From Candidatus Eiseniibacteriota bacterium (GTDB lineage: Bacteria; Eisenbacteria; RBG-16-71-46; JABDJR01): 64,000 bases of DNA. Each line of letters starts with the position of its first letter. Position 1 is the first letter of the stretch. This document shows positions 1-64,000 of the stretch, piece by piece. The translations under genes were made by a program, and so were the position numbers. The notes under the pieces are model-generated. The model saw nothing but the letters and a program-made list of their open reading frames with translations. It was not told the origin of the DNA and did not search any database. Location of the stretch: positions 1,030,071 to 1,094,070 of the forward strand of contig CALOCN010000001.1 in the NCBI GenBank assembly GCA_942491735.1, in the 5' to 3' direction.

Positions 1-31
1 CCCTCCGCGACCTCTCCCGGACAGCGGTCAC

Positions 32-1219
32 GTGGCGTACCTGCGCACCGACTTCTGGTTCGGGGTCAAGGCGGGGGGCTCGGTCAGTCACATCCATGGG
101 TTTCTCAGCGGAATGCGCGAGTCCGGTCGCGAGCCCACCGTGGTGACCAGCGATCACCTGGCCGCGCTCCCCGACGGAGTGCGGGAGGTGGTGGTGCCGC
201 CCGCTTCCAGACCGTCGCTGGTCGAAGAAGCCGCGCTCATGGCCTACAACCGCCGGTTCACCCAGGGCGCGGTGGAGGCCCTGCGCAAGGACCCGCCGGA
301 CCTCGTGGTGCATCGTCATGCGGTCTTTGCCCTGGAAGGGGTCTTGGTGGCCCGCGCCCTGGATCGTCCCCTGGTATTGGAAGTCAACAGCAGTGAAGTT
401 TGGGTCAAGAAGAACTGGAGTCGTCTCCACTTCGAGTGGATCGCGTCCGCCATGGAACGCCGCGCCTTGGCCTGCGCGGACCGGGTGACCGTGGTTTCGA
501 GCGTGCTCCGCGATCAGATCGCGGCGCTGGGCGTGGATCCGGCGCGGATCGTCGTGAACCCCAACGGAACCGAACCGGAGCGGTTCGACCCCGGGAGCAC
601 CGGCGAGTCGCTCCGCGCCTACTACGGAATTCCCGGGGATGCCCTGGTCGCCGGCTTCCTGGGCACCTTCACCCGCTGGCATGGGGTGCTGTTCCTGGCC
701 GAGCAGGTTGCCGCGCTCTGTCGCGAGGAGCCGAAGCTCTACTTCCTGTTCATCGGCGACGGGGATCTCCGGGCCGCGGTCCAGGAGCGCATTACGTCCG
801 ACGGGATCGACAACCGCGCCCGGTTCACCGGGCTCATTGGCCCGGACGAGATTCCCGATCTCCTGGCCGCCTGCGACATCCTGGTCTCCCCGCACTTGCC
901 CTTCGAGGACGGTACGCCGTTTTTTGGTTCCCCGACCAAGCTGTTCGAGTACATGGCCGCCGGTCGTCCCATTGCCGCCTCGCGTCTGGGCCAGATCGGC
1001 GATCTGCTGGAGGATGGGGTCACGGCCAGGCTGTTCGAGCCCGGGGACGCCGAGGGACTGCGGGCCGCGATCCTCGACCTGGCGCGGGATCCCGAGCTGC
1101 GCTCCCGACTGGCCCGGACCGCCCGGGACACCGTGTCCCGGGACTACACCTGGGCCGCGAACGCGCGCCGGGCCCTCGATCCGTCCCCCAAATCGACTCG
1201 CGACACACCCCCCGATTGA
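32..1219 (+). CDS. glycosyltransferase family 4 (GT-B fold)
   Basis: 395-aa ORF; C-terminal GT4-type region (GSPTKLFEYMAAGRPIAAS) by eye; GTG start at 32 with no in-frame stop upstream, so the N-terminus may lie left of the window. Confidence 0.8.
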   Translation: MAYLRTDFWFGVKAGGSVSHIHGFLSGMRESGREPTVVTSDHLAALPDGVREVVVPPASRPSLVEEAALMAYNRRFTQGAVEALRKDPPDLVVHRHAVFALEGVLVARALDRPLVLEVNSSEVWVKKNWSRLHFEWIASAMERRALACADRVTVVSSVLRDQIAALGVDPARIVVNPNGTEPERFDPGSTGESLRAYYGIPGDALVAGFLGTFTRWHGVLFLAEQVAALCREEPKLYFLFIGDGDLRAAVQERITSDGIDNRARFTGLIGPDEIPDLLAACDILVSPHLPFEDGTPFFGSPTKLFEYMAAGRPIAASRLGQIGDLLEDGVTARLFEPGDAEGLRAAILDLARDPELRSRLARTARDTVSRDYTWAANARRALDPSPKSTRDTPPD

Positions 1220-1254
1220 TCCATTCCCCGCGCTGAGGCACAATCCAAGTCCTT

Positions 1255-2205
1255 ATGGCATCTTCATATCCGGGACGCGCCGTGGTCATGGGTGGCGCGG
1301 GGTTCCTCGGCTCCCATCTGACCGAAGCACTGCTGGCCCAGGGCCGGGGTGTCCGCGTCTTCGACCGCGAGAAGGCCAACCTGCGCAATGTGGAGGGGCT
1401 GGCCGGCGACTGGGAGTTCCAGGGGGGCGACTTCGCCAACGAAGCGGACCTCACCGCCGCGGTGGCCGGGGTGACCACGGTCTTCCATCTCATCTCCACC
1501 ACCATCCCGGCCAGCTCGAACCAGAACCCCATCTACGACGTGGAGACCAACCTCGTTTCCACGCTGCGCCTGCTCGAGGCGTCCCGCCGGGAAGGGGTGC
1601 GCAGCCTGGTCTTTCTCTCCAGCGGCGGCACCGTCTACGGACGCCCCCGTACCCTGCCCATCGCCGAGGATCATCCCACCGAACCCCGCGTGTCCTACGG
1701 CGCGGTCAAGTTGGCCATCGAGAAGTACCTGCGTCTCTATCACCACCTGCACGGACTCAACGTGCGCATCCTTCGTCTGAGCAATCCCTACGGGCCGCGT
1801 CAGGAAACGGGCGGGGCCCAGGGCGCGGCCTCGGTTTTCCTGGGACGGGTGTTGCGGGACGAACCCATCACCATCTGGGGCGACGGAAGCGTGGTTCGCG
1901 ACTACATCTACGTCGCCGATTCGGTGGAGGCCATGTTGGCGGCGGAACGCACCGAGGCCGGGGAGGGCGTGTGGAACATCGGCTCGGGAACCGGGGTGAG
2001 CCTGCGGGAGCTGGTGAGCACGATCCAGGAGGTGGTGGGCCGCGAGGTGCAGGTCGACTACAAACCGGGTCGCCCCTTCGACGTGCCCGAGAACGTCCTG
2101 GATGTGGGTCTGGCCGGCAAGGACCTGGGTTGGGTTCCCCGAACCGACCTGGCCACCGGGTTGCGCAAGACCTGGGACTGGCTCCAGGCGACGGCGTCTC
2201 CATGA
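1255..2205 (+). CDS. NAD-dependent sugar epimerase/dehydratase (SDR family, UDP-glucose 4-epimerase-like)
   Basis: Rossmann motif GGAGFLGSHL near N-terminus; catalytic YxxxK (YGAVK); ATG start. Confidence 0.85.
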   Translation: MASSYPGRAVVMGGAGFLGSHLTEALLAQGRGVRVFDREKANLRNVEGLAGDWEFQGGDFANEADLTAAVAGVTTVFHLISTTIPASSNQNPIYDVETNLVSTLRLLEASRREGVRSLVFLSSGGTVYGRPRTLPIAEDHPTEPRVSYGAVKLAIEKYLRLYHHLHGLNVRILRLSNPYGPRQETGGAQGAASVFLGRVLRDEPITIWGDGSVVRDYIYVADSVEAMLAAERTEAGEGVWNIGSGTGVSLRELVSTIQEVVGREVQVDYKPGRPFDVPENVLDVGLAGKDLGWVPRTDLATGLRKTWDWLQATASP

Positions 2206-2951
2206 GCGTGCTCGGCAAGGACGGACAGCCGATCAGCCTTTCCATTTTCTTTCCCGCCTACTACGACGAGCTCAACATCCCCAAGGTGGTGGCGGGATCG
2301 CTGCGCGTGGTGCAGGAACTCGGGATCGACGACTACGAGATCACCATCGTCGAGGACGGCAGCCCGGACCGGACGGGGGAGGTCGCCGACGAGCTGGCCG
2401 CGGAACACGAGCACGTCCGGGTCATCCACCACGAGACCAACCAGGGCTACGGCATGGCCCTGCGCACCGGGTTCCTCAGCGCGACCAAGGACTACGTCTT
2501 CTATACCGACGGGGACAACCAGTTCGACCTGGACGAACTCAAGAAGTTCGTCTCGCTGATCCCCTATACGGACATCGTCTCCGGCTTCCGGGTGCGCAAG
2601 CAGTACTCCAACTGGCGCAAGTTCACCTCGTCCACCTACAACCTGGTTCTGCGCACCCTCTTCGACATCCACGACCGGGACGTGGACTGTGCCTTCAAGC
2701 TCTATCCCACCCGTCTGTTCCGGGAGATCGAGATCGAATCGCGGGACGCCTTTATTGACGCCGAGATCGCCATCAAGGCGCGGCTGCTGGGCTATACCCA
2801 GACCGAGGTCGGGGTGACCCATCTGCCCCGTCTCGACGGCATCTCGACGGGGGCGCGCCCCTCGGTCATTCTCCGCACAATCGGTGAAATCAGAAGGGCG
2901 TATCGGAAGTACGGAAAGCAGATCCGGGAGGCCGGGCGCAAGGACGGTTGA
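2202..2951 (+). CDS. glycosyltransferase family 2 (polyprenyl-phosphate sugar synthase-like, GT-A fold)
   Basis: Real gene is the C-terminal 249 codons of track ORF 639..2951; ATG at 2202 overlaps upstream stop (ATGA); DxD-like YTDGDNQFD; rest of the long ORF is out-of-frame over genes 1-2. Confidence 0.8.
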   Translation: MSVLGKDGQPISLSIFFPAYYDELNIPKVVAGSLRVVQELGIDDYEITIVEDGSPDRTGEVADELAAEHEHVRVIHHETNQGYGMALRTGFLSATKDYVFYTDGDNQFDLDELKKFVSLIPYTDIVSGFRVRKQYSNWRKFTSSTYNLVLRTLFDIHDRDVDCAFKLYPTRLFREIEIESRDAFIDAEIAIKARLLGYTQTEVGVTHLPRLDGISTGARPSVILRTIGEIRRAYRKYGKQIREAGRKDG

Positions 2952-2993
2952 CACGGTGGACCCCCGCGGGGCGGCCCGGAGGATATAAGCGCT

Positions 2994-3737
2994 TTGGAGA
3001 CAGAGGTTTACGATTACTTCTACCACGCCGAAGAAGCCCACTGGTGGTTCCGGGCCCGGCGCCGGGTCCTGGCCTCGGTCCTGCGGGGAGTCCTCCCCAC
3101 CGGTTCGCTCCGCATCGCCGACGTGGGTTGCGGCACCGGGGGCATGCTGGGGGTGCTCTCCGAGCTGGGCACGGTCACCGGAGTCGACGCGGCGCCCGAG
3201 GCCCGCGACTATTGTCGTCGGCGGGGATTCGACAACGTCCTGGACCCGGATACCTGGGCCCGCGACGGCGCGTCCTATGATCTGGTCACCGCGTTCGATG
3301 TGGTGGAGCACGTCGAGGACGATGTGGGTTTTCTCCGCATGATGGCCAACCGCCTCGCCCCCGGGGGGCGTCTGTGCGTGACCGTCCCCGCCTACCAGTT
3401 TCTCTGGAGCACGTTCGACGAAATGAACCACCACAAACGTCGCTATTCCCGTCGGCGGTTGGTGGAAGCCATGAACGCGGCCGGGCTGCGCGTCACCCGC
3501 AGCACCCACTTCAACACGTTGCTGTTTCCGCCCATCGCCGCGGTGCGACTGTTGGAGAAGACCCTCCGCGCCGATCCCACCGACCCCGAGGAGAAGAAAC
3601 GTTCCCTGGCCCGTTGGTTCAAGGTGGGTCCCCTCAACGGTCCGCTGGAAGCGGTGTTCGCATCCGAACGACACGCACTGGCCGGTATGGATCTGCCGGT
3701 GGGTTGCTCCATCCTCGCCCTGGCGGAGTCCGCATGA
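2994..3737 (+). CDS. class I SAM-dependent methyltransferase
   Basis: SAM-binding motif I VGCGTGG; TTG start preceded by GGAGGA about 9 nt upstream. Confidence 0.75.
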   Translation: METEVYDYFYHAEEAHWWFRARRRVLASVLRGVLPTGSLRIADVGCGTGGMLGVLSELGTVTGVDAAPEARDYCRRRGFDNVLDPDTWARDGASYDLVTAFDVVEHVEDDVGFLRMMANRLAPGGRLCVTVPAYQFLWSTFDEMNHHKRRYSRRRLVEAMNAAGLRVTRSTHFNTLLFPPIAAVRLLEKTLRADPTDPEEKKRSLARWFKVGPLNGPLEAVFASERHALAGMDLPVGCSILALAESA

Positions 3738-5896
3738 AACAGGTCGTGACCAACAAGTCGGGAGAGCTGCGCATCCTCGAGGTCCCGGATCCGGCGCTGC
3801 AACCCGGCTTCGTGCTGGTGCGCACGGTCTGCTCCCTGGTCTCCCCGGGGACCGAGGGCGCCCAGGTCCGGGAAGGCAAGGCCGGTCTGCTGACCAAGGT
3901 GCGTGAACATCCGCGCGAGGTAAAGCAGGTCCTGGCCAAGCTCAAGAAGGAGGGCGTGCGCTCCGTGGCCAACCAGGTCCAGGAGAAGCTTGCCCAATGG
4001 CGTCCCCTGGGATACAGCCTGTCCGGCACCGTCATCGCGGTGGGGGAGGGCGTGGATGATCTGGCGGTGGGGGACGCGGTGGCCTGTGCCGGTGCGGGGT
4101 ATGCGATCCACGCGGAGCGGGTCTGTGTTCCCCGGAACCTCGTGGTACGCCACCCCGAGGGACTGACCCACGCGCAGGCCGCGTTCGTCACCCTGGGCGC
4201 GATCGCCCTTCAGGGGGTGCGGCGGGCCGAGCCCACCCTGGGCGAACGGGCGCTGGTGGTCGGGTTGGGTCTGGTCGGGCAACTGGCTACCCAGCTCCTG
4301 GTCGCCGCCGGGGTTCGGGTGCTGGTTCGCGACCTGGATCCGGCCCGGATCGCCCTGGCCCGCGAACTGGGAGCGGAGGCCGCGCTGGAAGGGGACGCGG
4401 ATCCCGAAGCCACCGCCGCCGCCTGGACCGGCGGGGTGGGGGTCGATCTGGCCCTGATCTGCGCCGCGACCCGCTCCAGCGCTCCGGTGGATGACGCGGC
4501 GCGCCTGCTGCGCGAACGGGGGCGGCTGGTCGTGGTCGGCGACGTGGGGCTGGAGTTGGAACGCGGCCCCTTCTACATGAAGGAACTCGACTTCACCCTG
4601 AGCAAGTCCTATGGCCCGGGCCGCTACGACCCGGTGTACGAGGAAGGCGGGGTGGATTACCCGGTGGGGTACGTGCGCTGGACCGAGGGCCGCAACATGG
4701 AAGCGGTGCTGGACCTGATCGCGCGCGGCCGCCTTTCGGTGGACCGTCTGGTGAGCGAAACCGTCGTCGTGGACGACGCCCCGGGCATCTACGAGAAGAT
4801 CGTCGCCGGCGAGGGTGGCCTGGCCAGCGTGATCACCTACCCCGAAACCAACGTGGCGCCCTCCCGCACGGTGCAGCTGACTCCGGCCGCGCCGGTCGAG
4901 GGCAAGGCCGGCGTGTTGGCGGTGGGAGCCGGCTACTTCGCCAAGGCCTTTCATCTTCCCAACCTCGCCCGGCAGGAGGCCCTGCACCTGGCCGGCGTGG
5001 TGAGCGGCACCGGCGCCAATGCCCGCCAGACCGCCGAACGCTACGGAGCTTCCTTCGCCGGCACGGACCTCGACGAAGCGCTGACCCAGCCCGGCGTGGA
5101 CGCGGTGCTGCTCTCGACCCGTCACCATCTTCATGTTCCCCAAGCCCTGGCCGCGATCCGCGCCGGCAAGCACGTTCTGGTGGAGAAGCCGCTGGCGCTG
5201 GACCGGGAGGGTCTGCGTGATCTGGCCCAGGCCCTGCAACGGAATCCGGTGCGGCTCGCGGTGGGGTTCAATCGCCGTCACGCACCCCTGGTGACGTCGT
5301 TGCGCGAGCTGCTTGCTGCCAGCGGCGGCCCCATCCACGGGGTCTACCGGATGAACGCGGGGCGCCTCCCCGCGGATCACTGGGTGAACGATCCGGTGGA
5401 AGGCGGGGGACGCATCCTCGGGGAGGGTGTCCACGTGTTCGACCTGTTCACCCATCTTGCGGGAACCCCGGTGCGGGTGCAGGCCTCCATGGTGCGTTCG
5501 GCCGACGACGCGGTCATCGATACCGACAACCTGACCGCCACCGTGACCTTCGAGAACGGATCGGTCCTCACGCTCCTCTACACCACCGCCGGTCCCAAGG
5601 GTTATCCCAAGGAACAGCTCGAGGTGTTCGCGCCCGGTCTGGCCGCCACGCTCATCGACTATCGCGAGCTGGCCTGGACCGGATCCCGAAGCGGGAAGAA
5701 GACCCTGCGCGCCGAGGACAAGGGGCAGGCCGCGGAGATGGACGCGTGGGCCGGGTATCTCACCGGCAAGGATGCAGCGGTCGCCGACTTCCAGGCCGCC
5801 GCGCTCTCCACCTGGCTCACCCTCATGGCCCTCGAGTCCGCGCGCACCGGGGAGCCCCGGGAGGTCGCGGCCACGCTGTCCGAGGTGCTTGGGTAG
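3734..5896 (+). CDS. bi-domain oxidoreductase (N-terminal MDR/zinc-ADH-like domain fused to Gfo/Idh/MocA-like domain)
   Basis: Internal ATG at 3734 (residue 121 of track ORF 3374..5896) overlaps upstream stop (ATGA); two dehydrogenase-like halves by eye. Confidence 0.75.
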   Translation: MKQVVTNKSGELRILEVPDPALQPGFVLVRTVCSLVSPGTEGAQVREGKAGLLTKVREHPREVKQVLAKLKKEGVRSVANQVQEKLAQWRPLGYSLSGTVIAVGEGVDDLAVGDAVACAGAGYAIHAERVCVPRNLVVRHPEGLTHAQAAFVTLGAIALQGVRRAEPTLGERALVVGLGLVGQLATQLLVAAGVRVLVRDLDPARIALARELGAEAALEGDADPEATAAAWTGGVGVDLALICAATRSSAPVDDAARLLRERGRLVVVGDVGLELERGPFYMKELDFTLSKSYGPGRYDPVYEEGGVDYPVGYVRWTEGRNMEAVLDLIARGRLSVDRLVSETVVVDDAPGIYEKIVAGEGGLASVITYPETNVAPSRTVQLTPAAPVEGKAGVLAVGAGYFAKAFHLPNLARQEALHLAGVVSGTGANARQTAERYGASFAGTDLDEALTQPGVDAVLLSTRHHLHVPQALAAIRAGKHVLVEKPLALDREGLRDLAQALQRNPVRLAVGFNRRHAPLVTSLRELLAASGGPIHGVYRMNAGRLPADHWVNDPVEGGGRILGEGVHVFDLFTHLAGTPVRVQASMVRSADDAVIDTDNLTATVTFENGSVLTLLYTTAGPKGYPKEQLEVFAPGLAATLIDYRELAWTGSRSGKKTLRAEDKGQAAEMDAWAGYLTGKDAAVADFQAAALSTWLTLMALESARTGEPREVAATLSEVLG

Positions 5897-5898
5897 CC

Positions 5899-7767
5899 GT
5901 GGGATTCCTGGGGGATCTCCGGTACTTCGGGCCCCGGTTGGGCCCAAACCGGGCCGTCCGACTCGTCGCGGCGAAGCTCTCCAAGACCCGTCGCAAACGC
6001 CGCCTGGCCGCGGATCTCGCCCGCCCCACCCCGCCGGACGCGGTGTGCCGCGGGTTGGGTTTGTCGAAGGACCCCCACGAACGGGTCGCGACCCTGCGCT
6101 CCTCCTGGGAGCAACTCGCCGCCGCCACCCTGCCTTCCCTGCCCGACCCGGACACCGCACGCCGCCACGCCGACGCAGTGCTGGCCGGTCGTCAGCACCT
6201 TTTCGACCAGGATCCCGACGTGGGTTGGCCCCCCAACTGGAACTGGCGCTGGGACGGAACCGACAACGCGGCGCGGTTCCGCGACGACATCCGCAGCACC
6301 TGGGAACTGCAACGTCTCCAGGGGCTGCTTCCGCTGGCCGTCGCGGCGCGGGCCCTGGCCAGCGAGGCGGATGCCGAGGCCTGGTTCACCGGGGTGGAGA
6401 GCTTCGCCGCGGCGCATCCCGGCCCGGGTGGAGTGGCCTGGGAAAGCGCGCTGGAGCTGGGACTCCGCTGCCTTGCCCTGGTCCAGGGGCTGGTCCTACT
6501 CGCGCCCACCGAGGCCTTTGCCACCCGGCACCTGAATGTCCTCACCGTGCTGGAGCGGCACCTGCGTTGGCTGGAGGCGGATCTGAGCCTGGACAAGGTA
6601 GTGCGCGGCAATCACCTCCTGGGCGAACTGGCCGGGCTGATCGCGGGGCGCCTTCTCTTTGCCGCGGACACGGGCAATCTGGAAACAGCCCGCCGGTCGC
6701 TGGACCTCCTGCACGGGGAAATCACAGCCCAGTTTCACCCGGACGGGGTCAACGTGGAGCAGTCCCTCACCTACGAGGCCTTCATCCTGGAGTTCCTGGT
6801 CGTCCCCCTAGCCATGGCCGACACCCTCGGGCGTGCGGTTCCCGCGGCAACCCGGGATCGCCTCACCCGGGCCGCTCACCATCTGGAATGCTGCACCGCG
6901 CCGGACGGATCGCTTCCCCGGGTGGGGGACGCCGATTCGGGCCGTGGAGCTGTCCTCGCCCCACCCAAAGAAGCCCTGCCCGGGCTTCTCGAGCGGGTCC
7001 GCCGGCTCGGCGGACCGGGCCCCGCCGCCTCCGGCGGGCCGTCCGGGGAACCCGCTTTGCCGCGCATCTTCCCCGACGGGGGCCATGTCACCTGGACCCC
7101 GGCCCCCGGGGCGTTCCTCTTCCTGCGGGGAGGGCCGTTTGGCTGGGGTCTTCCGGGACCGGCCTCGCACAGCCACGCGGACCTGCTGGCCCCGGTCCTC
7201 TACCTGGGCGGGGAGCCGCTCCTGGTGGATCCGGGGGTCTTTGGCTATCGCATCGGGGCCGATCGGGACGCGGATCGGGTCCGGGGGGCCCATTCGGCCC
7301 TGGATCCGGGGGCCTCGGTGGGGCCCTTCCCGGCCGGAACCTTCCGCTGGGCGGGCATTCCGGAGGATGCGAAGGTACACTCCCCGGCCCCGGACAGGGT
7401 CCAGGGGACGGTCCCCCTGGCCGGGCCAAACGGCCCTTTGATCTGGCAGAGGTCCATACGGTACAATCAATTAGACGAAACTTGGATAATCCTCGATCGC
7501 CTTCAAGGCAACCCACCCGGCCCCGTAACGTGGGGCTTTCGCTTTGCTCCAGGAATTCATATCGAGTCGGAGACGGAGGGCGTCTACCGGGTTCGTCTGG
7601 CTTCCGGTCGTACCCTGGATGTGCGTCTGGAACCGGTGGGAGAGACATGGGTCGAGGATGCATGGGTGGCGCCGGCCTACGGTCGGCGCGTCCAGGCGCC
7701 GGTTTTGAGGCGACGGATCGAAGGGGCCTTCGAAGAGACGGCCGTGACGTTCACCCCGCGGCGCTGA
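5899..7767 (+). CDS. heparinase II/III-like family protein
   Basis: GTG at 5899, 2 nt after upstream stop, in frame of track ORF 5746..7767; N-terminal [10 protein letters not shown] region and NHLLGE / EQSLTYE segments typical of the family by eye. Confidence 0.6.
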
Positions 7768-7795
7768 CCGCTCGGGGTTTTCAACAGGAGATCGT

Positions 7796-8728
7796 GTGAA
7801 CATCCTCATTACCGGGGGCGCGGGCTTTATCGGCTCCAATCTCTCCGAGTTCCTTCTGGGGCAGGGCCATCGCGTCATCGCCATGGACAACCTGCTGACC
7901 GGGAAGGTGGAGAACATCGAGCACATCCACCACCCGAAGTTCACGTTCATCGACTATGACGTGACCAACTTCATCTTTGTCGACGAGCCGCTGGACTACG
8001 TGCTGCACTTCGCCAGCCCGGCCAGCCCCATCGACTATCTCAAGCTTCCCATCGCCACCCTGAAGGTGGGGGCGATCGGGACCCACAAGGCGCTCGGGTT
8101 GGCCAAGGCCAAGGGGGCGAGCTTTCTCATCGCGTCGACCAGCGAGGTCTACGGGGATCCGCTGGTCCATCCCCAGGAGGAGTCGTACTGGGGAAACGTG
8201 AACCCCATCGGCATCCGCGGGGTCTATGACGAAGCCAAGCGGTTCGCCGAGGCCATGACCATGGCGTATCACCGGTACCACAAGGTGGACACCCGGATCC
8301 TGCGGATCTTCAACACCTTCGGACCGCGGATGCGCCGCAATGACGGTCGGGCGGTGCCCACCTTCATCAATCAGGCGCTGTCGAACCAGGACATCACGGT
8401 GTTCGGGGACGGATCGCAGACCCGCTCCTTCGGCTACATCGACGACCTGGTGGAGGGCATCTACAAGCTCATGCTCTCCAGCGAGAACGACCCGGTGAAC
8501 ATCGGCAATCCGCAGGAAATGACGGTGAAGGAGATGGCCGAGACCATCATCGAGCTCACCGGCTCCAAGAGCAAGATCATCTACGCGCCGCTTCCCGAGG
8601 ACGATCCCAAGGTGCGTCAGCCGGATATCTCCAAGGCCAAGCGGGTGTTGGACTGGGAACCCCGGACCCCGGTGCGCGAGGGCCTGATCAAGACGGTAGA
8701 ATGGTTCGCTGCCAACCACTCGAAGTGA
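7796..8728 (+). CDS. UDP-glucuronate decarboxylase (UDP-xylose synthase, ArnA-decarboxylase-like SDR)
   Basis: GTG start with AGGAG 5 nt upstream; TGGAGFIGS Rossmann motif, YDEAK catalytic motif; strong by-eye similarity to UXS proteins. Confidence 0.85.
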
Positions 8729-8732
8729 AGGA

Positions 8733-9452
8733 ATGCCTGTGAAGGGCCTCGTGGTCATTCCCACCTATAACGAAGCGGACAACATCCGCGAGCTCGTCCC
8801 CCGTGTCCTGGAACAGGACCCCGGTCTGGAGATCCTCGTCGTCGACGACAACTCGGTCGACGGCACGGGGGCGATCGTCGACGAGTTGCGGGCCACCGAG
8901 CCGCGCCTGCACATTCTCCACCGACCGGGCAAGATGGGTCTGGGTACGGCGTACGTGGACGGGTTCCGCTACGCCCTCGAGCGGGACTACGAAGTCGTGT
9001 TCGAGATGGACGCGGACTTCAGTCATGACCCGGACTCCCTGCCCGCGTTTCTCGAGGCCATCCAGGACAACGACCTGGTCATCGGCTCCCGGTATCTGCA
9101 CGGGGTCACGGTCGTCAACTGGCCGCTGACCCGTCTCATTCTTTCCTACGGGGCGAACGTCTACACCCGTCTCATCACCTGGATGCCGCTCAAGGACGCC
9201 ACCGGCGGCTTCAAGTGTTTCCGGCGGGAGACCCTCGAGGCGATCGACCTGGACCGGGTGGGTTCGGACGGGTACGGCTTCCAGATCGAGATGAACTTCA
9301 AGGTGTGGCGCAAGGGCTTCCGGGTGCGCGAGATCGGCATCGTCTTCGTGGATCGCCGGGTCGGTATCAGCAAGATGAACAACAAGATCATCTGGGAGGC
9401 GATGTGGTTGGTGTGGCGTCTGCGATTCCTCGATCTCGTGGGAAGGCTCTGA
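8733..9452 (+). CDS. polyprenol-phosphate sugar synthase (Dpm1/ArnC-like GT2)
   Basis: 239 aa; VIPTYNEADNI and DADFSHDP motifs characteristic of dolichol/polyprenol-phosphate mannosyl/glycosyl transferases. Confidence 0.8.
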   Translation: MPVKGLVVIPTYNEADNIRELVPRVLEQDPGLEILVVDDNSVDGTGAIVDELRATEPRLHILHRPGKMGLGTAYVDGFRYALERDYEVVFEMDADFSHDPDSLPAFLEAIQDNDLVIGSRYLHGVTVVNWPLTRLILSYGANVYTRLITWMPLKDATGGFKCFRRETLEAIDLDRVGSDGYGFQIEMNFKVWRKGFRVREIGIVFVDRRVGISKMNNKIIWEAMWLVWRLRFLDLVGRL

Positions 9453-9456
9453 GTCC

Positions 9457-11601
9457 GTGGTCGATCTCTCGATCGTCATCGTTTCCTACCGCACACCGGA
9501 GGTGTTGCGGGAGTGCCTGAAGGTGCTCACCACGGATACGGGGACACGCAGCCGCGAGATCCTGGTGGTGGACAACGACTCGGGAGACGAGAGCCCGGCC
9601 GTGGCCCGCTCCTTCGAGGGAGTCCGGGTCATCGAGACCGGTGACAACCTGGGATTTGCCGGCGGCGTCAATCGCGGACTGGCCGAGGCCGACGGCCGTT
9701 TCCTCCTCGTCCTCAACCCGGATATCGAGGTCCAGCCCGGCTCCCTGGACACCCTGATCGACTTCATGGAGGCGCACCCCGAGACCGGGATCGCCGCCCC
9801 CAAGCTGCTCAACACCGACGGCACCCTGCAGCACTCCTGCCGCCGCTTCTACACCCTGAGCACGATCATCCTGCGACGCTCCTTCCTGGGCCGGATCTTT
9901 CCCGATGCCGCGCCGCTGCGGCGGCACCTCATGTTGGACTACGACCACGAGACCCCGCGCGCGGTCGATTGGGTGGCCGGAGCGGCCATGCTGGTGCGTC
10001 GCGAGGCGCTGGACGATGTGGGTCCCATGGACGAGCGCTACTTCCTCTACTTCGAGGACGTGGACTGGTGCACCCGCATGCAGGCCCGCGGTTGGCTGGT
10101 GCACTACGTGCCGGACAGCGTCATGACCCACCATTGGCAACGGGCGAGCCGCACCCTGGGTCCGGCCGCGCGGCGCCACCTGCGCAGCGGGCTCCGCTTC
10201 TACGACCGCTGGGGCGGGTTCCTCCATGTGCTGCGGCAATCGGCCGGTGCGTGGCGGACCGGCGCCCTCGTGGCCCTGGACCTGTTGACCATCACCGCCG
10301 CGTTTCTCCTCGCCTTCCTCGCCCGTCAGCAGATGGCCTTCTGGCTCCAGAAACCGGTCTGGTCGCTCTCCTTCTACGGCAGCTTCTTCGCGGCGAGCGT
10401 GGTGGTGTACCTGGCCGGTTTCTCCATGCAGGGGCTGTACCGGGAAGTCCGCGAGGGGGACTGGGTGGATGTGGCCTTCAGGGTGATCAAGGGAGCGACC
10501 CTGGGCGCGTTGGTGCTGATGGCATCGACCTTCGTCCTGGACATGCGCTCCTACTCCCGCGCCATCGTGCTCGCCTCGTGGCCCCTGGCCGCCATGGGCG
10601 TGTTCCTCAACCGTCGCCTGGTCTACGCGCTCAGCGCGCGGGCGCGCCGCGAGCGGTGGAACCTGCGCCGGGTCGCCCTGATCGGCGAGGACCCGGCCAT
10701 GGATCGTCTGGAAGCCACGCTCCGGGAGAACACTGAGCTGGGCTGGGAACCGGTGCGGATTCGCCGCACTCCCTGGGTGGGTCTGCCGCCCCGGGACGCC
10801 GACGCGCTGCTCATCACCCTCCTGGCCCGGGAGCGGGTCACCGAAGTGGTGGTCAGCCCCACCGCGTTGGGTGTGGCCGAGGATGCCGTGGCCGAACGCA
10901 TTCTCCCGCTGCGCCGCGCCGGTCACGGGGTTCGTCTGGTCTCCAACTTCCTCTCCGCGCTGCCTCCGCGGGCCCGGGTGGAACGGATCGGTGACGTCAG
11001 CTGGCTCGCCCTGGAACGGCCCCGCCTGCAGCCCACCAAGACCAGCAAGCGGGTGCTGGATCTGGCGGGGGCCCTTGTGCTTGGTGGGTTGGGTCTCCTT
11101 CCCGTGTTGGCCCTGGGCGCGGCCCGTGGCCTCGCCCGGCGCGAGTTTCTGGAACCTGGGACCCCCTGGAAGGGTCGATGGGGGGAGACCCTGCGTGTCC
11201 GGCGGATTGCCGGCGGGGGTCGTCTCGCCGATTACCCCCTGCTGGGCGCCGTGCTGAGGGGGCGGCTCAGCCTGGTGGGACCACGTCCGCTGGCTCCGGG
11301 GGAAACGGTTCCCGGGGGAGACGCCTGGCTTCGGGTGCGTGAGCACCACCGTCCCGGTCTGGTGGGTCCCTGGTCGCTGGTCGCGACCCAGACCCCTGAA
11401 GAGGAGATGCAACAGGAACTTCGGTATCTCGAAGATTGGACTGCGGAACTCGATCTCAAGCTCCTGGCGCGGGTGGCACTTCGCCGCCCGGGAGGCGGTC
11501 ATGGCAGCGGGTCCAGTTCTCCCGCGCGTCGCACGGAGACCGCTCCCGATGGCCGACCCTCGGCCGCCCCGCGCAGTGCCCACCCCATGGGGACCTCCTG
11601 A
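9457..11601 (+). CDS. fusion protein: N-terminal GT2 glycosyltransferase + membrane region + C-terminal polyprenyl-phosphate sugar phosphotransferase (Bac_transf-like)
   Basis: GTG start; N-terminus IVIVSYRTPE...VVDNDSGD (GT2); central hydrophobic segments; C-terminal region with RVLDLAGALVLGGLGL and PGLVGPWSL resembling WbaP/WcaJ-type sugar transferases. Confidence 0.65.
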   Translation: MVDLSIVIVSYRTPEVLRECLKVLTTDTGTRSREILVVDNDSGDESPAVARSFEGVRVIETGDNLGFAGGVNRGLAEADGRFLLVLNPDIEVQPGSLDTLIDFMEAHPETGIAAPKLLNTDGTLQHSCRRFYTLSTIILRRSFLGRIFPDAAPLRRHLMLDYDHETPRAVDWVAGAAMLVRREALDDVGPMDERYFLYFEDVDWCTRMQARGWLVHYVPDSVMTHHWQRASRTLGPAARRHLRSGLRFYDRWGGFLHVLRQSAGAWRTGALVALDLLTITAAFLLAFLARQQMAFWLQKPVWSLSFYGSFFAASVVVYLAGFSMQGLYREVREGDWVDVAFRVIKGATLGALVLMASTFVLDMRSYSRAIVLASWPLAAMGVFLNRRLVYALSARARRERWNLRRVALIGEDPAMDRLEATLRENTELGWEPVRIRRTPWVGLPPRDADALLITLLARERVTEVVVSPTALGVAEDAVAERILPLRRAGHGVRLVSNFLSALPPRARVERIGDVSWLALERPRLQPTKTSKRVLDLAGALVLGGLGLLPVLALGAARGLARREFLEPGTPWKGRWGETLRVRRIAGGGRLADYPLLGAVLRGRLSLVGPRPLAPGETVPGGDAWLRVREHHRPGLVGPWSLVATQTPEEEMQQELRYLEDWTAELDLKLLARVALRRPGGGHGSGSSSPARRTETAPDGRPSAAPRSAHPMGTS

Positions 11602-13874
11602 TGCATCACACTCCACGACACGGTCGGCTTCTCCCGGCCGTCCTGGCCCTTCTCGCGATTGCCGTCGCCCTCCCGCCGAACGTCCGGGCCCAGAACGCCG
11701 CCGACGCGTTTACCCCGTTCGTCGCCGCGTTCGACCTCACCGAGATCACCACCACCGGGGGCGTCCTGTGGATCGCCACCAACGGGGGGGGCGCGTTGCG
11801 TTTCGATCCCAACGGCGGCGGGTTCACCCAGTACCCCAAGTTGTTGGGCACCGGGCCGAGGGGCAACGACCTCGTCACCACCTGCGTCGATTCGGAGGGC
11901 CGGGTCTGGTTCGGCAGCGCCACCCGGGGTTTCACCTTCTTTGATCCGCAGACGCAGACCTGGGATCGCCGCTCGGAGGAATGGCCCGACCCACGGATCC
12001 GGGTCATCCGCTGCCTCGAGGAAGGGGTCTACATCGGCACCCAGGAGGGGCTCTCCCTGAAACCCACCGCCAACCGGACCGACATCTGTGCACCGGCCGA
12101 CCCCAGCTGCATTGTTCCCTCGTTCATCGTCAACGACTACGCCCTCCTGGACGAGAGTCTCTGGGTGGCGACCCGCGAGGGGTTGGGACGGTTCAGCGAG
12201 GGGACGTGGGACTCGCTGAACACGCTGCCGGTCGGGTCCCAGGGGCAGAACTCGCTCTCGCTGGTCACCTTCGAGGGGCAGCTCTGGGAAGCGGCGGAGT
12301 TCGCCGCCTCGACCGGGGCGGTGCGACGCCTGGTGGACGGGGCCTGGCAGGTGTTCGAGCTGCCGGCGCACAGGTTGCGCGTCCTCGACGGATCGCTCTA
12401 CGCCATCGCGGCCGGGGATCTGTTCCGCTGGGACGGTACCGCGTTCCAGCCCCTGTCCGAGCCGGTGGACGATGACATTCGCGACGTAGCTCTCCTGGAC
12501 GGTGTCTATTGGTTGACCACCGGCAACGGGTTGGTTTCCTGGAACGGCACCGCGGCCACGTCGACCCGCTTCGTTCCGCCCGGGTTGGGGCTGGGGGGGG
12601 AGTTCCAGGCCCTCACCGTGGACAGCAAGGGGACGGTGTGGGCCGGCACCATCGGGAACCGGATCGGCATTGCCTCCCGGACCCGAACCGGCGAGTGGGA
12701 CACGATCCTGCCGGGAGCGAGCGGCCTGGAGAACGAGTGGATCTTCCAGCTGTATGCCGACAGTGGGGATCGGTTGTGGATCGGACACTGCTGTTGTCCC
12801 GAGGGACGCTGCCGACTCGAGGTGGATTGTGCCGGCGGCATCGGGAGTATCGCCACCTACCGCAACGGGTGGGCGTTCGCCGAGGACAACGCCCGCCGCA
12901 TGTGGGTGGGGACGGATCAACTCGGCGCGTTGGTCTTCCGGCGCACCACGGACTGTTCCTGGGAGCTCGAGGATCAACTGACCGCCTCGGACCCCGCCGG
13001 CGTCATGTCTTCCAACAGCGTGCGCGCCATCGCGGTCACCGGGGAAGGCACCTACTTCGGCCACCTGCAGAACGGGCTCGACTACTGGCCGCACCGCGGC
13101 AACCTGAGCACGGGGCGGGACGGGTCGAACTGGATCCATGTCGGAACCACCGGCTTCGGACTCCTCGACAACAACGTGGGCTCCATTGCCCTGGTGGGGG
13201 AGGATGCCTGGGTCGGCACCTCGAGCGGCCTGCACCGGTTCCGCGCCGGGGGTCTGGTGACCCGGTGTCCCTCGCGTATTCTCGACGACCTGGACGATCA
13301 GGCCCGTCGGGTCACCGCGGTCACCGTCGATCGGGACGGGAACCTCTGGGTGGGGACGGATTCGGGACTGCTGTTCCTGCGGCGCGGAGGAGCCTGTGAC
13401 GCGGGCGGCGGCGAGTTCCTGTCCTACACCCAGGACAACTCCGCACTCCCGGACAACAACGTGCTCTCGGCCACCCTCAACCCGGTGGATGGTTCGGTCT
13501 GGATGGGAACGTCCACCGGTCTGCTGCGGATTGACCCCGCCGTCTTCACCAGCGGAGGAGGGAGCGCACCGGACCAGTACGTGCTCTATCCGAACCCCGT
13601 CGATCTGACCCGGGTCGGGGCGCGGGTGAGTCTGGGACTGGAGTCCGGCGGCTCCGTGGATCGCGTTCCCCTGGCCGATGCCCAGCAGCCGGAGGTCCTC
13701 GACATGGCGGGTCAGGCGGTGGGCCGGTTCGATACCTTCATGGATGGCGGCGACGAGGGTTGGGTGTGGAACGGGAAGAACCTGACCGGGAGCGTGGTCG
13801 CCCCGGGACTCTATTTCGTGCGAACGCAGGTCGGAGGACAGACGGTGGTGCTCAAGCTCGGGGTAGTGCGATGA
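11601..13874 (+). CDS. secreted beta-propeller protein (two-component-regulator-propeller-like repeats) with C-terminal FlgD-Ig/T9SS-like domain
   Basis: Internal ATG 11601 (overlaps upstream stop, TGATG); signal-peptide-like MHHTPRHGRLLPAVLALLAIAVALPPNVRAQ; about 10 repeats of LW[IV]GT..GL..F type; C-terminal YPNP...WNGKN..G..V..GLYFV. Confidence 0.65.
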   Translation: MHHTPRHGRLLPAVLALLAIAVALPPNVRAQNAADAFTPFVAAFDLTEITTTGGVLWIATNGGGALRFDPNGGGFTQYPKLLGTGPRGNDLVTTCVDSEGRVWFGSATRGFTFFDPQTQTWDRRSEEWPDPRIRVIRCLEEGVYIGTQEGLSLKPTANRTDICAPADPSCIVPSFIVNDYALLDESLWVATREGLGRFSEGTWDSLNTLPVGSQGQNSLSLVTFEGQLWEAAEFAASTGAVRRLVDGAWQVFELPAHRLRVLDGSLYAIAAGDLFRWDGTAFQPLSEPVDDDIRDVALLDGVYWLTTGNGLVSWNGTAATSTRFVPPGLGLGGEFQALTVDSKGTVWAGTIGNRIGIASRTRTGEWDTILPGASGLENEWIFQLYADSGDRLWIGHCCCPEGRCRLEVDCAGGIGSIATYRNGWAFAEDNARRMWVGTDQLGALVFRRTTDCSWELEDQLTASDPAGVMSSNSVRAIAVTGEGTYFGHLQNGLDYWPHRGNLSTGRDGSNWIHVGTTGFGLLDNNVGSIALVGEDAWVGTSSGLHRFRAGGLVTRCPSRILDDLDDQARRVTAVTVDRDGNLWVGTDSGLLFLRRGGACDAGGGEFLSYTQDNSALPDNNVLSATLNPVDGSVWMGTSTGLLRIDPAVFTSGGGSAPDQYVLYPNPVDLTRVGARVSLGLESGGSVDRVPLADAQQPEVLDMAGQAVGRFDTFMDGGDEGWVWNGKNLTGSVVAPGLYFVRTQVGGQTVVLKLGVVR

Positions 13875-15325
13875 CTGAGAGTCGGGTCCTCATTGTCGGC
13901 GCGGGGAGCGCCGGGCGTATGACCCTGCGGGAGCTGCGCGCCCATCCGGAATCGGGAACGGTACCGGTCGGGTTCATCGACGATGGCGCCGCGCTGCACG
14001 GCACCGAGGTCGACGGCCTGCCGGTGCTGGGGGGACGCCAGGATCTCCCCGCCCATCTGGAGGCGACCGGCGCCGAGGGCATCCTCATCGCCCTTCCGTC
14101 GGTGCACGGAGCGGTGATCCGGGAGATCGTCGAGACCTGTCGTGAAGCGCGGATCCGCTTCACCATTGTCCCCGGGATCTGGGAGATCATCCGGGGCGAC
14201 GTGCACTTCGAGCACATCCGGCGTATCGAGCCCGAGGATCTGCTCGGTCGTCAGACCGTCGAGGCCGACGCCTCCGTCCTCACCCCGGCCTATCGCGGGA
14301 AGCGGATTCTCGTCACCGGCGCGGGCGGATCCATCGGACGCGAGCTGGCCCGTCAGGTGCTGGCCCTGGAACCGGAGCGGGTCACCCTGCTGGGCCGGGG
14401 GGAGAACAGCCTCTTCGAGAGCGAGCTGCACCTGCGCCCGCATGCCGGACGCACGCCGGTAAACCTGGCCCTGGTCGACGTGCGCGACGTGGCCGCGGTG
14501 ACGCGCACCCTGGCCTCGGTGAAGCCGGACATCGTGCTTCATGCCGCCGCCCACAAGCACGTGACCTTCATGGAGCGCCACCCGGAAGAGGCCATCCTCA
14601 ACAACGTGATCGCCACCCGCAATCTCGTCGTCGCGGCCGAGGCGGCCGGGACCGAGCGCTTCGTCATGCTCTCCACCGACAAGGCGGTGAACCCGCGCAG
14701 TGTCATGGGCGCCTCCAAGCGGGTCGCGGAGCTGGTCCTGGGGGACCGCACCCGTCAGGGCTCCCCGGTGCGTCTCATGGCGGTGCGGTTCGGCAACGTG
14801 CTGGGTAGCCGGGGGTCGGTGGTCCCGCTCTTCCAGCATCAGATCGCCCGGGGAGGGCCGGTCACCGTGTCCCATCAGGACGTGGCCCGCTACTTCATGA
14901 CGGTGAGCGAGGCGGCCATGCTGGTTCTGGAAGCGGGCGCACTGGGAGACGGGGGCGAGGTGTTCATCCTCGACATGGGCGAGCAGCTCTCCATCCTGGA
15001 GTTGGCGCGGGATCTCATCGTGCTTTCGGGCAAGCGGCCCGAGACCGACATCCCGGTGGTCATTACCGGTCTTCAGACCGGCGAGAAACTCCGCGAGGAG
15101 CTGGTCCACGACTTCGAGGAACTGGCTCCCACCCGTCTGGCCAAGATTTCCGCCGCCCGGCGCCGCGAGGGCTCCGATCCCGACCTGTCCCGGGCCCTGG
15201 AAGAGCTGGAGTCGCTGGCGTTGAACGCCGATCGCCGGGGCATCGTCCATGCGCTGACCGCGTTGCTCCCCGAAGCCGAACTGGTACTCCCCGACAAGCC
15301 GGTCGCCGCGGACAGCGACGCCTGA
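13871..15325 (+). CDS. polysaccharide biosynthesis protein CapD/PglF/WbpM family (nucleotide-sugar 4,6-dehydratase), soluble form
   Basis: Internal ATG 13871 (ATGA overlap); two Rossmann-like regions (VGAGSAG, TGAGGSIG) and FGNVLGSRGSV motif. Confidence 0.8.
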   Translation: MTESRVLIVGAGSAGRMTLRELRAHPESGTVPVGFIDDGAALHGTEVDGLPVLGGRQDLPAHLEATGAEGILIALPSVHGAVIREIVETCREARIRFTIVPGIWEIIRGDVHFEHIRRIEPEDLLGRQTVEADASVLTPAYRGKRILVTGAGGSIGRELARQVLALEPERVTLLGRGENSLFESELHLRPHAGRTPVNLALVDVRDVAAVTRTLASVKPDIVLHAAAHKHVTFMERHPEEAILNNVIATRNLVVAAEAAGTERFVMLSTDKAVNPRSVMGASKRVAELVLGDRTRQGSPVRLMAVRFGNVLGSRGSVVPLFQHQIARGGPVTVSHQDVARYFMTVSEAAMLVLEAGALGDGGEVFILDMGEQLSILELARDLIVLSGKRPETDIPVVITGLQTGEKLREELVHDFEELAPTRLAKISAARRREGSDPDLSRALEELESLALNADRRGIVHALTALLPEAELVLPDKPVAADSDA

Positions 15326-15333
15326 GCGGGGCG

Positions 15334-16311
15334 GTGGTGGACGTTCTGGACGCCGACGCGCCCCCCGAGGGAATGGACGCGCTCTGGACCTCGGTGCCCG
15401 GGGCCACCCTGTTCCTGCAACCGAGATGGACCGAGACCCTTTCCCGCGCCTTTCCCGGGCTTCGGTCCCGTTATCTGATCGCCCGCGAGGGGAACCGCCT
15501 GACCGGCGTGTTGCCCTACACCCTCAAACGCAAGCTGGGTCTGGATCAGGTGCTTTCCTCCCCCTTCGGGACCCACGGGGGTCCGCTCACCGCCGACGGT
15601 CCCACCGCATCCCGTCTCGCCGAGGCGTTCCACAAGCGCGCCACCCGCCCCACCGTGGTCCGCTGCGAGCTCACCGTATTCGATCCCTCCTCGGAACTGA
15701 CCGAGGCCCTGCGCCCGTCCCTGGGCACGTGGTTCCAGGAGTTCCAGACCCACGTCATCGACCTCACCCCGGGGCACGAGGAACTCTGGCTTCACCGGTA
15801 TCGGCGCAACACCCGCAACTGTGTCCGGATGGCCGAACGGGCCGGGCTGCTCTACACGGTGGAGCGGGACGAGGCGGCGCTTGCCTTCCTCGCCCGTACC
15901 CACGCCGAACAGGCCGAGGCCTGGACCGGCATTCCTCCCGTCCCCCTGGAGGCGCTGCGGGTGGTGATGGACGCCTACGGTAATGACGCACGCATTCTGG
16001 TGGGACGCCGGGAGGGGGAGCCGGTGTGCGCCATTCTCATGCTGGAACAGTCGGGGCGGGAAACCCACGCCTGGGTCAGCGGAGCGGTGCCCGAAGCACG
16101 GCCCTTGCGCGCCTATCACGGGCTGATCGACGCCACCATCAAGGACGCCTGCTCCCGCGGGGTAGCCGCGTATCACTTCGGCGGAAGCGGTCGGAAGGAA
16201 AAGCTCGAGTTCTTCAAGGAGACCTTCGCCGCCAAACCGGTCCCCGTCTTGCGTTGCTTCCACATGGCGGGCTGGTTTCGCAGGCTCCGCCGGGGGCCGG
16301 CATGGGACTGA
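15334..16311 (+). CDS. FemAB-like / BioF2-like GNAT-fold acyl- or aminoacyl-transferase
   Basis: GTG start; by-eye resemblance to Acetyltransf_6/FemAB family proteins common in EPS loci. Confidence 0.55.
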   Translation: MVDVLDADAPPEGMDALWTSVPGATLFLQPRWTETLSRAFPGLRSRYLIAREGNRLTGVLPYTLKRKLGLDQVLSSPFGTHGGPLTADGPTASRLAEAFHKRATRPTVVRCELTVFDPSSELTEALRPSLGTWFQEFQTHVIDLTPGHEELWLHRYRRNTRNCVRMAERAGLLYTVERDEAALAFLARTHAEQAEAWTGIPPVPLEALRVVMDAYGNDARILVGRREGEPVCAILMLEQSGRETHAWVSGAVPEARPLRAYHGLIDATIKDACSRGVAAYHFGGSGRKEKLEFFKETFAAKPVPVLRCFHMAGWFRRLRRGPAWD

Positions 16312-17891
16312 GCCGGCTCCTGCCCCTGGCCCTGGTCCTGGTCGCCGTCCTGTTGGGGATCGTGCTCGTTGAGCCCTATCGCGCGGTCACGGTCGAGTTC
16401 GACGACGGACGCACCCTGTCCGTGGTGAACCCGGAACGTCTCAACCACACCTCGGACGTGTGGGACTACCTGCAGCTGGGACGCCGGTTGTTCGAGGGAT
16501 ACGGCTTCAGCAGCCGCTTCACCTATGTCCCGTTCCTGCCGGAGTCCGCCGCGTATCTGGAGGAGCATGACGCGTTCCCGCTCCTCTGGCGCCAACCCGG
16601 CTATCCGGCGCTGCTCGCCCTGGGCTACCGGTTGGCCGGGGGGCCGGACCCCAACGTCCTGCTGGCCCTGCAGCTCCTGTGGGTGATCCTGCTCCCCCTG
16701 GCCACGCTCTACCTGGCCCGCGCCCTGCTCCCGCCGGGAGGCGCCGCGCTGGCCGCCGGGCTCGCCCTGGCTTCGCCGCTCGTGCTGGGTGTACGGGAAC
16801 CCTTGGTGGCGACCACCTTCTTTGCCTGCTGGACCGCGCTCCTTTTCGGTACCGCGCTTCGGGTGCGGGGGCCCATGGGGGTGATCGGGTTGGGGCTGTT
16901 GATCGGGGTGGGGGCCTTGTTCCGCCAGGAGACCTGGCTTCTCGTTCCCGCACTGTTCACCGTGTGGTGGGTGCGAGGCGAGCGGGGGCGGGTGAGCGGG
17001 GTGGCCATCGCCGCGGTCACGGTCCTCCTCGTGCTGCTCCCCTGGATGGTTCGCACCGCGCAGATCACCGGGCACCCGTTCTACAACGCGGCGTCGCTGA
17101 TCTACCACGACACCCCGTCCTTTCCCGGCTGGGCCGCCTCGCGCACCCTGGCCATCCGCGAAACGACCCCGCTCGCGTTCATCCTGGCCCATCCCCTCGA
17201 CATCCTGGCCAAGAGTGCGCTGAACCTGCTCCGGTTCGGCAGGGACCTGCTGCTGCTGCCGGGACCTGCCGCGGCCCTGTTCGCCTGGTGGTTCCTCATT
17301 CGTCCCCAGTCGACCCAACCGCGGGTTCGCGCGTACCGGTGGGGCTACCTGGTTGCCCTTGCCGTTCCGGTACTCGTACTGGCCCCCATGGAGTACGCCC
17401 CCCGTTTTCTCGCCCCCATGGTTCCCCTGGGGGCCACCGCGGCCGCCTTCGCCCTGTCCCGGATTCCCGGTCGGTCGCGTCTGTTGACCGTCGTGGTGCT
17501 CGTGGTGTCCCTGGTCGTGCTGGTCTCCGCGATTCGCAACCGACCGGTCCGGGGAACCGCTCCCGAGGCGATTCGCGACCTGCAGGAACTGGTGTTGCAG
17601 GTGGGGCCCCGCGCACTGGAGCCGGACCAGGTCGTGGTGAGCGATGCCCCGACCCTCTTTGCCTATCTCTGGGATCGGCCGGCAGTGTGGGCACCGGTGC
17701 CGTTGAGCATGCCGGCGGTTCGGGAACTGGTCCCGGTCCGGCTCGGTCTCCTCACCTGCACGGGCGGCATCTATGACGGTCTGCCCCCGGAACTCCTGGG
17801 GCGCTACGCGGCCTACGGCCGGGTGACCCCGCATGGGTGTCGGGCCTGGGTGGACTTCGCTGACCCGCCCGCGGAAGCGACCACCCCATGA
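16302..17891 (+). CDS. polytopic membrane protein, putative GT-C glycosyltransferase (ArnT/PMT-like)
   Basis: Internal ATG 16302; many hydrophobic segments; first-loop motif DVWDYLQLGRRLFEGYG resembling the D(E)xxYxxxAR motif of GT39/GT83 enzymes; assignment tentative. Confidence 0.4.
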   Translation: MGLSRLLPLALVLVAVLLGIVLVEPYRAVTVEFDDGRTLSVVNPERLNHTSDVWDYLQLGRRLFEGYGFSSRFTYVPFLPESAAYLEEHDAFPLLWRQPGYPALLALGYRLAGGPDPNVLLALQLLWVILLPLATLYLARALLPPGGAALAAGLALASPLVLGVREPLVATTFFACWTALLFGTALRVRGPMGVIGLGLLIGVGALFRQETWLLVPALFTVWWVRGERGRVSGVAIAAVTVLLVLLPWMVRTAQITGHPFYNAASLIYHDTPSFPGWAASRTLAIRETTPLAFILAHPLDILAKSALNLLRFGRDLLLLPGPAAALFAWWFLIRPQSTQPRVRAYRWGYLVALAVPVLVLAPMEYAPRFLAPMVPLGATAAAFALSRIPGRSRLLTVVVLVVSLVVLVSAIRNRPVRGTAPEAIRDLQELVLQVGPRALEPDQVVVSDAPTLFAYLWDRPAVWAPVPLSMPAVRELVPVRLGLLTCTGGIYDGLPPELLGRYAAYGRVTPHGCRAWVDFADPPAEATTP

Positions 17892-19438
17892 GCCGCATCC
17901 GCACCAACACCGCGGCCCTTACCGTGAGTTTCTTCGCCACCGCGGCGTTCTACTTCGTCCAGCTCAAGATCATCACCAATTTCCTCAGTCAGACGCAGGT
18001 GGGCGCGTGGACCGCGGTGACCGCGACCGCGCTCCTCCTCATTCCCTTTGCCGAATTGGGGATGGCCCAGGTCCTGGTGCGCTACGGCGCCAAGTACGAG
18101 GCCGAGGGACGCGCCGGTCGATTGGTGGGGTTGTTCGTGCTCTCGTTGAAGGTTCTCGCCGGGGGCGCGCTGGTCGCGGCGGGTGTCCTGCTCCTGACCG
18201 GCCCCTCCCTGGCCGAGTTCCTCGGGAAGGGGGATGAGGAGATCAACCGATGGCTGCTGTTGTTGGGCTTCGCCGCGCTGACCACCGGTTCGCTTCGCGC
18301 CCTGAACAACGCCGCCCTGAGAGGTCTGCGTCGCATGCCGGCCATGGCCGGGTTGGAGATCGGTTTCGGCGCGCTGGTCACGGTGGGTTACTTCCTCTTT
18401 CGTGACCGTCTGGATGTGGGCATGGTGTTCGTGCTCTGGGGTGCGGCGAGCCTCGGGGTCGCGGTGAGCGGCATGGTCTATCTGGTGCGACAGTTCCGCG
18501 CGCTCCCCCCCGATCCCGCGCCCGGAGGGATCCTGCGCGAAGTGCAGGGGTTCTGGCAGGGGGCGGCGACCGGCGGCATTTTCCTCATCGCCATCGAACA
18601 ACTCGACAAGCCCATCCTGGCCGGAATGGTCACCCTGGACCAGCTCGCCCTCTTCCATGTCGCGTCGCGGCTTGCGTTGTTCCCGAGGCGATTGGCCTAT
18701 GTTCCGCTCCAGGTGCTCTACCCGGAAATCACCCACAAGTGGGAGGGGCCCCGGCGTCACGAGTTGCGCGCGGACATGGAGTTGTTCACCAAGCTGATGC
18801 TGGGACTGGGGCTGGCCATGGTCGCGGTCCTGGCCGTCTTCGCCGAACCCCTGCTCCGTCTCAGCTCCAAACCCGAGTACGTGAGCGCAGCCCCGGTGCT
18901 GTGGATGTTCCTGGCCGTGCTGCCGCTCATCTCGCTGCATCAGCCCATGGTCGTCTTCCTGCGTGCCACCGGCATGGTCTGGTACGCCTTCGTGGCCGAG
19001 GCGGCGTGGCTCGTTTCCTACCTGGGAGTGGGGATGCTGCTCCTGTCCCGGTTCGGTCTTCCCGGTTTCGTGGGTGGGCAACTGGTCGCCTCGAGCCTGG
19101 TGCTGGTCTACCTCCTGTTCATCTTCCACCGCCTGGAACTGCCCCGTCCCACCGTGGTCTTCTACCTCAAGCGCTTCCTGGTTTCGACCTTGGTGTGGGT
19201 TCCCTCCGTGGCCATCGGTTCCCGCTTCACCCCGGAGACGATTCCCGCGGCCCTGGTTGCGGTGGTGGGTCTGCTGCTGGTGGGGAATCTGATGGTGGTG
19301 TTGGGCGGTTTCCTCACCCGGGACGAGGAGGACCGGACCCTGGCCATGTTGGCCGGCCGGGGTCGTCTGGGGAGCCTGATCGGATTCTTCTTCGCCTGGC
19401 CACGACGCTTGCTGGGCCTGCGGGGGACGAGCGGGTGA
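17888..19438 (+). CDS. Wzx-like flippase (MOP-superfamily polysaccharide biosynthesis protein)
   Basis: 516 aa, hydrophobic throughout with multiple predicted TM helices; ATG overlaps upstream stop (ATGA). Confidence 0.7.
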   Translation: MSRIRTNTAALTVSFFATAAFYFVQLKIITNFLSQTQVGAWTAVTATALLLIPFAELGMAQVLVRYGAKYEAEGRAGRLVGLFVLSLKVLAGGALVAAGVLLLTGPSLAEFLGKGDEEINRWLLLLGFAALTTGSLRALNNAALRGLRRMPAMAGLEIGFGALVTVGYFLFRDRLDVGMVFVLWGAASLGVAVSGMVYLVRQFRALPPDPAPGGILREVQGFWQGAATGGIFLIAIEQLDKPILAGMVTLDQLALFHVASRLALFPRRLAYVPLQVLYPEITHKWEGPRRHELRADMELFTKLMLGLGLAMVAVLAVFAEPLLRLSSKPEYVSAAPVLWMFLAVLPLISLHQPMVVFLRATGMVWYAFVAEAAWLVSYLGVGMLLLSRFGLPGFVGGQLVASSLVLVYLLFIFHRLELPRPTVVFYLKRFLVSTLVWVPSVAIGSRFTPETIPAALVAVVGLLLVGNLMVVLGGFLTRDEEDRTLAMLAGRGRLGSLIGFFFAWPRRLLGLRGTSG

Positions 19439-20403
19439 CGGTGCGGTTCGGTTGGGGACTCGCCCAAGCCGAGCCCCTGCTGGAGCGGGCGCCCAGCCTG
19501 TTCCAGACGCCCCGTTGGCTGCACGCGTTGGCCGGCGCCTATCCCCGGTTTCGGCTCGGGGCGTTCCGGGTGGAACGGGATGGGGTGGTGACAGCGGTGC
19601 TCCCGGTGGCCCGGGCCAGGCCCTCGGGCCTGCACGAGTGGGTCTCGCTTCCCTTCGGCACCGACGGGGGGCCGGTGTTCCGGGAGACTCCCGATCCCGA
19701 GGCAGCTACGCAGCTGTTCCGGGCCTTTCGCGACCGGGTGGGGGGACTGCGGGTGGCCCGGTACGAGATGGTCATCCCCCAACCGGGTGAAACGGTGGCG
19801 CGTGCGTTTCGCGACGTGTTCTCCACCCGGGTGCGCGAGGACCGGGTGCGGGTGTTGGAATTGACCGAGGGACCCCGGGCGATCTGGGATGGCTACGCCG
19901 GTACCATGCGCACCCGGATCCGCCGTGCCCGGGAACTCGGGGTCCGGGTGGAGTCCATGCCGGCCTCGGCCCAGGCCCTGGCCCGGTTCTATCCCCCTTA
20001 CGAACGCCTCAGCCACGCATGGGATCTGTCCTGGCGTCACGACCGGGAGACCCTGGAGGCCTTGACCGCCGGTCTCGGGGATGGGGCGCGGATCTGGGTG
20101 GGATCGGTGGAGGGCCGGGTGGTCACCACCGAACTCATGCTCTACGACCGGGGCACCACCGCGCACACCTGGCTCTGCGGCGCGGTTCCCGAGTCCCGGG
20201 ATGTCTTTGCCCGCCATCTGTTGTTGCACACGGTGATCGAGAACGCCGCGCGGGAGGGCTACCGGCGGATGGTCTTCGGGGCCAGCGGGGGGAGCGACGG
20301 GGTGGACGGGTTCAAGCGCGGGTTCGGGGGCTCTCCGCGCCCCGTGCTGCGGGCCTTCCATCAGGCCCGTTGGGTCGATTGGGTGCAGCGGGCCCGATGG
20401 TGA
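19435..20403 (+). CDS. FemAB-like / BioF2-like GNAT-fold transferase (second copy)
   Basis: GTG at 19435 overlapping flippase stop (GTGA); C-terminal half resembles gene 15334-16311 (TWLCGAVPESR vs AWVSGAVPEAR; FGASGGSDG vs FGGSGRKEK). Confidence 0.55.
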   Translation: MTVRFGWGLAQAEPLLERAPSLFQTPRWLHALAGAYPRFRLGAFRVERDGVVTAVLPVARARPSGLHEWVSLPFGTDGGPVFRETPDPEAATQLFRAFRDRVGGLRVARYEMVIPQPGETVARAFRDVFSTRVREDRVRVLELTEGPRAIWDGYAGTMRTRIRRARELGVRVESMPASAQALARFYPPYERLSHAWDLSWRHDRETLEALTAGLGDGARIWVGSVEGRVVTTELMLYDRGTTAHTWLCGAVPESRDVFARHLLLHTVIENAAREGYRRMVFGASGGSDGVDGFKRGFGGSPRPVLRAFHQARWVDWVQRARW

Positions 20404-20435
20404 TACACTTTTTCGGATTTTGCCCCGGGAGACCC

Positions 20436-21464
20436 ATGAACAGACACCACATCCTCCGCCGTCCGACCGCGATCCACGCGCTGAGCCTTCTCGTTCTTGT
20501 CGCCTTCGGCTGCTCGGGAGAGCCGGGCCAGAGCGGGGAACTTGGTCCCGGGGCCTATGTCGACGAGCACGTGCCCCCGACGGTGCGTACCTCCCTCGAG
20601 GAAGCGGCAGGCAAGTTCTATGCCTCCATCCGCTCCGGGAACCCGGAGATGGTTCTCGCCCAGGTTGCCCTGGCTGCGCGCAGTCAGATCACCGCCGACC
20701 AGTTCCTCGAGTCCGTGCAACGCATCGCCGGAACCTTCGGGATGCCGGAGGACATGTCCACGGACTCGGTGGTCCTGGTGAAGTTCGGCCCGGGCTACCC
20801 GCACGCGGCCCGGGTGCGGGCCCCGGTCGAGGGGATGGACGACGACGCGGAGCTGTTGCTGACCCCGCATCCGGAGCAGGCCTCGCTGGTCCAGATCGGG
20901 CGGGTGGGCGAGGAGCGGGCCTATTTCTCGACCCTGTGGTTCAAGGAGGAAGCCGGGTGGCGGGTCGCCGCCTTCTTTGCCAAGCCGGCCACCATGGTGG
21001 GGCGCGACTGGCGCGACTACTCCGAGGAAGCGGCGTCCCAGCGACTGGCCAAGAACAACCGCAACGCGGCGATTCTCTACAACCTCGCCATCGATCTCAC
21101 CGTTCCGGCGGCGTGGATCAAACCGGCCGGGGTGGCCGAGCTGCAACGCGCGCAGAAGCGCATCATGGTCACCCAGCTTCCCACCGGAAAGCCGGAGGTC
21201 TGGGGGGCCGCACCCGACACCTTCTCCGTGGCCCGGGTCGGCTATGGCTGGGTTCCCGAGGGCCTGACCGTCTACGTGCAGTACCAGGCGACCGGCACCG
21301 ACAGCCTGTCCGAGGCTCCGCACAGCGAGCGGCTCAGGGACTATGTCGTGGAGACCTTCCCGGAGTACCGTGAAGTGTTCACCGGCATGTCCGCGGTGGG
21401 CTATCGCCCGGGGGAATCCACCCCGGTCCTGTCCCGCAACTTCTTCTGGAAGGACGGGTCGTGA
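20436..21464 (+). CDS. hypothetical lipoprotein
   Basis: ATG 20436; signal peptide with lipobox LVAFGC; preceded by an AT-rich stretch (tgatacactttttcggattttg); no recognisable domain. Confidence 0.55.
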   Translation: MNRHHILRRPTAIHALSLLVLVAFGCSGEPGQSGELGPGAYVDEHVPPTVRTSLEEAAGKFYASIRSGNPEMVLAQVALAARSQITADQFLESVQRIAGTFGMPEDMSTDSVVLVKFGPGYPHAARVRAPVEGMDDDAELLLTPHPEQASLVQIGRVGEERAYFSTLWFKEEAGWRVAAFFAKPATMVGRDWRDYSEEAASQRLAKNNRNAAILYNLAIDLTVPAAWIKPAGVAELQRAQKRIMVTQLPTGKPEVWGAAPDTFSVARVGYGWVPEGLTVYVQYQATGTDSLSEAPHSERLRDYVVETFPEYREVFTGMSAVGYRPGESTPVLSRNFFWKDGS

Positions 21465-22606
21465 CCGGGGAGGCCTCGGCCGAGCCCCGCAAGTTGACTC
21501 TGGCGTACCTCTCGATCGGCCGACACATCCACACCGAGCGGTGGCTGACCTGGTTCGCCCGGCAGGGGCACGACGTGCATCTGCTCACCGTGCAGCCGGG
21601 GCCCATGCCGGGAGTGACCGTCCACGACATCACCACCCCGTTCGGGCCCAAGCCGCTGCGCTACGCGCTCAGCCTGGCCAAGGTGAAACGCATCCTCACC
21701 GGTCTGGACCCGGATCTGCTCCACACCCATTTCCTGACCGGTTATGGATACTGGGGCGTGTTCAGCGGACGGCGTCCGTTCATGCTCACCGTCTGGGGGG
21801 ACGACGTCTACGTGACCCCGTTCGAGAGCGGGATGAAGAATCGCCTCGCCCGCAAGGCCCTCCGCGAGGCGGACTACGTGACCGGGGACTCGGTCGACAT
21901 CATTGATGCCTGCATCGAACTGGGTTCCGACCCGGCCCTGAGCGAGGTCGTGCAGTGGGGGGTGGACTTCACCCGGTTTACCCATGAGGTGGACGGCTCC
22001 GCAGTACGACAGAAGCTGGGCATCCCGGTCGATGCCCCGGTGGTGCTCTCCACCCGTTCGTTCACCCAGGCGTACTACAACATCGACCTCGTAGTGGACA
22101 CCGCGCCCAGGGTGCGGGAGCGCATCCCCGGGGTGCACTACATCATCGCCGGGAACGAGGGGGACGACACCGCGTTTCGCGCCCATGCCGCCTCGGTCGG
22201 GCTCACCGACCGGGTGCACTGGGTGGGACGCATTCCCCACGGGGAACTTCCCGCGTACCTCACCGCGAGCGATGTCTTTCTCACCATCCCCTCGGTGGAC
22301 GCGACCGCGGTCAGCCTGCTCGAGGCCATGGCCTGTCGCTGCGCCATCGTGGCCACCGATCTCCCCTCCGCGGCCGAGTGGGTGCTGAACGGGGAGACCG
22401 GTCTTACCGTGACCCCGCGCGACGCGGAGGGTCTGGTCACCGCCATCTGCCGCTTCCTCGAGGATCCGGTCCTTGGAGAGAAGGTGGGCGTCGCGGCCCA
22501 GACCCTGGTCCGGGGCAAGGCGGACCATGACCGCAACATGGCCCGGGTCGAAACCATCTACTACGACCTCGTGGCCGGGCGCAAACCGGTTCCGCCCACC
22601 GGGTGA
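21461..22606 (+). CDS. glycosyltransferase family 4
   Basis: GTG start overlapping upstream stop; C-terminal GT-B region LLEAMACRCAIVATDLPSAAEWVLNGETG. Confidence 0.8.
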   Translation: MTGEASAEPRKLTLAYLSIGRHIHTERWLTWFARQGHDVHLLTVQPGPMPGVTVHDITTPFGPKPLRYALSLAKVKRILTGLDPDLLHTHFLTGYGYWGVFSGRRPFMLTVWGDDVYVTPFESGMKNRLARKALREADYVTGDSVDIIDACIELGSDPALSEVVQWGVDFTRFTHEVDGSAVRQKLGIPVDAPVVLSTRSFTQAYYNIDLVVDTAPRVRERIPGVHYIIAGNEGDDTAFRAHAASVGLTDRVHWVGRIPHGELPAYLTASDVFLTIPSVDATAVSLLEAMACRCAIVATDLPSAAEWVLNGETGLTVTPRDAEGLVTAICRFLEDPVLGEKVGVAAQTLVRGKADHDRNMARVETIYYDLVAGRKPVPPTG

Positions 22607-23547
22607 CCATGCGGATCTCGGTCGTCACCCCCACCTACAACAAGCCGGACCTGCTCGCCCGGACCCTGACCGCGCTGGAAGCCCAGGACCTGGAGCCCAC
22701 CACGTTCGATGTGGTGGTCGTCGACGATGGATCGGACAACGTCCGGACGGCGGAGTTGTTGGCGACCCATCGACCCCGCCACGGATTCACCGTGGTGCGG
22801 GTGGAGGAGAACCGGGGACGCGCCGCGGCGCGCAATCGCGGGTTGGAACGGGCCGAGGGGGAGTTGGTCGTCTTTCTCGACGACGACATGGAACTGGTGC
22901 CGGGATTCCTGGGCGCCCACGCCGACCTGCACCGGCGGATGAACAAGGTGGCCGGAGTGGGGGATGTGCAGAACCATCCCGAGATCACCATGGCCCCCAT
23001 TGATCGCTACATGTCGACCCGGGGGGCGCAGAAGATACGGGACCGGGGGGCGCTCCCCTGGAAGTACTTCAGCACCAACAACTCCTCGGTGCGTCGTGAC
23101 GACCTGGTCGCGGTGGGCGGGTTCGACGAGAATTTCCGCTACTACGGGTTCGAGGACCTCGAGCTGGCCTATCGTCTGGAGCAGAAGCGGGAGGTCACCC
23201 TGCGCTTCGTGGAGGGGGCGAAGTCGCTCCACATCCACCCCCACACCCTGGACGAGGTGCTCGACAAGAAGACCCTGTGCGGGCGGTCCTCCTTGCCCTA
23301 CCTCTTCGACAAGCATCCCGAGACCCGGGCCGCGCTGGGGTACACACGCTTCGATCCGCCTCGGGCGGGGGACCCCCTGGGATTGAACCTGCAACGACTG
23401 TTCCTGCGCATCCTGCTCACCCGGCCCGTCTACACCCTGGTGAAGCCTCTGGCCCTGCTTCCCCTGGGCGCACTCACCAACCGGGCCATCGACTTCCTGG
23501 TGCAGTACCACTATCTGGAAGGACTGCGCGCCCCGCGCCTGCCATGA
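22603..23547 (+). CDS. glycosyltransferase family 2
   Basis: ISVVTPTYNKPDLL and VVDDGSDN motifs, DxD-like FLDDDME; start GTG 22603 or ATG 22609. Confidence 0.8.
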   Translation: MTMRISVVTPTYNKPDLLARTLTALEAQDLEPTTFDVVVVDDGSDNVRTAELLATHRPRHGFTVVRVEENRGRAAARNRGLERAEGELVVFLDDDMELVPGFLGAHADLHRRMNKVAGVGDVQNHPEITMAPIDRYMSTRGAQKIRDRGALPWKYFSTNNSSVRRDDLVAVGGFDENFRYYGFEDLELAYRLEQKREVTLRFVEGAKSLHIHPHTLDEVLDKKTLCGRSSLPYLFDKHPETRAALGYTRFDPPRAGDPLGLNLQRLFLRILLTRPVYTLVKPLALLPLGALTNRAIDFLVQYHYLEGLRAPRLP

Positions 23548-24401
23548 AAACAGCCGAACGTGCCGAAGCCACCCTCGTGCGTCTCACCGCCGTATTTCCC
23601 CGGCCCGAATGCGCGTTGATCCACCGCAACGCGTTCGAGCTGCTCATCGCCACCATCCTCAGCGCCCAGTGCACGGACGAGCGGGTGAACATGACCACGC
23701 CGGCCCTGTTCAAGCGCTTTCCGACCCCCAAACGCATGGCTGCCGCGTCCACCCCCGAGGTCGAGGAGCTGATCCGCTCCACCGGGTTCTACCGCAACAA
23801 GACCAAGTCGATCATCGGGGCCGCGCACCGCATCACCGAGGAGTTCGGCGGCAAGGTGCCGGCGACCATGGACGAGCTGCTCAGCCTGCCCGGGGTGGCC
23901 CGCAAGACCGCGAACGTGGTGCTGGGAAATGCGTTCGGGATCAACGTGGGCGTGGTGGTGGACACCCACGTGCAGCGGCTTTCGAGGCTGATCGGGCTCA
24001 CCCGTCAGACGACCCCGGAGAAGATCGAACAGGATCTGATGAAGCGGTTTCCCCGGGAGGAGTGGACCCACCTCAGCCACCGGTTGATCCTTCATGGGCG
24101 GGCCACCTGTATCGCCCGGCGTCCCCGCTGCGCCGAGTGCGTGCTGGGCCCGGACGTCTGCCGTTCCTGGGATCCGGTGCCGGAGCACTGGAAAGGAAAG
24201 GCGGCCCGGGCCACGGCGAAGAAGAAGGCGGCGGGGAAGACGAAGGCGAGTCCCGCCAAGGCGAAACCCGCACGCAAGACACAGGCAACCCCGAAGACAA
24301 AGCCTACTCCGAAGGCAAAGCCTGCACGGAAGGCGCAACCTGCCCCGAAGGCGCAACCTGCCCCGAAGGCCAAGCTCGCCCGCAAGACCCGGCGGTCCTA
24401 G
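23544..24401 (+). CDS. nth: endonuclease III (DNA glycosylase/AP lyase) with C-terminal Lys/Ala/Pro-rich tail
   Basis: Internal ATG 23544 (ATGA overlap); HhH-GPD region LPGVARKTANVVL; 4Fe-4S loop CIARRPRCAECVLGPDVC; last ~70 aa are KAKP/AQPAPK repeats. Confidence 0.85.
   Translation: MKTAERAEATLVRLTAVFPRPECALIHRNAFELLIATILSAQCTDERVNMTTPALFKRFPTPKRMAAASTPEVEELIRSTGFYRNKTKSIIGAAHRITEEFGGKVPATMDELLSLPGVARKTANVVLGNAFGINVGVVVDTHVQRLSRLIGLTRQTTPEKIEQDLMKRFPREEWTHLSHRLILHGRATCIARRPRCAECVLGPDVCRSWDPVPEHWKGKAARATAKKKAAGKTKASPAKAKPARKTQATPKTKPTPKAKPARKAQPAPKAQPAPKAKLARKTRRS
24331..24366 (+). repeat. perfect 18-bp tandem repeat (2 copies) inside nth tail
   Basis: aaggcgcaacctgccccg x2, encoding KAQPAP KAQPAP. 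Confidence 0.8.
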
Positions 24402-25306
24402 GGAGCGGCGATCGTCTGTAGCCCCGTCGGGTCCAGGCGAACGGTCAACCGGCGAATCTCCATGTCGATGAACTCGCCGTCCACGTAGCCGGGGATTCCT
24501 TGCGGTGCCTCCACCGTGAACGCGGCGGCGCGGGCGCTGTCCACCCGGGTGGACTCGGTGTGGCTCCCCTTGAGGGTGCGCGGGAGCAGGGCCAGCATCT
24601 GCCACCAGCGCAGCCGCTCGGCGGTCATGAGATCCAGCAGGCCGTCGGCCGGATCCGCGTGCGGGGCGAGCAGGAACGCACCCCCCACCCGGCGCCCATT
24701 GAGAAAGCTGACCATCGCCATCGCGTCATCCAGGGCGCCCTCCTCCCAGGTCACCCGGGCCGGATAGCAGCGGAAGTGTCGCAGGGTGCGCACCAGGGCC
24801 ACTACGTAGAGGAGCGGCCCCTTGATCGCGGTGATCCGGTGACTCTCGTAGTTCACCACCGCCTCGAACCCGAGTCCCACGCTGTTGTGAAATCGGCCGG
24901 ACTCGGTTCGCCCATCGGCCATTTCGGCGTTCCACAGACCCAGGTCAATGCGCTTGCGCAGCCCGCGGCTGAGCCGATCCACGATTGCCGTGGGGTCCGT
25001 GGGCCAGTCGTGCAGCCACGCGAAGTCGTTGCCGGTCCCCCAGGGGACCACCGCCAGGGCATGTCGGGAAGGATCGAGGCCCTGCAGGACCTCGTGCAGG
25101 GTCCCGTCCCCGCCCACCGCGACCACCACGTCCGTCTCGTCGCCGTGGGCCCGTACGAGGTCGGGAGCGTGGCCGGGGTGCTCGGTGAGGACGAGCCGGG
25201 TGGGGTGCCCCCGCCCTTCCAGCAGGGCGGCCAGGGCGCGGGGATCGCGATCCGCCCGTCCACGACCGGCGTGAGGGTTGGCGACGAGCAGGAAGCGGCT
25301 TGCCAT
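24398..25306 (-). CDS. diacylglycerol kinase-family lipid kinase (YegS/DagK-like)
   Basis: Internal ATG at 25306 (residue 49 of track ORF); GGDGT motif (VVAVGGDGTLHEV); convergent 4-bp overlap with nth. Confidence 0.8.
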   Translation of the reverse strand: MASRFLLVANPHAGRGRADRDPRALAALLEGRGHPTRLVLTEHPGHAPDLVRAHGDETDVVVAVGGDGTLHEVLQGLDPSRHALAVVPWGTGNDFAWLHDWPTDPTAIVDRLSRGLRKRIDLGLWNAEMADGRTESGRFHNSVGLGFEAVVNYESHRITAIKGPLLYVVALVRTLRHFRCYPARVTWEEGALDDAMAMVSFLNGRRVGGAFLLAPHADPADGLLDLMTAERLRWWQMLALLPRTLKGSHTESTRVDSARAAAFTVEAPQGIPGYVDGEFIDMEIRRLTVRLDPTGLQTIAAP

Positions 25307-25382
25307 ACGCAACAGCGTAGTGCAGCCTCTGGGGAACGTCGAGCGGATCACGCGCCGGGATTCGCGTGCGAAGGAGGTTTTC

Positions 25383-26021
25383 ATGTACAGACGCGTCGCG
25401 CCGTTCCTGTTGGCTGCCTTCCTGATCCCGTCCAGTGGGTCGGCGATCACCCTGGATCAGATCGACACCTTCGAGGACGGTACGGTCCAGGGCTGGGTCG
25501 AGGGCAGCACGAGCCCCAACATGCCGACCAACGTGGCTACGGACGGCCCGGCGGGTGCCGGGGACCACTACCTGTCGAACCAGTCTTCCGGGATCTTCGG
25601 CCCCGGCGGCAAGCTGGTCATGTTCAACGCGACGCAATGGGCCGGCGACTATGTCGCGGCCGGGGTGGAGCGCATCTCCCTGGACGTGCGGAACACCGGA
25701 AACGCGGACGTCCAGCTTCGAATCGGGGTCGAGGGTTTGAACACCCGCTTCGTGAGCACGACGGCGCATCCTGTCAGTCCCAGCGCCGAGTGGCAGAACG
25801 TGGTCTTTGATCTCAGCGAAATGTCCCTGGTGGGAGGCGCGGCCTCGCTACTGGAGGTGCTGGGCGCGGTCGATCGCATCCGGATTCTCTCCGCGAACAC
25901 CGTGGTCTGGCAGGGGGATCAGATCGTCGGCTGGCTCTGTGTCGACAACATCCACGCCCTGGACGACGGGGTTCCGGTGGAGCCCACCACCTGGGGACAG
26001 GTGAAGGACCTCTACCGCTAG
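25383..26021 (+). CDS. secreted hypothetical protein
   Basis: Internal ATG 25383 with GAAGGAGG 7 nt upstream; signal peptide MYRRVAPFLLAAFLIPSSGSA; no recognisable catalytic motif. Confidence 0.55.
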   Translation: MYRRVAPFLLAAFLIPSSGSAITLDQIDTFEDGTVQGWVEGSTSPNMPTNVATDGPAGAGDHYLSNQSSGIFGPGGKLVMFNATQWAGDYVAAGVERISLDVRNTGNADVQLRIGVEGLNTRFVSTTAHPVSPSAEWQNVVFDLSEMSLVGGAASLLEVLGAVDRIRILSANTVVWQGDQIVGWLCVDNIHALDDGVPVEPTTWGQVKDLYR

Positions 26022-26060
26022 TCGCAGTTCTTCGCCGAGCTGGCCTTCGCCGATCTGGCC

Positions 26061-27740
26061 TCAGCCGAGCTGGGTTGCCATGAACTCGGCAACCTGATCG
26101 GCCCCCTCGCGGGCCTTGGCCACCAGGGTTTCCGCCTTGGAACGGGTGGAGTCGAGCCACGCGTCGTCCCCCTGGATGCCTCCCAGGTTGATGAGCACGT
26201 TGTAGTAGGCCCCTTCCGCGCAGGCGCGGGCGGCCAGCGCGGCAACGCCGGCATCGCTGACCGAGTTCGGGTTACCGTGCTGCACGCAGGTCAGGGCCAA
26301 CCCGAAGATCGGTACGGTGCGCTCGAGCACCCGCAGGGGAACCCGGGTTGCGCCCCGGTTGGCCTCCATGAGCGCCTGGTTCTTGGCGTTCATTTCCTCT
26401 TCCGTGGTGGCGCGGGTGCGGATGGCGTCCATGACCTTGTTGAAGGCGGCCGTATCCTCGTCGACCGCGCGCAGGAGCTGGTCCTTGATGTCCTGGGCAT
26501 CCTCGGCGATGTCCGCCATGCGTTCCCAGTGCTCCTCGTGCCCCGCCCGGCCCAGGGTCAGGTTGGCCACCATGCTGGTCAGGGCCGCTCCCAGCGCGCC
26601 GCACAACGCGGCCACGCTGCCGCCGCCGGGAGCCGGGGCGTCGGTGGAGAGTTCGTCGGCGAACTCGGCCAGGGTCCGGGACGCCAGCCGGTTGGCTCCG
26701 GAGTCGCGGGCGAGGCGGAACTCGATGATCTTCTCGTCCGGGTCGAACGCGGCGATCTCCCTTAGGCCCAGGGACTGGATCGCGGTCTCGACGACCTGAC
26801 GCACCGGGATACCGGTCGACTTGCCTTGCCGCTTGAGATAGTGCTTTCCCGCCTCCAGCATCGGCTCCAGGGGAATGAGCCCCACCAGCTCCGATCCGGT
26901 GACCCGCAGCCCCCGCTTGCGCGCTTCCTCCTCGATGACATCGAAGGCGGTGTGGGGCGGGGTGATCTTGGTGTTGACGAGGTTGATGGAGACCTGGGCC
27001 CGGTCGTACTCCTCGATGAACCAGCCCACGCCCTTGAAGGCCTTCAGCCGGCCGGGGACCTTCACCGCGGTGCCGTCCGGGTGGCGGATGATCTCGCCGT
27101 GGGCGTCCCGCTTGGCGCGCCCCGCCTCGCGCACGTCCAGGGCGATGTCCTGGGCCAGGCGGCGGTCGCGGGTGTTGAGATTCACGTTGTAGGCGATGAG
27201 GAACTCCCGCGCGCCAATGGCCGTTGCTCCCGACTTGGCGTTGTGTACGGGCGGGCCGAAGTCCGGGGCCCACTGCGGGTTCGTCACCTTGGCCGGCAGC
27301 CCCTCGTACTCGCCCTGGCGTACGTCGGCCAGGTTCTGCCGCTCCGGCCTGGACGCCGCTTCCTCGTAGAGATAGACCGGGATCCCCAGCTCGTCACCGA
27401 CCCGCTTGCCCAGACGCCGGGCCAGCTCCGCGCACTCGGCCATGGTGATGTCCGACACCGGGACAAAGGGACAGACATCGGTGGCGCCCATGCGGGCGTG
27501 CGCTCCGGTGTGCTGGCGCATGTCGATGAGCGTCGCGGCGGTTCGGATCCCGTTGAACGCCGCCTCCAGGACTGCCTCGGGCTCACCGACGAAGGTCACC
27601 ACGGTCCGGTTGGTGGCCTGCCCCGGATCGACGTCCAGGAGCGTGGCTCCCTCGGTGTCGCCGATGGCGGCGGTGATCTGATCGATGACGGCCTTGTTGC
27701 GACCTTCGGAGAAGTTGGGGACGCACTCGACGATGGGCAT
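26061..27740 (-). CDS. ftcD: bifunctional glutamate formimidoyltransferase-cyclodeaminase
   Basis: Internal ATG at 27740; N-terminus MPIVECVPNFSEGRNKAVID and C-terminal PGGGSVAA / YYNVLINLGG closely resemble FTCD transferase and cyclodeaminase domains. Confidence 0.85.
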   Translation of the reverse strand: MPIVECVPNFSEGRNKAVIDQITAAIGDTEGATLLDVDPGQATNRTVVTFVGEPEAVLEAAFNGIRTAATLIDMRQHTGAHARMGATDVCPFVPVSDITMAECAELARRLGKRVGDELGIPVYLYEEAASRPERQNLADVRQGEYEGLPAKVTNPQWAPDFGPPVHNAKSGATAIGAREFLIAYNVNLNTRDRRLAQDIALDVREAGRAKRDAHGEIIRHPDGTAVKVPGRLKAFKGVGWFIEEYDRAQVSINLVNTKITPPHTAFDVIEEEARKRGLRVTGSELVGLIPLEPMLEAGKHYLKRQGKSTGIPVRQVVETAIQSLGLREIAAFDPDEKIIEFRLARDSGANRLASRTLAEFADELSTDAPAPGGGSVAALCGALGAALTSMVANLTLGRAGHEEHWERMADIAEDAQDIKDQLLRAVDEDTAAFNKVMDAIRTRATTEEEMNAKNQALMEANRGATRVPLRVLERTVPIFGLALTCVQHGNPNSVSDAGVAALAARACAEGAYYNVLINLGGIQGDDAWLDSTRSKAETLVAKAREGADQVAEFMATQLG

Positions 27741-27810
27741 GCGGGCTCCTGTGGGACATGGGCGAAAGGGGAAAGAGGCAACGAGTCTAGGGAGCGGGGG
27801 AGACGGGGTC

Positions 27811-28385
27811 AAGCACGCGCCCCGAGCATCAGCGACCACCCCAAGCGAAGGCCCCGCAGACCACCCGGGAGGGGCGCGAGGGGGTTCCGACGACGAAAGC
27901 CTGCGCGTGGAATGGGTCGGCCGGCGCCCCAGGCTACACGCTGCGAGAAGCAACGAGCGCAGCCGGCCGGGGCCCCATTTCGCGCGCAGTAGCGAGTGGA
28001 GACCGTCCAGTGGACGGTCTCCGCGAGCGACTGAGGAGGAGGAACCCCCTCGTGGCCCGGACGGTGGGAAGCGCGCGCCCCGGGCGGGTGGGAAGCAAGC
28101 GCCCCGGGCGGGTGGAAGCACGCGCCCCGAGCATCAGCGACCTCCCCAAGCGAAGGCCCCGCAGACCACCCGGGAGGGGCGCGAGGGGGTTCCGACGACG
28201 AAAGCCTGCGCGTGGAATGGGTCGGCCGGCGCCCCAGGCTACACGCTGCGAGAAGCAACGAACGCAGCCGGCCGGGGCCCCATTTCGCGCGCAGTAGCGA
28301 GTGGGGACCGTCCAGTGGACGGTCTCCGCGAGCGACTGAGGAGGAGGAACCCCCTCGTGGCCCGGACGGGTGGGAAGCGCGCGCG
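27811..28385. repeat. tandem direct repeat: two copies of a ~305-bp unit, each carrying an 11-bp-stem hairpin
   Basis: Copy 1 27811-28115, copy 2 28116-~28385; 3 substitutions over ~270 aligned bp by eye; hairpins GGAGACCGTCC-AGT-GGACGGTCTCC at 27998-28022 and 28303-28327 (copy 2 has A to G giving a G-U wobble); junction is 2.5 copies of a ~25-bp GGGAAGC..GCGCCCCGGGCGGGTG motif. Confidence 0.85.
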
Positions 28386-28513
28386 TCAGGCGGGTGCGAA
28401 GCGCCGCCTCCCGGATGGTGTGGAGGGCCCCTTGCCCGGTGGGATGGGCGCGGATTGCGAAACTGCTAGACTGCGAATGCCCCCCGTCACTCGACCCCGC
28501 CGCGGAGGACGCC

Positions 28514-29449
28514 ATGCGTACGCCAGTTGCCCTGCTTGCCGCCACCATGCTTCTTGCCGCCGCAACCGCGAGCGCCCAGCCCTGCTGCAGTCTTCCGGAC
28601 AACGGCACCGGCACCGCCGACTTGCCGCCCTCCTGTCCCCCGACCGGATACCTGGGCACCCTGCAGGTCATCGACGGCCTTCCCGCCGGGGGAACCCTGG
28701 CCCTGGAAGCGACCCTGAGCAACTTCGTTGCCTCGTCGGTTCCCGGCGGGTCGCTGGGGGGCACCATCGAGACCTGGACCGCCTCGGTCACGCTGCAGGT
28801 GACGGGCGGTGGCACGCTGGCCGGATTCAACCGGGTCATCGTCATGCCGGTCACGGGGGAGACCCACAGTGGGCCACGCACTCCGGGGGATGCCGTCCAG
28901 ACCGTCCCCATTCGGGTCACTGCGTTCGACGGATTGCTCACCGGCGACTCGGATTTTTCCCTCCTCCAATGGGAACGGGATCTCAACCTGAGCCCCGGTC
29001 AGACCACGCTCAGTCGTCAGGGGGGACCCGGGACCGATTTCGAGGCGAGCAGTTTCTTCGACTACCGCTATCGGATCCAGTTCGAGGGGCAGTACGAGAG
29101 TGCGTGGCTCGACGGGTACCGCGGGATCACCCAGGACCTGGAGGCGCGGTTCGATCTTTGCCCGGCCACCGCCTCGACCCCCGGCGTATCGTCTGGCCTG
29201 CGCCCCATCGCGCGTCCCAACCCCATGCGGTCCCTGACCCATCTGGACATTCCGGATGACCTGCAGGCTCACGTGGTGGAGGTGTTCGACACGCGAGGCC
29301 GGTTGTTGCGGCGGATCCAGCCGGAGGGAACCCGGGTGATCTGGGATGGCCGGGATGTGCTGGGCGTTCCCGCACCGGCCGGGGTCTATCTCCTGCGGGT
29401 GCGCGGCACGCGCGAGTCCCGCTCGGTGCGTGTGATCAAACTGCCCTGA
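28514..29449 (+). CDS. secreted protein with C-terminal FlgD-Ig/T9SS-like domain
   Basis: Internal ATG 28514 with GGAGGA 5 nt upstream; signal peptide MRTPVALLAATMLLAAATASA; C-terminal RPNPMRS...VIWDGRDVLGVPAPAGVYLL. Confidence 0.65.
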   Translation: MRTPVALLAATMLLAAATASAQPCCSLPDNGTGTADLPPSCPPTGYLGTLQVIDGLPAGGTLALEATLSNFVASSVPGGSLGGTIETWTASVTLQVTGGGTLAGFNRVIVMPVTGETHSGPRTPGDAVQTVPIRVTAFDGLLTGDSDFSLLQWERDLNLSPGQTTLSRQGGPGTDFEASSFFDYRYRIQFEGQYESAWLDGYRGITQDLEARFDLCPATASTPGVSSGLRPIARPNPMRSLTHLDIPDDLQAHVVEVFDTRGRLLRRIQPEGTRVIWDGRDVLGVPAPAGVYLLRVRGTRESRSVRVIKLP

Positions 29450-30514
29450 CTACGGAACCCGCGCCGGCACCACGGTCAGGGCGATCGGTCCGTCCCCCCG
29501 GGCAATCATCTCCTGGGTGACGACGAGGGACCGGGTGTCGAGCACGATCACCGCATCGGCGTCGAAGTTCCCCAGATAGAGCCGCTCCTCCCAGAGCGCG
29601 ATTCCGGTGTACCCCGGGACGGTGAGCCGGTCGTCGGTTCCCAGGGAAACCGTGCGCAGGGTCAGGGTGTCGTAGGCGCGCACGCCGCCCCAGAAACCGG
29701 TCACGTAGGCGATGCCGTCCTCGTCCACCACCGCCCTGGCCGGGCCGCCGCCCAGATCCAGCGTGTCCAACACCGCCGAGCCCTCGGCGTTCAAGCGCAC
29801 GACCCGTCCGTTGTCCGTGTCGCGTTGATTGTTTCCGGTGCAGATCACGTGCAGACGCTCATCGCGTCCCAGGACGATCGACTGTGGGTTCGTGGGAACG
29901 GGGTGGCGGGCGAGCTCCACCAAGTCCGGAATGCGAAGCAGCACCACATAGCCCTGCCCGTAGTCCCCCTCGGTTCCGTTGAACCCGGTCAACGTCACGG
30001 CCAGGCGGTCCACCCCGGCCCAGATCCCTTCCAGCGCCGGCCCCACCGTGACCCGCCGCACCACGCGCATTGCGGCCAGGTCCAGCTCCACCACCTCGCC
30101 GCTGACGAACGTGGTCACCCACGCCCGGTTCGCATCGGTGGGATCCACGGTCAGCTCCCAGGGGTTGCTGCCGGCACCGATCTGGATACAACCGAGGGTC
30201 CTGCCGGTCAGCGGATCCACCACGCTCACCGTATTGTCCCCCGAGTTCACCACCACGAGGCGGTCCCCGGCGACGTCCACGTCGTTGGGCACCTGACCCG
30301 TGAGCCCGGTCGTGTTGATGGGTGTGGCCTGCTCGCCCAGGGTGGCCGCCCACCACGTTTCCCCCAGGCTGTTGGCCACCACGAGGTGCGCGGCATCCGG
30401 GGACAGGGGCGGCCCCGTGTCCCCCTCGATGGGACAGGCCCCGGTAGGCAGCGTGTCCTGCGAGGAACAGCCGGCGAGGACCCACAACACGGCGGCGAGA
30501 ACCAGCGTCTTCAT
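29450..30514 (-). CDS. lipoprotein, YVTN-type beta-propeller
   Basis: Internal ATG at 30514 (ATGA overlap with upstream gene); lipobox VLAGC; repeats of VVNSGDNTVSVVD type. Confidence 0.65.
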   Translation of the reverse strand: MKTLVLAAVLWVLAGCSSQDTLPTGACPIEGDTGPPLSPDAAHLVVANSLGETWWAATLGEQATPINTTGLTGQVPNDVDVAGDRLVVVNSGDNTVSVVDPLTGRTLGCIQIGAGSNPWELTVDPTDANRAWVTTFVSGEVVELDLAAMRVVRRVTVGPALEGIWAGVDRLAVTLTGFNGTEGDYGQGYVVLLRIPDLVELARHPVPTNPQSIVLGRDERLHVICTGNNQRDTDNGRVVRLNAEGSAVLDTLDLGGGPARAVVDEDGIAYVTGFWGGVRAYDTLTLRTVSLGTDDRLTVPGYTGIALWEERLYLGNFDADAVIVLDTRSLVVTQEMIARGDGPIALTVVPARVP

Positions 30515-32043
30515 CGTGATCGCACCACGCGTCCCACGGAGTGCCAGCCGGTGCCGGTGCGTGCAGCCAGCAGATACACGCCGGGCGGGACCGGGACGCC
30601 GTGCTCGTCGCGGCCGTCCCAGACGGATTCCCCGTTGCTCACCCGCAGGGTCGCCCGCAGACGGCCATGGATGTCGAACACGGAGAGGGAGCGTGTGTCG
30701 GAATCGAGCGCGCTCAGCACGGTGCGGGAGCGAAACGGGTTGGGATAGGCATGGACGAGGACCCGCGGGGTGACGGTCGAGGTGGCCGTCGATGGATCCT
30801 GGGCGGCGCGAAAGTAGATCTCCTCCTTGGTGTGCCGGGTGTCCTGCCACAGCACGAAGACGCGTCCGGCGCCGTCGGCGTGCAGGGTGGGCCGGGACGA
30901 CTTGCCCGAAACGCCGAAGCTGATCTGGGTGTCGCCGGCCCCGGTGGAGTCCCACCCGGCCCCCGCCGCAGCGCTCTGATAGAACACCTGCCGGTTGAAC
31001 ACCGACACCCGTCCATCCTGCCACGCCACATGGCGGCGGCCGGAGGGGTCCACGCTGATATCCGGCTCTTCCGCGCCCACGGCGGCGGGGGAGACGCGGG
31101 TCGGCGGGCCCCATACCCCGCCCGGGGTGCGCTCCCGCAGATAGACCGCCTTGGTTCCCTCCCGCGGATCGGCCCACACCGCGACCAGGGTGCCGTCCGG
31201 CGCCACATCCAGGGCGACCCCGTCCGCCGCGGCGCTGGGAGGGGAGAGGGTGTCGGGGGCCGACCATGCGTCTCCCGGGGGGCGGTGCCGATAGAGGATA
31301 CGGAACCCTCCGTTGGCGTTGTCCCGCCATGCCGCATGCAACGCTCCGTCCGGTCCGCTGGCCAGGGCGGGGAAATTGGAATCGCTGGGGTTCGCCGAGA
31401 CGTTCTCGTCCGGACCGTCACCCGGGGTCGTGTCCCAGGCTCCACCGGTTCGGCTCTTGAACAGGATTTCCGCGTTATCCCCGTCGTAGCGGAAGTCGTA
31501 CCAGGCCACATGCGCGGTGCCGTCCGGTGCAACGACCAGGTTCGGCAGGTATGAGTTGTCCCCGTCGGTCTCGGGATGCGCGGTCGTGGTGAGGCGGGTC
31601 TCGGTGGTGCTGTCCCCCCACGCCTCGCCGCCCGCGCGCACCTTGGTGAACAGCTCCAGGTTGTTGATGCCGGCAACCCGATAGTCGTGCCACACCATGA
31701 GCAGGGTGTCGCCCGGCAACGTGACCAGGGAGGGGAACTTCGCCCCCAGGCCTTCCCCGATGTAGGTCGCGTTGAACACCACCGCGGTCTCGTCCGGTCC
31801 CCAGACCCCGCCCAACTCCCGCGTGCGGGTGTTGATCTGGAAGTTGGAGTTGGGGCCGTCCTGTTCGGCCCATGCCGCGGTGAGTCGTCCCCACGAATCC
31901 ATGGCCAACGCGCCGTGATTCAGCCCGGTCTCGCTGACCGTCCCCTTCGTGGTGAGTCGTTCCTCCGGACCCCAATCCAGAGCCCGGGCCGGGCTGCCCA
32001 GGGCCATCCATGCCAGCGTGAGGAGGCAAACCCCGCGCCTCAT
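30511..32043 (-). CDS. secreted repeat protein (DG..HVAW.D repeats, probable beta-propeller) with C-terminal FlgD-Ig/T9SS-like domain
   Basis: Internal ATG at 32043 overlapping TonB-receptor stop (ATGA); signal peptide MRRGVCLLTLAWMALGSPARA; C-terminal YPNPFRS...VWDGRDEHGVPVPPGVYLL. Confidence 0.65.
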   Translation of the reverse strand: MRRGVCLLTLAWMALGSPARALDWGPEERLTTKGTVSETGLNHGALAMDSWGRLTAAWAEQDGPNSNFQINTRTRELGGVWGPDETAVVFNATYIGEGLGAKFPSLVTLPGDTLLMVWHDYRVAGINNLELFTKVRAGGEAWGDSTTETRLTTTAHPETDGDNSYLPNLVVAPDGTAHVAWYDFRYDGDNAEILFKSRTGGAWDTTPGDGPDENVSANPSDSNFPALASGPDGALHAAWRDNANGGFRILYRHRPPGDAWSAPDTLSPPSAAADGVALDVAPDGTLVAVWADPREGTKAVYLRERTPGGVWGPPTRVSPAAVGAEEPDISVDPSGRRHVAWQDGRVSVFNRQVFYQSAAAGAGWDSTGAGDTQISFGVSGKSSRPTLHADGAGRVFVLWQDTRHTKEEIYFRAAQDPSTATSTVTPRVLVHAYPNPFRSRTVLSALDSDTRSLSVFDIHGRLRATLRVSNGESVWDGRDEHGVPVPPGVYLLAARTGTGWHSVGRVVRSR

Positions 32044-34016
32044 GATCCGGCCGGAGTCCAGCGCACGCCCAGACGAATCACCCGCCCGGTGGTGGCATAG
32101 CCGCGCAGATCCTCGTAGGCCACCGCGCCCAGATTCTCCCCCTCGACCTCCAGCCGCACCCGTGGGGTGACCGCGAACCGCAGCCGGGCATGCCAGAGCG
32201 TGTAGCCGGGTTGCCACTTCGTGTTGGCCGCGGTGACCGGCACCGCGCTGGTGGTCCGCGCACCGGCGGCGGCGGACCAGGGGCCGTGGGTCAGCGAAAG
32301 CTCGGCGAATGCGGTGGTGGCGGCGCGCCCCACCAACTGACGACCACCGGTCACCGGATCCCCGGTGGCATCCTCGGCTTCGACCCAGGTCAGGGACCCA
32401 TCCAGCCGCCAATCCAGGGAACCGGTGTTGAAACCCACCGAGGCATCCGACTCCACGCCGCGAAAGGTAGCCTGGGCCACGTTGTGTGGTCGCCACACCC
32501 CGTCCGCTCCGGGGACCCACTGGATCAGGTCATCCACCCGCGAGGCGAACAGACCAACCTGGGCCCGGGAGCCTTTCCATGTTCCTTCCAGTCCCAGGTC
32601 GGCGTCGTAGGCACGCTCGGGACGGAGGTCGGGGTTGCCGGCCGCACTGGCCCGGGCCGGCCAGAAGAGATCGTCGAAGGTGGGGGGGCGAAACCCGGTT
32701 CCCAGGCCGCCCCGGGCCCGCAACGAGGTGGTGTCGTCCAGTTCCCAGGATCGGGTGAGCGTGACCCGGGCGCTCGGCTCGGGGGAGAGCCCCTCGATCG
32801 CGTCGCCGCGACCGGCCAAGGTGATCCCCCACGCGCCCCGGGTCAGACCCAGTTCCGCACCCAGGGATCCGCGCGGACGGGTGCGGGTTCCATCGGTCGT
32901 GCTCTCCAGACGGTCGATCGCCGCTTCCGAACGGATGTCCAACGACGCGTTGTCCAGGACCTGGGCCCACTCGAGGGCGGCGCGCCCGCGCTCGTTGCGG
33001 TGGGTGTCGTCGATCGCCCCCAACGGACTGCCCGGATCGCCGTAGTGACGGCGAAAGGACTGCCCGCTGAGATCCAGGGTCCAAAGACCCGGCAGGTCGC
33101 TTAGCGTGGCTCCGCGCAGGGTGGCCACTGCTTCGGCGAAGGTGTCTTCCCGCATGGCCTCGGGCGAGGGAAAGAATCGGGACCCGGGCACATCCCGTTT
33201 GTCCCTGCGTGCCTCCACCGAGAGCTCCAGTGCCCCGGCCCAGGTCGGGTGATGGGACACCCGGGCGCGCAACCCGCCGGTGCGCACCGAGCCCTGGAGT
33301 TCCCCAAGGATCGGCGAGGCCGTTTCCAGTCGTAGCGCGGTCTCCCCGGACCAACGACCCGAAGCCACCCCGCCGCGGGCCCAGAGCAATCCGCGCTCCT
33401 GGGTTCCGGCCATGATCCGCAGGGATGCGTTGGTCTCCCGGTCCTGACGTCGCACGAGATTGACCGCGCCCCCCAGGGCATAGAATCCGTACTGGGCTCC
33501 CACGCTTCCGCGGCTCACCTCGATGCGCTCCAGCCCATCGGGATCCAGGGCGTACAGATCCACCGCGCCACCCTGGGCCGAGTTGAGCGGCCGGCCGTCC
33601 AGCATTACCGCCACCCGGTCGGCACGGTAGCCGCGGATGGAAACGACCTGGCTCGCCCCGTCGCCCAGACCGGTCACCCGCACTCCGGCCACCGGGGATA
33701 GGGCCTGCCCCAATTCCACCGGATCCAGCCGTTCCAACCACGCGCGATCCAGCACGGTGCGTGGGCCCAGTGTGGGCCGACCCACCGCGACCCGCGGGGC
33801 CTCGGTGCGTACGACCGGAAGGGTGTATACGGCCAGGGTGTCCGTGCGGGCCGTGGAATCGCGAAGGGCGGCCGACGTGGGAGCCGGTGCAAGCACGGTT
33901 GTGGAACGAGCCCCGATTCCCGGTCCCAGGACCGAGGATCGGAGGGCAGGGGCCGAAACGGATGCAGACCCCAGGACCACCACGCCAGCCGCCAACGCGA
34001 TCCGGAAACGTGTCAT
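32040..34016 (-). CDS. TonB-dependent outer-membrane receptor
   Basis: 658 aa; signal peptide; TonB-box-like TLPVVRTEA; plug region VVSIRGYRADRVAVMLDGRPLNSAQGGAVDLYALDPDGLERIEVSRG. Confidence 0.8.
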   Translation of the reverse strand: MTRFRIALAAGVVVLGSASVSAPALRSSVLGPGIGARSTTVLAPAPTSAALRDSTARTDTLAVYTLPVVRTEAPRVAVGRPTLGPRTVLDRAWLERLDPVELGQALSPVAGVRVTGLGDGASQVVSIRGYRADRVAVMLDGRPLNSAQGGAVDLYALDPDGLERIEVSRGSVGAQYGFYALGGAVNLVRRQDRETNASLRIMAGTQERGLLWARGGVASGRWSGETALRLETASPILGELQGSVRTGGLRARVSHHPTWAGALELSVEARRDKRDVPGSRFFPSPEAMREDTFAEAVATLRGATLSDLPGLWTLDLSGQSFRRHYGDPGSPLGAIDDTHRNERGRAALEWAQVLDNASLDIRSEAAIDRLESTTDGTRTRPRGSLGAELGLTRGAWGITLAGRGDAIEGLSPEPSARVTLTRSWELDDTTSLRARGGLGTGFRPPTFDDLFWPARASAAGNPDLRPERAYDADLGLEGTWKGSRAQVGLFASRVDDLIQWVPGADGVWRPHNVAQATFRGVESDASVGFNTGSLDWRLDGSLTWVEAEDATGDPVTGGRQLVGRAATTAFAELSLTHGPWSAAAGARTTSAVPVTAANTKWQPGYTLWHARLRFAVTPRVRLEVEGENLGAVAYEDLRGYATTGRVIRLGVRWTPAGS

Positions 34017-34017
34017 C

Positions 34018-35529
34018 TCAGCGAACGACCGCTACCCGGGTCACTGCGGTGTGGCTGCCGTCTGTCAGGTGAACGAAGTAGATGCCGTTGGCGAACGGGG
34101 TGGTGTCCAGGGCGAGGGCACCGTCGGCCACCCCGTCGCGGGACAGGAGCACCCGTCCGCGCACATCGACGAGACGCACCGTGGCCTTTCCCTGGATGCC
34201 GCGCAGGGCGAGCCGCAAGGCACCGCGGGAGGGGTTGTCCAGGGCGCGCGCCGCCAGCGGCAACGCGGCCACCGTGATCCGGCGCTCCCCCAGGGTCTCC
34301 AGTCCTCCGGTGCGAAGCCGGGCGACCAGACGGTAGGCCACCTCCCCGCGCACGGGGTCCTCGTCGCGCCAGGTACCCCTTTCCGCGGCAACGAGGTCCG
34401 CGACGGTTCGCCAGTCGGCTGCGCCCCCGCTGCGCTCGACCTGGATGCGGGAGGCTTCGTGGACGTCGCCCAGGGTCCAGTCGAGCCGGACTCCGGCCTC
34501 GGTGGCTTCCACCGAGAACGTGGTGAGCTGCACCGGCACCGGCTTGTCCTCATGGACGGCCAGACAGCCGGGACCGTCGCCGGTGGCATACGTGTCGATG
34601 ACCTGCTCATCGCTCAGGCGAAGCCGCACCAGGAGGTCGTCGGCGAACAGGGTGAAGAGGAGGTTGCCCATGCCGTCGAACGCGAGTCCGGTGTACCCGG
34701 TACCTCCGACCAGCAGAGCGTTGCCGGAATCCCGGATCACCGTGCGGGTATCGGCGTCGTAGGTGTAGAGCCCCCCGAAGTAGTCCGTGGTGACCGCGAG
34801 TCCGTCGCCGATGGCGATCTTGCCCGGGCTCCCTCCCAGGACCAGGGTGTCCTGCGGCGCGTGCGTGGCCCCGTCGATGACGTGCGCCTCCCCGAACACG
34901 GAGAAGTAGTTCCCGGTGCACATCACGTGGAGGTCGTTGTTCCAGGCGGCCAGCCACTGGGGGTTCATCCCCACCGCTAGGGTGTCGGTAATCGCGAGCG
35001 TACCCGGGTCCAGGGCGAACACCGTCCCCGGGTCGTAACCGAAGTCGCTGGGCCGGAACCCGGTGTTGGCCACATAGCAGACGCCGTTCAGGAGGAGCAC
35101 GTCTTCCGGTGAGCCGCCGACCCCCACCCGGCCGGTCTCGGTGCCGGTGGCGTCGAAGCGGACCAGTTCGTGGGTGTTGAGCAACGACACGTAGACGTTG
35201 CCCGCGTCGTCCACGTCGAGGGCGTAGGGGTTTGAGCCGGCTCCCGTGGAGAGGGTCTGCAACAGCGTGAGCGTGGCGGTGTCCAGGACCTCCACCGCGT
35301 CCGCGCCGGAGACCACCACGTAGAGCTTGCCCGCCTTCACCACCGCCTCGCTGGGAAACCCGGCGAAGGCGTGCGGTCCCAGTTGCACCGCGCCCGTGGT
35401 CAGGTCCGCGGTGGAGATCGTGTTGTCGATTCCGTTCATGACGAGGGCGGTCGGTGTGGCGTGAGCCACGGGGGATTGGACCCCGGGGGCGAGCAGAAGC
35501 AAGAAGCAGACAGCAATGAAGCGTGGCAC
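34018..35529 (-). CDS. secreted YVTN-type beta-propeller protein with C-terminal sorting-like domain
   Basis: GTG start at 35529; signal peptide MPRFIAVCFLLLLAPGVQSPVAHA; stop 1 nt before receptor start; C-terminal ...GIYFVHLTDG... Confidence 0.65.
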   Translation of the reverse strand: MPRFIAVCFLLLLAPGVQSPVAHATPTALVMNGIDNTISTADLTTGAVQLGPHAFAGFPSEAVVKAGKLYVVVSGADAVEVLDTATLTLLQTLSTGAGSNPYALDVDDAGNVYVSLLNTHELVRFDATGTETGRVGVGGSPEDVLLLNGVCYVANTGFRPSDFGYDPGTVFALDPGTLAITDTLAVGMNPQWLAAWNNDLHVMCTGNYFSVFGEAHVIDGATHAPQDTLVLGGSPGKIAIGDGLAVTTDYFGGLYTYDADTRTVIRDSGNALLVGGTGYTGLAFDGMGNLLFTLFADDLLVRLRLSDEQVIDTYATGDGPGCLAVHEDKPVPVQLTTFSVEATEAGVRLDWTLGDVHEASRIQVERSGGAADWRTVADLVAAERGTWRDEDPVRGEVAYRLVARLRTGGLETLGERRITVAALPLAARALDNPSRGALRLALRGIQGKATVRLVDVRGRVLLSRDGVADGALALDTTPFANGIYFVHLTDGSHTAVTRVAVVR

Positions 35530-35614
35530 GTCGAAAACCTCCCGTTCGAGATGCAGGGACGTCTTCGGGGCGGGGAACGCCGGACGAGTGACGCGGGGGG
35601 ATCAGCGCACGGCA

Positions 35615-35634
35615 CGGAACCACGGGGGGTTCCG
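35615..35634. promoter_or_regulatory. perfect inverted repeat CGGAACC-N6-GGTTCCG in divergent intergenic region
   Basis: Read directly: cggaaccacggggggttccg; lies between the minus-strand receptor operon (start 35529) and the ECF sigma gene (start 35952); function unknown. Confidence 0.3.
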
Positions 35635-35951
35635 ACCCGGCGCCGGTCGGCGTCGAACCACGTCATGCGTCCTCAGCACTCCTCGAAGGACGTCAGACAT
35701 CGTCCGTGGCCGGTCTCCTGACTTGCGGGTCATCCTCGGGTCGCCCCTTCCCGGAAACGTGTTCCAGTGGGATTCTTGCGACCGTTGTCACCGCTTACAG
35801 TGGCGGGTCCGTGCCGGATTCTCACCGGCTTCCCGTGCACCACGGACGAGATGTGAGTGAGGCGCAGTCTAGGGATGCGGGAGGGGGGGGTCAATGAGGA
35901 ACAGGGAATCGGTTACGGTTAGGCGGGATACAGGTTCGGGAAGGAGCAGCG

Positions 35952-36737
35952 GTGGCCGACCAATCACAGTGGAATCTCCCCGCCGATCAGGCGGTCGATC
36001 GACTCATGCGCGACTACGGGGGACAGATCTACCGTCTTGGGCTCTCGGTTTGCGGGAACCCGGACGAGGCCCAGGATCTGGTCCAGGACGTGTTCCTGGC
36101 CGCCTATCGCAAGTGGGACCAGTTCGAGGGGCGTTCCAAGCCCACCACCTGGCTCTTCACCATTGCCACCCGGCGCTGTCAGCGGTTACACCGCAAGCGG
36201 GCCGGGGAACCCCGGCATATGGAGTCCCTGGACGAACTCCTGCCCTTTGACGAACCCACCCTGCCGGTCCTCGACGACGGCCGGTCGCGCGGGGAAGTGG
36301 AACGGCAGGTCGGAACGGCCATCGCCACCCTTCCCGAGGCGTTTCGGGTTCCGCTCCTCCTCAAGGACATCGTGGGACTTCCGGTGAGCGACGTGGCCGA
36401 GATCCTGGGCCTCAAGGAGGCCACCGTGAAGACCCGTCTCCACCGCGCCCGGCTCAAGCTGCGCAAGGTCATCGTGGAGAACCTTCCCCGGGAAACCGAC
36501 GCGGCTCCCGCACCGGCCTATCCGCTTCAGGTGTGTCTGGACCTCCTGGAGGCCAAGCAGGAGTCGCTCGATCGCGGCGTCCCCTTCGCCGAGGGGGACG
36601 CGGTGATCTGCGAACGGTGTCGCAGCGTCTTTCGCACCCTGGACCTCGGGGCGGATGTGTGCCTGACCCTGGGGGGCGGCGATCTCCCCGCGGGCCTGGC
36701 CGAGAGCCTGCGCAAGCGGATTCACGAGTCACCCTAA
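35952..36737 (+). CDS. ECF-type RNA polymerase sigma factor with ~80-aa Cys-containing C-terminal extension
   Basis: GTG start with AAGGAG 5 nt upstream; sigma-2 region (DLVQDVFLAAYRKWDQF) and sigma-4 HTH (VSDVAEILGLKEATVKTRLHRAR); extension with C-x28-CxxC-x11-C. Confidence 0.75.
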   Translation: MADQSQWNLPADQAVDRLMRDYGGQIYRLGLSVCGNPDEAQDLVQDVFLAAYRKWDQFEGRSKPTTWLFTIATRRCQRLHRKRAGEPRHMESLDELLPFDEPTLPVLDDGRSRGEVERQVGTAIATLPEAFRVPLLLKDIVGLPVSDVAEILGLKEATVKTRLHRARLKLRKVIVENLPRETDAAPAPAYPLQVCLDLLEAKQESLDRGVPFAEGDAVICERCRSVFRTLDLGADVCLTLGGGDLPAGLAESLRKRIHESP

Positions 36738-36779
36738 CTCGTTTCATGGCAACTGATTAAGAAATTGTCCGCTCCCAAC

Positions 36780-36806
36780 GGGAACCTCCCGACGCCTGCG
36801 TGTCTC
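36780..36806 (+). promoter_or_regulatory. candidate ECF-type promoter (GGGAAC-N16-GTCTC) upstream of sulfur-oxidation genes
   Basis: gggaac ctcccgacgcctgcgt gtctc, about 37 nt upstream of ATG 36843; motif match only. Confidence 0.35.
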
Positions 36807-36842
36807 TCACCTCATGAAGCACGTATCCACCCAGGAGGACCC

Positions 36843-38231
36843 ATGTTTTTCAAGCAGTACTATCTCGATTGCCTATCCCACGCCTCGTACATGATTGCCG
36901 ACGAGACCACCGGAAGCGCGGTGGTCGTCGATCCGCAACGGGATATCGACCACTATCTCGCCGACGCCCAGCTGCACGGTCTTCGCATCGAGCACGTTCT
37001 GTTGACCCACTTCCACGCCGACTTCGTGGCCGGCCACCTCGAGCTGCGTGACCGGTTCGGCGCCACCATTCATCTGGGCCGGCGGGCCGAGGCCGAGTTC
37101 CCCTTCCACGCGGTGGGAGACGGAGACCGCATCGAACTGGGACGCGTGGTGCTCGAGGCGATGGAGACGCCCGGCCACACCCCGGAGTCCACCTCGTTCG
37201 TGGTCATCGATCGCGATCGCGGCGAAACGCCCTACGCCGTGTTGACCGGCGACACCCTGTTCATCGGCGATGTCGGGCGACCCGACCTGCTCGCGTCGCT
37301 GGGGCACACCGCCGACGAGTTGGCCGACATGCTGTATGACTCGGTGACCAACCGCCTGATGCGGCTCCCGGACGACACGCTGGTCTATCCCGCTCACGGG
37401 GCCGGCTCCATGTGCGGCAAGAACCTGGGCACGGAGACCGTCTCCACCCTCGGTGAGCAACGCCTGATGAATCCCGCGCTCAAGTTCGACGACCTGGCCT
37501 CCTTCAAGGCCTATGTCACCTCGGAACAGCCGGCGGCGCCCGCGTACTTTGCCTTCGATGCGGTGCTCAACCGCAAGGAACGCCCGGTCCTGGACACCAA
37601 TCTGGAGCACGCGAATCGTTCGCTGACCCTGGACCAGGTTCTCACCCATCGCGAGCAGGGTGCCCAGCTCCTGGATACCCGGCCGGCGGACACGTTCGCC
37701 CGGGGACATCTGGTCGGAAGCCTCAATGTTCCCCTGGAGGGGCGCTACGCCACCTGGGCGGGTACCCTGCTCGACCCCGAACGTCCCATTGTCCTCGTTG
37801 CCGATCCCGGTCGCGAGGAAGAGTCGGCCATGCGTCTGGGACGCATCGGATTCGATTCGGTGGTGGGGCATCTCGAGGGTGGGTTCAACGCCACGCGCCG
37901 TCGCCAGGACGTGGTGGCCCGGGCGGAGCGACTCAGCGGTCCGGACCTGGGCGAGGCACTCGGGTCGTCGGGTCCTCCGGTCCTGCTGGACGTGCGCACC
38001 GCGGGAGAGCGGAACGCCGCTCCCATCCCGGGCAGCCTGACCATTCCTCTCGACGAGCTGCCGTCCCGTCTCGGCGAGATTCCCCGGGATCGACCCGTGG
38101 TCCTCGTCTGCGCCGGCGGGTATCGCTCGGGCATCGCCAACAGCGTGCTCATGCAGAACGGCTTTACCCGTACCGCGGATCTGTTGGGAGGGTATCCTAC
38201 GTGGGCTTCCCACATGGCTCCCTCGTCCTGA
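36843..38231 (+). CDS. persulfide dioxygenase (MBL fold) fused to two rhodanese domains (CstB-like)
   Basis: Internal ATG 36843 with AGGAGG 4 nt upstream; metallo-beta-lactamase motif LTHFHADFVAGH; C-terminal rhodanese active-site loop VCAGGYRSG, first rhodanese-like domain lacks the Cys. Confidence 0.8.
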   Translation: MFFKQYYLDCLSHASYMIADETTGSAVVVDPQRDIDHYLADAQLHGLRIEHVLLTHFHADFVAGHLELRDRFGATIHLGRRAEAEFPFHAVGDGDRIELGRVVLEAMETPGHTPESTSFVVIDRDRGETPYAVLTGDTLFIGDVGRPDLLASLGHTADELADMLYDSVTNRLMRLPDDTLVYPAHGAGSMCGKNLGTETVSTLGEQRLMNPALKFDDLASFKAYVTSEQPAAPAYFAFDAVLNRKERPVLDTNLEHANRSLTLDQVLTHREQGAQLLDTRPADTFARGHLVGSLNVPLEGRYATWAGTLLDPERPIVLVADPGREEESAMRLGRIGFDSVVGHLEGGFNATRRRQDVVARAERLSGPDLGEALGSSGPPVLLDVRTAGERNAAPIPGSLTIPLDELPSRLGEIPRDRPVVLVCAGGYRSGIANSVLMQNGFTRTADLLGGYPTWASHMAPSS

Positions 38232-38235
38232 CCTT

Positions 38236-38835
38236 GTGGCAAGCACTTTCATCCCCGGAGGCATCGTGTCCGTTGCATCTGTTCCCGCCCGAATCCAGAC
38301 CGTAAGCCCGGCCGTCCTGCACGAGTGGCTGGAGTCCGACGAGGCCATCGTGGTCGACGTCCGCGAAGCCACCGAACATGCGGCCGAGCGCATCCCCGAG
38401 AGCTGGCTGGTGTCGCTCTCCGCCTTCGACGCCACCCGTTTGCCTTCGGTCCATGAAGGCAAACGCCTGGTGCTGCATTGCCAGTCCGGCAACCGCTCGG
38501 CCAAGGCGGCCAAGGTCCTGCTCAATTGCGGGTTCGAGGAAGTCATTCACCTGGAGGGGGGCATCGGGGCCTGGAAGCAGGCCGGACTCCCGGTCGAGTC
38601 CAGCGGCAAGGCTCCGCTCAACCTCATGCGACAGGTCCAGATCGTGGCCGGGTCCATGACGCTGCTCGGCACGGCCCTCGCCGTGGCGGTGTCGCCGGCC
38701 TGGATGGTCCTGCCGGCGATCGTCGGCGCGGGGTTTCTCTTTGCCGGGGTCACCGGGACCTGCGGGATGGCCACCCTGCTGTCACTCCTGCCGTACAACA
38801 AACAGGCCTGCCCGCTGCCAGTGAAGGGGCGCTAG
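38236..38835 (+). CDS. rhodanese-domain sulfurtransferase with C-terminal membrane hairpin (YgaP/DUF2892-like)
   Basis: GTG start; rhodanese active site HCQSGNRS; hydrophobic C-terminus. Confidence 0.7.
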   Translation: MASTFIPGGIVSVASVPARIQTVSPAVLHEWLESDEAIVVDVREATEHAAERIPESWLVSLSAFDATRLPSVHEGKRLVLHCQSGNRSAKAAKVLLNCGFEEVIHLEGGIGAWKQAGLPVESSGKAPLNLMRQVQIVAGSMTLLGTALAVAVSPAWMVLPAIVGAGFLFAGVTGTCGMATLLSLLPYNKQACPLPVKGR

Positions 38836-38837
38836 CG

Positions 38838-39614
38838 ATGGCGTTTCTCATTGGGGGGGCGCTGGTGGTGGGACTCAGCCTGGGGCTGCTCGGCTCGGGG
38901 GGGTCCATCCTCACCGTGCCGGTCCTGGTCTACCTGTTGAACCACGTGGACAAGGTGGCCATCGCCGAGTCGTTGGCCATCGTGGGCGGGATCGCCCTGG
39001 TGGGCGCCCTCCCGTACGCGCGCCAGCGTCTGGTCAATTGGCGCAGCGTGCTGCTGTTCGGCGTTCCCGGAATGGCCGGGACCTTCTTCGGGGCGTGGGT
39101 CTCCCAGTGGGTCCCCGGAGCGGTCCAGCTGGTGGTCTTCGCGGCGGTGATCCTGGTCGCGGCGTGGATGATGTTTCGCCAACGCGAGCTGGCCTTGGAC
39201 AATGCCAAGCGGCGTCATGCGATCCATGTCGCCCTGGACGGGTTGGCGGTGGGAGTGCTCACCGGGTTCGTCGGCGTGGGGGGCGGATTTCTCATTGTCC
39301 CGGCCCTGGTGCTCCTGGGGAATCTCCCCATGCGGGAAGCCATCGGGACGAGCCTGCTCATCATTGCCCTGAAGTCGGCCACGGGGCTGGTCAAGTATCT
39401 CGGTGTTCTGGAGAAGCTGGAACTCGGGGTCGACTGGACGGTGATCGCCGTCTTCGTCGCGGTCGGCGTGGTGGGAAGCGCGGTGGGTCACCGCATCGGG
39501 GGCCGGCTCAACGGCAACCAGCTGCGACGCGCGTTTGCCGTGGTGCTGGTGGTCATGGGTCTGTTCATCTTCTCGCGTGAGCTGCCTGGACTGGTTTCGG
39601 CTGCGACGCGATAG
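38838..39614 (+). CDS. TauE/SafE-family sulfite/anion exporter
   Basis: Internal ATG 38838; 258 aa, internally duplicated hydrophobic halves with GGS/GGGF motifs. Confidence 0.75.
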   Translation: MAFLIGGALVVGLSLGLLGSGGSILTVPVLVYLLNHVDKVAIAESLAIVGGIALVGALPYARQRLVNWRSVLLFGVPGMAGTFFGAWVSQWVPGAVQLVVFAAVILVAAWMMFRQRELALDNAKRRHAIHVALDGLAVGVLTGFVGVGGGFLIVPALVLLGNLPMREAIGTSLLIIALKSATGLVKYLGVLEKLELGVDWTVIAVFVAVGVVGSAVGHRIGGRLNGNQLRRAFAVVLVVMGLFIFSRELPGLVSAATR

Positions 39615-39626
39615 GGACCGTACCCT

Positions 39627-41669
39627 CTACGGGATCAACACGAGCCGCTGGACCGATTGGAACCCTCCCGCGCGAAGCCGGTACAGGTAGACCCCCGCCG
39701 GTGCCTTGCGTCCCAGATCATCCACGCCGTTCCACCGCGCGGTATGCGAGCCCGCGCCCAGATTCGTGCGAACCAGTTCCCGCACCCGCCGCCCGGCCAG
39801 GTCGAACACCTCCAGGGTCGCCGGACCGCTCTCGGCCAGGGTGAACCCGATCGTCGTGCTGGAACGGAACGGGTTGGGTACCGCGGAGTGCAGGGTCACC
39901 GCGGGGGTGATTTCCGGGTCGGGCGCGGCGAGGGGAGTGGCCTGGTACCCGAAGTCCTGGTCGGTCAGGCTGCCCGAGCAATCGGCGGCCAGTTTCGCCT
40001 CGTCCGGGGTGAGGATCCCATCCGGGTCGTAGGTCGGGGCGGCACCGCTGGGAACGGTGGTGTTGTCCACCCGCACCGTGTAGCGCCCGGCGGCCAGACC
40101 GGAGAAGGCGTAGGCGCCGCTTCCCGTGGTCGTTGCCGTGTCCAGGACGGCAAGCGATTCATCCAGGAGTTCCACCGTGACTCCCGGGAGTCCCGGCTCC
40201 CCGCTGCGGGTCTGGTCGCCGTTCTGATCGTCCCAGACTACGCCGGCCACCGTGCCGTCCCTGCGCGTGAACTCCCAGCGATCGGTGCGGAAGGTGATGC
40301 TTGCCCCGCTGTTGCTGATGAGGGTCGCCACCACGTTGATCAGCTCCCCGTTGCCCCCGTTGGAAACGGCGAACGGATCCAGGATGTCGTTGCCACCCCA
40401 GAGGTACGAGTCGTCGTTCACGAAGTCGGCCAGGGGAATGGTGATCTTCTGCCAGCCTCCGCCGGCGACCAGGTCACCTCCCGTGGCCTTGACGGTGAGC
40501 GTCGTCTCGAACTCGTCGTCCGCGCTCGGGGAGATGTTCCCGTCCCCGTTGTCGTCCTCCTGGAGCTGGATGATCAGGTTGTAGTCCTGCCCCGCATCCG
40601 GCTCGACCCACAGGCTGAAGTGGGTCATGCCGGTGAGGTCGTGGTGATTCTCCCGGCCAAAGCCGCCGAAGTAGCCGGGGCTGCCCCCGGCTCCCCAACC
40701 CACGTCGATGGAGCCGGCGCAACCCTCTCCCGGGGCCGAGGTGGTGGTGTTCTGGCCGATTCCGCCGCCGCCGATCCCGTTGAAGGAGAACCAGCCGTCC
40801 CCGTTGGGATTCCCGTTGTCCCCACCCGCGAAGATGATCGAACACCCCTCGAACTCCGGTCGTTGGTAGACGCGAACGTAGTCCACCACCAGTTCCTGCG
40901 GGAACACCGTGGTCCCGTCGGGAGGCCCGGGCAGGTTGCCGCCCACCGCCATGTTGAGCAGGATGTGCATGTCATGGTTGAACGGCGCGGGGTACTCGCC
41001 GCCGGTGGAATACCAGGTCTGCTGGCACGCGTAGAGTTCACCATCCACGAACCAGCGAAGTTCGTTGGGGGACCACTCGAGGGCGAAGGTGTGGAAGGCA
41101 TCGTTGAAGGTGCCGCTGGGGAGAACGTAGTCGTTCCCCGAGTAGACGTTCCCGGGAAACGCGTCGCCGTAGTGGATGGTCCCGAACACCTCGTCCGGGT
41201 TCTGCCCCACGTACTCCATGATGTCGATCTCGCCGCCCGCCGCCCAGCCCCCGTAGTTGTTGTCGGTGAAGAGAAGCCAGAAGGCGGGCCAGATTCCCTG
41301 GCCGATCGGCAGCTTGGCCCGCATCTCGAATCGGCCGTAGGTGAAGCTCATCGTGTTGCGGGTGACGAGCCGGGCCGACGTGTAGTTCCTCCCGCCAATC
41401 GACTCCTGCTTGGCGGTGATGGTGAGGTGTCCACCGGCCACCGTGGCGTTCTGGCTGCGGTAGTACTGCAGTTCGTTGTTTCCCCAGCCGCACAGGCTCG
41501 GACACCCGGTTCCGAGGTCGAACCCCCATTTGGTGCCGTCGACGGAGCTTCCATTGAACTCGTCCGACCAGACCAACTCGTAGTCCTGGGAGAGGGCCAA
41601 GGCGGGGCATAGGCCCATAAGCCCGGCGCAAGCCAGGACGACGATCGCAGCGCGGTGACATGCACCCAT
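39627..41669 (-). CDS. glycoside hydrolase family 16 (beta-glucanase/laminarinase-like), multidomain, with C-terminal FlgD-Ig/T9SS-like domain
   Basis: Internal ATG 41669 with AGGAG about 10 nt upstream; signal peptide; GH16 catalytic motif GEIDIMEY (ExDxxE); Gly/Asp-rich middle; Cna-B-like segment; C-terminal VPNPFRS...WNGVDDLGRKAPAGVYLY. Confidence 0.8.
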   Translation of the reverse strand: MGACHRAAIVVLACAGLMGLCPALALSQDYELVWSDEFNGSSVDGTKWGFDLGTGCPSLCGWGNNELQYYRSQNATVAGGHLTITAKQESIGGRNYTSARLVTRNTMSFTYGRFEMRAKLPIGQGIWPAFWLLFTDNNYGGWAAGGEIDIMEYVGQNPDEVFGTIHYGDAFPGNVYSGNDYVLPSGTFNDAFHTFALEWSPNELRWFVDGELYACQQTWYSTGGEYPAPFNHDMHILLNMAVGGNLPGPPDGTTVFPQELVVDYVRVYQRPEFEGCSIIFAGGDNGNPNGDGWFSFNGIGGGGIGQNTTTSAPGEGCAGSIDVGWGAGGSPGYFGGFGRENHHDLTGMTHFSLWVEPDAGQDYNLIIQLQEDDNGDGNISPSADDEFETTLTVKATGGDLVAGGGWQKITIPLADFVNDDSYLWGGNDILDPFAVSNGGNGELINVVATLISNSGASITFRTDRWEFTRRDGTVAGVVWDDQNGDQTRSGEPGLPGVTVELLDESLAVLDTATTTGSGAYAFSGLAAGRYTVRVDNTTVPSGAAPTYDPDGILTPDEAKLAADCSGSLTDQDFGYQATPLAAPDPEITPAVTLHSAVPNPFRSSTTIGFTLAESGPATLEVFDLAGRRVRELVRTNLGAGSHTARWNGVDDLGRKAPAGVYLYRLRAGGFQSVQRLVLIP

Positions 41670-41777
41670 GAATGGGACTCCTGAGGTTGCGGTGGGCCTA
41701 CGAGCATACCACTTTGATCTCTTATCGAACAAAGTCTTTAGTCAACTGCAACCGGTTGCTGGATATGCGTTTGTGGC

Positions 41778-43547
41778 CTATTGTCGCCCGAACAGGTTCA
41801 GCAACCCCAGGGTAAGCCATGGCACGTAGGTGATGAGCAGGACCCCCAGACCCAGGATGGCCAACATCGGCAGTGCCGCCCGGTAGATGCTCAACAACGG
41901 CTTCTCGAACCGGTAGGACGCGAAGAACAGGTTGAGACCGACCGGTGGGGTGAGGTATCCGAGCTCCAGGTTGGCGATGAAGATGATGCCGAGATGGATC
42001 GGGTGGATATCGAAGGCCGCGCCGAGATCCTTGATCAGCGGCACCACCACCACCGTAGCCGAGAAGATGTCCATCATGCAGCCCACCAGGAGCAGGAAGA
42101 CGTTCATGGTGAGCAGGAAGAGCCACTTGGACTCGATGTTGTTCTCCACCCAGTCCAGCAGGTGGGCCGGAACCTCGGCGTCCACCATGAAGCTCGAGAA
42201 TCCCATGGCCACGCCCAGGATCAGGATGACGCCGCCGATCAGGGCGATGCACTTGGTAAACACCCGGGGAAGGTCGCCGCGAAGCGAGAGATCCCGGTGG
42301 ATGAAGGTCTGGGTCACGAACGTATAGATCACCGTCACCGCGGAGGCCTCCACGATGGTGGCCATCCCGGTGTACAGGGCGATGAGCGGCACGAGAGGGA
42401 CTCCCAGTTCCCACTTCGCCTCCCACAGCGCGCTCATGGCCTCGCGGAAGTGGAACGCACTGCGGGTTACCCCCGAAGTGATCCCGGCCCGCATGCCCCA
42501 GGCCGCGACCATGGCGACGAGGACCACACCCGGAACGATGCCGCCGAGGAACAGATCCTCGATGGAGATGCCGGCGACGATGGCGTAGAGAATGAGCGGA
42601 AGCGCCGGGGGAAAGAGCAGTCCCAGCGAGCCCGATCCGGTGAGCAGCCCCAGGGAAAACCGGTCCGCATAGCCGTCCTGTCGCAGCGCCTGGTAGAGCA
42701 GCCCGCCCACCGCGAGAATCGTCACCCCGGAGCCGCCGGTGGGGATGGTGAAGAAGACGCAGATCAGAACGCAGACCAGTGCGGTTCCGCCCGGAATGAA
42801 ACCGAAGAAGGCCCTGAAGAATCGCAACAGTCGGTGCGACGAGTTCCCTTCGGCCAGAAGGAAACCCACCAGGGTGAACATGGGAAGGGCGGCCAGGGTC
42901 GGGTTGACCGCCAGCCGGTAGGTCTCCACCAGAACCGCGGCCGGTGTGGTCCCGTCCAGCATGAAGAGCAGGGCGGCGATGCCGCCGAGAGCCGCAAAGA
43001 TGGGGCCGCCGGCAAAGGTGGCGGCGAGGATGAGGATCAAGCCCGGAAGGAGTGCACTCCCTTCGATCAGCTCGTAGTTTCCACCCAGGAAGATCCCGCC
43101 GGCGAAGGCGGCGACGGCAAGGCCCTTCCCGATCCACCCCCCCTCGTTCTTCAGGGCAAGCCGAAGACCGATCAGGGCAAACGCCGCGGGAAGCACCACC
43201 TGGGTCGCCCACACCGGGATGTTGGCGGTGACAAAGGTGGGGAACTCCCGCTCGATCTGGACCAGTTCGAGACCGCCCCGTAGCAGCACCCCGGAGATGA
43301 GGGCGGCGACCAGGTTGGCAAAGCCCAGGAGAAGGGTCTTGGAACGACCCTCCCGGAGGATCTCCTTGGAGGCGAAGGAGAGCAGATTCCCTTCACGGGC
43401 AGCGAGGGCCGAGCCCAGGAACCCCACCCACAGGGTGAGGTGCTGGGTAATGGGCCCGGATCCACGCACCCCCCCCTCAAAGAAATTACGGGCAATGATG
43501 TTGGCGATGGGCAGGATGACCATGGCGGCGAGACAAAGGCTCACCAC
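41778..43547 (-). CDS. TRAP transporter fused small/large permease (DctQ-DctM fusion)
   Basis: 589 aa, hydrophobic throughout; N-terminal DctQ-like 4-TM segment followed by DctM-like domain. Confidence 0.8.
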   Translation of the reverse strand: MVSLCLAAMVILPIANIIARNFFEGGVRGSGPITQHLTLWVGFLGSALAAREGNLLSFASKEILREGRSKTLLLGFANLVAALISGVLLRGGLELVQIEREFPTFVTANIPVWATQVVLPAAFALIGLRLALKNEGGWIGKGLAVAAFAGGIFLGGNYELIEGSALLPGLILILAATFAGGPIFAALGGIAALLFMLDGTTPAAVLVETYRLAVNPTLAALPMFTLVGFLLAEGNSSHRLLRFFRAFFGFIPGGTALVCVLICVFFTIPTGGSGVTILAVGGLLYQALRQDGYADRFSLGLLTGSGSLGLLFPPALPLILYAIVAGISIEDLFLGGIVPGVVLVAMVAAWGMRAGITSGVTRSAFHFREAMSALWEAKWELGVPLVPLIALYTGMATIVEASAVTVIYTFVTQTFIHRDLSLRGDLPRVFTKCIALIGGVILILGVAMGFSSFMVDAEVPAHLLDWVENNIESKWLFLLTMNVFLLLVGCMMDIFSATVVVVPLIKDLGAAFDIHPIHLGIIFIANLELGYLTPPVGLNLFFASYRFEKPLLSIYRAALPMLAILGLGVLLITYVPWLTLGLLNLFGRQ

Positions 43548-43563
43548 CAGGTCCTCGGTTCGG

Positions 43564-43599
43564 CGGAGTCCCGTCCGCAGGGCCCCCCCCTTGGACTCC
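43564..43599 (-). promoter_or_regulatory. intercistronic stem-loop between TRAP binding-protein and permease genes
   Basis: ggagtcc ...22 nt... ggactcc inverted repeat in the 57-bp gap. Confidence 0.3.
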
Positions 43600-43606
43600 G
43601 TTGGCG

Positions 43607-44632
43607 TCAGCGGGAACCTCCCCCGGACGCATTGCCGGCCCGGAACTCGGCGCGGTACTTGACGGCCAGATCGAACACATCGGCCGGGACCAGTTCCTTC
43701 TGCATTTCGGTGGCAAACCTGGCCGCGGTGTTGGTCCAGCCCGGATCATTCCGGTCCACTTCCAGGACGGTCAGGCCCTTCTCCTTCATCGCCTCGATGG
43801 CCTCGACGTCCCCCACCTGGATGTCGTGGGTGAGGGCATCCTCGGACGCCTGGCTCGAGGTGAGAATGACCTGCTGGTCCTGGGGGGAGAGTTTTTCCCA
43901 GGCCTTGAGACTGACCACGTTGCCCCCGACCAGCGGCGCCAGACCAAGCCCCACCATGTAGGGAACCTGTCGGTACCACTGCAGCGCCAACGCGGCGAAC
44001 GGCGTGGTCGGCATGGCCTCGATGAGCCCCGTCTCGAGGCCGGTCATGATATCGGTGACCGCGAGCGGAACCGGGCTGAACCCGACCGAGGAGTAGACCT
44101 GTGCCATCCGGTCGTCACCGGCCCAGGTGAAGAACTTGATGTTGTTCATGTCGTTGACGCTGGTGATGGGCCGGGTCGAGAAGACATGGATCCACCCGCC
44201 GTGTCCCCAGTTGACGAACTTGAACCCCTTGGCCTCCACCCGTTCCCGGATCAGTGGGGTGAGCTTTCCGCGCACGTAGAGGAACTCGTCGATGGAATCG
44301 AAGAAGAGGGGGATCGAGAAGACGTTGAACACCTCGTCGATGGAAGTGAGCCCGGCCACGGTGAGCGCCGCGCCCTGGAGCTGTCCGATGCGCATCTTGC
44401 GCACCACGTCCGGATCGTCCCCGGCCACGCCGCCGGGATAGATGCGGACCTTGACCCGGCCGTCGGTCTCGGTCTGCCACTCGCTGCCCATCTGCTTGAG
44501 CAGCTTGTCCCAGGCGGATCCGTCCGGGGCGAGGGTGGCGAACTTGAGGGTGGTCTTCTTCGCCGCGGTCGCGGGAGAGATGACGCCCAGGGTGAGGATC
44601 GCGGCCAGCGCCGCGGTAGCAAGATGTCGCAT
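43607..44632 (-). CDS. TRAP transporter substrate-binding protein (DctP/TatP family)
   Basis: Signal peptide MRHLATAALAAILTLGVISPATA; DctP-like periplasmic binding protein by eye; start overlaps upstream stop by 1 nt. Confidence 0.75.
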   Translation of the reverse strand: MRHLATAALAAILTLGVISPATAAKKTTLKFATLAPDGSAWDKLLKQMGSEWQTETDGRVKVRIYPGGVAGDDPDVVRKMRIGQLQGAALTVAGLTSIDEVFNVFSIPLFFDSIDEFLYVRGKLTPLIRERVEAKGFKFVNWGHGGWIHVFSTRPITSVNDMNNIKFFTWAGDDRMAQVYSSVGFSPVPLAVTDIMTGLETGLIEAMPTTPFAALALQWYRQVPYMVGLGLAPLVGGNVVSLKAWEKLSPQDQQVILTSSQASEDALTHDIQVGDVEAIEAMKEKGLTVLEVDRNDPGWTNTAARFATEMQKELVPADVFDLAVKYRAEFRAGNASGGGSR

Positions 44633-45600
44633 CAGTCTGATTCCCCTTCCTCGAAGTCGTCGCTGAGGATGTAATCGTCAGCGTGCTCCAGCAGGTAGGT
44701 AGCCTTGCGTTGGGCCAGGATGTTGACGAGGCGGTATTGCGGCGCCTCGTCCACGTCCACCTTGAGCGCCCGCTCAAGGAGCCCGACGAATTCCGGTTTG
44801 TTCTGGGTCTGGATGGACACGCTCTGTGCCATGGTGACAAAGGTGCCGGCCTTCTCTCCCTTGGAGAGCTCGACCGCCCGGGCAAAGTGTCTGCGGGCGG
44901 CTTCGAGATCACCGCCCATCTCCTCGGGGAGCGCCTTGAGGATGATCATCACCTCGTGCAGCGCCCCCGCATCATAGGTTTCGTCCAGGACCAGGCAGTG
45001 GGTCAGCATGGCGGTGGGAATGGGTGCATCGGCGAGCAAATCCGCCCGATCCATCCCCAAACCGATCGCCGATCCCCAGGCGGCGGCAGTCCAGTAGAGA
45101 AAGTCGATGTGCTCGACCTTGACCCGGGTTACTGCCCCCTCCGGGTTGACCGCCAGGGAGTCCGAGAAGTGCTTGTAGTCGAGATCCAACGCCCGCATCC
45201 CGTAGTCGCGGCCCCGGAGATAGAGCTTCAGTGCCCGGGCCCGGAGCTCCTCGGCCCGTACCCAGTCCTCGTCCTCGATGAGGTCGGCCTCGGACTGGAC
45301 AAAGGCGTTGGCGTAGGAAGTGAATCCGGAACAGGCTGCCAGCAGGAGGGTCCGGTTCTCCGGAACATCGACCAGCAGCGTTTCCATCGTCTTGAGGGCA
45401 AATGGAAGGGCGTCACGCACGAGCTCGGGGTCGTCGTCGGTCGCGAAGACCTCGGCCGAGCCGGCGAACGTACCCGCCATGCTGTTGACCGCCATCTTCT
45501 TGATCGAACAACCATTGGCCACCAGGGCCAAGCCCACGAGCGCAAGCGCTGCAAAACCCCGCCATGCCCCCGGCTCGGGCCTGTGAAGCATCGGTTTCAT
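44632..45600 (-). CDS. TRAP-transporter-associated TPR-like lipoprotein (TatT-like)
   Basis: Lipobox LVANGCS; helical TPR-like composition; position directly upstream of dctP-like gene; assignment tentative. Confidence 0.5.
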   Translation of the reverse strand: MKPMLHRPEPGAWRGFAALALVGLALVANGCSIKKMAVNSMAGTFAGSAEVFATDDDPELVRDALPFALKTMETLLVDVPENRTLLLAACSGFTSYANAFVQSEADLIEDEDWVRAEELRARALKLYLRGRDYGMRALDLDYKHFSDSLAVNPEGAVTRVKVEHIDFLYWTAAAWGSAIGLGMDRADLLADAPIPTAMLTHCLVLDETYDAGALHEVMIILKALPEEMGGDLEAARRHFARAVELSKGEKAGTFVTMAQSVSIQTQNKPEFVGLLERALKVDVDEAPQYRLVNILAQRKATYLLEHADDYILSDDFEEGESD

Positions 45601-45778
45601 CTTCTACTACCTCTCGGGAGGTGGATTCCCTCCAAACAACGACCCCTGATAAATGCGCGAAAACCATACCTTATTGGCACCCTTGAGGATAGGGGCCATG
45701 TTGGATCGTTCAAGGGGCGGAAACCGATGCTACGATGAGGCTCCCCGGTGTCTCGACCACTCGAAGAGGATCCTTGTC

Positions 45779-47821
45779 ATGAGTGTGCATCCCAGCGTGT
45801 GCCCCCTGGATTGTCCCGACGCCTGCAGTCTCGAGGTGACGGTGGAGGGGGGCCAGGTCACCACCGTCGACGGCGGCCACGCCAATCCCCTCACCGAAGG
45901 CTACATCTGCGCCAAGGTGCGCCGTTTTCCGGAGGCCATGTACGGTCCGGAGCGGGTGATGCACCCGGCCATCCGCGTCGGGGAAAAGGGATCCGGGCGG
46001 TTCGAGGACGTCTCCTGGGATGTCGCCCTGGACCGGATTGCTGAGCGGTTCGCCGCCGATCGGGACCGGTTGGGGGGGGAGTCCATCCTGCCCCTTTCCT
46101 ACGGGGGGTCCAACGGGCTGCTCTCCCAGGACACCACCGATGCCCGGCTTTTCCGCCGCCTGGGGGCGTCCCGGCTGGCCCGCACGGTGTGCGCGATTCC
46201 CACCGGATTGGCCGCGAAGGGGCTCTACGGGAAGATGGCGGGGGTGGCCTACCAGGACTATCGCGAAGCGGAGCTGGTGGTGGTGTGGGGAATGAACCCC
46301 CATGCCAGCGGCATTCATCTGGTGCCGCACCTGCAGGCGGCCCAGGACCGGGGAGCGAAGCTGGTCGTGGTGGATCCGCGTCGGATCAAGCTGGCCGATC
46401 GGGCCGATCTCCACCTCGCGCCCTATCCCGGCACCGACGTGGCTCTGGCCATGGCGGTGATCCATTGGCTGTTCGAGAACGGACACGCGGATACGGAGTT
46501 CCTCGCCGCCCACGCCGTCGGCACGGAGGCGCTGCGTGAGCGGGCGGCCGGGTGGACCCTGGAGAAGGCGGCCGGAGTGTGTCGCATGACACCGCAGGAA
46601 ATCGAGACCTTTGCCGGGTGGTTCGCGGAGGCCAACCCTGCGGTGATTCGCTGTGGATGGGGACTGGAACGGAATCGCAACGGAGGTTCCGCGGTGGCCT
46701 CGGTGCTTGCCTTGCCCGCGGTGGGAGGGAAGTTCGGGGTCCGTGGCGGGGGCTACACCATGAGCAACTCCGGCGTGTGGCCGCTCGAGTCGGATGCCGG
46801 CGCCGGGGTGAAGGAGACGAACACCCGCGTCGTCAACATGAACCGGATCGGTCGCGCCCTGACCGGGGACATGGATCCCCCGGTGACCAGTCTCTTTGTC
46901 TACAACTGCAACCCGGTGGCCACCCTTCCCAATCAGGATCTGGTGCGGCGGGGGATGCAGCGCGAAGACCTGTTCACGGTGGTGTTCGACTCGTTCTGGA
47001 CGGACAGCGCGCGGTTGGCCGATGTGGTGTTGCCCGCGTCCACGTTCCTGGAGCGGCGCGATGTCCGCAAGACCTACGGTGCCTTCGCCCTGCAACAGGC
47101 GCATGCGGTGGTGCCGGGAGTGGGGGAGTCGCGGAGCAACCACGACGTGTTCCTGGATCTGTGCCGGCGTCTGGAGCTGGAAGAGTCCGGGGATGCCATC
47201 TCCGAGGACGCCATGCTGGACGCGATGCTGGTCGGCAACCCGGACGGCGAGCGGATCGGGAGGGAGCTGCGGGAGAACGGGATCACCCTGCCTGCGTTCG
47301 GGGATCGGCCGGTGCAGTTCGTGGATGTGTTTCCCGGGACGCCGGACCGGAAGGTCCACCTGATCCCTGATGACCTGGATCGGGAAGCGCCCGAGGGTCT
47401 CTACGCATTCCGCAACGAGGCGCGACAGAAGACGTATCCGCTGGCGCTGATCTCCCCGTCCTCGAAGAAGATGATCAGCTCCACCCTGGGTCAGTTGGTG
47501 GAGGGGCAGGTTCCTTTGGATATCAACCTGGCCGACGCCAAGCCGCGGGGGATCTCGTCGGGGGACGAGGTGCGGGTATGGAACGATTACGGCGAGGTGC
47601 GTTGCCAGGCGCGGGTTTCCGGGAAGGTGCGGTTGGGGGTGGTGCAATTGCCCAAGGGGCTATGGGCCCGTCACACCACGAACGGGAACACCTCGAACGC
47701 GCTCGCCCCGGACACCCTGACCGACGTGGGGGGCGGTGCCTGCTTCAACGACGCCAGGGTCCAGGTGGAGAAGGCCGGGGGTGACGAGGCGGGGGCCGGA
47801 TTCCTCAGGCCAGTAAATTAA
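45779..47821 (+). CDS. molybdopterin-dependent oxidoreductase (DMSO-reductase superfamily)
   Basis: Internal ATG 45779; N-terminal 4Fe-4S motif CPLDCPDACSLEV; molybdopterin-binding C-terminal domain by eye; alternative start ATG 45698. Confidence 0.8.
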   Translation: MSVHPSVCPLDCPDACSLEVTVEGGQVTTVDGGHANPLTEGYICAKVRRFPEAMYGPERVMHPAIRVGEKGSGRFEDVSWDVALDRIAERFAADRDRLGGESILPLSYGGSNGLLSQDTTDARLFRRLGASRLARTVCAIPTGLAAKGLYGKMAGVAYQDYREAELVVVWGMNPHASGIHLVPHLQAAQDRGAKLVVVDPRRIKLADRADLHLAPYPGTDVALAMAVIHWLFENGHADTEFLAAHAVGTEALRERAAGWTLEKAAGVCRMTPQEIETFAGWFAEANPAVIRCGWGLERNRNGGSAVASVLALPAVGGKFGVRGGGYTMSNSGVWPLESDAGAGVKETNTRVVNMNRIGRALTGDMDPPVTSLFVYNCNPVATLPNQDLVRRGMQREDLFTVVFDSFWTDSARLADVVLPASTFLERRDVRKTYGAFALQQAHAVVPGVGESRSNHDVFLDLCRRLELEESGDAISEDAMLDAMLVGNPDGERIGRELRENGITLPAFGDRPVQFVDVFPGTPDRKVHLIPDDLDREAPEGLYAFRNEARQKTYPLALISPSSKKMISSTLGQLVEGQVPLDINLADAKPRGISSGDEVRVWNDYGEVRCQARVSGKVRLGVVQLPKGLWARHTTNGNTSNALAPDTLTDVGGGACFNDARVQVEKAGGDEAGAGFLRPVN

Positions 47822-47895
47822 GTACTTTCTTGACAATAGTTTATGACTTTCCCTGGGGAAAGTCGCTCGGGTTTCGGCGGCGGTAGGTGCCTGTT

Positions 47896-48646
47896 TGTCC
47901 ACCCGGGTGGACAGTGTTCGCCCTCTCTCCGACGCCTGGTAGAGTCACCGCATGCTCGACGACCGCCACGATCACCGGGTTCATTGTTGGCGACAACCCT
48001 GCCGAGTTGACCTTCGCCGTTGAGGTCGACGACCATCGGACGTTGGATGCGACCTTGCCCGCGGTGCCGATCGTCGCCGACGCCGGAGCTACGGAGCGTC
48101 GGCGCTACGTCACTTTCGAGGCACGCCGGCGATACTCCCACCCACGCGGCATTCGACCAGGACATCCTGGGCATCCACCCCGACTATCGGGTGGAGATTC
48201 GACTCGACATCCTGGAGGAGATTGACGGTCCCATGTTGCGGCACGGCCTTCAGGAGATGCACGGGGTTCAGCTTCAGGTGCCGGCCCGCAGGGAGCTCAG
48301 ACCGGATCGCGATCGACTTGCGGTTCGGTACGACCAGTTTCGCGCCGGGGGATCCGGGTCGTCACCGGTCCACCCGGGTGGACGCTCACCCGAACGTACC
48401 GGCGGTTGCTCGTGCTTCCCTAAACGTGTCAGCCACCGGGGTCATCTCCACGGAACAGGTGCTGGGCGTGTGGGGACTCCGACGCGCGTTGCTGCATCCC
48501 AGTTCAACAGCCCGTGGGGCTCCAGTGAGTTTGAGTGCGTCGCCGCCCTCGACTCAGCGCTCTTCACACCCGTCCACCCGGGGCGAATCCACGCTAAGTG
48601 CGCCTCCCAGTCCCCTTGAACCGGGCCATGGTCCACCCGGGTGGAC
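47896..48646. repeat. three copies of a 16-bp perfect palindrome GTCCACCCGGGTGGAC (plus one half-site) in an 880-bp gene-poor gap
   Basis: Copies at 47897-47912 (18-bp version 47896-47913), 48368-48383, 48631-48646; half-site 48572-48583. Confidence 0.8.
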
Positions 48647-48701
48647 TCAGCCACCCGGCCTCGGGTCCCCCCGCCGGTTTCACCTGCGCTAGAATCCCGT
48701 C

Positions 48702-49691
48702 ATGCCAACCAACGTACCGCCGCAATGGCGTGCCCTCGAAGAGGAGTATCGCCAGGCCACCGATCACGACGAGAAGATCCGCCTCCTGGAAGAGCTGCTC
48801 CGGACCGTCCCCAAACACAAGGCGACCGACCGGCTCCAGGCGGACCTCAAGTCCAAGCTGGCCAAGCTCCGCAAGGAACCCAAGAAGAAGGCCGGGGCCG
48901 GGGCGGGTCCCAGCCACACCATCGCGCGCGAGGGGGCCGGCCAGATCGCCCTGGTGGGGCCGCCCAACGGGGGGAAGTCGTCGCTGCTTGCGGCCCTGAC
49001 CCACGCCGAGCCCAGGATCGCCGACTACCCCTTCACCACCCGCGAACCCCAGCCCGGCATGATGCGACACGAGGACGTCCCGATACAGCTGGTGGACCTC
49101 CCGCCGCTTTCGGACGAGCACGTGGAGCCGTGGGTCTACGACAACATCCGTCGCGCCGACGTGGTGTGGCTGGTCTCGGACAGCGGCCAGGCGCTGGATG
49201 GAGTGGAGCTGTGTCTGCGCCTCACCGATCCCAAGCACGTGGGTCTGGTCCCGGCCGGGCGCGAGGTGGACGGGGAAGGCAAGCCCATGGGCTGGATGCC
49301 CAAGCCCACTTTCCTGGTGGTTACCGGCATGGACAAGCCGGATGCCGCCGGGAATCTGGAGATCCTGCGGGAGTTGCTGGAGATCCCGTTTCCTGTCTTC
49401 CCCGTTTCCGCCCCCACTCTTGCAGGAACTCCCGAGCTGGCCGCCGCCACCTGGAACCAGCTCGGCAGGATCCGCATCTACACCAAGGAACCGGGCAAGG
49501 AGGTGGACCGCACCACCCCGTTCATCGTTCCCCTGGACTCCACCGTCGAGGACCTCGCACGTCACATCCACAAGGACCTTGCCGAGCGGCTCAAGTTCGC
49601 CAAGGTGTGGGGAACCGGCGTGTTCGACGGCCAGCAGGTCCACGCTGAACACACCCTGCACGACAAGGACGTCGTCGAGCTTCACGACTAG
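48702..49691 (+). CDS. DRG-family GTPase (Obg-related, with C-terminal TGS domain)
   Basis: G1 motif [11 protein letters not shown]; N-terminal coiled-coil and C-terminal IRIYTKEPG...[11 protein letters not shown] aligning by eye with DRG proteins; TAGAAT 6 nt upstream of ATG. Confidence 0.75.
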
Positions 49692-49739
49692 ATCCCCAGT
49701 CTTGCCGCCGCCTTCCCGATCCGTCAGTATCCCCCGACC

Positions 49740-50672
49740 ATGACCTCCGTCGGCACGCCTCCCATCGAAGCGATAGGCCTCGTCAAGCGCTACGGCGACC
49801 TGACCGCGGTGGCCGGTATCGACTTCGCGGTGGCGCCCGGGACCTGTCTCGGGCTGCTCGGTCCCAACGGGGCCGGCAAGACGACCACCATCGAGATCCT
49901 GGAGGGGCTGCTGGATCCGGACGCCGGCGAGGTCCGGGTCATGGGGCGCACCTGGAAGGAGGGCGGCGATGCCATCCGTCAGGGCATTGGGGTGCAGCTC
50001 CAGGAAACCAAGCTACCCGAGAAGCTCACCGTCATCGAGGTGCTCAACCTCTTTCGCAGCTTCTACCGCGAGGGGCGGGATCCGGAAGAGGTCATGGACC
50101 TGATCGGCCTCACCGAGAAACGCACCGCCCGGGTGACCACCCTTTCCGGGGGGCAGCAACAACGTCTCGCCCTCGGTTGCGCCCTGATCAACCACCCCAA
50201 ACTGCTGTTTCTCGACGAACCCACCACCGGTCTGGATCCCCAGGCCCGCCGTCGGGTGTGGGAGATCGTCGAGGAGTTCAAGGCCGAAGGAGGAACCGTC
50301 CTCCTCACCACGCACTACATGGACGAGGCCGAGCGGCTCGCCGACGACCTGGTCATCATCGACCATGGCAAGGTCATCGCCACCGGGAGCCCGGCCGAGA
50401 TCATCGCCTCCCTGGGGGTGGCCAGCATTGTTTCGTTCCAGACCCTGGAGGCGGTGCACGATATCGCCTTCGACGGCCTGCCCGGCGTGGCCTCGGCGCG
50501 TGCCGACGGGGAACGGACCGAGCTCACCGTCTCCGAACCCCATCTCGCCCTGCAGGCCCTTCTGGATGCCCTGCGCGACCGCGACCTGAGCGTGGCCGAT
50601 CTGCGGACCCATCGACCGACGCTCGAGGATGTGTTCGTTTCCCTCACCGGCAGGCACCTGCGCGATGAGTAG
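49740..50672 (+). CDS. ABC transporter ATP-binding protein (ABC-2/DrrA-like)
   Basis: Walker A GPNGAGKTT, signature LSGGQQQRL, Walker B LLFLDEPT. Confidence 0.9.
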   Translation: MTSVGTPPIEAIGLVKRYGDLTAVAGIDFAVAPGTCLGLLGPNGAGKTTTIEILEGLLDPDAGEVRVMGRTWKEGGDAIRQGIGVQLQETKLPEKLTVIEVLNLFRSFYREGRDPEEVMDLIGLTEKRTARVTTLSGGQQQRLALGCALINHPKLLFLDEPTTGLDPQARRRVWEIVEEFKAEGGTVLLTTHYMDEAERLADDLVIIDHGKVIATGSPAEIIASLGVASIVSFQTLEAVHDIAFDGLPGVASARADGERTELTVSEPHLALQALLDALRDRDLSVADLRTHRPTLEDVFVSLTGRHLRDE

Positions 50673-50696
50673 GGTGATCCCGGCGGCGTGCTCCCG

Positions 50697-51731
50697 ATGA
50701 AGCGCAACCAGCTCTACCAACTCACCCTCATGCGGCTCATCCTGTTCTGGCGCGAGCCCGAGGCGGTGTTCTGGGTCTTTCTCTTTCCGTTGATCCTTGC
50801 CCTGGTCCTGGGCTTCGCCTTCAAGAACCGCGGGGTGGAGCCGAGCCGGGTCGGTGTCATCTCGGGGGTAACCGACGATCGCTGGATCGCCGCCCTGGAC
50901 TCCTCGGCCAGTGTGGAAACCGTTCGTTTCGTGGACGGCGACGTCGCGGCGAAGAAGCTTCGCACCGGCGGGGTCGAGGTTCTGGTTCTCGACGGCGACC
51001 CGATCGTACTGCGTCTGGACCCGACCCGCCCCGAAGCGGAAACGGCGCGTCTGCGGATCCACGAGCTCATCCAACGGGACGCGGGGCAGCCGGATCTGGT
51101 TCCCACCACCACCGAACCCATCACGGAGCGCGGTTCCCGCTATATCGACTTCCTCATCCCGGGGCTGCTCGGCATGAACCTCATGGGCACCGGCATGTGG
51201 GGGACCGGGTTCGCCATCGTGGACATGCGGCAGAAGAAGCTGCTCAAGCGGTTCCTGGTCACCCCCATGCGTCGCTCCAATCTCATGCTGGGGCAGATGC
51301 TCTCCCGGCTGGCCTTCCTGGTCATGGAAGTCTCCCTCATCACCGCCTTCGGCGCCCTGGTCCTGGGCGTCCCGTTCCGGGGCGCGGTGGGGACCTACGC
51401 CCTGTTCTGCGTGCTGGGCGCCCTCGTCTTCTCCGGGTTGGGGCTCCTGACCGCGTCCCGGGTGCGGACCATCGAAGGCGCGAGCGGGCTCATGAACTTC
51501 GTCATGATGCCCATGTGGCTTCTCTCGGGGGTCTTCTTTTCCTACGAGCGTTTCCCCGAGTTCCTCCACCCGTTCATCCGGGCCCTTCCCCTCACCGCGC
51601 TCAACGACGCGTTGCGGGGTCTGATGCTGGAGGGGGACAGACTGCTCGACCGGGGACCGGAACTGGCGGTGCTGACGGTTTGGACCCTGGGTTCCTTTGC
51701 GGTGGCCCTGCGTATTTTCCGCTGGCGTTGA
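50697..51731 (+). CDS. ABC-2 family transporter permease
   Basis: Six hydrophobic segments; follows the ATPase gene; ATG 50697 (GTG 50688 alternative). Confidence 0.75.
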   Translation: MKRNQLYQLTLMRLILFWREPEAVFWVFLFPLILALVLGFAFKNRGVEPSRVGVISGVTDDRWIAALDSSASVETVRFVDGDVAAKKLRTGGVEVLVLDGDPIVLRLDPTRPEAETARLRIHELIQRDAGQPDLVPTTTEPITERGSRYIDFLIPGLLGMNLMGTGMWGTGFAIVDMRQKKLLKRFLVTPMRRSNLMLGQMLSRLAFLVMEVSLITAFGALVLGVPFRGAVGTYALFCVLGALVFSGLGLLTASRVRTIEGASGLMNFVMMPMWLLSGVFFSYERFPEFLHPFIRALPLTALNDALRGLMLEGDRLLDRGPELAVLTVWTLGSFAVALRIFRWR

Positions 51732-51802
51732 CGCGTCGTCCCGGTTGCGCGGAGCGCCCGGATTGGACGCCCCGCGCGGGGTAGGCCCCCCCGAGACTCG
51801 GT

Positions 51803-54800
51803 TCAGCGCACCCGCACCACGCGCCGCATCGCGGTCACGTCCGGGGTTTCCACCCGGACCAGATACACCCCGGCCGCCACAAGCGCCCCCTGCGTGTTAC
51901 GTCCATCCCAACGCAACTCGTGGGCTCCGCTTTTCAGCACGCCGTCCTTGAGCGATCGCACCAGTCGCCCGGACGCGTCGAACACCCGCACCCGCACCGG
52001 TCCCGCGGTCGCCATCTCGAACTGAAGTCGCGTGCCCAGTGAGAACGGGTTCGGGAACGCGGCCAGCGCCACCGGCGACACGACGGGCGTATCCGCGGCA
52101 AGGATGGGCTCGGCGGTGCGGAAGTGTCCCTGGTTGCGGCCGGCCACCCCGGGCCGGAACCAGCGCGTGGCGGGGAAGTAGGGCGACGGCGTTCGCAGCC
52201 GCCACTGCACGGAGTAGAGCGTGGATGGATTGAGCCCGGTGAGCTGGTTCAGGAGCTCCGTGGAGGAACCCAGGCTCCCCACCACCGGTCCGGTCTCGGC
52301 CCAGCCGCTGTACCAACTGATGCTGAGATCTCCCAGGTAGGGGTGGTCCGAGGTCGGATAGATCCACCACTCCTGCCGGATCCGGGTGCGCCCGGCCGGG
52401 CTCTGGGCACGCCCGGTATGGATCTGGATCTGATCCGGTAGGTCGGTCGTTCCCAGACGGGAAACCGGTTGCCCCCCACTGTTCCGGATCTGGGGCCGGT
52501 GTGGAGTCTGCCAGAACTGCGAGGTCCCTCCGCCGGGGTAGCTCCACACCCGCCCCCGCTGACTGATTCCTCCATTGAGGTAATCGACTGCGGACCCGGC
52601 CGGATCGCAGAAACCATCCCCGTTGAAGTCACCGGCCGCCACCGCCCAACCACCGTGCGCGCCCGCCTGGTTGGACCCCGACCACCACGCGCCAAACCCG
52701 CCCACCTCCATCACGCCCCACCGGCCTTCCGTGTTCTGGCCGTCGGTGTAGTAGGGCGCCCCCGCGACCAGGTCTCCCAGCCCGTCCGCGTTCACGTCCC
52801 CGGCGTCGGCCAACGCGAATCCCAGGTTGGCTCCGGTCTGGCCGCCCCACTCGGAGCGGCTGATGTTCTGGTATTCCAGCCGCACCATGCCTTCGTTGCT
52901 GAAGGTGCTGGTGGCCCACGGTGCTCCCATGGCCACGCCGTCCTCGTGGCCGTTGGGGGAGGCCACGGCGGCGAGCGCGTAGCCCAGCTGGATCCCGGTC
53001 GGGAACGGAGTCAACGACGACCCCTGCCATTCCCAGGTGGGGGTGGTCTCCGGTCCGGTGGGTCCGCCTCGGTACCCCCGCACCAGTCCCTCGTCATCCG
53101 CATTGTCGTCGAAGAGCGGGGCCGAGACGAACAGGTCGGTGTACCCGTCCCCATCCTTGTCGCAGGCCGTAACCGCGAAGCCGAACGCGCACCCGGAGTG
53201 CGGCCCGGTGACCGTCCATACCGGGGTGGCGGCCAGCCCGGTCGGCGACCCCAGGTAGCAGAACGCCGCGCCCAGGTTGCTCGACCCGTAGTCCTTCGCC
53301 CCGACGATCACATCGGCGTAGCCGTCTCCGTTGACGTCACCCGCCGAGGCCACCGCGTTCCCCACGAAATCCGAGACGCCCCCCACGGTGCTGAACCAGT
53401 TCGCCACGGCTCCCGGACCGGTGGCCGATCCGTGAAACAGGTACGCCCTCCCGGAGTTCGCACCACCTCCGTTGTCCCCGCGCGCCCCCACCAGCACGTC
53501 GTCGAACCCATCCCCGTTCACGTCTCCGGCGATGGCCACCGAGGAGCCGTGCCAGTCGTAGACCGCGTTCCCTTCATGGGTCCAGGGAGCGGGGAGGGTC
53601 GTGCTGAGCCCCAGGGACCCGCCATAGACCAGCTCCACCCGTCCCGCCTCCGTACCATGGATCCCGTCGTAGAACGGCGATCCCACCAGGAGATCCTCGT
53701 ACCCATCCCCGTTGACATCCCCCCCGCTCCCCAGGGACTGGCCGTATTGTTCGCCGGTCTGGTCCCCGAAGATGGCGAATCCGCCCGTGGTGGCCAGGCC
53801 CTCGGCCCCGCCCTTGAAGAGCCGGACCCGACCCGCGTTGATGTTGGCTCCATCGTCGTAGATGTATTCCGCTGCGAGGTATTCCGAGAACCCGTTTCCA
53901 TCGACGTCACCGGCGGTGGCCACGCAGTGACCCAGGGCCGCCCAGTCCTGGGTGCCGTTCAGGTACCAATCGAAGTTCGCGCCGATCCCCGTCGCCGATC
54001 CCGAGTAGCCCAGGATGCGCCCCGCGTTGGTGGCCCCGTACCAGGGGACGCCCACCATGAGATCGGCGTAGCCGTTCCCGTCCAGGTCGCCGGCCGGGGC
54101 GACCGAGAACCCGAACTGGTCGCCGCTCCCTCCGCTGAGGATACGGCTACCGGTGTTGGTGAGCCCCGTCGCCGTGCCGTAGCAGACGATGACCCGCCCG
54201 GCCTGGGTGGCCAGGGGGTAATCCGGAGCGCCGATGGCGGCGTCGGCATAGCCGTCCCGATTGACGTCGCCGGCCAACGAGACACAGTGACCGTAGCGTG
54301 CGTTGGCCGCGGGCCCGACCAGGGTCCAGGTGTCCAGGGCGTAGGTTCCGGTGGAGCTCCCCAGATACAATTGGACCTGGCCCGCCTCGGGCGAGGCAAG
54401 ACCGGGATTGTAGCCGGGGGATCCCACCAGCCAGTCGGAGTAGCCGTCGCCGTTGACGTCCCCGCAGGTCGACACGCTGTAGCCGAACTCGGAACCACTC
54501 GTGCCGCCTCCCACCCATCCGGTGCTGGTGGAGAGGCCGGTCGAGGAACCCAGGTGCAGATAGGCGCGACCCGGAGAGCCGAAGGTGGCTCCCCATTCCG
54601 GAGCGCCGATCAACACGTCGCAGTACCCATCCCCGTTGACGTCGCCCGCGGTGGCGACCGAGAACCCGGTCCTGGATTGGCTGCTCCCCACGCGCTCCCA
54701 ATCCGGGGTGGTGGAAAGCCCGGTCGCCGAACCCAGGTAGAGATAGGCGTACCCGCGGTTGGAGTCCGCGAACGGAGCCCCCACCAGGACGTCGTCGTAG

Positions 54801-55159
54801 CCGTCGCCGTTCACATCCCCGGCCGGGGCCACCGAGTAGCCGAACTGCGCTCCTGATCCACCGTGGGTCACGTCCCAATCCGGCGTTGCCCCGAGACCGG
54901 GGTAGGCATTGCCGTGGTAGACATACGCGCGGCCGTCCCCGTCCATGGGTGCCCCCACGATGACATCGGTGAACCCATCGCCGTTGACGTCACCGGCCGG
55001 AGCCACCGATTCGCCGAAGCGGCTCCACGCCGGGCCGGACTCGGACCAGCCGCCATAGGTGATGGCGGGGGTGGCGTCGACGACGTTCGGGGTGGTCTGC
55101 GCGGCGAGGATCAGAACGAGTAGAGCCCGGATGGCGGGCCGGCGGAAAACCGATCTCAT
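51803..55159 (-). CDS. large secreted FG-GAP/VCBS-repeat protein with C-terminal FlgD-Ig/T9SS-like domain
   Basis: 1118 aa; signal peptide; more than 12 repeats of AGDVNGDGY.D..VGAP; AGGAGG 6 nt upstream of ATG; C-terminal FPNPFS...RWDGRNTQGALVAAGVYLV. Confidence 0.8.
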   Translation of the reverse strand: MRSVFRRPAIRALLVLILAAQTTPNVVDATPAITYGGWSESGPAWSRFGESVAPAGDVNGDGFTDVIVGAPMDGDGRAYVYHGNAYPGLGATPDWDVTHGGSGAQFGYSVAPAGDVNGDGYDDVLVGAPFADSNRGYAYLYLGSATGLSTTPDWERVGSSQSRTGFSVATAGDVNGDGYCDVLIGAPEWGATFGSPGRAYLHLGSSTGLSTSTGWVGGGTSGSEFGYSVSTCGDVNGDGYSDWLVGSPGYNPGLASPEAGQVQLYLGSSTGTYALDTWTLVGPAANARYGHCVSLAGDVNRDGYADAAIGAPDYPLATQAGRVIVCYGTATGLTNTGSRILSGGSGDQFGFSVAPAGDLDGNGYADLMVGVPWYGATNAGRILGYSGSATGIGANFDWYLNGTQDWAALGHCVATAGDVDGNGFSEYLAAEYIYDDGANINAGRVRLFKGGAEGLATTGGFAIFGDQTGEQYGQSLGSGGDVNGDGYEDLLVGSPFYDGIHGTEAGRVELVYGGSLGLSTTLPAPWTHEGNAVYDWHGSSVAIAGDVNGDGFDDVLVGARGDNGGGANSGRAYLFHGSATGPGAVANWFSTVGGVSDFVGNAVASAGDVNGDGYADVIVGAKDYGSSNLGAAFCYLGSPTGLAATPVWTVTGPHSGCAFGFAVTACDKDGDGYTDLFVSAPLFDDNADDEGLVRGYRGGPTGPETTPTWEWQGSSLTPFPTGIQLGYALAAVASPNGHEDGVAMGAPWATSTFSNEGMVRLEYQNISRSEWGGQTGANLGFALADAGDVNADGLGDLVAGAPYYTDGQNTEGRWGVMEVGGFGAWWSGSNQAGAHGGWAVAAGDFNGDGFCDPAGSAVDYLNGGISQRGRVWSYPGGGTSQFWQTPHRPQIRNSGGQPVSRLGTTDLPDQIQIHTGRAQSPAGRTRIRQEWWIYPTSDHPYLGDLSISWYSGWAETGPVVGSLGSSTELLNQLTGLNPSTLYSVQWRLRTPSPYFPATRWFRPGVAGRNQGHFRTAEPILAADTPVVSPVALAAFPNPFSLGTRLQFEMATAGPVRVRVFDASGRLVRSLKDGVLKSGAHELRWDGRNTQGALVAAGVYLVRVETPDVTAMRRVVRVR

Positions 55160-55252
55160 GGAGCACCTCCTGGGAGCTATCCAGAGACGCGCATTTTCCG
55201 CGGCGACGAGGCCATCCTGACCGTGAAGCCGTCCACGAAAACCCCTGCCCCG

Positions 55253-57613
55253 CTAGGACTCCGGTCCCGCAAGTCCCCGATACCGTTCGGCTTCCGTGGG
55301 TTGATTCAGGGTTTCGTAGAGGTCGGCCAGCACGCCGGCGATCTTCCGGGTGTTGGGGTGCTCCGGTCCCGACAGGCCCACCATCGCGTCGTAGACCCCG
55401 GTAAGGATCGGCTCCGCCTCGGCCGGCCGTCCCAGATCGATCAGGGACAGAGCGAACGAGCCGCGGAAGCTCTGGGTGCGCACATCCGCGTCTCCCAGAA
55501 GGCTGTCGGCGATGGCCAGGGCCCGTTCGTGGAAGGGGATCGCTTCCGCCGGTCGATCCATGTTGTAGAGCTGCTTGGCCACCGCGTTGTATCCCATGGC
55601 GGTGCTGGAGTTGAGTTCTCCCAACACCCGGATCTTGTCCTTGAGGACCTGCTCGAACGTCTCCAGGGCCAGGGCCTGGTCCCCGTTGGCGTTGTAGAGA
55701 TAGGCCAGGTTGTTGTGCATGACCAGCACGTCGGGGTTGTCGGCGCCATAGAGAGCGATTCCCATTTCGCAGGCCGCCGCCATGAGCGGGGTGGCCTCGT
55801 CCAGCCGGTCCACCTGCCAGAGCAGGTTCCCCAGGGCGCCGGCCATGACGAAGGTGACCTCGCTCTGGTTCCCAAAGGACGCCCGTGCCCGGGCCAACGC
55901 GTCCTCGATGTGCGGGATGGCCTCCTCCAGACGTCCGTGCGCTTCCTCGAGCCCCCCCAGGAAATGCAGCGCATCGATGATCTCCACCCCGCGCGGATCC
56001 AGGCGGGGCATCACGCCCCGGATGCGTACCGCCATGGAGTCGGCCGAGTCCAGCCGCCCCGTGTCGATGAACACGTCTCCCAGGGACTCCAGGGGTGGGT
56101 AGAGCCGCGGATCCCCCGGCTCCAGGATCGCGTCGAGCCGGGCCAGGGCGTGGCGGAAGTGGTGCTCCGCGTCCTCGTACCGCCCCATGCCGCGATAGGT
56201 GTCTCCCAGGGACAGGTGGGCGCTGGCCGCGACTTCCGGCAGATCTCCCAGCTCGCGGTCGATCACCGAGGTCGCGTTGCCCAGGACATCCAGGACCCGG
56301 ACGTCCGGGCCCGACTCCCAGGGATCCGGGGATTCCAGCAGGGTGACCATGAACTCGCTCAGCACCCGGGACTTCTCGGCTTCCGTCTCGGCCCGGGCGC
56401 GTGCGTGCTCGGCGCGCGACCAGCCGGCCACCGAAACGATCAGCCCGGCCAGGAGCACGGCCACCCCGGCCGCCCCGGTGAGCACCACGCCCCGGTTGCG
56501 CTTGGCGAACTTGCGGAACTGGTACACCGTGCTGGGGGGACGGGCCAGGATGGGCTCGCTGTCCAGGAACCGTTGCAGGTCGGCGGCCAGTTCACCGGGG
56601 GATCCGTAGCGCTGTTCCTTGTCCTTCTCCAGGCACTTGCGAACAATGGTCTCGAGGTCCGAGGGAAACCGCTGTTCCCCGTCCCCCAGCGAACTCGGCT
56701 CGTCCTCCTCGATCACCCGTGCCGCCTCGATGAGGCTCTTCCCCTGCAGCGCCTGCGGCAGGCGATCGGTCAACACCTCATAGCACAACACACCGAGGGC
56801 ATAGACGTCGGACCGGGTGTCCAGTTCGTCCTGCTGCCCGCGCACCTGCTCGGGGCTCATGTAGGGGAGGGTGCCCACGACCTGTCCCGCGTCGGTGCGG
56901 AAGGTGGTGGCCCGGACATCGTCGTCGAGGTGGCGCGCCACCCCGAAGTCGAGAATCTTGGGTTGCCCGTCCGGGCGGACCAGGATGTTGGCCGGTTTCA
57001 GGTCGCGGTGGACAATGCCGTTCTGGTGCGCGTGGTTGACCCCTTCGCACACCCGGATCAGGAGCTCGATCCGGTCCTTCGTGGAGAGCTTCATCTCGCG
57101 GGCAAACTCGGTCAGGGGGAGCCCGTCGATCAACTCCATGACGAAGTAGGGTTGCTGCCCCAGGGCCGCTCCGGTGGTCCCCGCATCGTAGACCCTGGCG
57201 ATCCCCGGGTGATCCAGTTGTCCTAGAAGCTCGGCCTCCAACTCGAATCTTTGCAATGCTTTGCGTGATAGGGCATCCCCTCGAATCAGCTTGAGGGCGA
57301 CGTCCCGGGAAGGCTGTTCCTGATGGGCGCGAAAGACCACACCCATGCCCCCTCCGGCGATGATGCCCTCGAGGCGGTAGCTGCCGATGGTCTTCCCCAA
57401 CCAGGCGTCCTCGCCTCCGATCGAGGCGATGGCGGAACCGCCCAGGAACTCTCCCGCCCGGGCGCCCGCCTGGAGCAGGGAGATCACCTCGGACTCGAGC
57501 TCGGTGTCCTCGCCGCTCTGATCCCGGACGAACGCCAGCCGCTCTTCCTCCGGAAGCTCGATGGCCTGATCGAACAACTCGCTGGCCCGGGCGAAGAGGT
57601 CGCGGGACGTCAT
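55253..57613 (-). CDS. Ser/Thr protein kinase with C-terminal TPR-like region and one transmembrane segment
   Basis: Internal ATG 57613 overlapping sigma stop (ATGA); catalytic loop HRDLKPANIL, DFGVA, SPEQ; TM segment GVVLTGAAGVAVLLAGLIVSVAG. Confidence 0.85.
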   Translation of the reverse strand: MTSRDLFARASELFDQAIELPEEERLAFVRDQSGEDTELESEVISLLQAGARAGEFLGGSAIASIGGEDAWLGKTIGSYRLEGIIAGGGMGVVFRAHQEQPSRDVALKLIRGDALSRKALQRFELEAELLGQLDHPGIARVYDAGTTGAALGQQPYFVMELIDGLPLTEFAREMKLSTKDRIELLIRVCEGVNHAHQNGIVHRDLKPANILVRPDGQPKILDFGVARHLDDDVRATTFRTDAGQVVGTLPYMSPEQVRGQQDELDTRSDVYALGVLCYEVLTDRLPQALQGKSLIEAARVIEEDEPSSLGDGEQRFPSDLETIVRKCLEKDKEQRYGSPGELAADLQRFLDSEPILARPPSTVYQFRKFAKRNRGVVLTGAAGVAVLLAGLIVSVAGWSRAEHARARAETEAEKSRVLSEFMVTLLESPDPWESGPDVRVLDVLGNATSVIDRELGDLPEVAASAHLSLGDTYRGMGRYEDAEHHFRHALARLDAILEPGDPRLYPPLESLGDVFIDTGRLDSADSMAVRIRGVMPRLDPRGVEIIDALHFLGGLEEAHGRLEEAIPHIEDALARARASFGNQSEVTFVMAGALGNLLWQVDRLDEATPLMAAACEMGIALYGADNPDVLVMHNNLAYLYNANGDQALALETFEQVLKDKIRVLGELNSSTAMGYNAVAKQLYNMDRPAEAIPFHERALAIADSLLGDADVRTQSFRGSFALSLIDLGRPAEAEPILTGVYDAMVGLSGPEHPNTRKIAGVLADLYETLNQPTEAERYRGLAGPES

Positions 57614-58170
57614 GCCTCGGGGCTCTCCGCGTTGAGTTCCCGGAAGAGCCAGGCGCGAGCGAAGGCCCACCGTCGGCGGACCGTGCGCACCCCGATGTCC
57701 AGCAGCTCGGCGATCTCCGTTTCCTTGAGTCCGGCGAAGTACTTGAGTTCCACGATGCGGCAGTCCTGGGGCGAACGATCGGCTAGGCGCTCCATGGCCT
57801 GGTTGAGCTCCAGCAGGTCGAAGTCCCGGTCCCCGGTGGTGATGTCGCTGAGGGTCACCCGGACCATCCCACCGCCCCGCTTGCGGCTGTTGTGCGCCCG
57901 GGCGTGATCCACCAGCACCCGCCGAATCTGCTGGGCGGCCACGCACATGAAGTGCCCCCGGTTCTGCCACCCCACCTGCTGTTGTGCCAGTCGCAGGTAC
58001 ACCTCGTGCACCAACGCCGTGGGCTGCAGGGTGTGGCTGCCCCGTTCATGCGCCATGTGATAGGCGGCCAGGGCGCGTAGCTCCTGGTAGACGACATCCA
58101 CCACCGAGTCGGTGCCGCTCAGGCTGGGGTCGGAAGGGGGGCCGGGCTCATTCGGGGTGTGTCGGGTCAT
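57610..58170 (-). CDS. ECF-type sigma factor of the Ser/Thr-kinase-associated class
   Basis: 186 aa; sigma-4-like HTH LKETEIAELLDIGVRTVRRRWAFAR; gene order sigma then kinase with 4-bp overlap. Confidence 0.7.
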   Translation of the reverse strand: MTRHTPNEPGPPSDPSLSGTDSVVDVVYQELRALAAYHMAHERGSHTLQPTALVHEVYLRLAQQQVGWQNRGHFMCVAAQQIRRVLVDHARAHNSRKRGGGMVRVTLSDITTGDRDFDLLELNQAMERLADRSPQDCRIVELKYFAGLKETEIAELLDIGVRTVRRRWAFARAWLFRELNAESPEA

Positions 58171-58536
58171 CGGCGTCTCCTGGCTGGGATGCCCGGACGG
58201 GACGTCCGAGACTAGCAGGAAACGCGTGAATGGAGGCCGGAACCGGCCAGGGACGCTGGCCCATACGGCGAAATTCCTTGTTGAAATCGAATCTGATGTC
58301 CTCTACTTTCGAGAACTGAGCCGAGTCTATTGCGGTTCCGGTCAGAATGCGCTCCGTGGATCCGCGGCCGAAATACTTGTTCGCCGCCACCATGTGATCC
58401 CGGGCACGGGCCGGACCCCCCACTCGACGCATCGAACGTTCTATTACGGTTTCGCGTGCGACCCGGGCCTCTCGCACGCGTTGTGGGAAGTGGTTTGTGC
58501 TTCCCGACCAGTGAAAAAACATCCAGGAGGCCCTCC

Positions 58537-61500
58537 ATGCGTGTCGCCGTATTTGCGACCTTGCTGCTGCTCGTCCTCACCCCCCTCGCCTTGGCCGCCC
58601 CACAACCGGGTCATCCCGATGGCGGCGAGGCCATTCCCGTTCTCCAGGTCGACCGGGGCGGGCCGCTGGCTCCCTCCGGGCCCACCGACATCATGAACCT
58701 GGATACCGGCAACACCTACGCCACCATCGCCGCGGCCCTTGCGGACCCACTCACCCTCGACGGGCATACCCTCGAGGTCCAGGTGGCCAGCCACGGCGAA
58801 GGGAGCGTCCTCGTCGACAAGAGCGTGACCCTGCAGGGACAGACCGGAACCGAGTCCGTCCTGGCCACCAGCAACACCTCCAGCAGCGGCGACGCGCGGG
58901 GATGGTTCCTGGTCACCGCGCCCAACGTCACCGTGCGCGACCTCAACTTCGACGGGGATGGGTTCCTGATCTGGCAGGGCTTCCGGGTCAAGTCGACCGG
59001 GACCGGGATCACCTTCGACGACTGCACCTTCAACGACATCCGGTTCCAGGCCTCGGGGTCCCCGTACGCCGGCAACGCGATCGTCTCCATCGACGCGGAG
59101 ATGGCGGTGACCGACTGCGACTTCTCCCTGATCGGCCGGCACGGCATCTTCTTCTTTGGCGCCGGGGTCACCGCGGGCGTGGCCAGCGGCAACACCTATA
59201 CCGGCAAGGGTGCCGGGGACTGGCTGGACTACGGGGTCGAGATCGGTGGGGGAGCGGTGGTGACGCTCACCGACAACACCATCACCGCCTGCACCGGCGT
59301 GGCCCTCTCCGACGGATCCACGTCGGCCGGCGTCCTGGCCAGCACCTTTTTCGGGGCGGGCACGACGGCCAACGCCACCGGTAACTTTCTCAACGCCAAT
59401 ACCACCGGGTTCTTCGCGGGCTACGATGCTTCGGACGTCACCGTGACCGCGATCAGCGACAACGACCTGTCCGGCAACACGGACTTCGGCATGGTCGCCA
59501 CCTCGACCACGGTGACCGCGGACGCCTCCGCCAACTGGTGGGGCAGCAACGTGGCCGCCTCGGTCTCCGCCGCCATCTCCGGCGACGTGGACTACACCCC
59601 CTGGCTGGACGTCGGCACCGACACCGGGGGCCCCGGGTTCGAGGGGGACTTCGCCGTTCTCCATGTGGACGACGACAGCCCGCAGACCGGAGCCACCGGC
59701 CGGATCCAGGAGGGGGTCGACCTCGTCACCGCGAGCACGGTCCTCGTTGAGCCGGGTACGTATGTGGAGCAGGTCATCGTGGATGGGATGGACGTGGAAA
59801 TCGTCGGTTCCGGCGACGGGGTCACCCTCGTCCATGCCCCGGCCAGCCTGGCCACGACCTTCACGACATCCGGGCCCAACAAGCCGGTCATCTCGGCCAT
59901 GAACACCGACTCGGTGATCATCCGCGACCTGACCGTGGACGGATTGGGCGTCGGAAACGCCAACAACCGGATCATGGGAGTCGGTTTCTGGAACGCCGGC
60001 GGCGCCCTGCTGGATGCCACGGTGCAGAACGTGATCGACACCCCGTTCTCCGGGGTCCAGCACGGGATCGGTATCCTGGCCGCCAACAACACGGGAGGTC
60101 CCTACGCCCTGGAGGTGGGGAACGTCGTCATCCAGGAATACCAGAAGAACGGAACCGCCTTCACCGGCGGCGGGCTGACCGTGGACATGCACGACTGCAC
60201 CGTGATCGGCAAGGGAGCCACCACGACCATCGCCCAGAACGGAATCCAGTTCAGTGGCGGCGCCGGGGGCGCGATCACCAACTGCGACGTTTCGGACATG
60301 GACTACACCCCGGACAGCTACGTCTCCAGCGGGATCCTCTGCATCGGCGCGACCCCGGTCGACATTTCCGGGGGCTCGGTCACCGACGTGCAGGAGTCGC
60401 TGTACTACATCGACACCGACGGGGCGATCGGTGACCTGACCGTCACCGGCGGGAGTGAGCCCTACGACGCGTTCTTCATCTACAACACTTCCACCAGCGC
60501 CGCGCTGAATCCGCTCGCCGCCGGCTCCCAGAAACCGGTCGCCTCCCCGTTCACGGTGGGCGGCGGCTCCGGCGCCGGCGCCGGGTCCGCCTCGGCCCCC
60601 AGCGCGGTCATGACGGTGACCATCGACCAGAGCTGCTTCACCGATCCCATTCCCGGGCCCGCCAACACGGGGATCTTCGCCTGGACCGACGGCGGTCCCC
60701 TGGACGTGACCGTCACCAACACGCGTGTTTCCGGGTACGACGGCGGAATGCGCACGGCCGGCGGGGCGGTGCTCACCGCGACCAACAACCACATCAGCGG
60801 CAACACCACCTCCGGATACGACAACACCGGCAGCGGCAACGCCCAGGTGGCGACGCTGAACTACTGGGGAGCCAACGACGGCCCGTCAGGGGACGGCCCC
60901 GGCAGCGGCAACGCCGTGCTGAGCGTGGGCGGCGAGGTAGACTTCTCGTCGTGGCGTACGGACGGGGCCTCCACCACCGCCTGTGCCTTCAACCCGGTCT
61001 CCGGCAACTCCGTGGATCCCGTTCCGGACGTGGACTGCGTGTCCACCGCGAATCCCTGTGTCGACGTCGACTTCGAGATCACCCGGGCCGACGCCATCGA
61101 CATGCGCGGGTTCAGCCTCACCTTCCAGTTGAGTCCGGAGCTGGAGCTCTGCAACGGTCTGGCCAGCATCACCGAGGGCACGTACCTCAACGCGATCGGG
61201 GGGACCAATTTCCAGGTCCTGGACAACGGTGGGGGGTCCTACACCGTGGACGCCGCGATCCTGGGGCTGCCCTGCGGCGCCACCGCGGCCACCGGGACCC
61301 TGTTCTCCATCGAGGTCACCAACACGGGTGGGGACGGCACCGGCACCATCACCGTGACCGGTCTCATCCTGCGTGACTGCGTGAACGTGGACATTCCGGG
61401 GATCGCCGGGTCGACCACCCTGCAGATCGACAACACCGCGGTGAGCGCGATCACGGATCTGGCCGCCGCCCAGCAGCTCACCGGAAACGACGGGGACGGG

Positions 61501-62742
61501 ACCACGGTCATCGACCTGTCCTGGACCGCTCCCGCCGAACCGGATGCCTACCAGACCCAGATCTGGCGGAAGGGCTTCGGGTTCTATCCCGAGTACGACG
61601 ACCTGGGGGGATCGGCGCCGACCGCTCCCGCCAACCCGGTCGACGCCCTCTCCCAGGGGTGGACCCTGGTCGCCACCCTTCCCGCCTCCTCCTCGAGCCA
61701 GGCGGACGAGACCGCGCTCGAGCGGGACTTCATGTACTTTGTCGCATTCGTCTCGGACAGCTGCGGCAACATCAGCGGTGTGTCCAACGTTACCGACGGG
61801 ACGCTGAACTATCACCTCGGGGATGTGGTGCCGGTGACTCCGCCTCCGTTCGGGGACAACCTGGTCGACGTGCTCGACATTTCCAAGCTTGGGGCGCACT
61901 ACGGCACCAGCGACGGGGACGCTCTCTATCTGGATACCCTGGACGTCGGTCCCACCTCCACCAACTTCGTGGATGGTCTTCCCGACACCGACGACAGCAT
62001 CCAGTTCGAGGACCTGATCCTCTTCGCCATCAACTTCGGTCAGGTCTCCAAGCCGGCGCCGCCGGTGGACGGCGAGGATCTCCTTGTGGTCCGTGTACCG
62101 GAACTCCCCGCGGCGGGGGACCTGGTGGTGTCGCTCGACATGACGGCCAGCGGACGCATCCAGGGTCTGAGCATTCCCCTGGGCTGGGACCCGGCGGTGG
62201 TCAAGCCGGTGAGCCTGGTTGGCGGGGAACTCCTGGACCGGCAGACCGGGGTCGGGGTGGCCCTTGCCCCCTCGCCCGGGACCGTCGACGTGGCGGTGTT
62301 CGGCTCCGCCCTGTCGGGGACGGGGACCGTGGCCCAGGTGCGTTTCGAGGTTCTCGGGGCCGGTGACCCGGGCATCAGCCTGGGCGAGGTGACCGCCCGG
62401 GATGGCAGGAACCAACCGGTGGAGTTGGTGGGTTCGGTTGAGGGGGACCGCCGGGTCGTCCCGGTTGCCACCCGGTTCCTGGGGGCGAGCCCGAATCCCT
62501 TCCGCGCGGCCACCCGGGTGAACTTCACCCTGGCGCAGGAGACGCCGGTCGTGGCGCGCATCCATTCGGTGGACGGTCGCCTGGTTCGCACCCTGTTCGA
62601 GGGTTCCCTCGGTGCGGGTGAGCGTTCGGTGAGCTGGAACGGGCTCGACGCCAACGGTCGGCCGGCGGCCGCCGGGGTCTACGTCCTCCAGTTCCGGGCC
62701 GGGACCCTGCAGGAAAGTCGACGGATCGTCCGTCTACGCTGA
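58537..62742 (+). CDS. giant secreted protein: parallel beta-helix repeats, cohesin-like modules, dockerin-like segment, C-terminal FlgD-Ig/T9SS-like domain
   Basis: Internal ATG 58537 with AGGAGG 6 nt upstream; signal peptide MRVAVFATLLLLVLTPLALA; Gly/Thr/Asn-rich beta-helix-like repeats; dockerin-like GDNLVDVLDISKL...DTDDSIQFEDLILFAINFG; C-terminal SPNPFRA...WNGLDANGRPAAAGVYVL. Confidence 0.7.
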   Translation: MRVAVFATLLLLVLTPLALAAPQPGHPDGGEAIPVLQVDRGGPLAPSGPTDIMNLDTGNTYATIAAALADPLTLDGHTLEVQVASHGEGSVLVDKSVTLQGQTGTESVLATSNTSSSGDARGWFLVTAPNVTVRDLNFDGDGFLIWQGFRVKSTGTGITFDDCTFNDIRFQASGSPYAGNAIVSIDAEMAVTDCDFSLIGRHGIFFFGAGVTAGVASGNTYTGKGAGDWLDYGVEIGGGAVVTLTDNTITACTGVALSDGSTSAGVLASTFFGAGTTANATGNFLNANTTGFFAGYDASDVTVTAISDNDLSGNTDFGMVATSTTVTADASANWWGSNVAASVSAAISGDVDYTPWLDVGTDTGGPGFEGDFAVLHVDDDSPQTGATGRIQEGVDLVTASTVLVEPGTYVEQVIVDGMDVEIVGSGDGVTLVHAPASLATTFTTSGPNKPVISAMNTDSVIIRDLTVDGLGVGNANNRIMGVGFWNAGGALLDATVQNVIDTPFSGVQHGIGILAANNTGGPYALEVGNVVIQEYQKNGTAFTGGGLTVDMHDCTVIGKGATTTIAQNGIQFSGGAGGAITNCDVSDMDYTPDSYVSSGILCIGATPVDISGGSVTDVQESLYYIDTDGAIGDLTVTGGSEPYDAFFIYNTSTSAALNPLAAGSQKPVASPFTVGGGSGAGAGSASAPSAVMTVTIDQSCFTDPIPGPANTGIFAWTDGGPLDVTVTNTRVSGYDGGMRTAGGAVLTATNNHISGNTTSGYDNTGSGNAQVATLNYWGANDGPSGDGPGSGNAVLSVGGEVDFSSWRTDGASTTACAFNPVSGNSVDPVPDVDCVSTANPCVDVDFEITRADAIDMRGFSLTFQLSPELELCNGLASITEGTYLNAIGGTNFQVLDNGGGSYTVDAAILGLPCGATAATGTLFSIEVTNTGGDGTGTITVTGLILRDCVNVDIPGIAGSTTLQIDNTAVSAITDLAAAQQLTGNDGDGTTVIDLSWTAPAEPDAYQTQIWRKGFGFYPEYDDLGGSAPTAPANPVDALSQGWTLVATLPASSSSQADETALERDFMYFVAFVSDSCGNISGVSNVTDGTLNYHLGDVVPVTPPPFGDNLVDVLDISKLGAHYGTSDGDALYLDTLDVGPTSTNFVDGLPDTDDSIQFEDLILFAINFGQVSKPAPPVDGEDLLVVRVPELPAAGDLVVSLDMTASGRIQGLSIPLGWDPAVVKPVSLVGGELLDRQTGVGVALAPSPGTVDVAVFGSALSGTGTVAQVRFEVLGAGDPGISLGEVTARDGRNQPVELVGSVEGDRRVVPVATRFLGASPNPFRAATRVNFTLAQETPVVARIHSVDGRLVRTLFEGSLGAGERSVSWNGLDANGRPAAAGVYVLQFRAGTLQESRRIVRLR

Positions 62743-62832
62743 GTGGACTCGTCGGGGGATCCGTTCCGGCCTGCCCGGATCGGGCGGGTCCCCCGGCCGT
62801 CCACGTTTTTGGGGGGAGGTGCCTGGAGGTTC

Positions 62833-63696
62833 ATGAACGCCGCAACACGATTTCTTCGAAAGTCCAGGTTCCTGCTCTGCCTGTTGTTCTGGGGGCTCGT
62901 CTTTGTCATTGGTGTCGCTCGCGCCGAAGGCAACGGCGTTGCCCTTCTCCTGGAGGCCGAGTCGTCCTGTGCCTGCCAGTCCGGGCAGGTCGTGCAGGTG
63001 GCGCCGCTCCAGGTCTTCGATCTCGAGGTCCGCGTCCCCGCACCATCGGACAGCTTCAATGCCTACGAGGTAACCCTTGTCTTCGACCCCGCCCATCTCC
63101 TGTTTCAGCAACTCGCACCCCTTTCGCTGCAGGAAGGGGCGCTCATGACCACGGCGTGCCCCAGCCGGTTCCACGTGTTCAGCGAGACCTCCGGGACCAT
63201 CGAGTTGACCCACTCCCTCCTGTGCGCGGGGGTCCGGGTTGCCGGGGAGGGCACGGTCTATCGTCTGCGGTTCCAGGCTGCGGACCACGCCTCGATCAGC
63301 ACCGTCGAGTTCACCTCGGCCCGTGTCGTCGACGCGGGGATCCCGCTGGGACCGATCACCACCACCGGTGTGGAGGTACGGGTCGGGGACGTTTCCGCCG
63401 CCCCGTCTCCACCACCGGGACCTCTGCTTGAGGGCCCGATGCCGAATCCGACCCGGGGGGCGGCGGGATTTTCCGTGCGCTTTCCCCGTCCCACCCGGGT
63501 TGTGTTCGGTATCTACGACTCCAGGGGGCGACGTGTGTCCCTGGTCTATGAGGGCGCCGTGGACTCCGGCTCGCGAACCTTCCGCTGGAACGGACGGGAT
63601 CGGCTTGGGCGGGACGTCCCTCCCGGGGTGTACTACGCCCGCCTGGATACGCAGGACGGGACCCTGTCCCGGCGTCTGGTTCGACTCTCACGCTGA
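62833..63696 (+). CDS. secreted cohesin-like domain protein with C-terminal FlgD-Ig/T9SS-like domain
   Basis: Internal ATG 62833 with GGAGG upstream; signal peptide; C-terminal MPNPTRG...RWNGRDRLGRDVPPGVYYA. Confidence 0.6.
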   Translation: MNAATRFLRKSRFLLCLLFWGLVFVIGVARAEGNGVALLLEAESSCACQSGQVVQVAPLQVFDLEVRVPAPSDSFNAYEVTLVFDPAHLLFQQLAPLSLQEGALMTTACPSRFHVFSETSGTIELTHSLLCAGVRVAGEGTVYRLRFQAADHASISTVEFTSARVVDAGIPLGPITTTGVEVRVGDVSAAPSPPPGPLLEGPMPNPTRGAAGFSVRFPRPTRVVFGIYDSRGRRVSLVYEGAVDSGSRTFRWNGRDRLGRDVPPGVYYARLDTQDGTLSRRLVRLSR

Positions 63697-63720
63697 CTGC
63701 GGATGCGAAAGGACGACACC

Positions 63721-64000
63721 ATGAGCGCTCGGCATCGCGGCTCTTCCCTGGCCGGCACCTTCCTGCTCCTGCTCCTCTGCGGGATCCCGGTGGCTTCCGT
63801 GGCCAACCTGGCCTTCGAATGCGATCCGCCCATCTGCGAGGTGGTGTTCGGAGACAGTCTGGACGTCTACGTGACCGTCGATGGGACGGTGACCGATCTG
63901 CGCGGCTTCTCGGTGGTCATCGGGTTCGACCCCTCGGTGGTCACGCCGCTCTCCATCAACCCCGGTGCCCTCATCGACGGGTCGTGCGCCTGGTACATGC
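63721..64000 (+). CDS. secreted cohesin-like protein, 5' partial (continues beyond window)
   Basis: ATG 63721; signal peptide MSARHRGSSLAGTFLLLLLCGIPVASVA; resembles N-terminus of the preceding protein. Confidence 0.45.
   Translation, partial: MSARHRGSSLAGTFLLLLLCGIPVASVANLAFECDPPICEVVFGDSLDVYVTVDGTVTDLRGFSVVIGFDPSVVTPLSINPGALIDGSCAWYM

Follow-up and report, generated by a model that had tools for sequence, protein, structure and literature searches.

In the window, by which we mean the whole 64-kb stretch of DNA analysed, one gene joins a GT2 glycosyltransferase to a C-terminal half that has the complete architecture of a large PGT (Lg-PGT) of the WbaP/WcaJ kind, a description more exact than that of a Bac_transf module alone (Table 1). 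The gene is real and conserved, and is not an assembly artefact. Its best explanation, to which sequence comparisons lead us to give a probability of about 0.7, is an active GT2 carried on a dead Lg-PGT half that acts as a membrane scaffold. The working catalytic part would be the N-terminal GT2 (GT-A, WbbL/rhamnosyltransferase-like) of an inner-membrane protein, and the C-terminal 445 residues would be a fossil large monoPGT, with its TM bundle, its nucleotide-binding/dimerisation domain PF13727, its re-entrant helix and its core fold, that no longer moves sugar-1-phosphate to polyprenyl phosphate. We infer that this pseudo-PGT half serves as membrane anchor, dimerisation module and possibly regulatory scaffold, keeping the cytoplasmic GT2 close to the membrane surface; there the GT2 would be active on a lipid-linked acceptor, extending an intermediate primed by a different enzyme.

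Table 1. The fusion gene, its parts and its neighbours (positions in the window)
Feature	Position	Strand	Basis or remark
Upstream SDR sugar-nucleotide dehydratase/decarboxylase-type gene, same co-directional block	7796..8728	+	Pfam/NCBIfam
Upstream 239-aa DPMS-like (polyprenyl-phosphate glycosyltransferase-type) GT2, TM-less	8733..9452	+	PDB 5mlz, E 3.2e-33
Whole fusion ORF, 714 aa	9457..11601	+	GTG start; TGA stop 11599-11601
GT2 (GT-A fold) glycosyltransferase domain, residues 1-260	9457..10236	+	Pfam PF00535, PF13641; Foldseek
Four-helix TM bundle, Lg-PGT type, residues 263-398	10243..10650	+	AF2 helices; NCBIfam TIGR03025
Cytoplasmic Rossmann-like domain (PF13727, 'CoA_binding_3', Lg-PGT DUF), residues 404-520	10666..11016	+	Pfam; AF2; WbaP 8t53 alignment
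Re-entrant-membrane-helix equivalent, residues 529-559	11041..11133	+	Predicted by homology; Lys-Arg-x-x-Asp start (K531-R532...D535), mid-helix Pro
Degenerate PGT catalytic-core homolog, residues 560-675	11134..11481	+	Partial Bac_transf; hhalign; motif table
Ala591-Asp592 at catalytic Asp-Glu dyad positions	11227..11232	+	phmmer, MAFFT, tblastn, hhalign
Disordered, weakly conserved C-terminal tail, residues 676-714	11482..11598	+	pLDDT <50 for 680-714; mean pairwise identity 0.16
Downstream secreted double Reg_prop beta-propeller, T9SS-like C-terminal domain	11601..13874	+	PorZ-like architecture, candidate only

Domain architecture of the fusion protein

The sequence-only reading had described a single 714-aa frame, free of frameshifts, with a GT2, hydrophobic segments and a C-terminal Bac_transf-like region. 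The frame proved to be exactly as described: it starts 4 nt past the stop of the upstream gene, its stop overlaps the downstream ATG (TGATG), and GC3 stays at 0.75–0.94 in one frame, with no switch, as far as residue ~650; for the final ~115 residues, disordered tail included, it is down to 0.66. A Pfam search found both expected domains in the one polypeptide, with matches to Glycos_transf_2 (PF00535, residues 5–115, E 7e-21, 75.3 bits against a gathering score of 23.3), Glyco_tranf_2_3 (PF13641, residues 4–243, 57 bits), CoA_binding_3 (PF13727, residues 325–435, E 7.6e-7, 29.8 bits against 25) and Bac_transf (PF02397, residues 590–672, E 2e-11, 44.2 bits against a gathering score of 27). The Bac_transf-like region is thus present, its PGLVGPWSL lying at residues 633–641 (nt 11353–11379), but the match covers only positions 88–172 of the 179 in the profile. 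In the AF2 model (pLDDT 88, pTM 0.78; pLDDT about 90 in the PGT-like core) the hydrophobic segments appear as four long helices, at 263–292, 304–324, 336–360 and 368–398, and a hydrophobic helix at 529–559.

The GT2 domain is the best-conserved part of the family, with a mean pairwise identity of 0.56, and it holds 68 of the 93 positions conserved at 90% or more. D39-N40, N87-P88-D89 and E200-D201-x-D203, which vary little or not at all among 112–115 sequences, are putative DxD-type acidic motifs, a role assigned by position and not by superposition; D121, Q125, C128-R129, R140-R141, D163-H164, H225 and H241 are also invariant in the family. Foldseek matched this half to the GT-A enzymes ppGalNAc-T2 and WrtF (E about 1e-13). 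The best full-length NCBIfam alignment was to TIGR01556, polyprenyl-PP-GlcNAc rhamnosyltransferase (residues 19–287 against profile positions 8–264 of 281), at 68.4 bits, far below the family cutoff of 200.55. The GT-A fold is common to the fusion and to WbbL-type GT2 rhamnosyltransferases, whereas in the fusion the GT2 is covalently joined to a membrane module. Several homologs of the fusion are named as WbbL-type rhamnosyltransferases in JGI annotation.

The rest of the chain follows the plan of the large monoPGTs WbaP of S. enterica (8t53), WcaJ of E. coli and CpsE of S. pneumoniae, with which it shares a four-TM bundle and PF13727 placed N-terminal to the core. The bundle keeps the signature residues D275, R290, Y307, Y328, S367-R368 and R386, which occur in canonical Lg-PGTs at frequencies of 0.64–0.95; a family-specific role considered for these invariants was dropped, as they are generic Lg-PGT signature residues. 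TIGR03025 aligns residues 274–553 to its positions 2–279, strands and helices alternate over residues 404–520 in the AF2 model, and Foldseek aligned the fusion to WbaP (8t53_A) with an E value of 9.6e-12 over 451 columns. The scores for TIGR03025, TIGR03023 and TIGR03022 lay far below the whole-protein cutoffs of Lg-PGTs (133 against 295.55, 93.9 against 410.75 and 72.9 against 403, respectively).

The predicted re-entrant helix, the VGPxP and PGxxG turns and the equivalent of PglC Asp169 are likewise shared with WbaP, WcaJ and CpsE. The query reads KRVLD...LLPVL at the helix and ELDLK at the Asp169 equivalent, D666, the partner in the Lys-Asp169 salt bridge. Across the family the helix start retains Lys at 0.87, Arg at 0.97 and Asp at 0.99, a Pro lies within ±3 columns in 0.85, and D666 is kept in 0.98. 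In PglC the Lys-Arg/Asp residues of the helix and Asp169 have roles in fold and topology, and the Pro has been implicated in polyprenol binding (PMC6133551). By contrast to WbaP, WcaJ and CpsE, the fusion has an extra N-terminal GT2 and is devoid of the Asp-Glu dyad, of the KFRxM...DPRxT...LRR segment and of the GxxQ Gln.

Degeneration of the PGT catalytic core

The PGT core retains SLVGPRP (605–611), PGLVGPWSL and D666, and hhalign aligned it to a canonical catalytic-domain profile with a probability of 100% and an E value of 1.7e-40. About 28 columns of that alignment are gapped, matching the absent KFRxM...DPRxT...LRR segment of ~24–28 residues. The catalytic dyad, for which PglC Asp93-Glu94 in the LDELPQ motif was taken as reference, was located by four alignments: phmmer with PglC and WbaP chains, MAFFT with WcaJ, tblastn with WcaJ, and hhalign. 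The query holds Ala and Asp there, the Asp at the position of the Glu, and none of 115 family members has D-E at or near these columns, where 37 different residue pairs occur. Other motifs, whose frequencies in 79 Lg-PGTs were 0.97–1.00, fell to 0.00–0.29 in the family, most such positions being gaps in the query: the Lys of KFRxM dropped from 1.00 to 0.01, DPR from 1.00 to 0.00, the Arg of LRR from 1.00 to 0.13, the Arg of GPRP, present in the query itself, from 1.00 to 0.29, and the Gln of GxxQ from 0.99 to 0.00. The sole conserved acidic residue of the family core is D666, the counterpart of a structural residue of PglC. Of the marks of the monoPGT superfamily, the fusion shows the match to the Bac_transf profile and the predicted re-entrant helix with its Lys-Arg start, Pro and Asp169 equivalent, and lacks the dyad and the other core motifs. 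Because the dyad and other catalytic and substrate motifs are missing, priming with sugar-1-phosphate by the fusion protein is, as far as residues can tell, unlikely.

The order of conservation is also inverted. In canonical Lg-PGTs mean pairwise identity is 0.51 for the core and 0.21 for the TM/DUF part; in the family, by contrast, it is 0.33 for the core, 0.37 for the TM part and 0.31 for the DUF. The core is still kept as a folded domain at this identity, which speaks against a pure anchor and implies some function. If the PGT half is dead, the family would be a natural pseudo-PGT whose accessory Lg-PGT module is constrained more strongly than its catalytic core, so that the function of the module is separable from catalysis and could be studied in this system. 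The role of the N-terminal Lg-PGT module is still debated, dimerisation and UMP sensing both being considered.

A precedent for this arrangement is provided by the PglF-like membrane-bound sugar-nucleotide dehydratases, where the TM+DUF module (TM bundle and PF13727) anchors a different enzyme (PMC10312794). In these proteins the module carries an SDR dehydratase, with nothing left of the PGT core, whereas the fusion keeps a decayed core together with the GT2.

Gene neighbourhood and a possible hetero-complex

The fusion gene sits in a Wzx-type polysaccharide cluster, with a PglF-like gene bearing the DUF two genes downstream (13875–15325). In loci L002, L019, L020, L022 and L029 a close homolog of the SDR gene (468–548 bits) is found no more than about 2 kb upstream; in L005 the distance is about 9 kb. 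The beta-propeller is found downstream in at least 23 of 34 related loci. Its identity as PorZ was rejected, since NF052228, the model for PorZ, the T9SS A-LPS delivery protein, scored 83.8 against a cutoff of 260 with its best stretch at the C-terminus, and the match to PDB 5m11 (E 2.5e-9) was not specific, sensor-kinase propellers scoring better. In one relative, P0129 (1387 aa), the fusion protein and the propeller form one ORF; this was set aside as Rosetta-stone proof of coupling, as it is a single case with a signal-peptide-like junction and possibly a lost stop codon.

No separate PGT was found within ±10 kb in any of 42 related loci, whose flanks total about 547 kb. A tblastn search of the window for another intact monoPGT, with WcaJ as query, matched the fusion alone, and Pfam scans of 34 ORFs, the fusion among them and those at 51803–55159, 55253–57970 and 58330–62742 left out, gave no PF02397 beyond the fusion and no PF00953. 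That no alternative initiating PGT was seen in the 64-kb window or the 42-locus flanks speaks against the scaffold model. Rescue by an adjacent small PGT was considered for L085, where a 226-aa Bac_transf protein follows the dyad-less relative P0140, and was rejected, that protein being itself non-canonical (Val-Glu, VGNRP). Other Bac_transf proteins devoid of the dyad are P0135 and P0155.

The gene context is fixed in the decayed clade, with the DPMS-like GT2 directly upstream on the same strand in 33 of 35 related loci and highly conserved (280–410 bits). Its match to 5mlz (Pyrococcus DPMS) is confined to the catalytic part, and it has no hydrophobic segment. These observations favour a hetero-complex, which we regard as rather unlikely overall, in which the pseudo-PGT half would be a membrane subunit tethering the upstream GT2 and presenting polyprenyl phosphate, much as DPM3 tethers DPM1 and Ppm2 tethers Ppm1. 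With similarly low odds, the operon would supply periplasmic GT-C enzymes with a polyprenyl-P-sugar donor, the PorZ-like propeller handling the glycan. Consistent with a complex, the loci examined for intact or intermediate relatives (L015, L050, L053, L085 and L086) did not show this adjacency, the re-entrant-helix Pro is largely kept, and GT-C genes (PMT_2, TMEM260, YfhO) and LPG_synthase_TM genes occur nearby in L002, L003 and L004. However, among about 260 proteins none joined the small GT2 to the large protein in one chain as Rosetta-stone evidence, the basic core residues expected for binding of a lipid phosphate are not conserved, and tight adjacency may mean a shared pathway only.

A wider proposal, of doubtful standing, is that the conserved three-gene module of DPMS-like GT2, GT2-pseudo-PGT fusion and PorZ-like propeller would be an undescribed envelope-glycan machine of Eisenbacteria, Krumholzibacteria and Latescibacterota, in which the dead Lg-PGT would be a membrane subunit that presents the lipid carrier to one or both GT2s, possibly feeding a T9SS cargo-anchoring glycolipid. 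If it held, the monoPGT superfamily would gain its first described pseudoenzyme.

Relatives of the fusion and its origin

The BiPGT class, reportedly that of O'Toole, Imperiali & Allen 2021, bears on a further alternative, a genuine bifunctional enzyme whose C-terminal domain primes polyprenyl phosphate and whose GT2 adds the second sugar in channeled steps. As in BiPGTs, which combine a monoPGT-type (Bac_transf) domain and a second carbohydrate-active domain in one chain, the fusion carries a glycosyltransferase (the GT2, residues 1–260) and a Bac_transf-like part (529–675) in one ORF. Its PGT partner differs in comprising all the parts of an Lg-PGT (TM bundle, PF13727 and core), with the dyad and the catalytic motifs gone from the core, so that, by its residues, it would lack the bifunctionality of the class. 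The fusion is probably a variant of BiPGTs in which an active GT2 rides on a pseudo-PGT scaffold. The sequence-only reading had treated GT-PGT fusion as exceptional, whereas the BiPGT, a bifunctional monoPGT fused to a glycosyltransferase, is already a named class in passages of PMC10312794 and PMC11626204.

That such fusions are a recognised class is one point for bifunctionality. Others are that both Pfam domains exceed their gathering scores, that no other PGT was seen nearby, and that intact relatives exist. In L050 and L053 a homologous GT2 gene adjoins a separate canonical Lg-PGT gene, which suggests that the two activities were ancestrally coupled. The intact fusion P0181/L015 (Desulfatiglandales MAG) agrees with the decayed one in domain order and has a homologous GT2. 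P0181 is about 740 aa long and, unlike the decayed fusion, has an intact dyad and a complete Bac_transf (217 bits over profile positions 1–178, FDEIPQF...IGPRP); L015, the larger locus with this type, has neither the DPMS-like GT2 nor the propeller as neighbours. For the gene studied here, bifunctionality is nevertheless improbable: the dyad is replaced in the query and in all 115 relatives by hypervariable residues, KFRxM, DPRxT and LRR are missing, most of them along with the lost segment, the GPRP Arg and the GxxQ Gln are not conserved, the one conserved acidic residue of the core is structural, and the core is conserved no more than the scaffold domains, unlike in true Lg-PGTs. The earlier proposal that the protein channels the first two sugars is therefore not sustained for this gene, although it may fit the rare intact type P0181/L015.

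An artefact, whether two genes run together through faulty assembly or sequencing or a decaying pseudogene, is effectively refuted: the separate adjacent genes of L050 and L053 and the disordered tail of lower GC3 would fit it, but the coding signature is uniform in one frame, the AF2 model is a confident single chain, invariant residues occur in every domain, and the orthologs share the fusion. Among 120 listed of at least 658 homologs, most are 650–785 aa long with the same domain set and order, at 34–73% identity and from many independent assemblies, the architecture (~700 aa) being conserved across MAGs of three candidate phyla, Eisenbacteria, Krumholzibacteria and Latescibacterota. Among the complete or nearly complete genomes with a member of the family are CP070702.1, CP070763.1 and OY969801.1.

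Automated labels make it easy to regard this family as the cluster's initiating enzyme; should the PGT half be dead, the true priming enzyme is absent from pathway reconstructions of the three poorly known candidate phyla. The family probably goes back to an intact pair of GT2 and Lg-PGT. P0140, P0156 and P0169 are dyad-less but full-length, so that separate genes, the intact fusion, dyad-less full-length forms and forms that have lost the motif segment make up a readable series from enzyme to scaffold.

Architecture of the fused glycosyltransferase

Codon-position GC in sliding 300-nt windows showed one coding frame across the fusion ORF and no internal frame switch, consistent with the sequence-only reading. 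GC3 was 0.75-0.94 over roughly the first 650 residues and 0.66 in the last ~115 residues, disordered tail included. Neighboring genes are packed closely on the same strand: the fusion starts 4 nt past the upstream gene's stop, and its TGA overlaps the downstream ATG (TGATG). The proposed layout was likewise borne out: Pfam matched a GT2 N-terminal half and a Bac_transf-like C-terminal region, PGLVGPWSL was located at residues 633-641, and the hydrophobic segments appeared as helices in an AF2 model built from 112 sequences (pLDDT 88, pTM 0.78). In Foldseek searches of the PDB, the N-terminal ~280 residues matched the GT-A enzymes ppGalNAc-T2 and WrtF (E about 1e-13), and the remainder matched S. 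enterica WbaP as solved by cryo-EM (8t53_A, E 9.6e-12, 451 columns). Therefore, the GT2 is joined to the complete architecture of a large monotopic phosphoglycosyl transferase (Lg-PGT), more than a Bac_transf domain alone.

Features of the fusion (protein residues) and of the window (nucleotide positions)
Feature	Position	Strand	Basis or remark
Fusion ORF	9457-11601	+	GTG start, 714 aa (ORF listing)
Glycos_transf_2	residues 5-115		Pfam, E 7e-21
Glyco_tranf_2_3	residues 4-243		Pfam
CoA_binding_3 (PF13727)	residues 325-435		Pfam
Bac_transf (PF02397)	residues 590-672		Pfam, E 2e-11
GT-A domain	N-terminal part		AF2 model
Four long helices	residues 263-398		AF2 model
Rossmann-like alpha/beta domain	residues 404-520		AF2 model
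31-residue hydrophobic helix	residues 529-559		AF2 model
Small alpha/beta domain	residues 569-675		AF2 model
Disordered tail	after residue 675		AF2 model
GT4, epimerase			Start of cluster
Methyltransferase-like ORF	2994-3737		After epimerase
ADH/GFO oxidoreductase fusion	3374-5896	+	840 aa
Heparinase II/III-like protein			After ADH/GFO fusion
SDR dehydratase/decarboxylase-type enzyme	7796-8728		After heparinase II/III-like protein
239-aa GT2, DPMS-like	8733-9452	+	Pyrococcus DPMS 5mlz, E 3e-33
Secreted double Reg_prop beta-propeller	11601-13874	+	Directly after fusion; signal peptide, FlgD_ig/T9SS-like C-terminal domain
PglF/CapD-like UDP-GlcNAc 4,6-dehydratase	13760-15325	+	After propeller
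Acetyltransf_6 (GNAT-type) protein			After dehydratase
621-aa membrane protein	16026-17891	+	Before Wzx
Wzx			
481-aa protein	20019-21464	+	After Wzx
GT4, GT2			End of cluster
Formiminotransferase-cyclodeaminase	26061-28121	-	FTCD_N, FTCD, FTCD_C
Proteins with FlgD_ig or Por_Secre_tail type C-terminal domains	28370-29449, 34018-35529, 39627-41732, 62743-63696		

The catalytic core of the phosphoglycosyl transferase half

The role of initiating phosphotransferase first ascribed to this half is unlikely, judging by the sequence of its core. MonoPGTs share a conserved catalytic Asp-Glu dyad (PMC10312794, PMC10186338), found in the LDELPQ motif. Ala591-Asp592 of the fusion aligned to this dyad in four independent alignments: a phmmer comparison with PglC and WbaP chains, a MAFFT alignment that included E. 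coli WcaJ, a tblastn search with WcaJ, and an hhalign comparison of the fusion-family and canonical profiles (probability 100%, E 1.7e-40). Asp-Glu occurred at or near the dyad columns in 0 of 115 full-length family members, which carry 37 different residue pairs there. A segment of ~24-28 residues, whose canonical counterpart bears most of KFRxM...DPRxTxxG...LRR, is absent from the fusion core; the Bac_transf match spans only profile positions 88-172 of 179, and NCBIfam PGT models scored 73-133 bits against cutoffs of 296-411. Further core motifs were lost relative to 79 canonical Lg-PGTs, picked by the pattern [LIVMF]DE[LIVMF]PQ; their dyad and flanking motif columns are thus 1.00 by construction, whereas the motif positions tabulated below are independent of that pattern. 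As judged from these alignments, the PGT half is predicted to be without its catalytic apparatus.

Motif residues (fraction retained) and mean pairwise identity by domain
Position or domain	Canonical Lg-PGTs	Fusion family
KFRxM Lys	1.00	0.01
DPR Asp and Arg	1.00	0.00
LRR Arg	1.00	0.13
GPRP Arg	1.00	0.29
GxxQ Gln	0.99	0.00
GT2 domain, identity	not present	0.56
TM bundle, identity	0.21	0.37
PF13727 domain, identity	0.21	0.31
PGT (or PGT-like) core, identity	0.51	0.33

In PglC, re-entrant topology and fold are set by a Lys7-Arg8 motif, the helix-breaking Pro24 and a Lys7-Asp169 salt bridge (PMC6133551). The fusion family keeps the equivalents of Lys7 (0.87) and Arg8 (0.97), the Asp that comes next (0.99), a Pro no more than three columns from the Pro24 position (0.85), the Asp169 equivalent (D666 in the fusion; 0.98) and the Gly/Pro turn residues (0.92-0.98). 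The ranking of domains by conservation is reversed: canonical Lg-PGTs are most conserved in the catalytic core, whereas the GT2 half ranks first in the fusion family, with residues 1-252 holding 68 of the 93 positions conserved at 90% or more, and the core is no better conserved than the scaffold domains. Residues invariant in the TM bundle and PF13727 domain (D275, R290, Y307, Y328, S367-R368, R386, G410) form a generic Lg-PGT signature, present at 0.64-0.95 in canonical enzymes. This pattern therefore indicates strong selection on the GT2 and the accessory Lg-PGT module, and selection on the former catalytic core at the level of the fold only.

Possible roles and origin of the fused protein

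We favor, with a probability of about 0.7, a GT2 held at the membrane by a fossil Lg-PGT. With its four TM helices, the protein would place the GT2, the PF13727 domain and the PGT-like core on the cytoplasmic side, by analogy with WbaP. The GT2 half, which a low-scoring match suggests to be WbbL/rhamnosyltransferase-like, would presumably extend a lipid-linked intermediate primed by another enzyme. Dimerization and nucleotide binding have been reported for the WbaP TM bundle and PF13727 domain, a module also reused in PglF-like dehydratases (PMC10312794); in the fusion, the two might supply membrane localization, oligomerization and perhaps regulation. The main weakness of the anchor model is its need for a replacement priming enzyme; no PGT catalytic-domain match was found outside the fusion gene in 42 family loci (~547 kb of flanks).

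An unlikely alternative, compatible with the anchor model and able to extend it, is that the pseudo-PGT half serves as membrane subunit for the TM-less GT2 encoded upstream. This 239-aa protein resembles Pyrococcus dolichol-phosphate mannose synthase (DPMS) in the catalytic part alone, lacks a TM helix and exceeds the fusion in conservation; of the 42 loci, 35 include upstream sequence, and in 33 of these its gene is on the fusion's strand and ends no more than 200 nt before it. A propeller homolog lies downstream in at least 23 of 34 loci, an undercount because the propeller of locus L003 was detected by Pfam only. The loci examined for intact or intermediate relatives (L015, L050, L053, L085, L086) lack this DPMS-like GT2/propeller context. 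In one homolog, P0129, propeller and fusion are joined in a 1387-aa ORF. GT-C genes (PMT_2, TMEM260, YfhO) and an LPG_synthase_TM gene are found nearby in L002-L004. At L004, the locus of the distant relative P0051 (6.45-Mb contig), an SDR, two GT2 genes, fusion and propeller lie directly upstream of a division/cell-wall cluster (mraZ, rsmH, ftsI-type PBP, murE, murF, mraY).

True bifunctionality, in which the protein would act as both PGT and GT2 and, as originally suggested, channel the first two sugars, is very improbable, the PGT catalytic residues being absent. Relatives with an intact core do exist. An exhaustive phmmer search with residues 270-714 as query found 3817 matches among 1.84 billion representatives; within the best 150, almost all canonical-length proteins (440-520 aa) contain LDELPQ, whereas GT2-fused ones (650-745 aa) lack it, with exceptions. 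P0181 (739 aa) combines GT2, PF13727 and a full Bac_transf (217 bits, profile 1-178) whose LDEIPQF is intact, and an ORF of this type also occurs in a Desulfatiglandales MAG (L015). In the full-length P0140, P0156 and P0169 the dyad is replaced by D-L, E-K and E-D, respectively; a homologous GT2 is encoded immediately beside a separate canonical Lg-PGT with SLDELPQ at L050 and L053. These arrangements can be read as a series that starts with adjacent genes, passes through intact fusion and dyad loss, and ends with the motif segment gone; its direction is our inference. Directly downstream of the P0140 fusion (L085, 8001-10232) lies a gene for a small, non-canonical Bac_transf protein of 226 aa (10257-10937, +), with QLVETLQF and VGNRP replacing SLDELPQF and VGPRP. 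Together with P0135 and P0155, unfused Lg-PGT-like proteins without the dyad, it indicates that dyad-less Bac_transf exists in small and unfused large forms.

An artefact or pseudogene can practically be dismissed: a search of 5.8 billion proteins, limited to 8000 candidates, returned at least 658 homologs, and most of the best 120 are 650-785 aa long with the same Pfam set and 34-73% identity. Their sources are assemblies in NCBI, ENA, JGI and Logan, so that the assembly error from joined reads considered by the sequence-only reading was not borne out, and, where named, they belong to Candidatus Eisenbacteria, Krumholzibacteria or Latescibacterota; the 42 full or partial loci came from a scan of species-representative genomes. 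The gene is neither an assembly artefact nor rare. Nor is such a fusion exceptional, as had been assumed from GT2 and PGT being normally separate: GT-PGT fusions are a recognized class, BiPGT (PMC10312794, PMC11626204), and annotation pipelines already label both halves of the homologs, so the fusion itself is not new. A conserved multi-phylum clade with a pseudoenzyme PGT module and a fixed gene partnership appears undescribed; full-text literature searches for a pseudoenzyme or catalytically inactive phosphoglycosyl transferase, which did not cover the key 2021 network paper, returned nothing relevant.

The gene cluster and other features of the window

The first 23.5 kb form a Wzx-type polysaccharide cluster. 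The best NCBIfam match of the propeller was PorZ, a T9SS A-LPS delivery protein (84 bits, cutoff 260). The ADH/GFO ORF joins a zinc-type alcohol dehydrogenase (ADH_N/ADH_zinc_N) to a GFO/IDH/MocA oxidoreductase; its true start may lie downstream because the methyltransferase-like ORF overlaps it, and the same fusion occurs in the syntenic locus L002 (729 aa). The PglF-like dehydratase, a conserved neighbor two genes downstream of the fusion (468 aa in L002), has a PF13727 domain in common with Lg-PGTs and apparently no four-TM bundle, because the protein must actually begin beyond 13874. The 621- and 481-aa ORFs flanking Wzx gave no Pfam match; by cluster position they may be a GT-C/ligase and a Wzy-type polymerase, and a PMT_2 gene occupies the matching place in L002.

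Elsewhere, the formiminotransferase-cyclodeaminase carries ~129 extra residues before its first domain, which may reflect an over-long start call. The FlgD_ig/Por_Secre_tail C-termini, one of them on a GH16 glycoside hydrolase that also has an SdrD_B domain, suggest a T9SS-like sorting system in this organism.

Follow-up and report, generated by a model that had tools for sequence, protein, structure and literature searches.

A probable T9SS type A sorting domain at the C-terminus of eight secreted proteins encoded in 64 kb of probable Eisenbacteria DNA

INTRODUCTION

[quoted passage not shown] Both they and the modules described below lie at the extreme C-terminus, span ~80–100 residues and have a seven-stranded Ig-like sandwich with a glycine between β3 and β4, a GxY strand and, as the last strand, one that is basic/hydrophobic; both are also paired with a Sec signal peptide and carried by very diverse cargo. 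The β3–β4 glycine and the C-terminal motif matter experimentally in P. gingivalis, CTDs can be incompatible between species, and reviews place T9SS genes in several non-Bacteroidota phyla of the FCB group (PMC11285876). Two differences set the present modules apart: with their W.G.D..G loop and PNPF start they are nearer to Pfam FlgD_ig than to the Bacteroidota-trained Por_Secre_tail family, and their host is probably a member of the Eisenbacteria.

The Ig domain of the flagellar hook-cap protein FlgD (PF13860; PDB 7eh9, 7bhq, 3osv) has a homologous central β-sandwich core and shares the signature 'GR.V...W.G.D..G..V..G.Y'. In FlgD, however, this domain is internal, the protein has an N-terminal domain of its own and a Sec signal peptide is lacking, whereas the present modules, which end the protein, are extended by a PNPF strand and by a basic strand at the terminus. 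Two further systems bear on individual proteins of the locus. PorZ (PDB 5m11) belongs to the T9SS attachment complex, in which it supplies the sortase PorU with anionic LPS (PMC5121618, PMC8545088). BtuG is a Bacteroides surface lipoprotein that forms the lid of BtuB (PDB 8blw, in which chain 8blw_B is BtuG1 of the BtuB1G1 complex; PMC10404256).

RESULTS AND DISCUSSION

Eight proteins end in one homologous module

The window (the whole 64-kb stretch of DNA that was analysed) holds ~45 genes, eight of which are ORFs with a homologous terminal module of ~85 residues:

11601..13874, plus strand: C1, 757 residues; signal peptide and two predicted Reg_prop β-propellers; module at 13578..13871
28514..29449, plus strand: C2, a 311-residue secreted protein; module at 29201..29446
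58537..62742, plus strand: C3, a 1401-residue right-handed β-helix giant; module at 62476..62739
62833..63696, plus strand: C4, 287 residues; cohesin-like N-domain (sub-threshold); module at 63424..63693
30511..32043, minus strand: C5, 510 residues, BNR-like, third gene of a B12-riboswitch operon; module at 30514..30762
34018..35529, minus strand: C6, a 503-residue YncE/BtuG-like β-propeller, first gene after the riboswitch; module at 34021..34257
39627..41669, minus strand: C7, a 680-residue GH16 glucanase with an SdrD_B-like domain; module at 39630..39896
51803..55159, minus strand: C8, 1118 residues with 11 FG-GAP repeats; module at 51806..52072

An initial annotation had proposed a similar module on at least eight proteins, and all eight ends lie where it had placed them: the plus-strand stop codons end at 13874, 29449, 62742 and 63696, and the minus-strand gene ends are at 30511, 34018, 39627 and 51803. 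It had also allowed that the segments might fail to align; the final ~81–98 residues of all eight proteins in fact form a single alignable family, with the module reaching the last residue in every case. When an HMM built from the eight copies was run against 530 six-frame ORFs, it matched these eight only (E 1e-21 to 1e-35), the best non-member giving E 0.29, and no ninth copy was found in the window. In leave-one-out searches every omitted copy still ranked among the first eight ORFs (E 2e-4 to 3e-25), with the ninth-ranked ORF at E >= 0.08. Since only these ORFs match and each is recovered when left out, 'at least eight' becomes exactly eight in the window.

The motif originally read from the tails was approximately right. 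Its basic end, accompanied by hydrophobic residues, is present in all eight, but PNPF occurs in only four (the others having PNPV, PNPM, PNPT or DNPS) and W.G.D..G in seven, C6 being the exception. The invariant positions are the N and P of PNP, the glycine of 'D..GR.V', and both glycine and tyrosine of 'GVY'. A linker rich in Pro, Ala and Thr precedes PNPF.

The module matches T9SS type A sorting domains

The HMM search that had been suggested, with PF13860 and TIGR04183, gave matches above threshold for four and seven of the proteins, respectively. TIGR04183 is the NCBIfam model of the T9SS type A sorting domain (cut-off 23 bits); the seven scored 27.3–39 bits on the tails and 23.3–38.7 bits on the full proteins, while C1 fell below the cut-off with 21 bits (tail) and 16.5 bits (full protein). 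Por_Secre_tail (PF18962; GA 27) was passed by C6 alone, with 29 bits, and within Pfam FlgD_ig outscored it in seven of the eight. A Sec-type signal peptide, assessed by eye and from a hydropathy score, was seen at every N-terminus (basic n-region, hydrophobic core and AxA-like site); for seven of the eight proteins the predicted starts were identical to the public gene calls.

When a profile of the eight was compared with the PDB, it matched the CTD of PorZ (5m11; E 7e-8), PorU (6za2; 1e-6) and RgpB (5hfs; 7e-4), and aligned with the whole of the F. johnsoniae CTD 8glj_D (query positions 6–87). Close homologues in Eisenbacteria and Zixibacteria bear the NCBI name 'T9SS type A sorting domain-containing protein'. 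The shared module is thus very probably a T9SS type A CTD, with the FlgD_ig-like type of sequence that is common among relatives outside Bacteroidota. The original proposal, that the proteins share a signal for sorting or attachment of the FlgD-Ig-like or T9SS type, is supported by the TIGR04183, PF13860 and PF18962 matches (seven, four and one of eight) together with the eight signal peptides, and so is the diversity of the cargo, which includes GH16, 11 FG-GAP repeats, a β-helix and propellers.

C1, a putative PorZ-like protein within a polysaccharide operon

C1, of which the exact protein is present in the public collection, lies inside the following unit, assigned with Pfam and NCBIfam:

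1255..23547, plus strand: polysaccharide-biosynthesis operon, enclosing C1

This operon encodes epimerases, GT2 and GT4 glycosyltransferases, a methyltransferase, an ADH/GFO oxidoreductase, a heparinase II/III-like protein, a fusion of GT2 with a polyprenyl glycosylphosphotransferase, a CapD-like protein, Acetyltransf_6 proteins and a Wzx-like flippase. The C1 gene overlaps both of its neighbours, at its start codon and at its stop codon, and is translationally coupled within the operon. In three related contigs (L031, L033 and L034) the C1 orthologue is flanked by genes in the same order, and it always lies within the same polysaccharide operon. An ARAGORN tRNA-Ser call at 554..632 (minus strand) is probably a false positive, as it lies within a well-supported glycosyltransferase gene and is absent from the Rfam results.

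Besides a Reg_prop score of 61.6 bits, C1 gave 83.8 bits (E 9.4e-24) with the NCBIfam PorZ model NF052228, below its equivalog cut-off of 260. The best stretch, residues 571–757, is colinear with positions 590–757 of the 757-position model, which equals C1 in size. In a whole-chain Foldseek comparison of the AF2 model of C1 (pLDDT 85.7), PorZ 5m11 ranked first (TM 0.60), and HTCS sensors reached TM 0.34–0.36. C1 may share with PorZ a layout of two propellers followed by a CTD, and has neither a Y_Y_Y nor a kinase domain; it differs in its low identity (16–17%), in an invariant HCCC..C motif that is a feature of C1, and in its polysaccharide-synthesis operon, a setting not known for porZ. By its predicted architecture, as judged from sequence and model, C1 is a putative PorZ-like protein. 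PorZ would be expected to bind the anchor glycolipid and to work with PorU, PorV and PorQ; for such a role of C1, the constant operon setting of its orthologues would be contextual support.

Machinery that might read the module

According to the initial annotation no matching machinery was visible. This stands for the core genes: Pfam and NCBIfam searches of all window genes found no SprA/Sov, PorV, PorU or GldK/L/M/N. It needs amending for C1, which may have the architecture of the attachment-complex component PorZ. The scanned ORFs of related loci also yielded no T9SS core gene, the ten non-CTD ORFs from Eisenbacteria-type loci being Ser/Thr kinases, NosD-like β-helices, a pyrophosphatase and a transporter. 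Nine CTD proteins of ~1000–1100 residues from related loci were considered as PorU candidates and set aside; a partial match to PorU was found in one alone (L007 10631..13870, from an unclassified MAG), whose 61.7 bits compare with a cut-off of 420. A literature search found no paper treating Eisenbacteria or Eiseniibacteriota together with T9SS, and NCBI taxonomy does not list the phylum Eisenbacteria within the FCB group.

That no T9SS core gene came to light for the lineage, in the window, in the loci scanned or in the literature, would suit a reading in which the module truly directs sorting or anchoring from the C-terminus but is read here by machinery other than a canonical T9SS, perhaps a reduced or different outer-membrane system; the Bacteroidota mechanism would then not transfer. 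At least one further short C-terminal tail used in the same neighbourhood (see below) points the same way. Such a reading is nonetheless improbable given that the module matches the PorU and PorZ CTDs in both sequence and fold, that a PorZ-like protein is present, that T9SS genes have been reported beyond Bacteroidota in the FCB phyla mentioned above and that the NCBI pipeline already labels Eisenbacteria proteins as T9SS type A.

Structure of the module and its separation from FlgD

An AF2 model of the C8 tail, made with a 75-sequence alignment, had a pLDDT of 93.2 and seven strands; in a Foldseek search of the PDB its top match was the PorZ CTD, followed by that of PorU. One glycine, invariant in the eight tails and in all 75 aligned sequences, sits in the β3–β4 turn of this model, and the last strand is basic/hydrophobic.

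The best PDB match of the eight-copy profile by sequence was FlgD itself (E 2.5e-10), and among the 519,086 matches of the profile are proteins in which the same fold is repeated internally in tandem, up to 24 times. Since this fold is found both in internal repeats and in flagellar FlgD, it is no proof of sorting when taken alone, and the module could in principle be no more than an Ig-like domain of the FlgD type with a structural function, serving as spacer or binding unit, C-terminal by chance and without a sorting role. The higher scores of FlgD_ig over Por_Secre_tail and the many internal copies would suit this idea, which we consider highly improbable. The FlgD match is limited to the core (query positions 13–77) and the PNPF and terminal strands are missing from FlgD. 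Related loci, 29 in all, were compared from Eisenbacteria, Calditrichaceae, Marinimicrobia, Ignavibacteria, Cloacimonetes, KSB1, WOR-3 and Hymenobacter; in nearly every case the module ends within 0–4 residues of the C-terminus, with a few weaker matches ending 10–18 residues short, and both in the eight proteins and in these FCB-type relatives the copies are single. Matches in Shewanella, Alteromonadaceae, Pseudoxanthomonas and Acidobacteria, on the other hand, are internal, FlgD-like and confined to HMM positions of about 15–78. A purely structural role also sits poorly with the signal peptides and unrelated passenger domains of all eight proteins, with the absence of any FlgD N-terminal domain from them in Pfam searches, and with the exchange of the tag for PEP-CTERM in a homologous family.

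FlgD identity proper was rejected on the missing N-terminal domain, the terminal position, the signal peptides and NCBIfam FlgD equivalog scores of at most 40 bits against cut-offs of 230–383, and a PEP-CTERM/exosortase signal, which combines a VPEP motif, a hydrophobic helix and an Arg-rich end, on the absence of the helix from all eight tails.

Two CTD proteins in a cobalamin-riboswitch operon

C6 and C5 are the first and third genes of an operon whose other elements are:

35691..35859, minus strand: cobalamin riboswitch (Rfam RF00174), upstream of C6
32040..34016, minus strand: TonB-dependent receptor, between C6 and C5, with Plug and TonB_dep_Rec_b-barrel domains
29450..30514, minus strand: YVTN-repeat β-propeller with a lipobox (MKTLVLAAVLWVLAGC), last gene of the operon

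The riboswitch scored 117.4 bits (GA 31.5) over its full length, positions 1–189. The best family match of this BtuB-like receptor was TIGR01779 TonB-B12 (146 bits, below the cut-off of 599.7). C5 (BNR_4 22.6 bits, sub-threshold; TIGR04183 23.3–27.3 bits) is linked by ATGA overlaps to the receptor gene upstream and to the lipoprotein gene downstream; the latter, a propeller with a TIGR02276 score of 39.9 bits, has no CTD match to the eight-copy HMM.

C6 (PF18962 29 bits; TIGR04183 27.4–30.5 bits) matched the BtuG1 chain with E 7.7e-8 and the YncE-family structures 8ptd and 8ptf with E 3.3e-8. It resembles BtuG in being a YncE/BtuG-like propeller whose gene follows a cobalamin riboswitch and adjoins that of a TonB-dependent receptor of the B12 type, although the similarity is modest, extending over ~200 residues. 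BtuG is anchored by an N-terminal lipid, whereas C6 has a plain signal peptide and the T9SS-type CTD. This CTD may serve C6 instead of a lipid anchor, and B12 capture is the predicted role of the protein.

The remaining CTD proteins

C7 (TIGR04183 38.7–39 bits) also gave 81 bits with Glyco_hydro_16 and 53.8 bits with SdrD_B. In C8 (TIGR04183 31.6–37.1 bits; FlgD_ig 49.2 bits) FG-GAP reached 284 bits in 11 stretches. C3 (Beta_helix 44.8 bits; TIGR04183 26.5–31.3 bits) has orthologues of 48% and 41% identity in the Eisenbacteria MAG loci L002 and L003; the 48% match is the best for C3 in the genomes searched, and the genomes nearest to the window are Candidatus Eisenbacteria MAGs. C2 and C4 gave 25.0–27.8 and 26.2–28.6 bits with TIGR04183, and C4 also 18.3 bits with Cohesin (PF00963), under its GA of 24.1. 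For a cohesin–dockerin arrangement of C3, C4 and the ORF at 63697, Cohesin scores were sub-threshold throughout (16.7–21.2 bits against GA 24.1), and there were no PDB sequence matches.

Proposed route to the cell surface

If the module is a T9SS type A CTD, the eight proteins would cross the inner membrane via Sec, as their signal peptides suggest, and fold in the periplasm. By homology, a T9SS translocon in the outer membrane (in model organisms, SprA/Sov together with PorV) would then recognise the seven-stranded Ig-like CTD and export the protein. Finally, either a PorU-type sortase would remove the CTD and the cargo be joined to a surface glycolipid, or the protein would be released. The cargo, namely the GH16 glucanase, the adhesin-like giants with FG-GAP repeats or a β-helix, and the putative PorZ-like double propeller, fits a cell-surface destination; this also fits a BtuG-like B12-capture propeller, since such a protein must sit on a BtuB-like receptor.

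The T9SS tag itself is textbook biology, and standard HMMs would annotate seven of the eight proteins. Its value here is that it marks a substantial predicted surface or secreted proteome in an uncultured candidate phylum, with eight of the ~45 window genes, and allows a prediction of the enzymes and adhesin-like giants that the cell displays. The leads it offers are the PorZ-like gene fixed in a glycan operon, the BtuG-like protein that may rely on a T9SS CTD and a third, described next, in which one family exchanges a T9SS CTD, PEP-CTERM and a short WG-tail.

Exchange of C-terminal tails in a small secreted protein family

Homologues of the small secreted protein encoded at 25383..26021 carry, at the same junction, a T9SS CTD, a PEP-CTERM tail or a short tail of the TWGxVKxLYR type; this swapping indicates that C-terminal ends of this kind are exchangeable sorting tags. 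A joint reading for this Eisenbacteria-type lineage would have the conserved C1 operon both make and deliver the surface glycan of the T9SS cargo, and the short WG-tail act as a third, new sorting signal. We regard it as doubtful; if true, the C1 operon would be the first case in which synthesis of the anchor glycan and its delivery protein are encoded as one unit. PEP-CTERM tails were seen only in the homologues from other organisms. The short tails follow the pattern P-x(2,3)-[ST][ST]-W-G-x-[VL]-[KR]-x-[LS]-[YF]-[RKD].

Eight proteins share one C-terminal module

The last 81–98 residues of eight window proteins (C1–C8) align as a single family (alignment A1). Residues invariant across the family are N and P in the PNP motif, a Gly in 'D..GR.V', and both G and Y in 'GVY'. 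The initial annotation had described at least eight copies of such a module; all eight ORFs end exactly where it placed them, and among the roughly 45 genes of the window there is no ninth. With a window G+C content of ~68%, real genes could be selected by third-position GC. An HMM built from the eight tails, run against 530 six-frame ORFs, matched C1–C8 alone (E 1e-21 to 1e-35; best non-member, E 0.29). As this search is circular, it was rerun with leave-one-out models: the left-out copy was in the top eight every time (E 2e-4 for C6, 1.6e-9 for C1, and 5e-15 to 3e-25 for the other six), and the ninth ORF had E of at least 0.08. The shared tail is therefore real, and present in exactly eight copies.

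A plausible Sec signal peptide was found on all eight proteins, the starts (first coordinate on the plus strand, second on the minus strand) being placed by hydropathy and context. Seven of the products, queried as exact strings, are present in the public protein collection on one NCBI contig, so the chosen starts agree with independent gene calling. The passenger domains are mutually unrelated.

Proteins ending in the module (CTD), with their passengers
11601..13874 (+), C1: double Reg_prop propeller
28514..29449 (+), C2: no domain assigned (unknown)
58537..62742 (+), C3: beta-helix, protein of 1401 aa
62833..63696 (+), C4: small, cohesin-like with a sub-threshold score
30511..32043 (-), C5: BNR-like
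34018..35529 (-), C6: YncE/YVTN propeller
39627..41669 (-), C7: GH16 and SdrD_B-like domain
51803..55159 (-), C8: FG-GAP repeats (n = 11)

The module resembles T9SS type A sorting domains

The earlier suggestion of an FlgD-Ig-like or type IX secretion system (T9SS) sorting signal was supported. TIGR04183, the NCBIfam T9SS type A sorting domain (cut-off 23), was passed by seven of the eight, on tails and full proteins alike, C1 lying marginally under the cut-off; the other model proposed for this check, Pfam FlgD_ig, was passed by four tails, and Por_Secre_tail by one. In the PDB, the eight-tail profile matched FlgD (E 2.5e-10) over the core alone (query positions 13–77), the CTDs of PorZ (7e-8), PorU (1e-6), RgpB (7e-4) and mirolase, and, over positions 6–87, the F. 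johnsoniae CTD of translocon structure 8glj_D. AlphaFold modelled the CTD (75-sequence alignment A3) as a 7-strand sandwich (pLDDT 93.2), for which Foldseek ranked the PorZ CTD in the PDB above that of PorU, followed by ScpA and FlgD. In this model the invariant Gly sits in the beta3-beta4 turn and the last strand is basic/hydrophobic; these correspond to the two motifs, L-beta3-beta4 and C-t., that matter for secretion in P. gingivalis mutagenesis (PMC11285876). The module is thus very probably a T9SS type A CTD of FlgD_ig-like flavour, a known kind of signal; what is new is its members from a little-studied lineage.

A merely structural domain shares the small remaining probability. At E ≤ 1e-3 the profile has matches in 519,086 cluster representatives, and the highest scorers have up to 24 internal copies, so the fold alone proves nothing about sorting; the discriminating features are position and the two end strands. 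Both were compared in 29 loci retrieved with C3 as the query. Copies with near-full model coverage (Eisenbacteria, Calditrichaceae, Marinimicrobia, Fidelibacterota, Ignavibacteria, Melioribacteraceae, Cloacimonetes, KSB1, WOR-3 and Hymenobacter) almost all stop 0–4 residues from the C-terminus, a few weaker matches ending 10–18 short. Matches in Shewanella, Alteromonadaceae, Pseudoxanthomonas and an Acidobacteria MAG span positions ~15–78 only and are followed by 13–50 further residues; core-only and internal, they are like true FlgD.

The rest of that remainder belongs to a reading in which the module is a sorting tag but a different machinery recognises it. T9SS core machinery was found neither within the 64-kb window nor among the ORFs scanned from related loci, and a literature search returned no paper joining Eisenbacteria with T9SS. 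NCBI taxonomy lists Eiseniibacteriota among candidate phyla and does not formally place it in the FCB group; a recent review counts other non-Bacteroidota FCB phyla among possible T9SS holders (PMC11285876). Some homologues in Eisenbacteria, Zixibacteria and Krumholzibacteria already bear an NCBI name, either 'T9SS type A sorting domain-containing' or 'FlgD immunoglobulin-like domain containing'. The closest loci are from Candidatus Eisenbacteria MAGs (C3 orthologues 48% and 41% identical), and a 2.07-Mb Eisenbacteria MAG contig holds both a C3 orthologue and a C1 orthologue (48% identity); G+C in these MAGs is 65–71%, near that of the window. A 1080-aa CTD protein from an unclassified MAG (locus L007, 10631..13870 (-)) partially matches the PorU sortase model (61.7 bits, model positions 495–703; cut-off 420); a C25-type peptidase is one possible identity, a distant relative of PorU another.

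A PorZ-like gene, a BtuG-like protein and exchangeable tails

Three features are worth following: the PorZ-like gene in a glycan operon, the BtuG-like protein with a CTD, and the exchangeable short WG tail. C1 (757 aa) has two propellers and the CTD; Y_Y_Y and kinase domains are absent. Its residues 571–757 are colinear with positions 590–757 of the 757 in the NCBIfam PorZ model, and it scores 83.8 bits (E 9e-24), far under the 260-bit equivalog cut-off; C1 is PorZ-like, and not an established PorZ family member. C1 overlaps both neighbours: its start codon shares bases with the stop codon of a GT2 plus polyprenyl-glycosylphosphotransferase gene (some gene calls fuse the transferase to C1), and its stop codon with the start codon of a CapD-like gene. 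Gene order is kept in three other contigs, around orthologues 43–49% identical.

Gene order kept around C1 orthologues
Up to C1: methyltransferase, ADH/GFO oxidoreductase, heparinase II/III-like, epimerase, GT2, GT2/Bac_transf, C1 orthologue
Downstream: CapD, Acetyltransf_6, Wzx-like flippase (if the contig reaches)

Across C1 and 21 orthologues (alignment A2), C163, C170, H396-C397-C398-C399 and C404 are invariant and may form a metal or disulfide site, the C163/C170 segment being a low-confidence loop in the model. We know of no comparable Cys/His set described for PorZ. In P. gingivalis the PorU sortase receives anionic LPS from PorZ (PMC8545088; PorZ structure, PMC5121618); by analogy, a PorZ-like protein in a glycan operon is suggestive of a similar role.

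C6 and C5 lie in a four-gene operon under a cobalamin riboswitch, 162 nt upstream of C6; the genes abut tightly or overlap, the downstream junctions being ATGA overlaps.

Cobalamin operon
35691..35859 (-): full-length cobalamin riboswitch (Rfam, 117 bits)
35529..29450 (-): C6 (BtuG/YncE-like propeller, CTD), TonB-dependent receptor, C5 (BNR-like, CTD), lipobox YVTN propeller

The best family match of the receptor is a B12 receptor (146 bits, under the cut-off). The C6 propeller matches 'YncE family' PDB chains, including 8blw_B (E 7.7e-8), which is BtuG1 of the Bacteroides BtuB1G1 complex (PMC10404256). In Bacteroides, BtuG forms a lipoprotein lid at the surface (PMC10404256), whereas C6 has a plain signal peptide and the CTD, which would fit a surface-anchoring role of the tag on this putative B12 binder.

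A small secreted protein at 25383..26021 (+), whose tail ends '...PVEPTTWGQVKDLYR', has no match in Pfam or NCBIfam. Its 56 homologues share the passenger as far as a conserved 'LGVDNI.A'; beyond it most have a PEP-CTERM tail, five a T9SS CTD, two a dockerin and seven, the window's copy included, a short tail ending like TWGQVKDLYR (pattern [ST]WGx[VL][KR]x[LS][YF][RKD]). In an Eisenbacteria MAG (locus L002), small ORFs with the same tail (3348..4214 and 17218..17931) lie between giant CTD genes. This natural experiment strengthens the case for a sorting role: the C-termini at this junction are therefore exchangeable sorting tags, the 85-aa module among them. The short WG tail may be an undescribed C-terminal sorting tag.

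Other features of the window

An ECF sigma factor gene and a Ser/Thr kinase-TPR gene (55253..58170 (-)) are divergent from the adjoining C3/C4 (58537..63696 (+)). C3-like giants in two related loci (L004 and L022) are also flanked by Ser/Thr kinase-TPR genes, which suggests a conserved regulatory pairing. Four related segments give sub-threshold Pfam Cohesin scores (16.7–21.2 bits; GA 24.1), and a stretch of C3 is dockerin-like by eye; the surface giants may undergo a cohesin-type assembly.

Cohesin-like segments
62833..63696: C4
61900..62470: domain preceding the CTD of C3
63697..64000: window end
17218..17931: locus L002

The tRNA-Ser(gct) called by ARAGORN at 554..632 (-) is probably a false positive, as it falls within a glycosyltransferase gene of strong Pfam support and the Rfam scan shows no tRNA at this position. 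Between the molybdopterin oxidoreductase and GTPase genes, 47822..48700 (about 870 bp) has no Rfam hit and lacks a persuasive coding-frame signal. AT skew is -0.28 in 16001..20000, against about -0.03 elsewhere in the window; this segment is where two genes for polytopic membrane proteins lie (a polymerase-like ORF at 16.3–17.9 kb and a Wzx-like flippase at 17.9–19.4 kb), and the drop likely stems from the codon usage of hydrophobic residues.

Follow-up and report, generated by a model that had tools for sequence, protein, structure and literature searches.

Tandem duplications which arise by misalignment of short direct repeats, either through RecA-independent slippage or through unequal sister-strand exchange, have been described for Escherichia coli. 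Palindromic and structured intergenic sequences are known from several further classes. Genomes with a RAYT gene contain tens to hundreds of scattered REP elements (20-40 nt) or REPINs (about 100 nt), and most of these copies are located downstream of a gene. In the paired small RNAs PrrF1/PrrF2 of Pseudomonas aeruginosa and OmrA/OmrB of E. coli, each member has an identifiable promoter as well as a Rho-independent terminator, and conservation extends across species. Riboswitch aptamers reside inside the 5' UTR; they are ancient, widely conserved and diverged from each other. Structured RNAs, unlike neutral DNA, are marked by a stable strand-biased fold, by G-U pairs and by loops rich in purines. 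Long near-perfect GC stems, on the other hand, are commoner in DNA palindromes than in evolved RNAs.

In this study, we analysed two adjacent, near-identical units between ftcD and a gene for a secreted protein in a 64-kb stretch of DNA (hereafter the window), and we compared them with each of these classes. With moderate confidence, we read the units as an orphan palindromic spacer that was recently duplicated in tandem by way of microrepeats and for which no RNA or regulatory role is indicated.

The tandem duplication and its junction

The gap between ftcD (minus strand) and the secreted-protein gene (plus strand) measures 773 bp, and two head-to-tail copies occupy most of it. TRF detects a period of 305 at 27811-28402 (1.9 copies, 97% matches, score 1128), and a repeat search pairs 27804-28064 with 28109-28369 (261 nt, 98%). 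Read on the plus strand, copy 1 extends over 27811..28115 in the TRF phase (27804-28108 in the repeat-search phase) and copy 2 over 28116..28402, with a degenerate tail to ~28413; blastn aligns copy 2 to copy 1 at 97.2% identity. TRF, repeat search and blastn therefore agree with the initial annotation, which had described near-identical direct repeats of ~305 bp in a divergent gap of ~770 bp. The core of the copies is identical at 258 of 261 positions and differs by three substitutions only (27838 A>T, 27957 G>A and 28000 A>G). Divergence between the copies is higher in the microrepeat zone, i.e. the final ~44 nt of each period, which also contains a 1-nt indel. The copies follow each other at high identity with nothing between them, and the tandem duplication is real. 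Judged by three substitutions in 261 nt, the event is young.

Independent support came from short-read Logan contigs of two samples (ERR9669565 and ERR9670067). The exact flanking proteins were found on a 1.38-Mb NCBI contig and in the Logan assemblies of these two samples; in their flanks, the contigs from Logan match the window without a difference, and they break inside the repeat. The restriction of the exact proteins to these contigs points to a metagenome-type assembly, in which a second copy could be an artefact, e.g. two strain variants joined end to end. We consider this very improbable. The left contig of ERR9669565 (L004) stops at 27868, the end of the last 31-mer holding the copy-1-specific A27838. 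Such a stop is expected of a k=31 graph if there is a second copy whose left context is not the same, here one with T instead of A at the position of 27838. The junction has its own 24-nt array, which is found at neither outer edge, and long-contig assemblers do not normally concatenate alleles. What favours an artefact comes from the second sample, ERR9670067, in which one contig (L003) ends at 27956 and the other (L002) begins at 28263, on either side of the inter-copy SNP 27957/28262. Contigs that abut a single SNP in this way also fit a one-copy haplotype, so that copy number may vary between samples or populations.

The two copies are joined by an array of 24-nt microrepeats at 28056..28129 on the plus strand (consensus CCCGGGCGGGTGGGAAGCACGCGC; TRF: 3.2 copies, score 113, 88% matches). 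A microrepeat at this junction had been noticed before as 2.5 copies of ~25 bp; its presence holds, and its dimensions are corrected by TRF to a period of 24 and 3.2 copies. A scan with the 24-nt consensus located a degenerate motif, GGGAGACGGGGTCAAGCACGCGCC, on the plus strand at 27798..27821, the left edge of the ancestral unit. Two progressively degenerate motifs at the right edge of copy 2 (28361..28408, plus strand) were detected by repeat search and consensus scan. The motif occurs 5-6 times with a conserved core, GGGTGGGAAGC(R)CGCGC, and has no occurrence elsewhere in the 64-kb window. Short direct repeats are thus present at both borders of the duplicated segment and at the novel junction.

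Since the ancestral unit has copies of the 24-nt motif at its left and at its right, the earlier proposal that the microrepeat mediated the duplication is supported. The ancestral unit would have comprised ~280 bp bracketed by motif copies (...CGGGGTCAAGCACGCGCC on the left, ...CGGGTGGGAAGCGCGCGC on the right). Misalignment of these direct repeats, either by replication slippage or by unequal sister-strand exchange, would have generated the two copies, and the slippage-prone 24-nt array which joins them may have gained extra units since. By the arrangement of the repeats, we regard such a slippage mechanism as quite probable. The junction holds three 24-nt units, whereas simple unequal exchange would leave a single hybrid unit, and the history is therefore more complex than one step. 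As a consequence of the duplication, the promoters of ftcD and of the secreted-protein gene would have come to lie 305 bp further apart.

Flanking genes, promoters and the locus in relatives

On the left, ftcD (26060..27740, minus strand) encodes a glutamate formiminotransferase / cyclodeaminase of 559 aa with the Pfam domains FTCD_N, FTCD and FTCD_C. Its translation starts MPIVECVPNFSEGRN, and the closest relatives of the protein are 73-75% identical. The bacterium is uncultured and probably related to Eisenbacteria, a name attached only to an FtcD match of 67% identity. On the right, the secreted-protein gene (28514..29449, plus strand) encodes 311 aa that begin with a signal-peptide-like segment and end in a weak FlgD_ig tail; its nearest homologue is 52% identical.

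A promoter is predicted for ftcD at 27784..27812 on the minus strand. It reads TTGACC-N17-TAGACT (-35 TTGACC at 27812-27807, -10 TAGACT at 27789-27784), it is the sole sigma-70-like site in 27600-28700, and its -35 box borders directly on the left end of copy 1. TTGACC-N17-TA(G/C)ACT is present upstream of ftcD in all four relatives with 73-75% FtcD identity (L010-L013) at equal distance from the ATG, and the same consensus stands directly before the cobalamin riboswitch of the window (35894). On account of this conserved promoter, the ftcD transcript is predicted to start near 27777 on the minus strand. For the secreted-protein gene, a pattern scan identified an extended -10 motif, TGCTAGACT, at 28464..28472 on the plus strand, 41 nt before the ATG. 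A motif of this type stands 36-37 nt ahead of the ATG in two homologues (L009, TGCTAGATT; L008, TGGTAGTGT), and we regard TGCTAGACT as the putative promoter of the gene. The Shine-Dalgarno sequence of the gene (28505-28510) follows about 90 nt past copy 2. Two further promoter candidates were spotted by eye and rejected: a sigma-54 promoter TGG...TTGC at 28445-28458, with a spacing one base short, and ECF-type GGAAC motifs at 28041 and 28346, with no CGT at the right spacing.

Because both predicted promoters fall between the units and the genes, the units (27813-28463) appear to be located upstream of both divergent promoters and outside both 5' UTRs. This disagrees with the 5'-UTR element that had been suggested initially, as the ftcD promoter (27812-27784) on one side and the extended -10 (28464-28472) on the other separate the units from the genes. 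A cis-regulatory leader would be a tandem riboswitch or thermometer acting either on the secreted-protein gene (plus strand) or on ftcD (minus strand, e.g. a folate-related switch). It would agree with the strong structure in front of both genes and with a GGAGGA-rich stretch beside the closing stem of the unit. Nonetheless, we hold it to be scarcely credible. The units do not lie between a predicted transcription start and a start codon. Rfam at E<=10 returned only miRNA-hairpin noise in the duplicated region and no family of THF or other riboswitches. No expression platform was seen: 27600-28700 contains no terminator-like site, and the Shine-Dalgarno sequence stands well clear of copy 2. 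With a covariance model of the unit, no such element was found upstream in the three homologue loci of the secreted protein or in the ftcD loci of the four relatives. Tandem riboswitches such as the glycine riboswitch do share with the units the arrangement of two similar structured domains in a row upstream of a gene. Their aptamers, however, are placed in the 5' UTR and are ancient, widely conserved and mutually diverged, whereas the units, at 99% identity to each other, are found upstream of the promoters and belong to no Rfam family.

The gene order of relatives comprises a B12-riboswitch operon (Por_Secre_tail protein, TonB receptor, ..., 354-aa propeller protein), ftcD and a diacylglycerol-kinase-like gene. 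In the window, the 354-aa gene is located at 29450-30514 on the minus strand, and its orthologue in relatives shows 51% identity. This orthologue ends about 20 nt before the ftcD -35 box in L013; in L012, the distance from the end of the gene at this position to the box is about 60 nt. The spot held here by the secreted-protein gene and the units belongs to a PAS sensor gene in L010 and L011. The ftcD upstream regions of the four relatives measure 97-270 nt. At three loci with homologues of the secreted protein (45-52% identical), the gene is not beside ftcD and has an upstream region of 62-155 nt. Neither the secreted-protein gene nor the units are present at this position in any of the four relatives examined (L010-L013). 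As relatives have the orthologue of the 354-aa gene or other genes there, the secreted-protein gene together with the units is, by this comparison, a lineage-specific insertion at a variable site.

Coding potential, predicted fold and homologues of the unit

Codon-position GC is flat in the unit (0.71-0.77, compared with about 0.70/0.50/0.85 in the genes of the window), and the period is not divisible by three. Translated searches, which were of limited sensitivity and returned not even the query itself, gave no match for the plus frame (257 aa) among 5.8 billion proteins and none for the minus frame (192 aa) among 1.84 billion representative proteins. An exact look-up of the junction-spanning ORFs for independent contigs found none on record. 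Because codon-position GC is flat and the two long frames are without protein match, the units are non-coding. The long ORFs which cross the region are spurious, as the initial annotation had supposed.

In RNA MFE prediction, each unit contains a core of ~208 nt that adopts a Y-shaped fold with purine-rich junctions (plus strand; 27861..28068 in copy 1, 28166..28374 in copy 2). The two cores align at 99% identity, and copy 2 scores 213 bits with the covariance model. In copy 1, the fold consists of a closing stem of about 20 bp (27861-27888 with 28041-28068), a long arm of ~90 nt (27901-27989) and a 13-bp hairpin arm (27992-28028). It contains 77 pairs, five of which are G-U and correspond to A-C mismatches on the opposite strand. 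The MFE is -138 kcal/mol on the plus strand (z -8.6) and -117 kcal/mol on the minus strand (z -5.35), with 200 dinucleotide shuffles in each case. The core has the lowest MFE among 200-nt windows of the 64 kb, and the arms of the unit are the top inverted repeats of the whole 64 kb; a window-wide z-score scan with 15 shuffles and fixed registers served as a rough background only. The unpaired stretches of the plus strand are rich in purines (A 18% vs T 8%). The predicted structure of the unit is far beyond chance and leans to the plus strand. This strong folding reflects that the DNA is built as a palindrome and does not demonstrate an RNA.

The hairpin arm includes an 11-bp hairpin, GGAGACCGUCC-AGU-GGACGGUCUCC, at 27998..28022 of copy 1 (plus strand; 27998-28008 with 28012-28022 in the pair list), and its equivalent in copy 2 is found 305 nt further on at 28303..28327, with a G-U pair at 28305. 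All 11 pairs of copy 1 are Watson-Crick, and the stem is extendable to 13. The predicted pair list therefore confirms a hairpin with an 11-bp stem in each copy. The substitution 28000 A>G converts A-U into G-U on the plus strand only. This wobble had been taken as a hint at structure on the RNA level; pairing is indeed kept, on the plus strand, but as a hint at RNA the wobble is weak, because it concerns one of three substitutions only and another one, 27957 G>A, breaks the predicted pair 27934-27957. Within the fold core there are two substitutions, one of which keeps its pair and one of which breaks it, in a comparison of two near-identical copies. The hairpin 25-mer is identical to an unrelated T-tailed terminator in Cryobacterium, and the sequence itself is therefore not diagnostic.

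Homologues of the unit were searched for in several collections. Rfam at gathering thresholds over the whole window gave nothing on the units and a cobalamin riboswitch elsewhere at 117 bits. The covariance model (188-nt core, 71 pairs) was run over 179 kb, consisting of the window and 13 loci including the syntenic loci of relatives, and recovered only the two copies and their fragments; its matches in L014 and L015 are biased by the selection of those loci. An exact search with the hairpin 22-mer in GTDB genomes gave a single match, the unrelated T-tailed terminator of Cryobacterium zongtaii, and no match in viral contigs. A split pattern of both 11-nt closing arms, correctly spaced, had two matches in JGI metagenomes (L014, L015), limited to the 11-mers and close to chance expectation. 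No match to plasmids and phages was obtained by blastn. A search with the unit had been proposed in the initial annotation as a check of its distribution; it was carried out for the 64 kb, in which blastn reveals a single locus and no further copy, and for the syntenic loci of relatives, from which the unit is absent by the covariance model.

Could the unit be an orphan, lineage-specific gene for a structured sRNA of ~190-210 nt with a three-way junction, transcribed from the plus strand by a non-canonical promoter and present as a tandem pair? The z-score of -8.6 compared with -5.35 on the minus strand, the five plus-strand G-U pairs together with pairing kept by 28000 A>G on this strand only, the purine-rich loops and junctions and the most stable 200-nt fold of the window all favour such a gene. 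We nevertheless consider it unlikely. Scans for sigma-70-type promoters and intrinsic terminators in 27600-28700 found neither inside the units, despite the clear promoter consensus of the clade, and thus neither an own promoter nor a defined 3' end was seen. No homologue that could show covariation was found in the searched collections; 27957 G>A breaks a predicted pair, and the long, near-perfect GC stems point to a DNA palindrome more than to an evolved RNA. The units resemble PrrF1/PrrF2 and OmrA/OmrB in being two adjacent, near-identical, structured, non-coding intergenic units, but the own promoter, Rho-independent terminator and cross-species conservation of those sRNAs were not seen. 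Still less likely is the more specific claim that the units encode an undescribed, lineage-restricted RNA of ~200 nt with a three-way junction, transcribed from the plus strand by a non-sigma-70 promoter and just duplicated. An orphan sRNA pair, if real, would contribute a single lineage-specific RNA.

Palindromic DNA, mobile elements and the preferred reading

Terminal inverted repeats are present at the ends of the core: the 28-nt imperfect arms CCACCCGGGAGGGGCGCGAGGGGGTTCC and GGAACCCCCTCGTGGCCCGGACGGGTGG are 82% complementary and enclose 152 nt. The ~208-nt core could accordingly be a mobile element that is not autonomous, or what is left of one, of the MITE or REPIN kind; more copies would then lie elsewhere in the genome, and the tandem pair would be secondary. 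Strand-asymmetric hairpins with G-T pairs, as in REP elements handled as ssDNA, and the location in a lineage-specific segment would fit, yet we give this possibility a small chance only. The arm ends show no target-site duplication (flanks ...GCAGA/CCACCC and GGTGGG/AAGCG..., with the slash at the arm end and without a direct repeat). No transposase, integrase, RAYT or reverse transcriptase was found among the large ORFs scanned across the 64 kb. Dispersed copies, such as those of REP, BIME or REPIN elements, may lie elsewhere in a genome whose contig is longer than 1.38 Mb, but were found in the 64-kb window neither by blastn nor by the covariance model, and the GTDB, JGI, viral and plasmid collections contributed no relatives. 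Multiple copies and a related autonomous IS were likewise missing from the window, and the arm-pattern scan of JGI gave chance hits. The short-read contigs enter the unit for 58-150 nt and break only at inter-copy differences, which argues against many near-identical copies in those metagenomes.

MITEs (such as Correia, ERIC/IRU and the Tn3-derived TIMEs) are like the units in their size (about 130-260 bp), in having terminal inverted repeats and in folding into long hairpins, but no target-site duplication, dispersed copies or parent IS with matching ends were found here. REP/BIME and REPIN elements of gamma-proteobacteria, which are mobilised by RAYT, resemble the units as intergenic, GC-rich, imperfect palindromes with G-T/G-U-tolerant hairpins and strand asymmetry. 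The units differ by a branched core of 208 nt in place of a palindrome of 20-40 nt, by the one locus seen within 64 kb, by their location in front of both neighbouring genes, and by the lack of a RAYT in view and of a Y1-transposase domain in the large ORFs scanned. The REP-like repeat considered in the initial annotation is not upheld, with no other copy in the 64-kb window, in the searched collections or by the covariance model.

Three further identities were dropped. The msr/msd ncRNA of a retron was rejected with ftcD and a secreted protein as neighbours and no RT domain in the large ORFs scanned in the window; an integron attC site and Tn3-type inverted repeats were rejected without defining features.

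The units might also act as DNA, with the 24-nt motifs or palindromes serving as regulator sites or as cruciforms which tune the divergent promoters, and with the duplication altering dosage or spacing. Their position exactly between the divergent promoters, from the ftcD -35 box onward, and the 5-6 occurrences of the 24-nt motif with its conserved core would be in line with this. We regard such a role as quite improbable, since relatives keep the ftcD promoter without such an upstream sequence, the 24-nt motif is absent elsewhere in the window and no regulator gene is adjacent. We rank the alternatives in the order of an sRNA pair, a MITE- or REPIN-like remnant, sites at the DNA level, a leader or riboswitch, and an assembly artefact.

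The duplicated orphan spacer therefore remains our preferred reading. The units represent a lineage-specific, non-coding, GC-rich nested palindrome in the promoter-less spacer between the predicted promoters of ftcD and of the secreted-protein gene. No sign was found that they belong to either mRNA or have a sequence-specific function. The duplication is probably neutral, and we see an even chance that the units are without RNA or regulatory function. Neutral spacer DNA fits poorly with a fold that reaches z -8.6 on the plus strand and is clearly less stable on the minus strand, with five G-U pairs that are A-C mismatches on the other strand and with unpaired plus-strand stretches in which A (18%) exceeds T (8%).

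The units are of little importance beyond annotation. They are a reminder that great stability of a fold, together with one change that preserves pairing as G-U, is not enough for an RNA element. As by-products, the analysis provides a clear TTGACC-N17-TAGACT promoter consensus for a poorly known lineage, places a variable site of insertion between ftcD and the operon for B12 uptake, and offers a clean case of a young microrepeat-mediated duplication.

Among the described systems, the units compare best with the tandem duplications formed at short direct repeats. They differ from them by 3.2 junction units in place of one hybrid, which points to additional slippage, and by a mechanism deduced from the sequence. 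They share with them head-to-tail copies without a spacer, 24-nt repeats at the edges and at the junction, and near-identity of the copies. The locus is a new orphan example within the known class of intergenic palindromes and repeat-mediated duplications.

A shared promoter consensus and the cobalamin riboswitch operon

A clear sigma-70-type promoter consensus, consisting of TTGACC, 17 nt and TAGACT, is common to ftcD in five genomes and to a riboswitch operon. The corresponding sites are located at 27784-27812 (ftcD) and 35866-35894 (riboswitch operon) in the window and at about 5900-5960 in the ftcD loci of four relatives (L010-L013). In the operon, the promoter directly precedes a cobalamin riboswitch (35691-35894, minus strand; Rfam RF00174, 117 bits), which stands at the head of the operon. 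The operon encodes a Por_Secre_tail protein at 34018-35601, a TonB-dependent receptor at 32040-34016, a protein of 510 aa and, at 29450-30514, a propeller-like protein of 354 aa. This gene order is kept in L012 and L013. The TTGACC-N17-TAGACT consensus is an aid to the annotation of this poorly known lineage, which is probably related to Eisenbacteria.

Variable gene content between ftcD and the 354-aa gene

The stretch separating the 354-aa gene from ftcD differs among the relatives (window 27813-29449 versus about 4800-6000 in L010-L013). It is filled by the secreted FlgD_ig gene and the 305-bp units in the window, is empty in L013 and holds two small genes in L012. In L010 and L011 it contains the gene of a PAS sensor of 1213 aa, which lies on the opposite strand. 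At window 29447-29452, the plus-strand secreted gene and the minus-strand 354-aa gene meet stop codon to stop codon, without a spacer; no space is left for a terminator between these convergent genes.

The break points of the short-read contigs that run into the units differ by sample (L003 and L002 from ERR9670067 versus L004 and L001 from ERR9669565). One contig pair abuts a single SNP and would be compatible with a one-copy recombinant haplotype as well. Hence, the copy number of the unit may be polymorphic between populations.

Further repeats and folds, and the hairpin match in Cryobacterium

The direct-repeat families with a spacing of about 180 nt are not non-coding; they are the FG-GAP repeats of a 1149-aa FlgD_ig-tailed protein (51803-55252, minus strand). 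FlgD_ig or Por_Secre_tail C-terminal domains are found in at least five other window genes, not counting the secreted gene. For three intragenic 200-nt windows (40401-40600, plus; 45301-45500, minus; 44701-44900, plus), a coarse scan based on no more than 15 shuffles gave provisional folding z-scores that are strongly negative (-5 to -6.5).

The 25-nt hairpin sequence of the unit has an exact match in the unrelated actinobacterium Cryobacterium zongtaii (L005, 2594-2618). This match is the chance recurrence of a simple palindrome; in C. zongtaii the sequence constitutes a classical A-tract/T-tract bidirectional terminator.

Follow-up and report, generated by a model that had tools for sequence, protein, structure and literature searches.

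A probable corrinoid-uptake operon, likely from Candidatus Eisenbacteria, preceded by a cobalamin riboswitch and coupling a BtuB-like receptor to BtuG-family propellers

Introduction

The closest described systems to the locus presented here are the vitamin B12 (cobalamin) transporters of Bacteroides, in which surface-located BtuG propellers have a very high affinity for B12 and sit as a lid on the receptor BtuB (PMC6143338, PMC10404256). The reference loci are BtuB1G1, BtuB2G2 and BtuB3G3 of Bacteroides thetaiotaomicron, represented by PDB entries 8BLW, 8BMX and 8P97/8P98 (PMC6143338, PMC10404256). Among 313 gut genomes, BtuG was reported from Bacteroidetes only. The Bacteroides B12-binding lipoproteins BtuK1/BtuK2, BtuH and BtuJ are regarded as accessory components and have been proposed to relay corrinoids to BtuG/BtuB (reviewed in PMC13616437).

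The operon described here lies in a 64-kb stretch of DNA, referred to as the window. An earlier sequence-only reading had proposed an uncharacterised outer-membrane capture and uptake module with its ligand left open. The notion of such a module is borne out by propellers that are coupled to a TonB-dependent receptor (TBDR) and conserved with it; the description as uncharacterised no longer holds, since a cobalamin riboswitch, a BtuB-like receptor and BtuG-family propellers together point to a ligand and a kind of system that are already known. We estimate at roughly 75% the probability that the operon, under cobalamin-riboswitch control, brings corrinoids such as vitamin B12 through the outer membrane. 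Points that weigh against this reading, detailed below, are the low scores of the receptor for BtuB, the shortfall of the two propellers on DUF5074, the missing ligand loop and replaced arginines, the lack of an export signal on D, the absence of btuFCD and of B12-dependent enzymes from the window, the leader hairpin without a U tract, and a gene C without B12-binding relatives.

The operon and its conservation

The four genes of the operon are the following:

34018..35529, minus strand: gene A (503 aa, GTG start), secreted BtuG-family propeller with a T9SS-type tail
32040..34016, minus strand: gene B (658 aa), TonB-dependent receptor, BtuB-like
30511..32043, minus strand: gene C (510 aa), secreted seven-bladed propeller belonging to an uncharacterised family, with a T9SS-type tail
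29450..30514, minus strand: gene D (354 aa), BtuG-family seven-bladed propeller lipoprotein

The open reading frames and junctions agree with the earlier description of four minus-strand genes joined by a 1-nt gap (A/B, TGA-g-ATG) and two ATGA overlaps (B/C and C/D), and the domain assignments then made for the four products also stand on the basis of Pfam/NCBIfam-type domain matches, repeats and lipobox. Comparison of gene neighbourhoods, which had been put forward as a check, revealed that the order is kept in relatives, so that the module withstands the refuting condition set for it in that description: the riboswitch followed by A-TBDR-C-D is present at 10 additional, distinct loci (L002, L006, L007, L009, L012, L013, L015, L016, L017 and L019), from Candidatus Eisenbacteria metagenome-assembled genomes (MAGs) and MAGs labelled Gemmatimonadota, among which protein identity falls to 29-40%. 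Because this order is conserved, the four-gene arrangement is not due to chance.

As in B. thetaiotaomicron BtuB-BtuG, a cobalamin riboswitch lies upstream, a TBDR is co-encoded with seven-bladed propellers of the YVTN/YncE type whose homology to BtuG spans the full length, and a single operon encodes several accessory extracellular proteins. The differences start with the phylum, given that the loci come from Candidatus Eisenbacteria and Gemmatimonadota-labelled MAGs, and BtuG relatives outside Bacteroidota are new here. In addition, two BtuG paralogues flank the receptor, the gene right after it is C and not a BtuG, and, unlike Bacteroides B12 loci, the operon contains no btuFCD, BtuH (a distinct B12-binding domain) or BtuJ (DUF4465). 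Neither btuFCD genes nor B12-dependent enzymes were found within the 64-kb window. That a TonB-dependent barrel is encoded together with a surface partner, a possible lid, also recalls the SusCD/RagAB 'pedal-bin' transporters; unlike in those systems, the receptor has no N-terminal CarboxypepD_reg domain and, as the sequence-only reading had noted of the partners, no SusD-like protein is present.

Leader RNA and regulation

Upstream of gene A the following elements were located:

35866..35894, minus strand: promoter-like site TTGACC-17-TAGACT, with its 3' end 7 nt upstream of the riboswitch match; a consensus match, putative in function
35691..35859, minus strand: cobalamin (B12) riboswitch aptamer, Rfam RF00174 (covariance-model match)
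35530..35690, minus strand: leader/expression platform (predicted folds)
about 35669-35691, minus strand: conserved hairpin with CCUUCGAGG loop (predicted fold)
about 35603-35645, minus strand: long imperfect hairpin containing GGAACC-N6-GGTTCC (predicted fold)
35616..35633: the GGAACC-N6-GGTTCC inverted repeat itself, in the transcribed leader (read from the sequence)
about 35532-35567, minus strand: hairpin pairing the Shine-Dalgarno GGGAGG at 35538-35543 (predicted fold)
35952..36737, plus strand: ECF sigma gene, divergently adjacent to the operon

The leader element is a cobalamin riboswitch. Its match to RF00174 reaches 117.4 bits against a gathering score of 31.5 (E 8.9e-29) and spans model positions 1-189 of 189 without truncation, and its B12 box AGUCAGGAGACCGGCC aligns with the RF00174 consensus AGCCAGGAGACCuGCC. 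The aptamer sits on the same strand as the operon, between the promoter-like site and gene A, with its 3' end 161 nt 5' of the start of A. Homologous aptamers occupy the same place ahead of the 10 orthologous operons, and every same-order relative with upstream DNA available carries a cobalamin riboswitch. Besides the promoter-like site, 29200-36100 contains no sigma-70-like site (0.4 expected), and L002, L012 and L009 carry near-identical TTGAC(C/T)-17-TAxxxT sites immediately upstream of the aptamer. As a member of this riboswitch family, the leader is predicted to bind cobalamin and to repress the operon, which would account for the regulation of the operon. The sequence-only reading had overlooked this riboswitch, which lies directly upstream of the operon.

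What that reading had offered instead was a module with an unassigned ligand, and it had pointed to the ECF sigma gene and GGAACC-N6-GGTTCC in the divergent upstream region, which might be taken as regulator and operator. The sigma gene is indeed divergently adjacent and the repeat is indeed perfect, as had been claimed, but such regulatory roles are not supported. No ECF homologue accompanies any orthologous operon, so that sigma linkage is not conserved, and the receptor, consisting only of Plug and barrel, lacks the N-terminal signalling domain of a FecIRA-type TonB-dependent transducer. The sigma gene is moreover followed on its own strand, 28 nt on, by metallo-beta-lactamase/rhodanese genes. 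The repeat, for its part, lies inside the riboswitch leader and is not statistically special, being one of 38 perfect 6-N6-6 inverted repeats in the window. It stands 58 nt 3' of the aptamer, at the position where relatives carry a terminator hairpin (in L002, L012 and L009, a hairpin plus U tract 33-45 nt past the aptamer), although in the window the U tract is missing. The inverted repeat is thus a leader-RNA hairpin and not an operator, and control by the sigma factor appears very improbable.

Regarding the mechanism of the switch, the CCUUCGAGG hairpin is kept in 12 of the 12 leaders compared. It may be proposed that at low intracellular cobalamin an open leader RNA would allow expression of all four genes, which are translationally coupled, and that under replete conditions the bound aptamer would turn expression off via leader-hairpin attenuation and/or sequestration of the ribosome-binding site.

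The receptor

Gene B encodes a receptor with a 22-strand-type barrel, in which Plug (residues 82-184, 78 bits) is followed by TonB_dep_Rec_b-barrel (258-629, 119.9 bits). Its best NCBIfam match is TIGR01779 TonB-B12 (E 1.5e-42), and its scores remain far below the BtuB equivalog cut-offs (146 vs 599.7 bits for TIGR01779, 89.6 vs 836 for NF007926). Sequence matches in the PDB comprise CirA and E. coli BtuB at about E 1e-17 (BtuB about 3e-17) as well as BtuB1/2/3 of B. thetaiotaomicron (BtuB1 7.5e-12). By position, B is under cobalamin-riboswitch control both in the window and in the orthologous loci. B is thus divergent as a receptor, and only the ranking of its matches and its context make it BtuB-like.

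The TonB box of E. coli BtuB is DTLVVTA. In B, a TonB-box-like DTLAVYT lies at residue 59, 23 residues ahead of Plug, and similar motifs are present in L006, L013 and L018. B resembles E. coli BtuB: both are small TBDRs (658 vs 614 aa) whose TonB box is of the DTLxV type and whose leader contains a cobalamin riboswitch. Unlike E. coli BtuB, which stands alone at the outer membrane, B is translationally coupled to three secreted or lipid-anchored propellers. Under the corrinoid-uptake reading, B would act as a BtuB-type channel energised by TonB.

The BtuG-family propellers A and D

A and D are paralogues (32% identity over 306 aa) that can be assigned, from profile comparisons, as divergent members of the BtuG family. 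A is composed of a seven-bladed YVTN/YncE-type propeller (about 25-330), a middle beta domain and a T9SS-type C-terminal sorting domain (432-500), and its PDB sequence matches include BtuG1 (8blw_B/8ptd). An exhaustive HMM search gathered 495 cluster representatives of the A/D family at E<=1e-30. A profile built from 78 members, A included (A4), matched BtuG1 (1.2e-26), BtuG3 (5.8e-22) and BtuG2 (2.6e-19 to 2e-17), each in one stretch along the entire propeller, and these three outscored all other characterised proteins except 1l0q; a D-family profile run against the PDB found BtuG1 at E 1e-15. The AF2 model of D (pLDDT 92.8, 28 strands) gave the same neighbours: in a Foldseek search of the PDB the top hit was 1l0q, a repeat-level match, followed by BtuG1/2/3 at ranks 2-13 (TM 0.67-0.78), and 17 BtuG1/2/3 chains are the nearest solved structures after 1l0q. 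Pfam DUF5074 (PF16819), whose gathering score is 27.2, is the family matched by BtuG1, a fragment of which reaches 29.5. On this model A attains only 15.4 bits and D gives no match; 15 of the 78 A/D-family members match at E<1e-3.

At the level of ligand contacts, BtuG2 hydrogen-bonds the corrin amides through Q93, N107, S131 and Q219 (bioRxiv 10.1101/2024.02.16.580637). When the sequences are aligned, these four positions are conserved in kind and correspond to N77 (67/78), S91 (76/78), N117 (72/78) and N209 (78/78), the most conserved polar residues of the A/D family. BtuG2 Y239 aligns with Y in A and in 62 of the 78 members, and with N in D. In the same type of comparison, the E55, G56 and F58 loop of BtuG2 (E-G-x-F, three ligand contacts) is a 5-residue insertion absent from the A/D family, and BtuG1 R141 and R244 align with W119 and T226 of D. 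This missing loop and the replacement of both arginines imply that the binding mode may differ or that one paralogue may not bind. A paralogue without B12 binding has a precedent in BtuK2 of Bacteroides (PMC13616437).

The lost contact loop would fit another explanation, namely that the operon is B12-regulated and imports cobalt, a corrin precursor or a lower-ligand base, with the propellers as metallochaperones or binding proteins for it. Cobalamin riboswitches also regulate cobalt transporters and B12-independent isozymes, and the D model resembles, less well than BtuG, the periplasmic zinc chaperone AztD (TM about 0.5). Against this explanation, the best family of B is a B12 receptor, the full-length profile homology is to BtuG1/2/3 and not to AztD, and the corrin-amide contact positions are precisely those that the family conserves best. 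Distant relatives argue in the same direction through their neighbours, which are BtuF-type binding proteins along with FecCD/ABC genes. Three members that share 25-26% identity with D belong to loci of the order riboswitch - TBDR - propeller - Peripla_BP_2 (BtuF-like) (L024, L025, L027), which run on with ABC_tran plus FecCD in L024 and with ABC_tran in L027. Import of such an alternative substrate consequently seems unlikely. A fourth distant member lies directly 3' of a TBDR at a contig end (L029). The receptors of L024, L025 and L027 carry CarboxypepD_reg, and B is 26-38% identical, over partial stretches only, to receptors of the wider propeller-family loci.

The cellular location of D is the basis of a further alternative. 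D has a lipobox (LAGC) whose Cys16 is invariant in 27 orthologues, and the residues that follow are SSQD, without a K-(D/E)2-type Bacteroidota lipoprotein export signal; D could face the periplasm because no such signal is recognisable. It might then be that only B transports B12, D being a BtuF-like periplasmic shuttle and A and/or C surface enzymes or adhesins that are merely co-regulated. The absence of btuF from the operon would fit with this, as would the BNR-type character of C, whose nearest folds are GH145, PL42, PL24 and sialidases. We regard such a division of labour as improbable, to much the same degree as the import of cobalt or a precursor. Under the preferred reading of corrinoid uptake, A, C and D would all be exposed at the surface, where D, through its lipid anchor, and A, through its T9SS-type tail, would capture corrinoids extracellularly and pass them to B, D being the likeliest lid on the receptor.

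Gene C and the T9SS-type tails

The product of gene C is made of seven 'P.l..dpdG.lHvaW.D.R' repeats with a faint BNR_4 match, followed by a T9SS tail (about 430-510). As regards a BNR/sialidase-type enzyme (GH33, GH145, PL42; Pfam BNR_4), C stays below the gathering score and shows no specific structural match. No B12-binding relative was found by sequence, profile or fold searches, no sequence relation to BtuK, BtuH or BtuJ was detectable in the searches run, and the BtuK chain 4R5O, the only one known to predate the structure library, does not appear within the best 50-60 fold matches. C thus represents a propeller family without a characterised relative, found only in this clade, and this seven-bladed family is new here. 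It is always alongside A/D-type propellers wherever the context is readable, and stays with them despite a rearranged order (L021) or an absent receptor gene (L008). C may be an additional surface or secreted propeller that takes part in capture or hand-off, as BtuH, BtuJ and BtuK do in Bacteroides. The likeness is one of concept, in that riboswitch-controlled B12 operons there also encode additional proteins of the cell surface, among them BtuK, a seven-bladed propeller of a second kind; unlike those proteins, C has a T9SS tail and not a lipobox.

T9SS-type tails replacing lipid anchors on two partners, A and C, are likewise new here. Bacteroides BtuG is lipid-anchored, whereas A, with a signal peptide of the ordinary kind and no lipid anchor, would be anchored or secreted via its C-terminal domain; Bacteroides species are a notable exception within Bacteroidota in that T9SS core genes are missing (PMC11285876). 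The TIGR04183 sorting domain scores 27.4 on A and, borderline, 23.3 on C against a cut-off of 23, and Pfam Por_Secre_tail on A lies just below its own (25.7 vs 27). No core T9SS genes were seen within the 64-kb window. As a tentative extension, and one we consider rather less probable than not, the operon might encode a three-propeller corrinoid relay via type IX secretion in Eisenbacteria-type bacteria, with C representing a new class, unrelated in structure, of extracellular proteins that bind B12 or hand it on ('cobalaminophore') and with T9SS-tailed BtuG relatives as a widespread, undescribed B12-scavenging device in non-Bacteroides FCB-group bacteria of soils and sediments. Across the 78-member family, a lipobox and a long tail hardly ever occur in one and the same protein, and FlgD_ig or T9SS tails are also carried by at least five other proteins of the window.

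Operon layout and upstream riboswitch

The four minus-strand ORFs at 29450-35529 form a vitamin B12 uptake operon of known kind, with a cobalamin riboswitch, a BtuB-like TonB-dependent receptor (TBDR) and BtuG-family propellers, in a lineage that is new for such systems. Its novelties are the anchoring mode and one partner, the product of gene C, which belongs to an uncharacterised family. The sequence-only reading was right in proposing a capture module; its suggestion that the module is uncharacterised is not supported.

34018..35529, minus: gene A, 503 aa, GTG start; YVTN/YncE-type repeats and a T9SS sorting tail
32040..34016, minus: gene B, 658 aa; Plug and barrel domains
30511..32043, minus: gene C, 510 aa from an ATG overlapping the stop of B; faint BNR_4 match and a T9SS tail
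29450..30514, minus: gene D, 354 aa from an ATG overlapping the stop of C; YVTN repeats after the lipobox LAGC

Inspection of the sequence confirmed the junctions reported earlier (TGA-g-ATG, ATGA and ATGA), and family-model searches bore out the earlier domain calls for all four products. The frames of A, B and C are backed by a third-codon-position GC screen (the window has 68% GC), in which the frame of D falls below the thresholds. A and D are paralogues with 32% identity across 306 residues.

The element missed by the sequence-only reading is the cobalamin riboswitch. An Rfam scan of the whole window gave as its sole match a complete aptamer on the minus strand at 35691-35859 (RF00174, 117.4 bits versus a gathering score of 31.5, E 8.9e-29), spanning model positions 1-189 of 189 and including an aligned B12 box. 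A single sigma-70-like site occurs in 29200-36100: TTGACC-17-TAGACT (35894-35866, minus), which ends 7 nt before this aptamer. The positions of both define a layout of promoter, riboswitch, 161-nt leader and A-B-C-D. Within the transcribed leader, the inverted repeat GGAACC-N6-GGTTCC (35616-35633) caps a longer imperfect hairpin (about 35603-35645), and a hairpin with the loop CCUUCGAGG directly after the aptamer is common to 12 orthologous leaders. Three loci of relatives (L002, L012 and L009) each display a TTGAC(C/T)-17-TA...T site just before the aptamer and a canonical terminator hairpin with a U tract 33-45 nt past it; the inverted-repeat hairpin of the window occupies the equivalent position but lacks the U tract. 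In the predicted fold of the window leader, the Shine-Dalgarno GGGAGG is paired within another hairpin. The most fitting interpretation places the inverted repeat within the expression platform of the riboswitch, where it would be a putative attenuator. A role as DNA operator, raised by its earlier description as an upstream motif, was rejected because the repeat lies inside the leader RNA at the relatives' terminator position, and because the window contains 38 perfect 6-N6-6 inverted repeats, which makes this one unremarkable as a DNA motif.

Conservation in relatives

Contigs encoding homologues of D and C were located, together with 12 species-representative genomes, which comprise Candidatus Eisenbacteria/Eiseniibacteriota MAGs, Gemmatimonadota-labelled MAGs and one WOR-3 MAG. 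Judged by the best relatives, the phylum of the window is probably Eisenbacteria. The four-gene arrangement is conserved in relatives, contrary to the condition under which the sequence-only reading would have been refuted. Searches by tblastn with the four window proteins, together with Rfam scans, identified ten further distinct loci in which RF00174 (77-112 bits) is followed by A-TBDR-C-D (L002, L006, L007, L009, L012, L013, L015, L016, L017 and L019), and protein identity across the conserved loci goes down to 29-40%. The same gene order is kept in L018, whose sequence ends 5' of A. In L008 (5984-10585) the riboswitch is followed by A-C-D, the receptor gene being absent between A and C and A apparently frameshifted, so that either the accessory trio can have a locus separate from that of the receptor or the L008 copy is undergoing decay. 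A different order occurs in L021 (6821-13180), where C is followed by a propeller (446 aa), a TBDR with an N-terminal CarboxypepD_reg domain (766 aa) and a second propeller (340 aa); the Rfam scan detected no cobalamin riboswitch at gathering score in this locus.

The receptor and its BtuG-related propellers

The best NCBIfam model for B is TIGR01779, the TonB-dependent B12 receptor (E 1.5e-42), with a score that falls well short of the equivalog cut-off. An exact look-up of the B protein returned no record. Its PDB sequence matches are headed by CirA and E. coli BtuB (E ~1e-17), and B. thetaiotaomicron BtuB1, BtuB2 and BtuB3 also appear among them. A TonB-box-like DTLAVYT precedes the Plug, and the domain search revealed no signalling extension.

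In single-sequence PDB searches, A and D each match 8BLW chain B and 8PTD/8PTF (E ~1e-8), which correspond to B. thetaiotaomicron BtuG1, alone and with BtuB1 (PMC10404256; bioRxiv 10.1101/2024.02.16.580637). D is modelled as a seven-bladed propeller (AF2, pLDDT 92.8) whose nearest PDB neighbours are the archaeal S-layer YVTN protein 1L0Q and then twelve chains that are all BtuG1/2/3 (TM 0.67-0.78); A was assigned by its paralogy to D and its family membership. An HMM search seeded by the D family and A, and run exhaustively, yields 495 cluster representatives at E<=1e-30, a number that grows to 8889 at E<=1e-10. The profile of 78 A/D family members (A4) aligns in one full-length stretch with BtuG1 (1.2e-26), with BtuG3 (5.8e-22), and with BtuG2 and the Bacteroides uniformis homologue 3DSM (2.6e-19 to 2e-17). 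Among characterised proteins, Lp49, hydrazine synthase beta and YncE come next, as partial matches. The Pfam model DUF5074 detects a BtuG1 fragment above threshold. In the 78-member set it matches 15 proteins; its score for A is only 15.4 bits, and it does not detect D.

Ligand-contact positions were mapped by HMM alignments to BtuG1 and BtuG3, with the numbering checked against the residues named in the papers (BtuG1 R141 and R244; BtuG3 E44, G45, F47, Q82, N96, S120, W138, W183, S184, Q208 and Y228, that is, BtuG2 minus 11). In BtuG2, the side chains of Q93, N107, S131 and Q219 hydrogen-bond corrin amides (bioRxiv 10.1101/2024.02.16.580637).

Table. Corrin-amide contacts of BtuG2, aligned residues of D, and conservation among the 78 family members
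Q93: D N77; N in 67/78
N107: D S91; S in 76/78
S131: D N117; N in 72/78
Q219: D N209; N in 78/78

These four residues of D are the most conserved polar residues in the family. BtuG2 Y239 is aligned to Tyr in 62 of the 78 members and in A, and to Asn in D. Two observations point the other way: R141 and R244 of BtuG1 are aligned to Trp119 and Thr226 of D, and the A/D family lacks the insertion of five residues that gives BtuG2 its E55-G56-x-F58 loop. As judged from these alignments, the ligand pocket of the family is plausibly retained but remodelled.

Distant family members and anchoring

Three distant members with 25-26% identity to D, two with T9SS tails (P0267 and P0273) and one lipoprotein from a Fodinibius MAG of the Balneolota (P0221), are each encoded between a TBDR gene, directly before, and a Peripla_BP_2 (BtuF-like) gene, after. 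RF00174 (91-102 bits) precedes the loci L024, L025 and L027:

L024, 5411-12161: riboswitch, CarboxypepD_reg-type TBDR, T9SS-tailed propeller, BtuF-like gene, then ABC_tran and FecCD
L025, 5449-10283: riboswitch, CarboxypepD_reg-type TBDR, T9SS-tailed propeller, BtuF-like gene
L027 (Fodinibius MAG), 5444-11922: riboswitch, CarboxypepD_reg-type TBDR, lipoprotein propeller, BtuF-like gene, ABC_tran

These loci are BtuG-type systems outside Bacteroides, apparently undescribed so far, and the neighbourhoods of the distant members argue that the whole family acts as a B12-transport accessory, the same genomic-context argument by which BtuG was originally defined (PMC6143338). A metagenome survey of the family, employing a pattern drawn from the T9SS tail, returned unrelated T9SS cargo in 77 of 80 loci. 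Its only informative locus, L029, holds a fourth family member at a contig end with the receptor directly before it; two partial matches free of a riboswitch (L035 and L069) were counted neither for nor against.

Short forms in the 78-member alignment (~340 aa) mostly carry a lipobox, and long forms (~430-550 aa) lack one and end in Por_Secre_tail/FlgD_ig tails. The window operon encodes one of each form, D with the lipobox and A with the T9SS-type tail. According to PMC11285876, Bacteroides spp. stand out from other Bacteroidota by having no T9SS core genes, and other FCB phyla may have such genes. At least five more window proteins bear T9SS/FlgD_ig tails, so such a tail would be a general export tag of the organism. 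FlgD_ig-type tails are found on these large secreted proteins, indicating heavy use of this C-terminal tag:

39627-41732: GH16 glucanase
51803-55252: 1149-aa FG-GAP repeat protein
58297-62742: 1481-aa beta-helix protein
62743-63696: 317-aa protein

Gene C

The product of gene C contains seven 'P.l..dpdG.lHvaW.D.R' repeats and a T9SS-type tail, and is modelled as a seven-bladed propeller (AF2, pLDDT 89.2). Its Foldseek neighbours are GH145, PL42, PL24 and sialidases (TM 0.5-0.67, 11-15% identity). A function as sialidase or glycoside hydrolase was rejected, since this likeness of fold is generic and searches against PDB sequences gave no matches. There are about 40 orthologues, and C adjoins A/D-type propellers in every locus with readable flanking genes (L022 and L023 end at the contig edge). 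It is this context that nominates the gene C family as a candidate B12-handling protein and provides concrete proteins for expression and testing.

Significance for B12 capture

Few microbes make vitamin B12 and many need it, which is why the mode of its capture shapes communities. Until now, the lipoprotein-assisted BtuB-BtuG system has been regarded as particular to gut Bacteroidetes. Among 313 gut genomes, BtuG was reported from Bacteroidetes only (PMC6143338), and a 2026 review that covers BtuH and BtuJ outside Bacteroidota does not do so for BtuG (PMC13616437). The literature searched did not link BtuG to Gemmatimonadota, Ignavibacteria, Chlorobi, Fibrobacteres or the FCB group, nor Eisenbacteria to T9SS. 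The present results suggest that the BtuG family is far larger than described (the 495 clusters at the stricter threshold), that it extends into other phyla of environmental bacteria, and that its anchoring comes in two versions, a lipid anchor or a T9SS tail. Genes next to cobalamin riboswitches that now carry the labels "YVTN/YncE family" or "hypothetical" would also become better annotated.

Neighbouring genes

The ECF sigma gene next to the operon had been considered as its regulator. This idea was rejected: tblastn of the relatives' loci found no homologue adjoining any orthologous operon, and the receptor is devoid of a signalling domain. The sigma factor, which has a Cys-rich C-terminal extension of ~80 aa, is followed on the same strand by the genes below, and 35952-38835 (plus) appears to be a sulfur/persulfide-stress unit in its own right, unconnected with the B12 operon.

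36765-38231, plus: metallo-beta-lactamase and rhodanese fusion, 28 nt after the ECF sigma gene
38236-38835, plus: rhodanese and YgaP membrane protein

Directly adjacent to the last base of D ends a convergent gene (28370-29449, plus) for a 359-aa protein of unknown family, whose T9SS tail matches TIGR04183 at 24.6 bits. The protein was not found at the equivalent position in relatives, L015 giving a weak tail-only match. Formiminotransferase-cyclodeaminase (FTCD; 26061-28121, minus) lies downstream of the operon, likewise in L002, L006 and L012; this folate/histidine-catabolism gene has no evident B12 link and probably reflects plain synteny. A TRAP transporter is encoded at 41778-45603 (minus), with a fused DctQ-DctM (655 aa), DctP and a TAtT-type T-component. 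Positions 1-24000 hold a long polysaccharide-biosynthesis cluster with glycosyltransferases, epimerases/dehydratases, Polysacc_synt flippase-like genes and PMT_2, and the genes around the operon are partly syntenic in L002 and L009.
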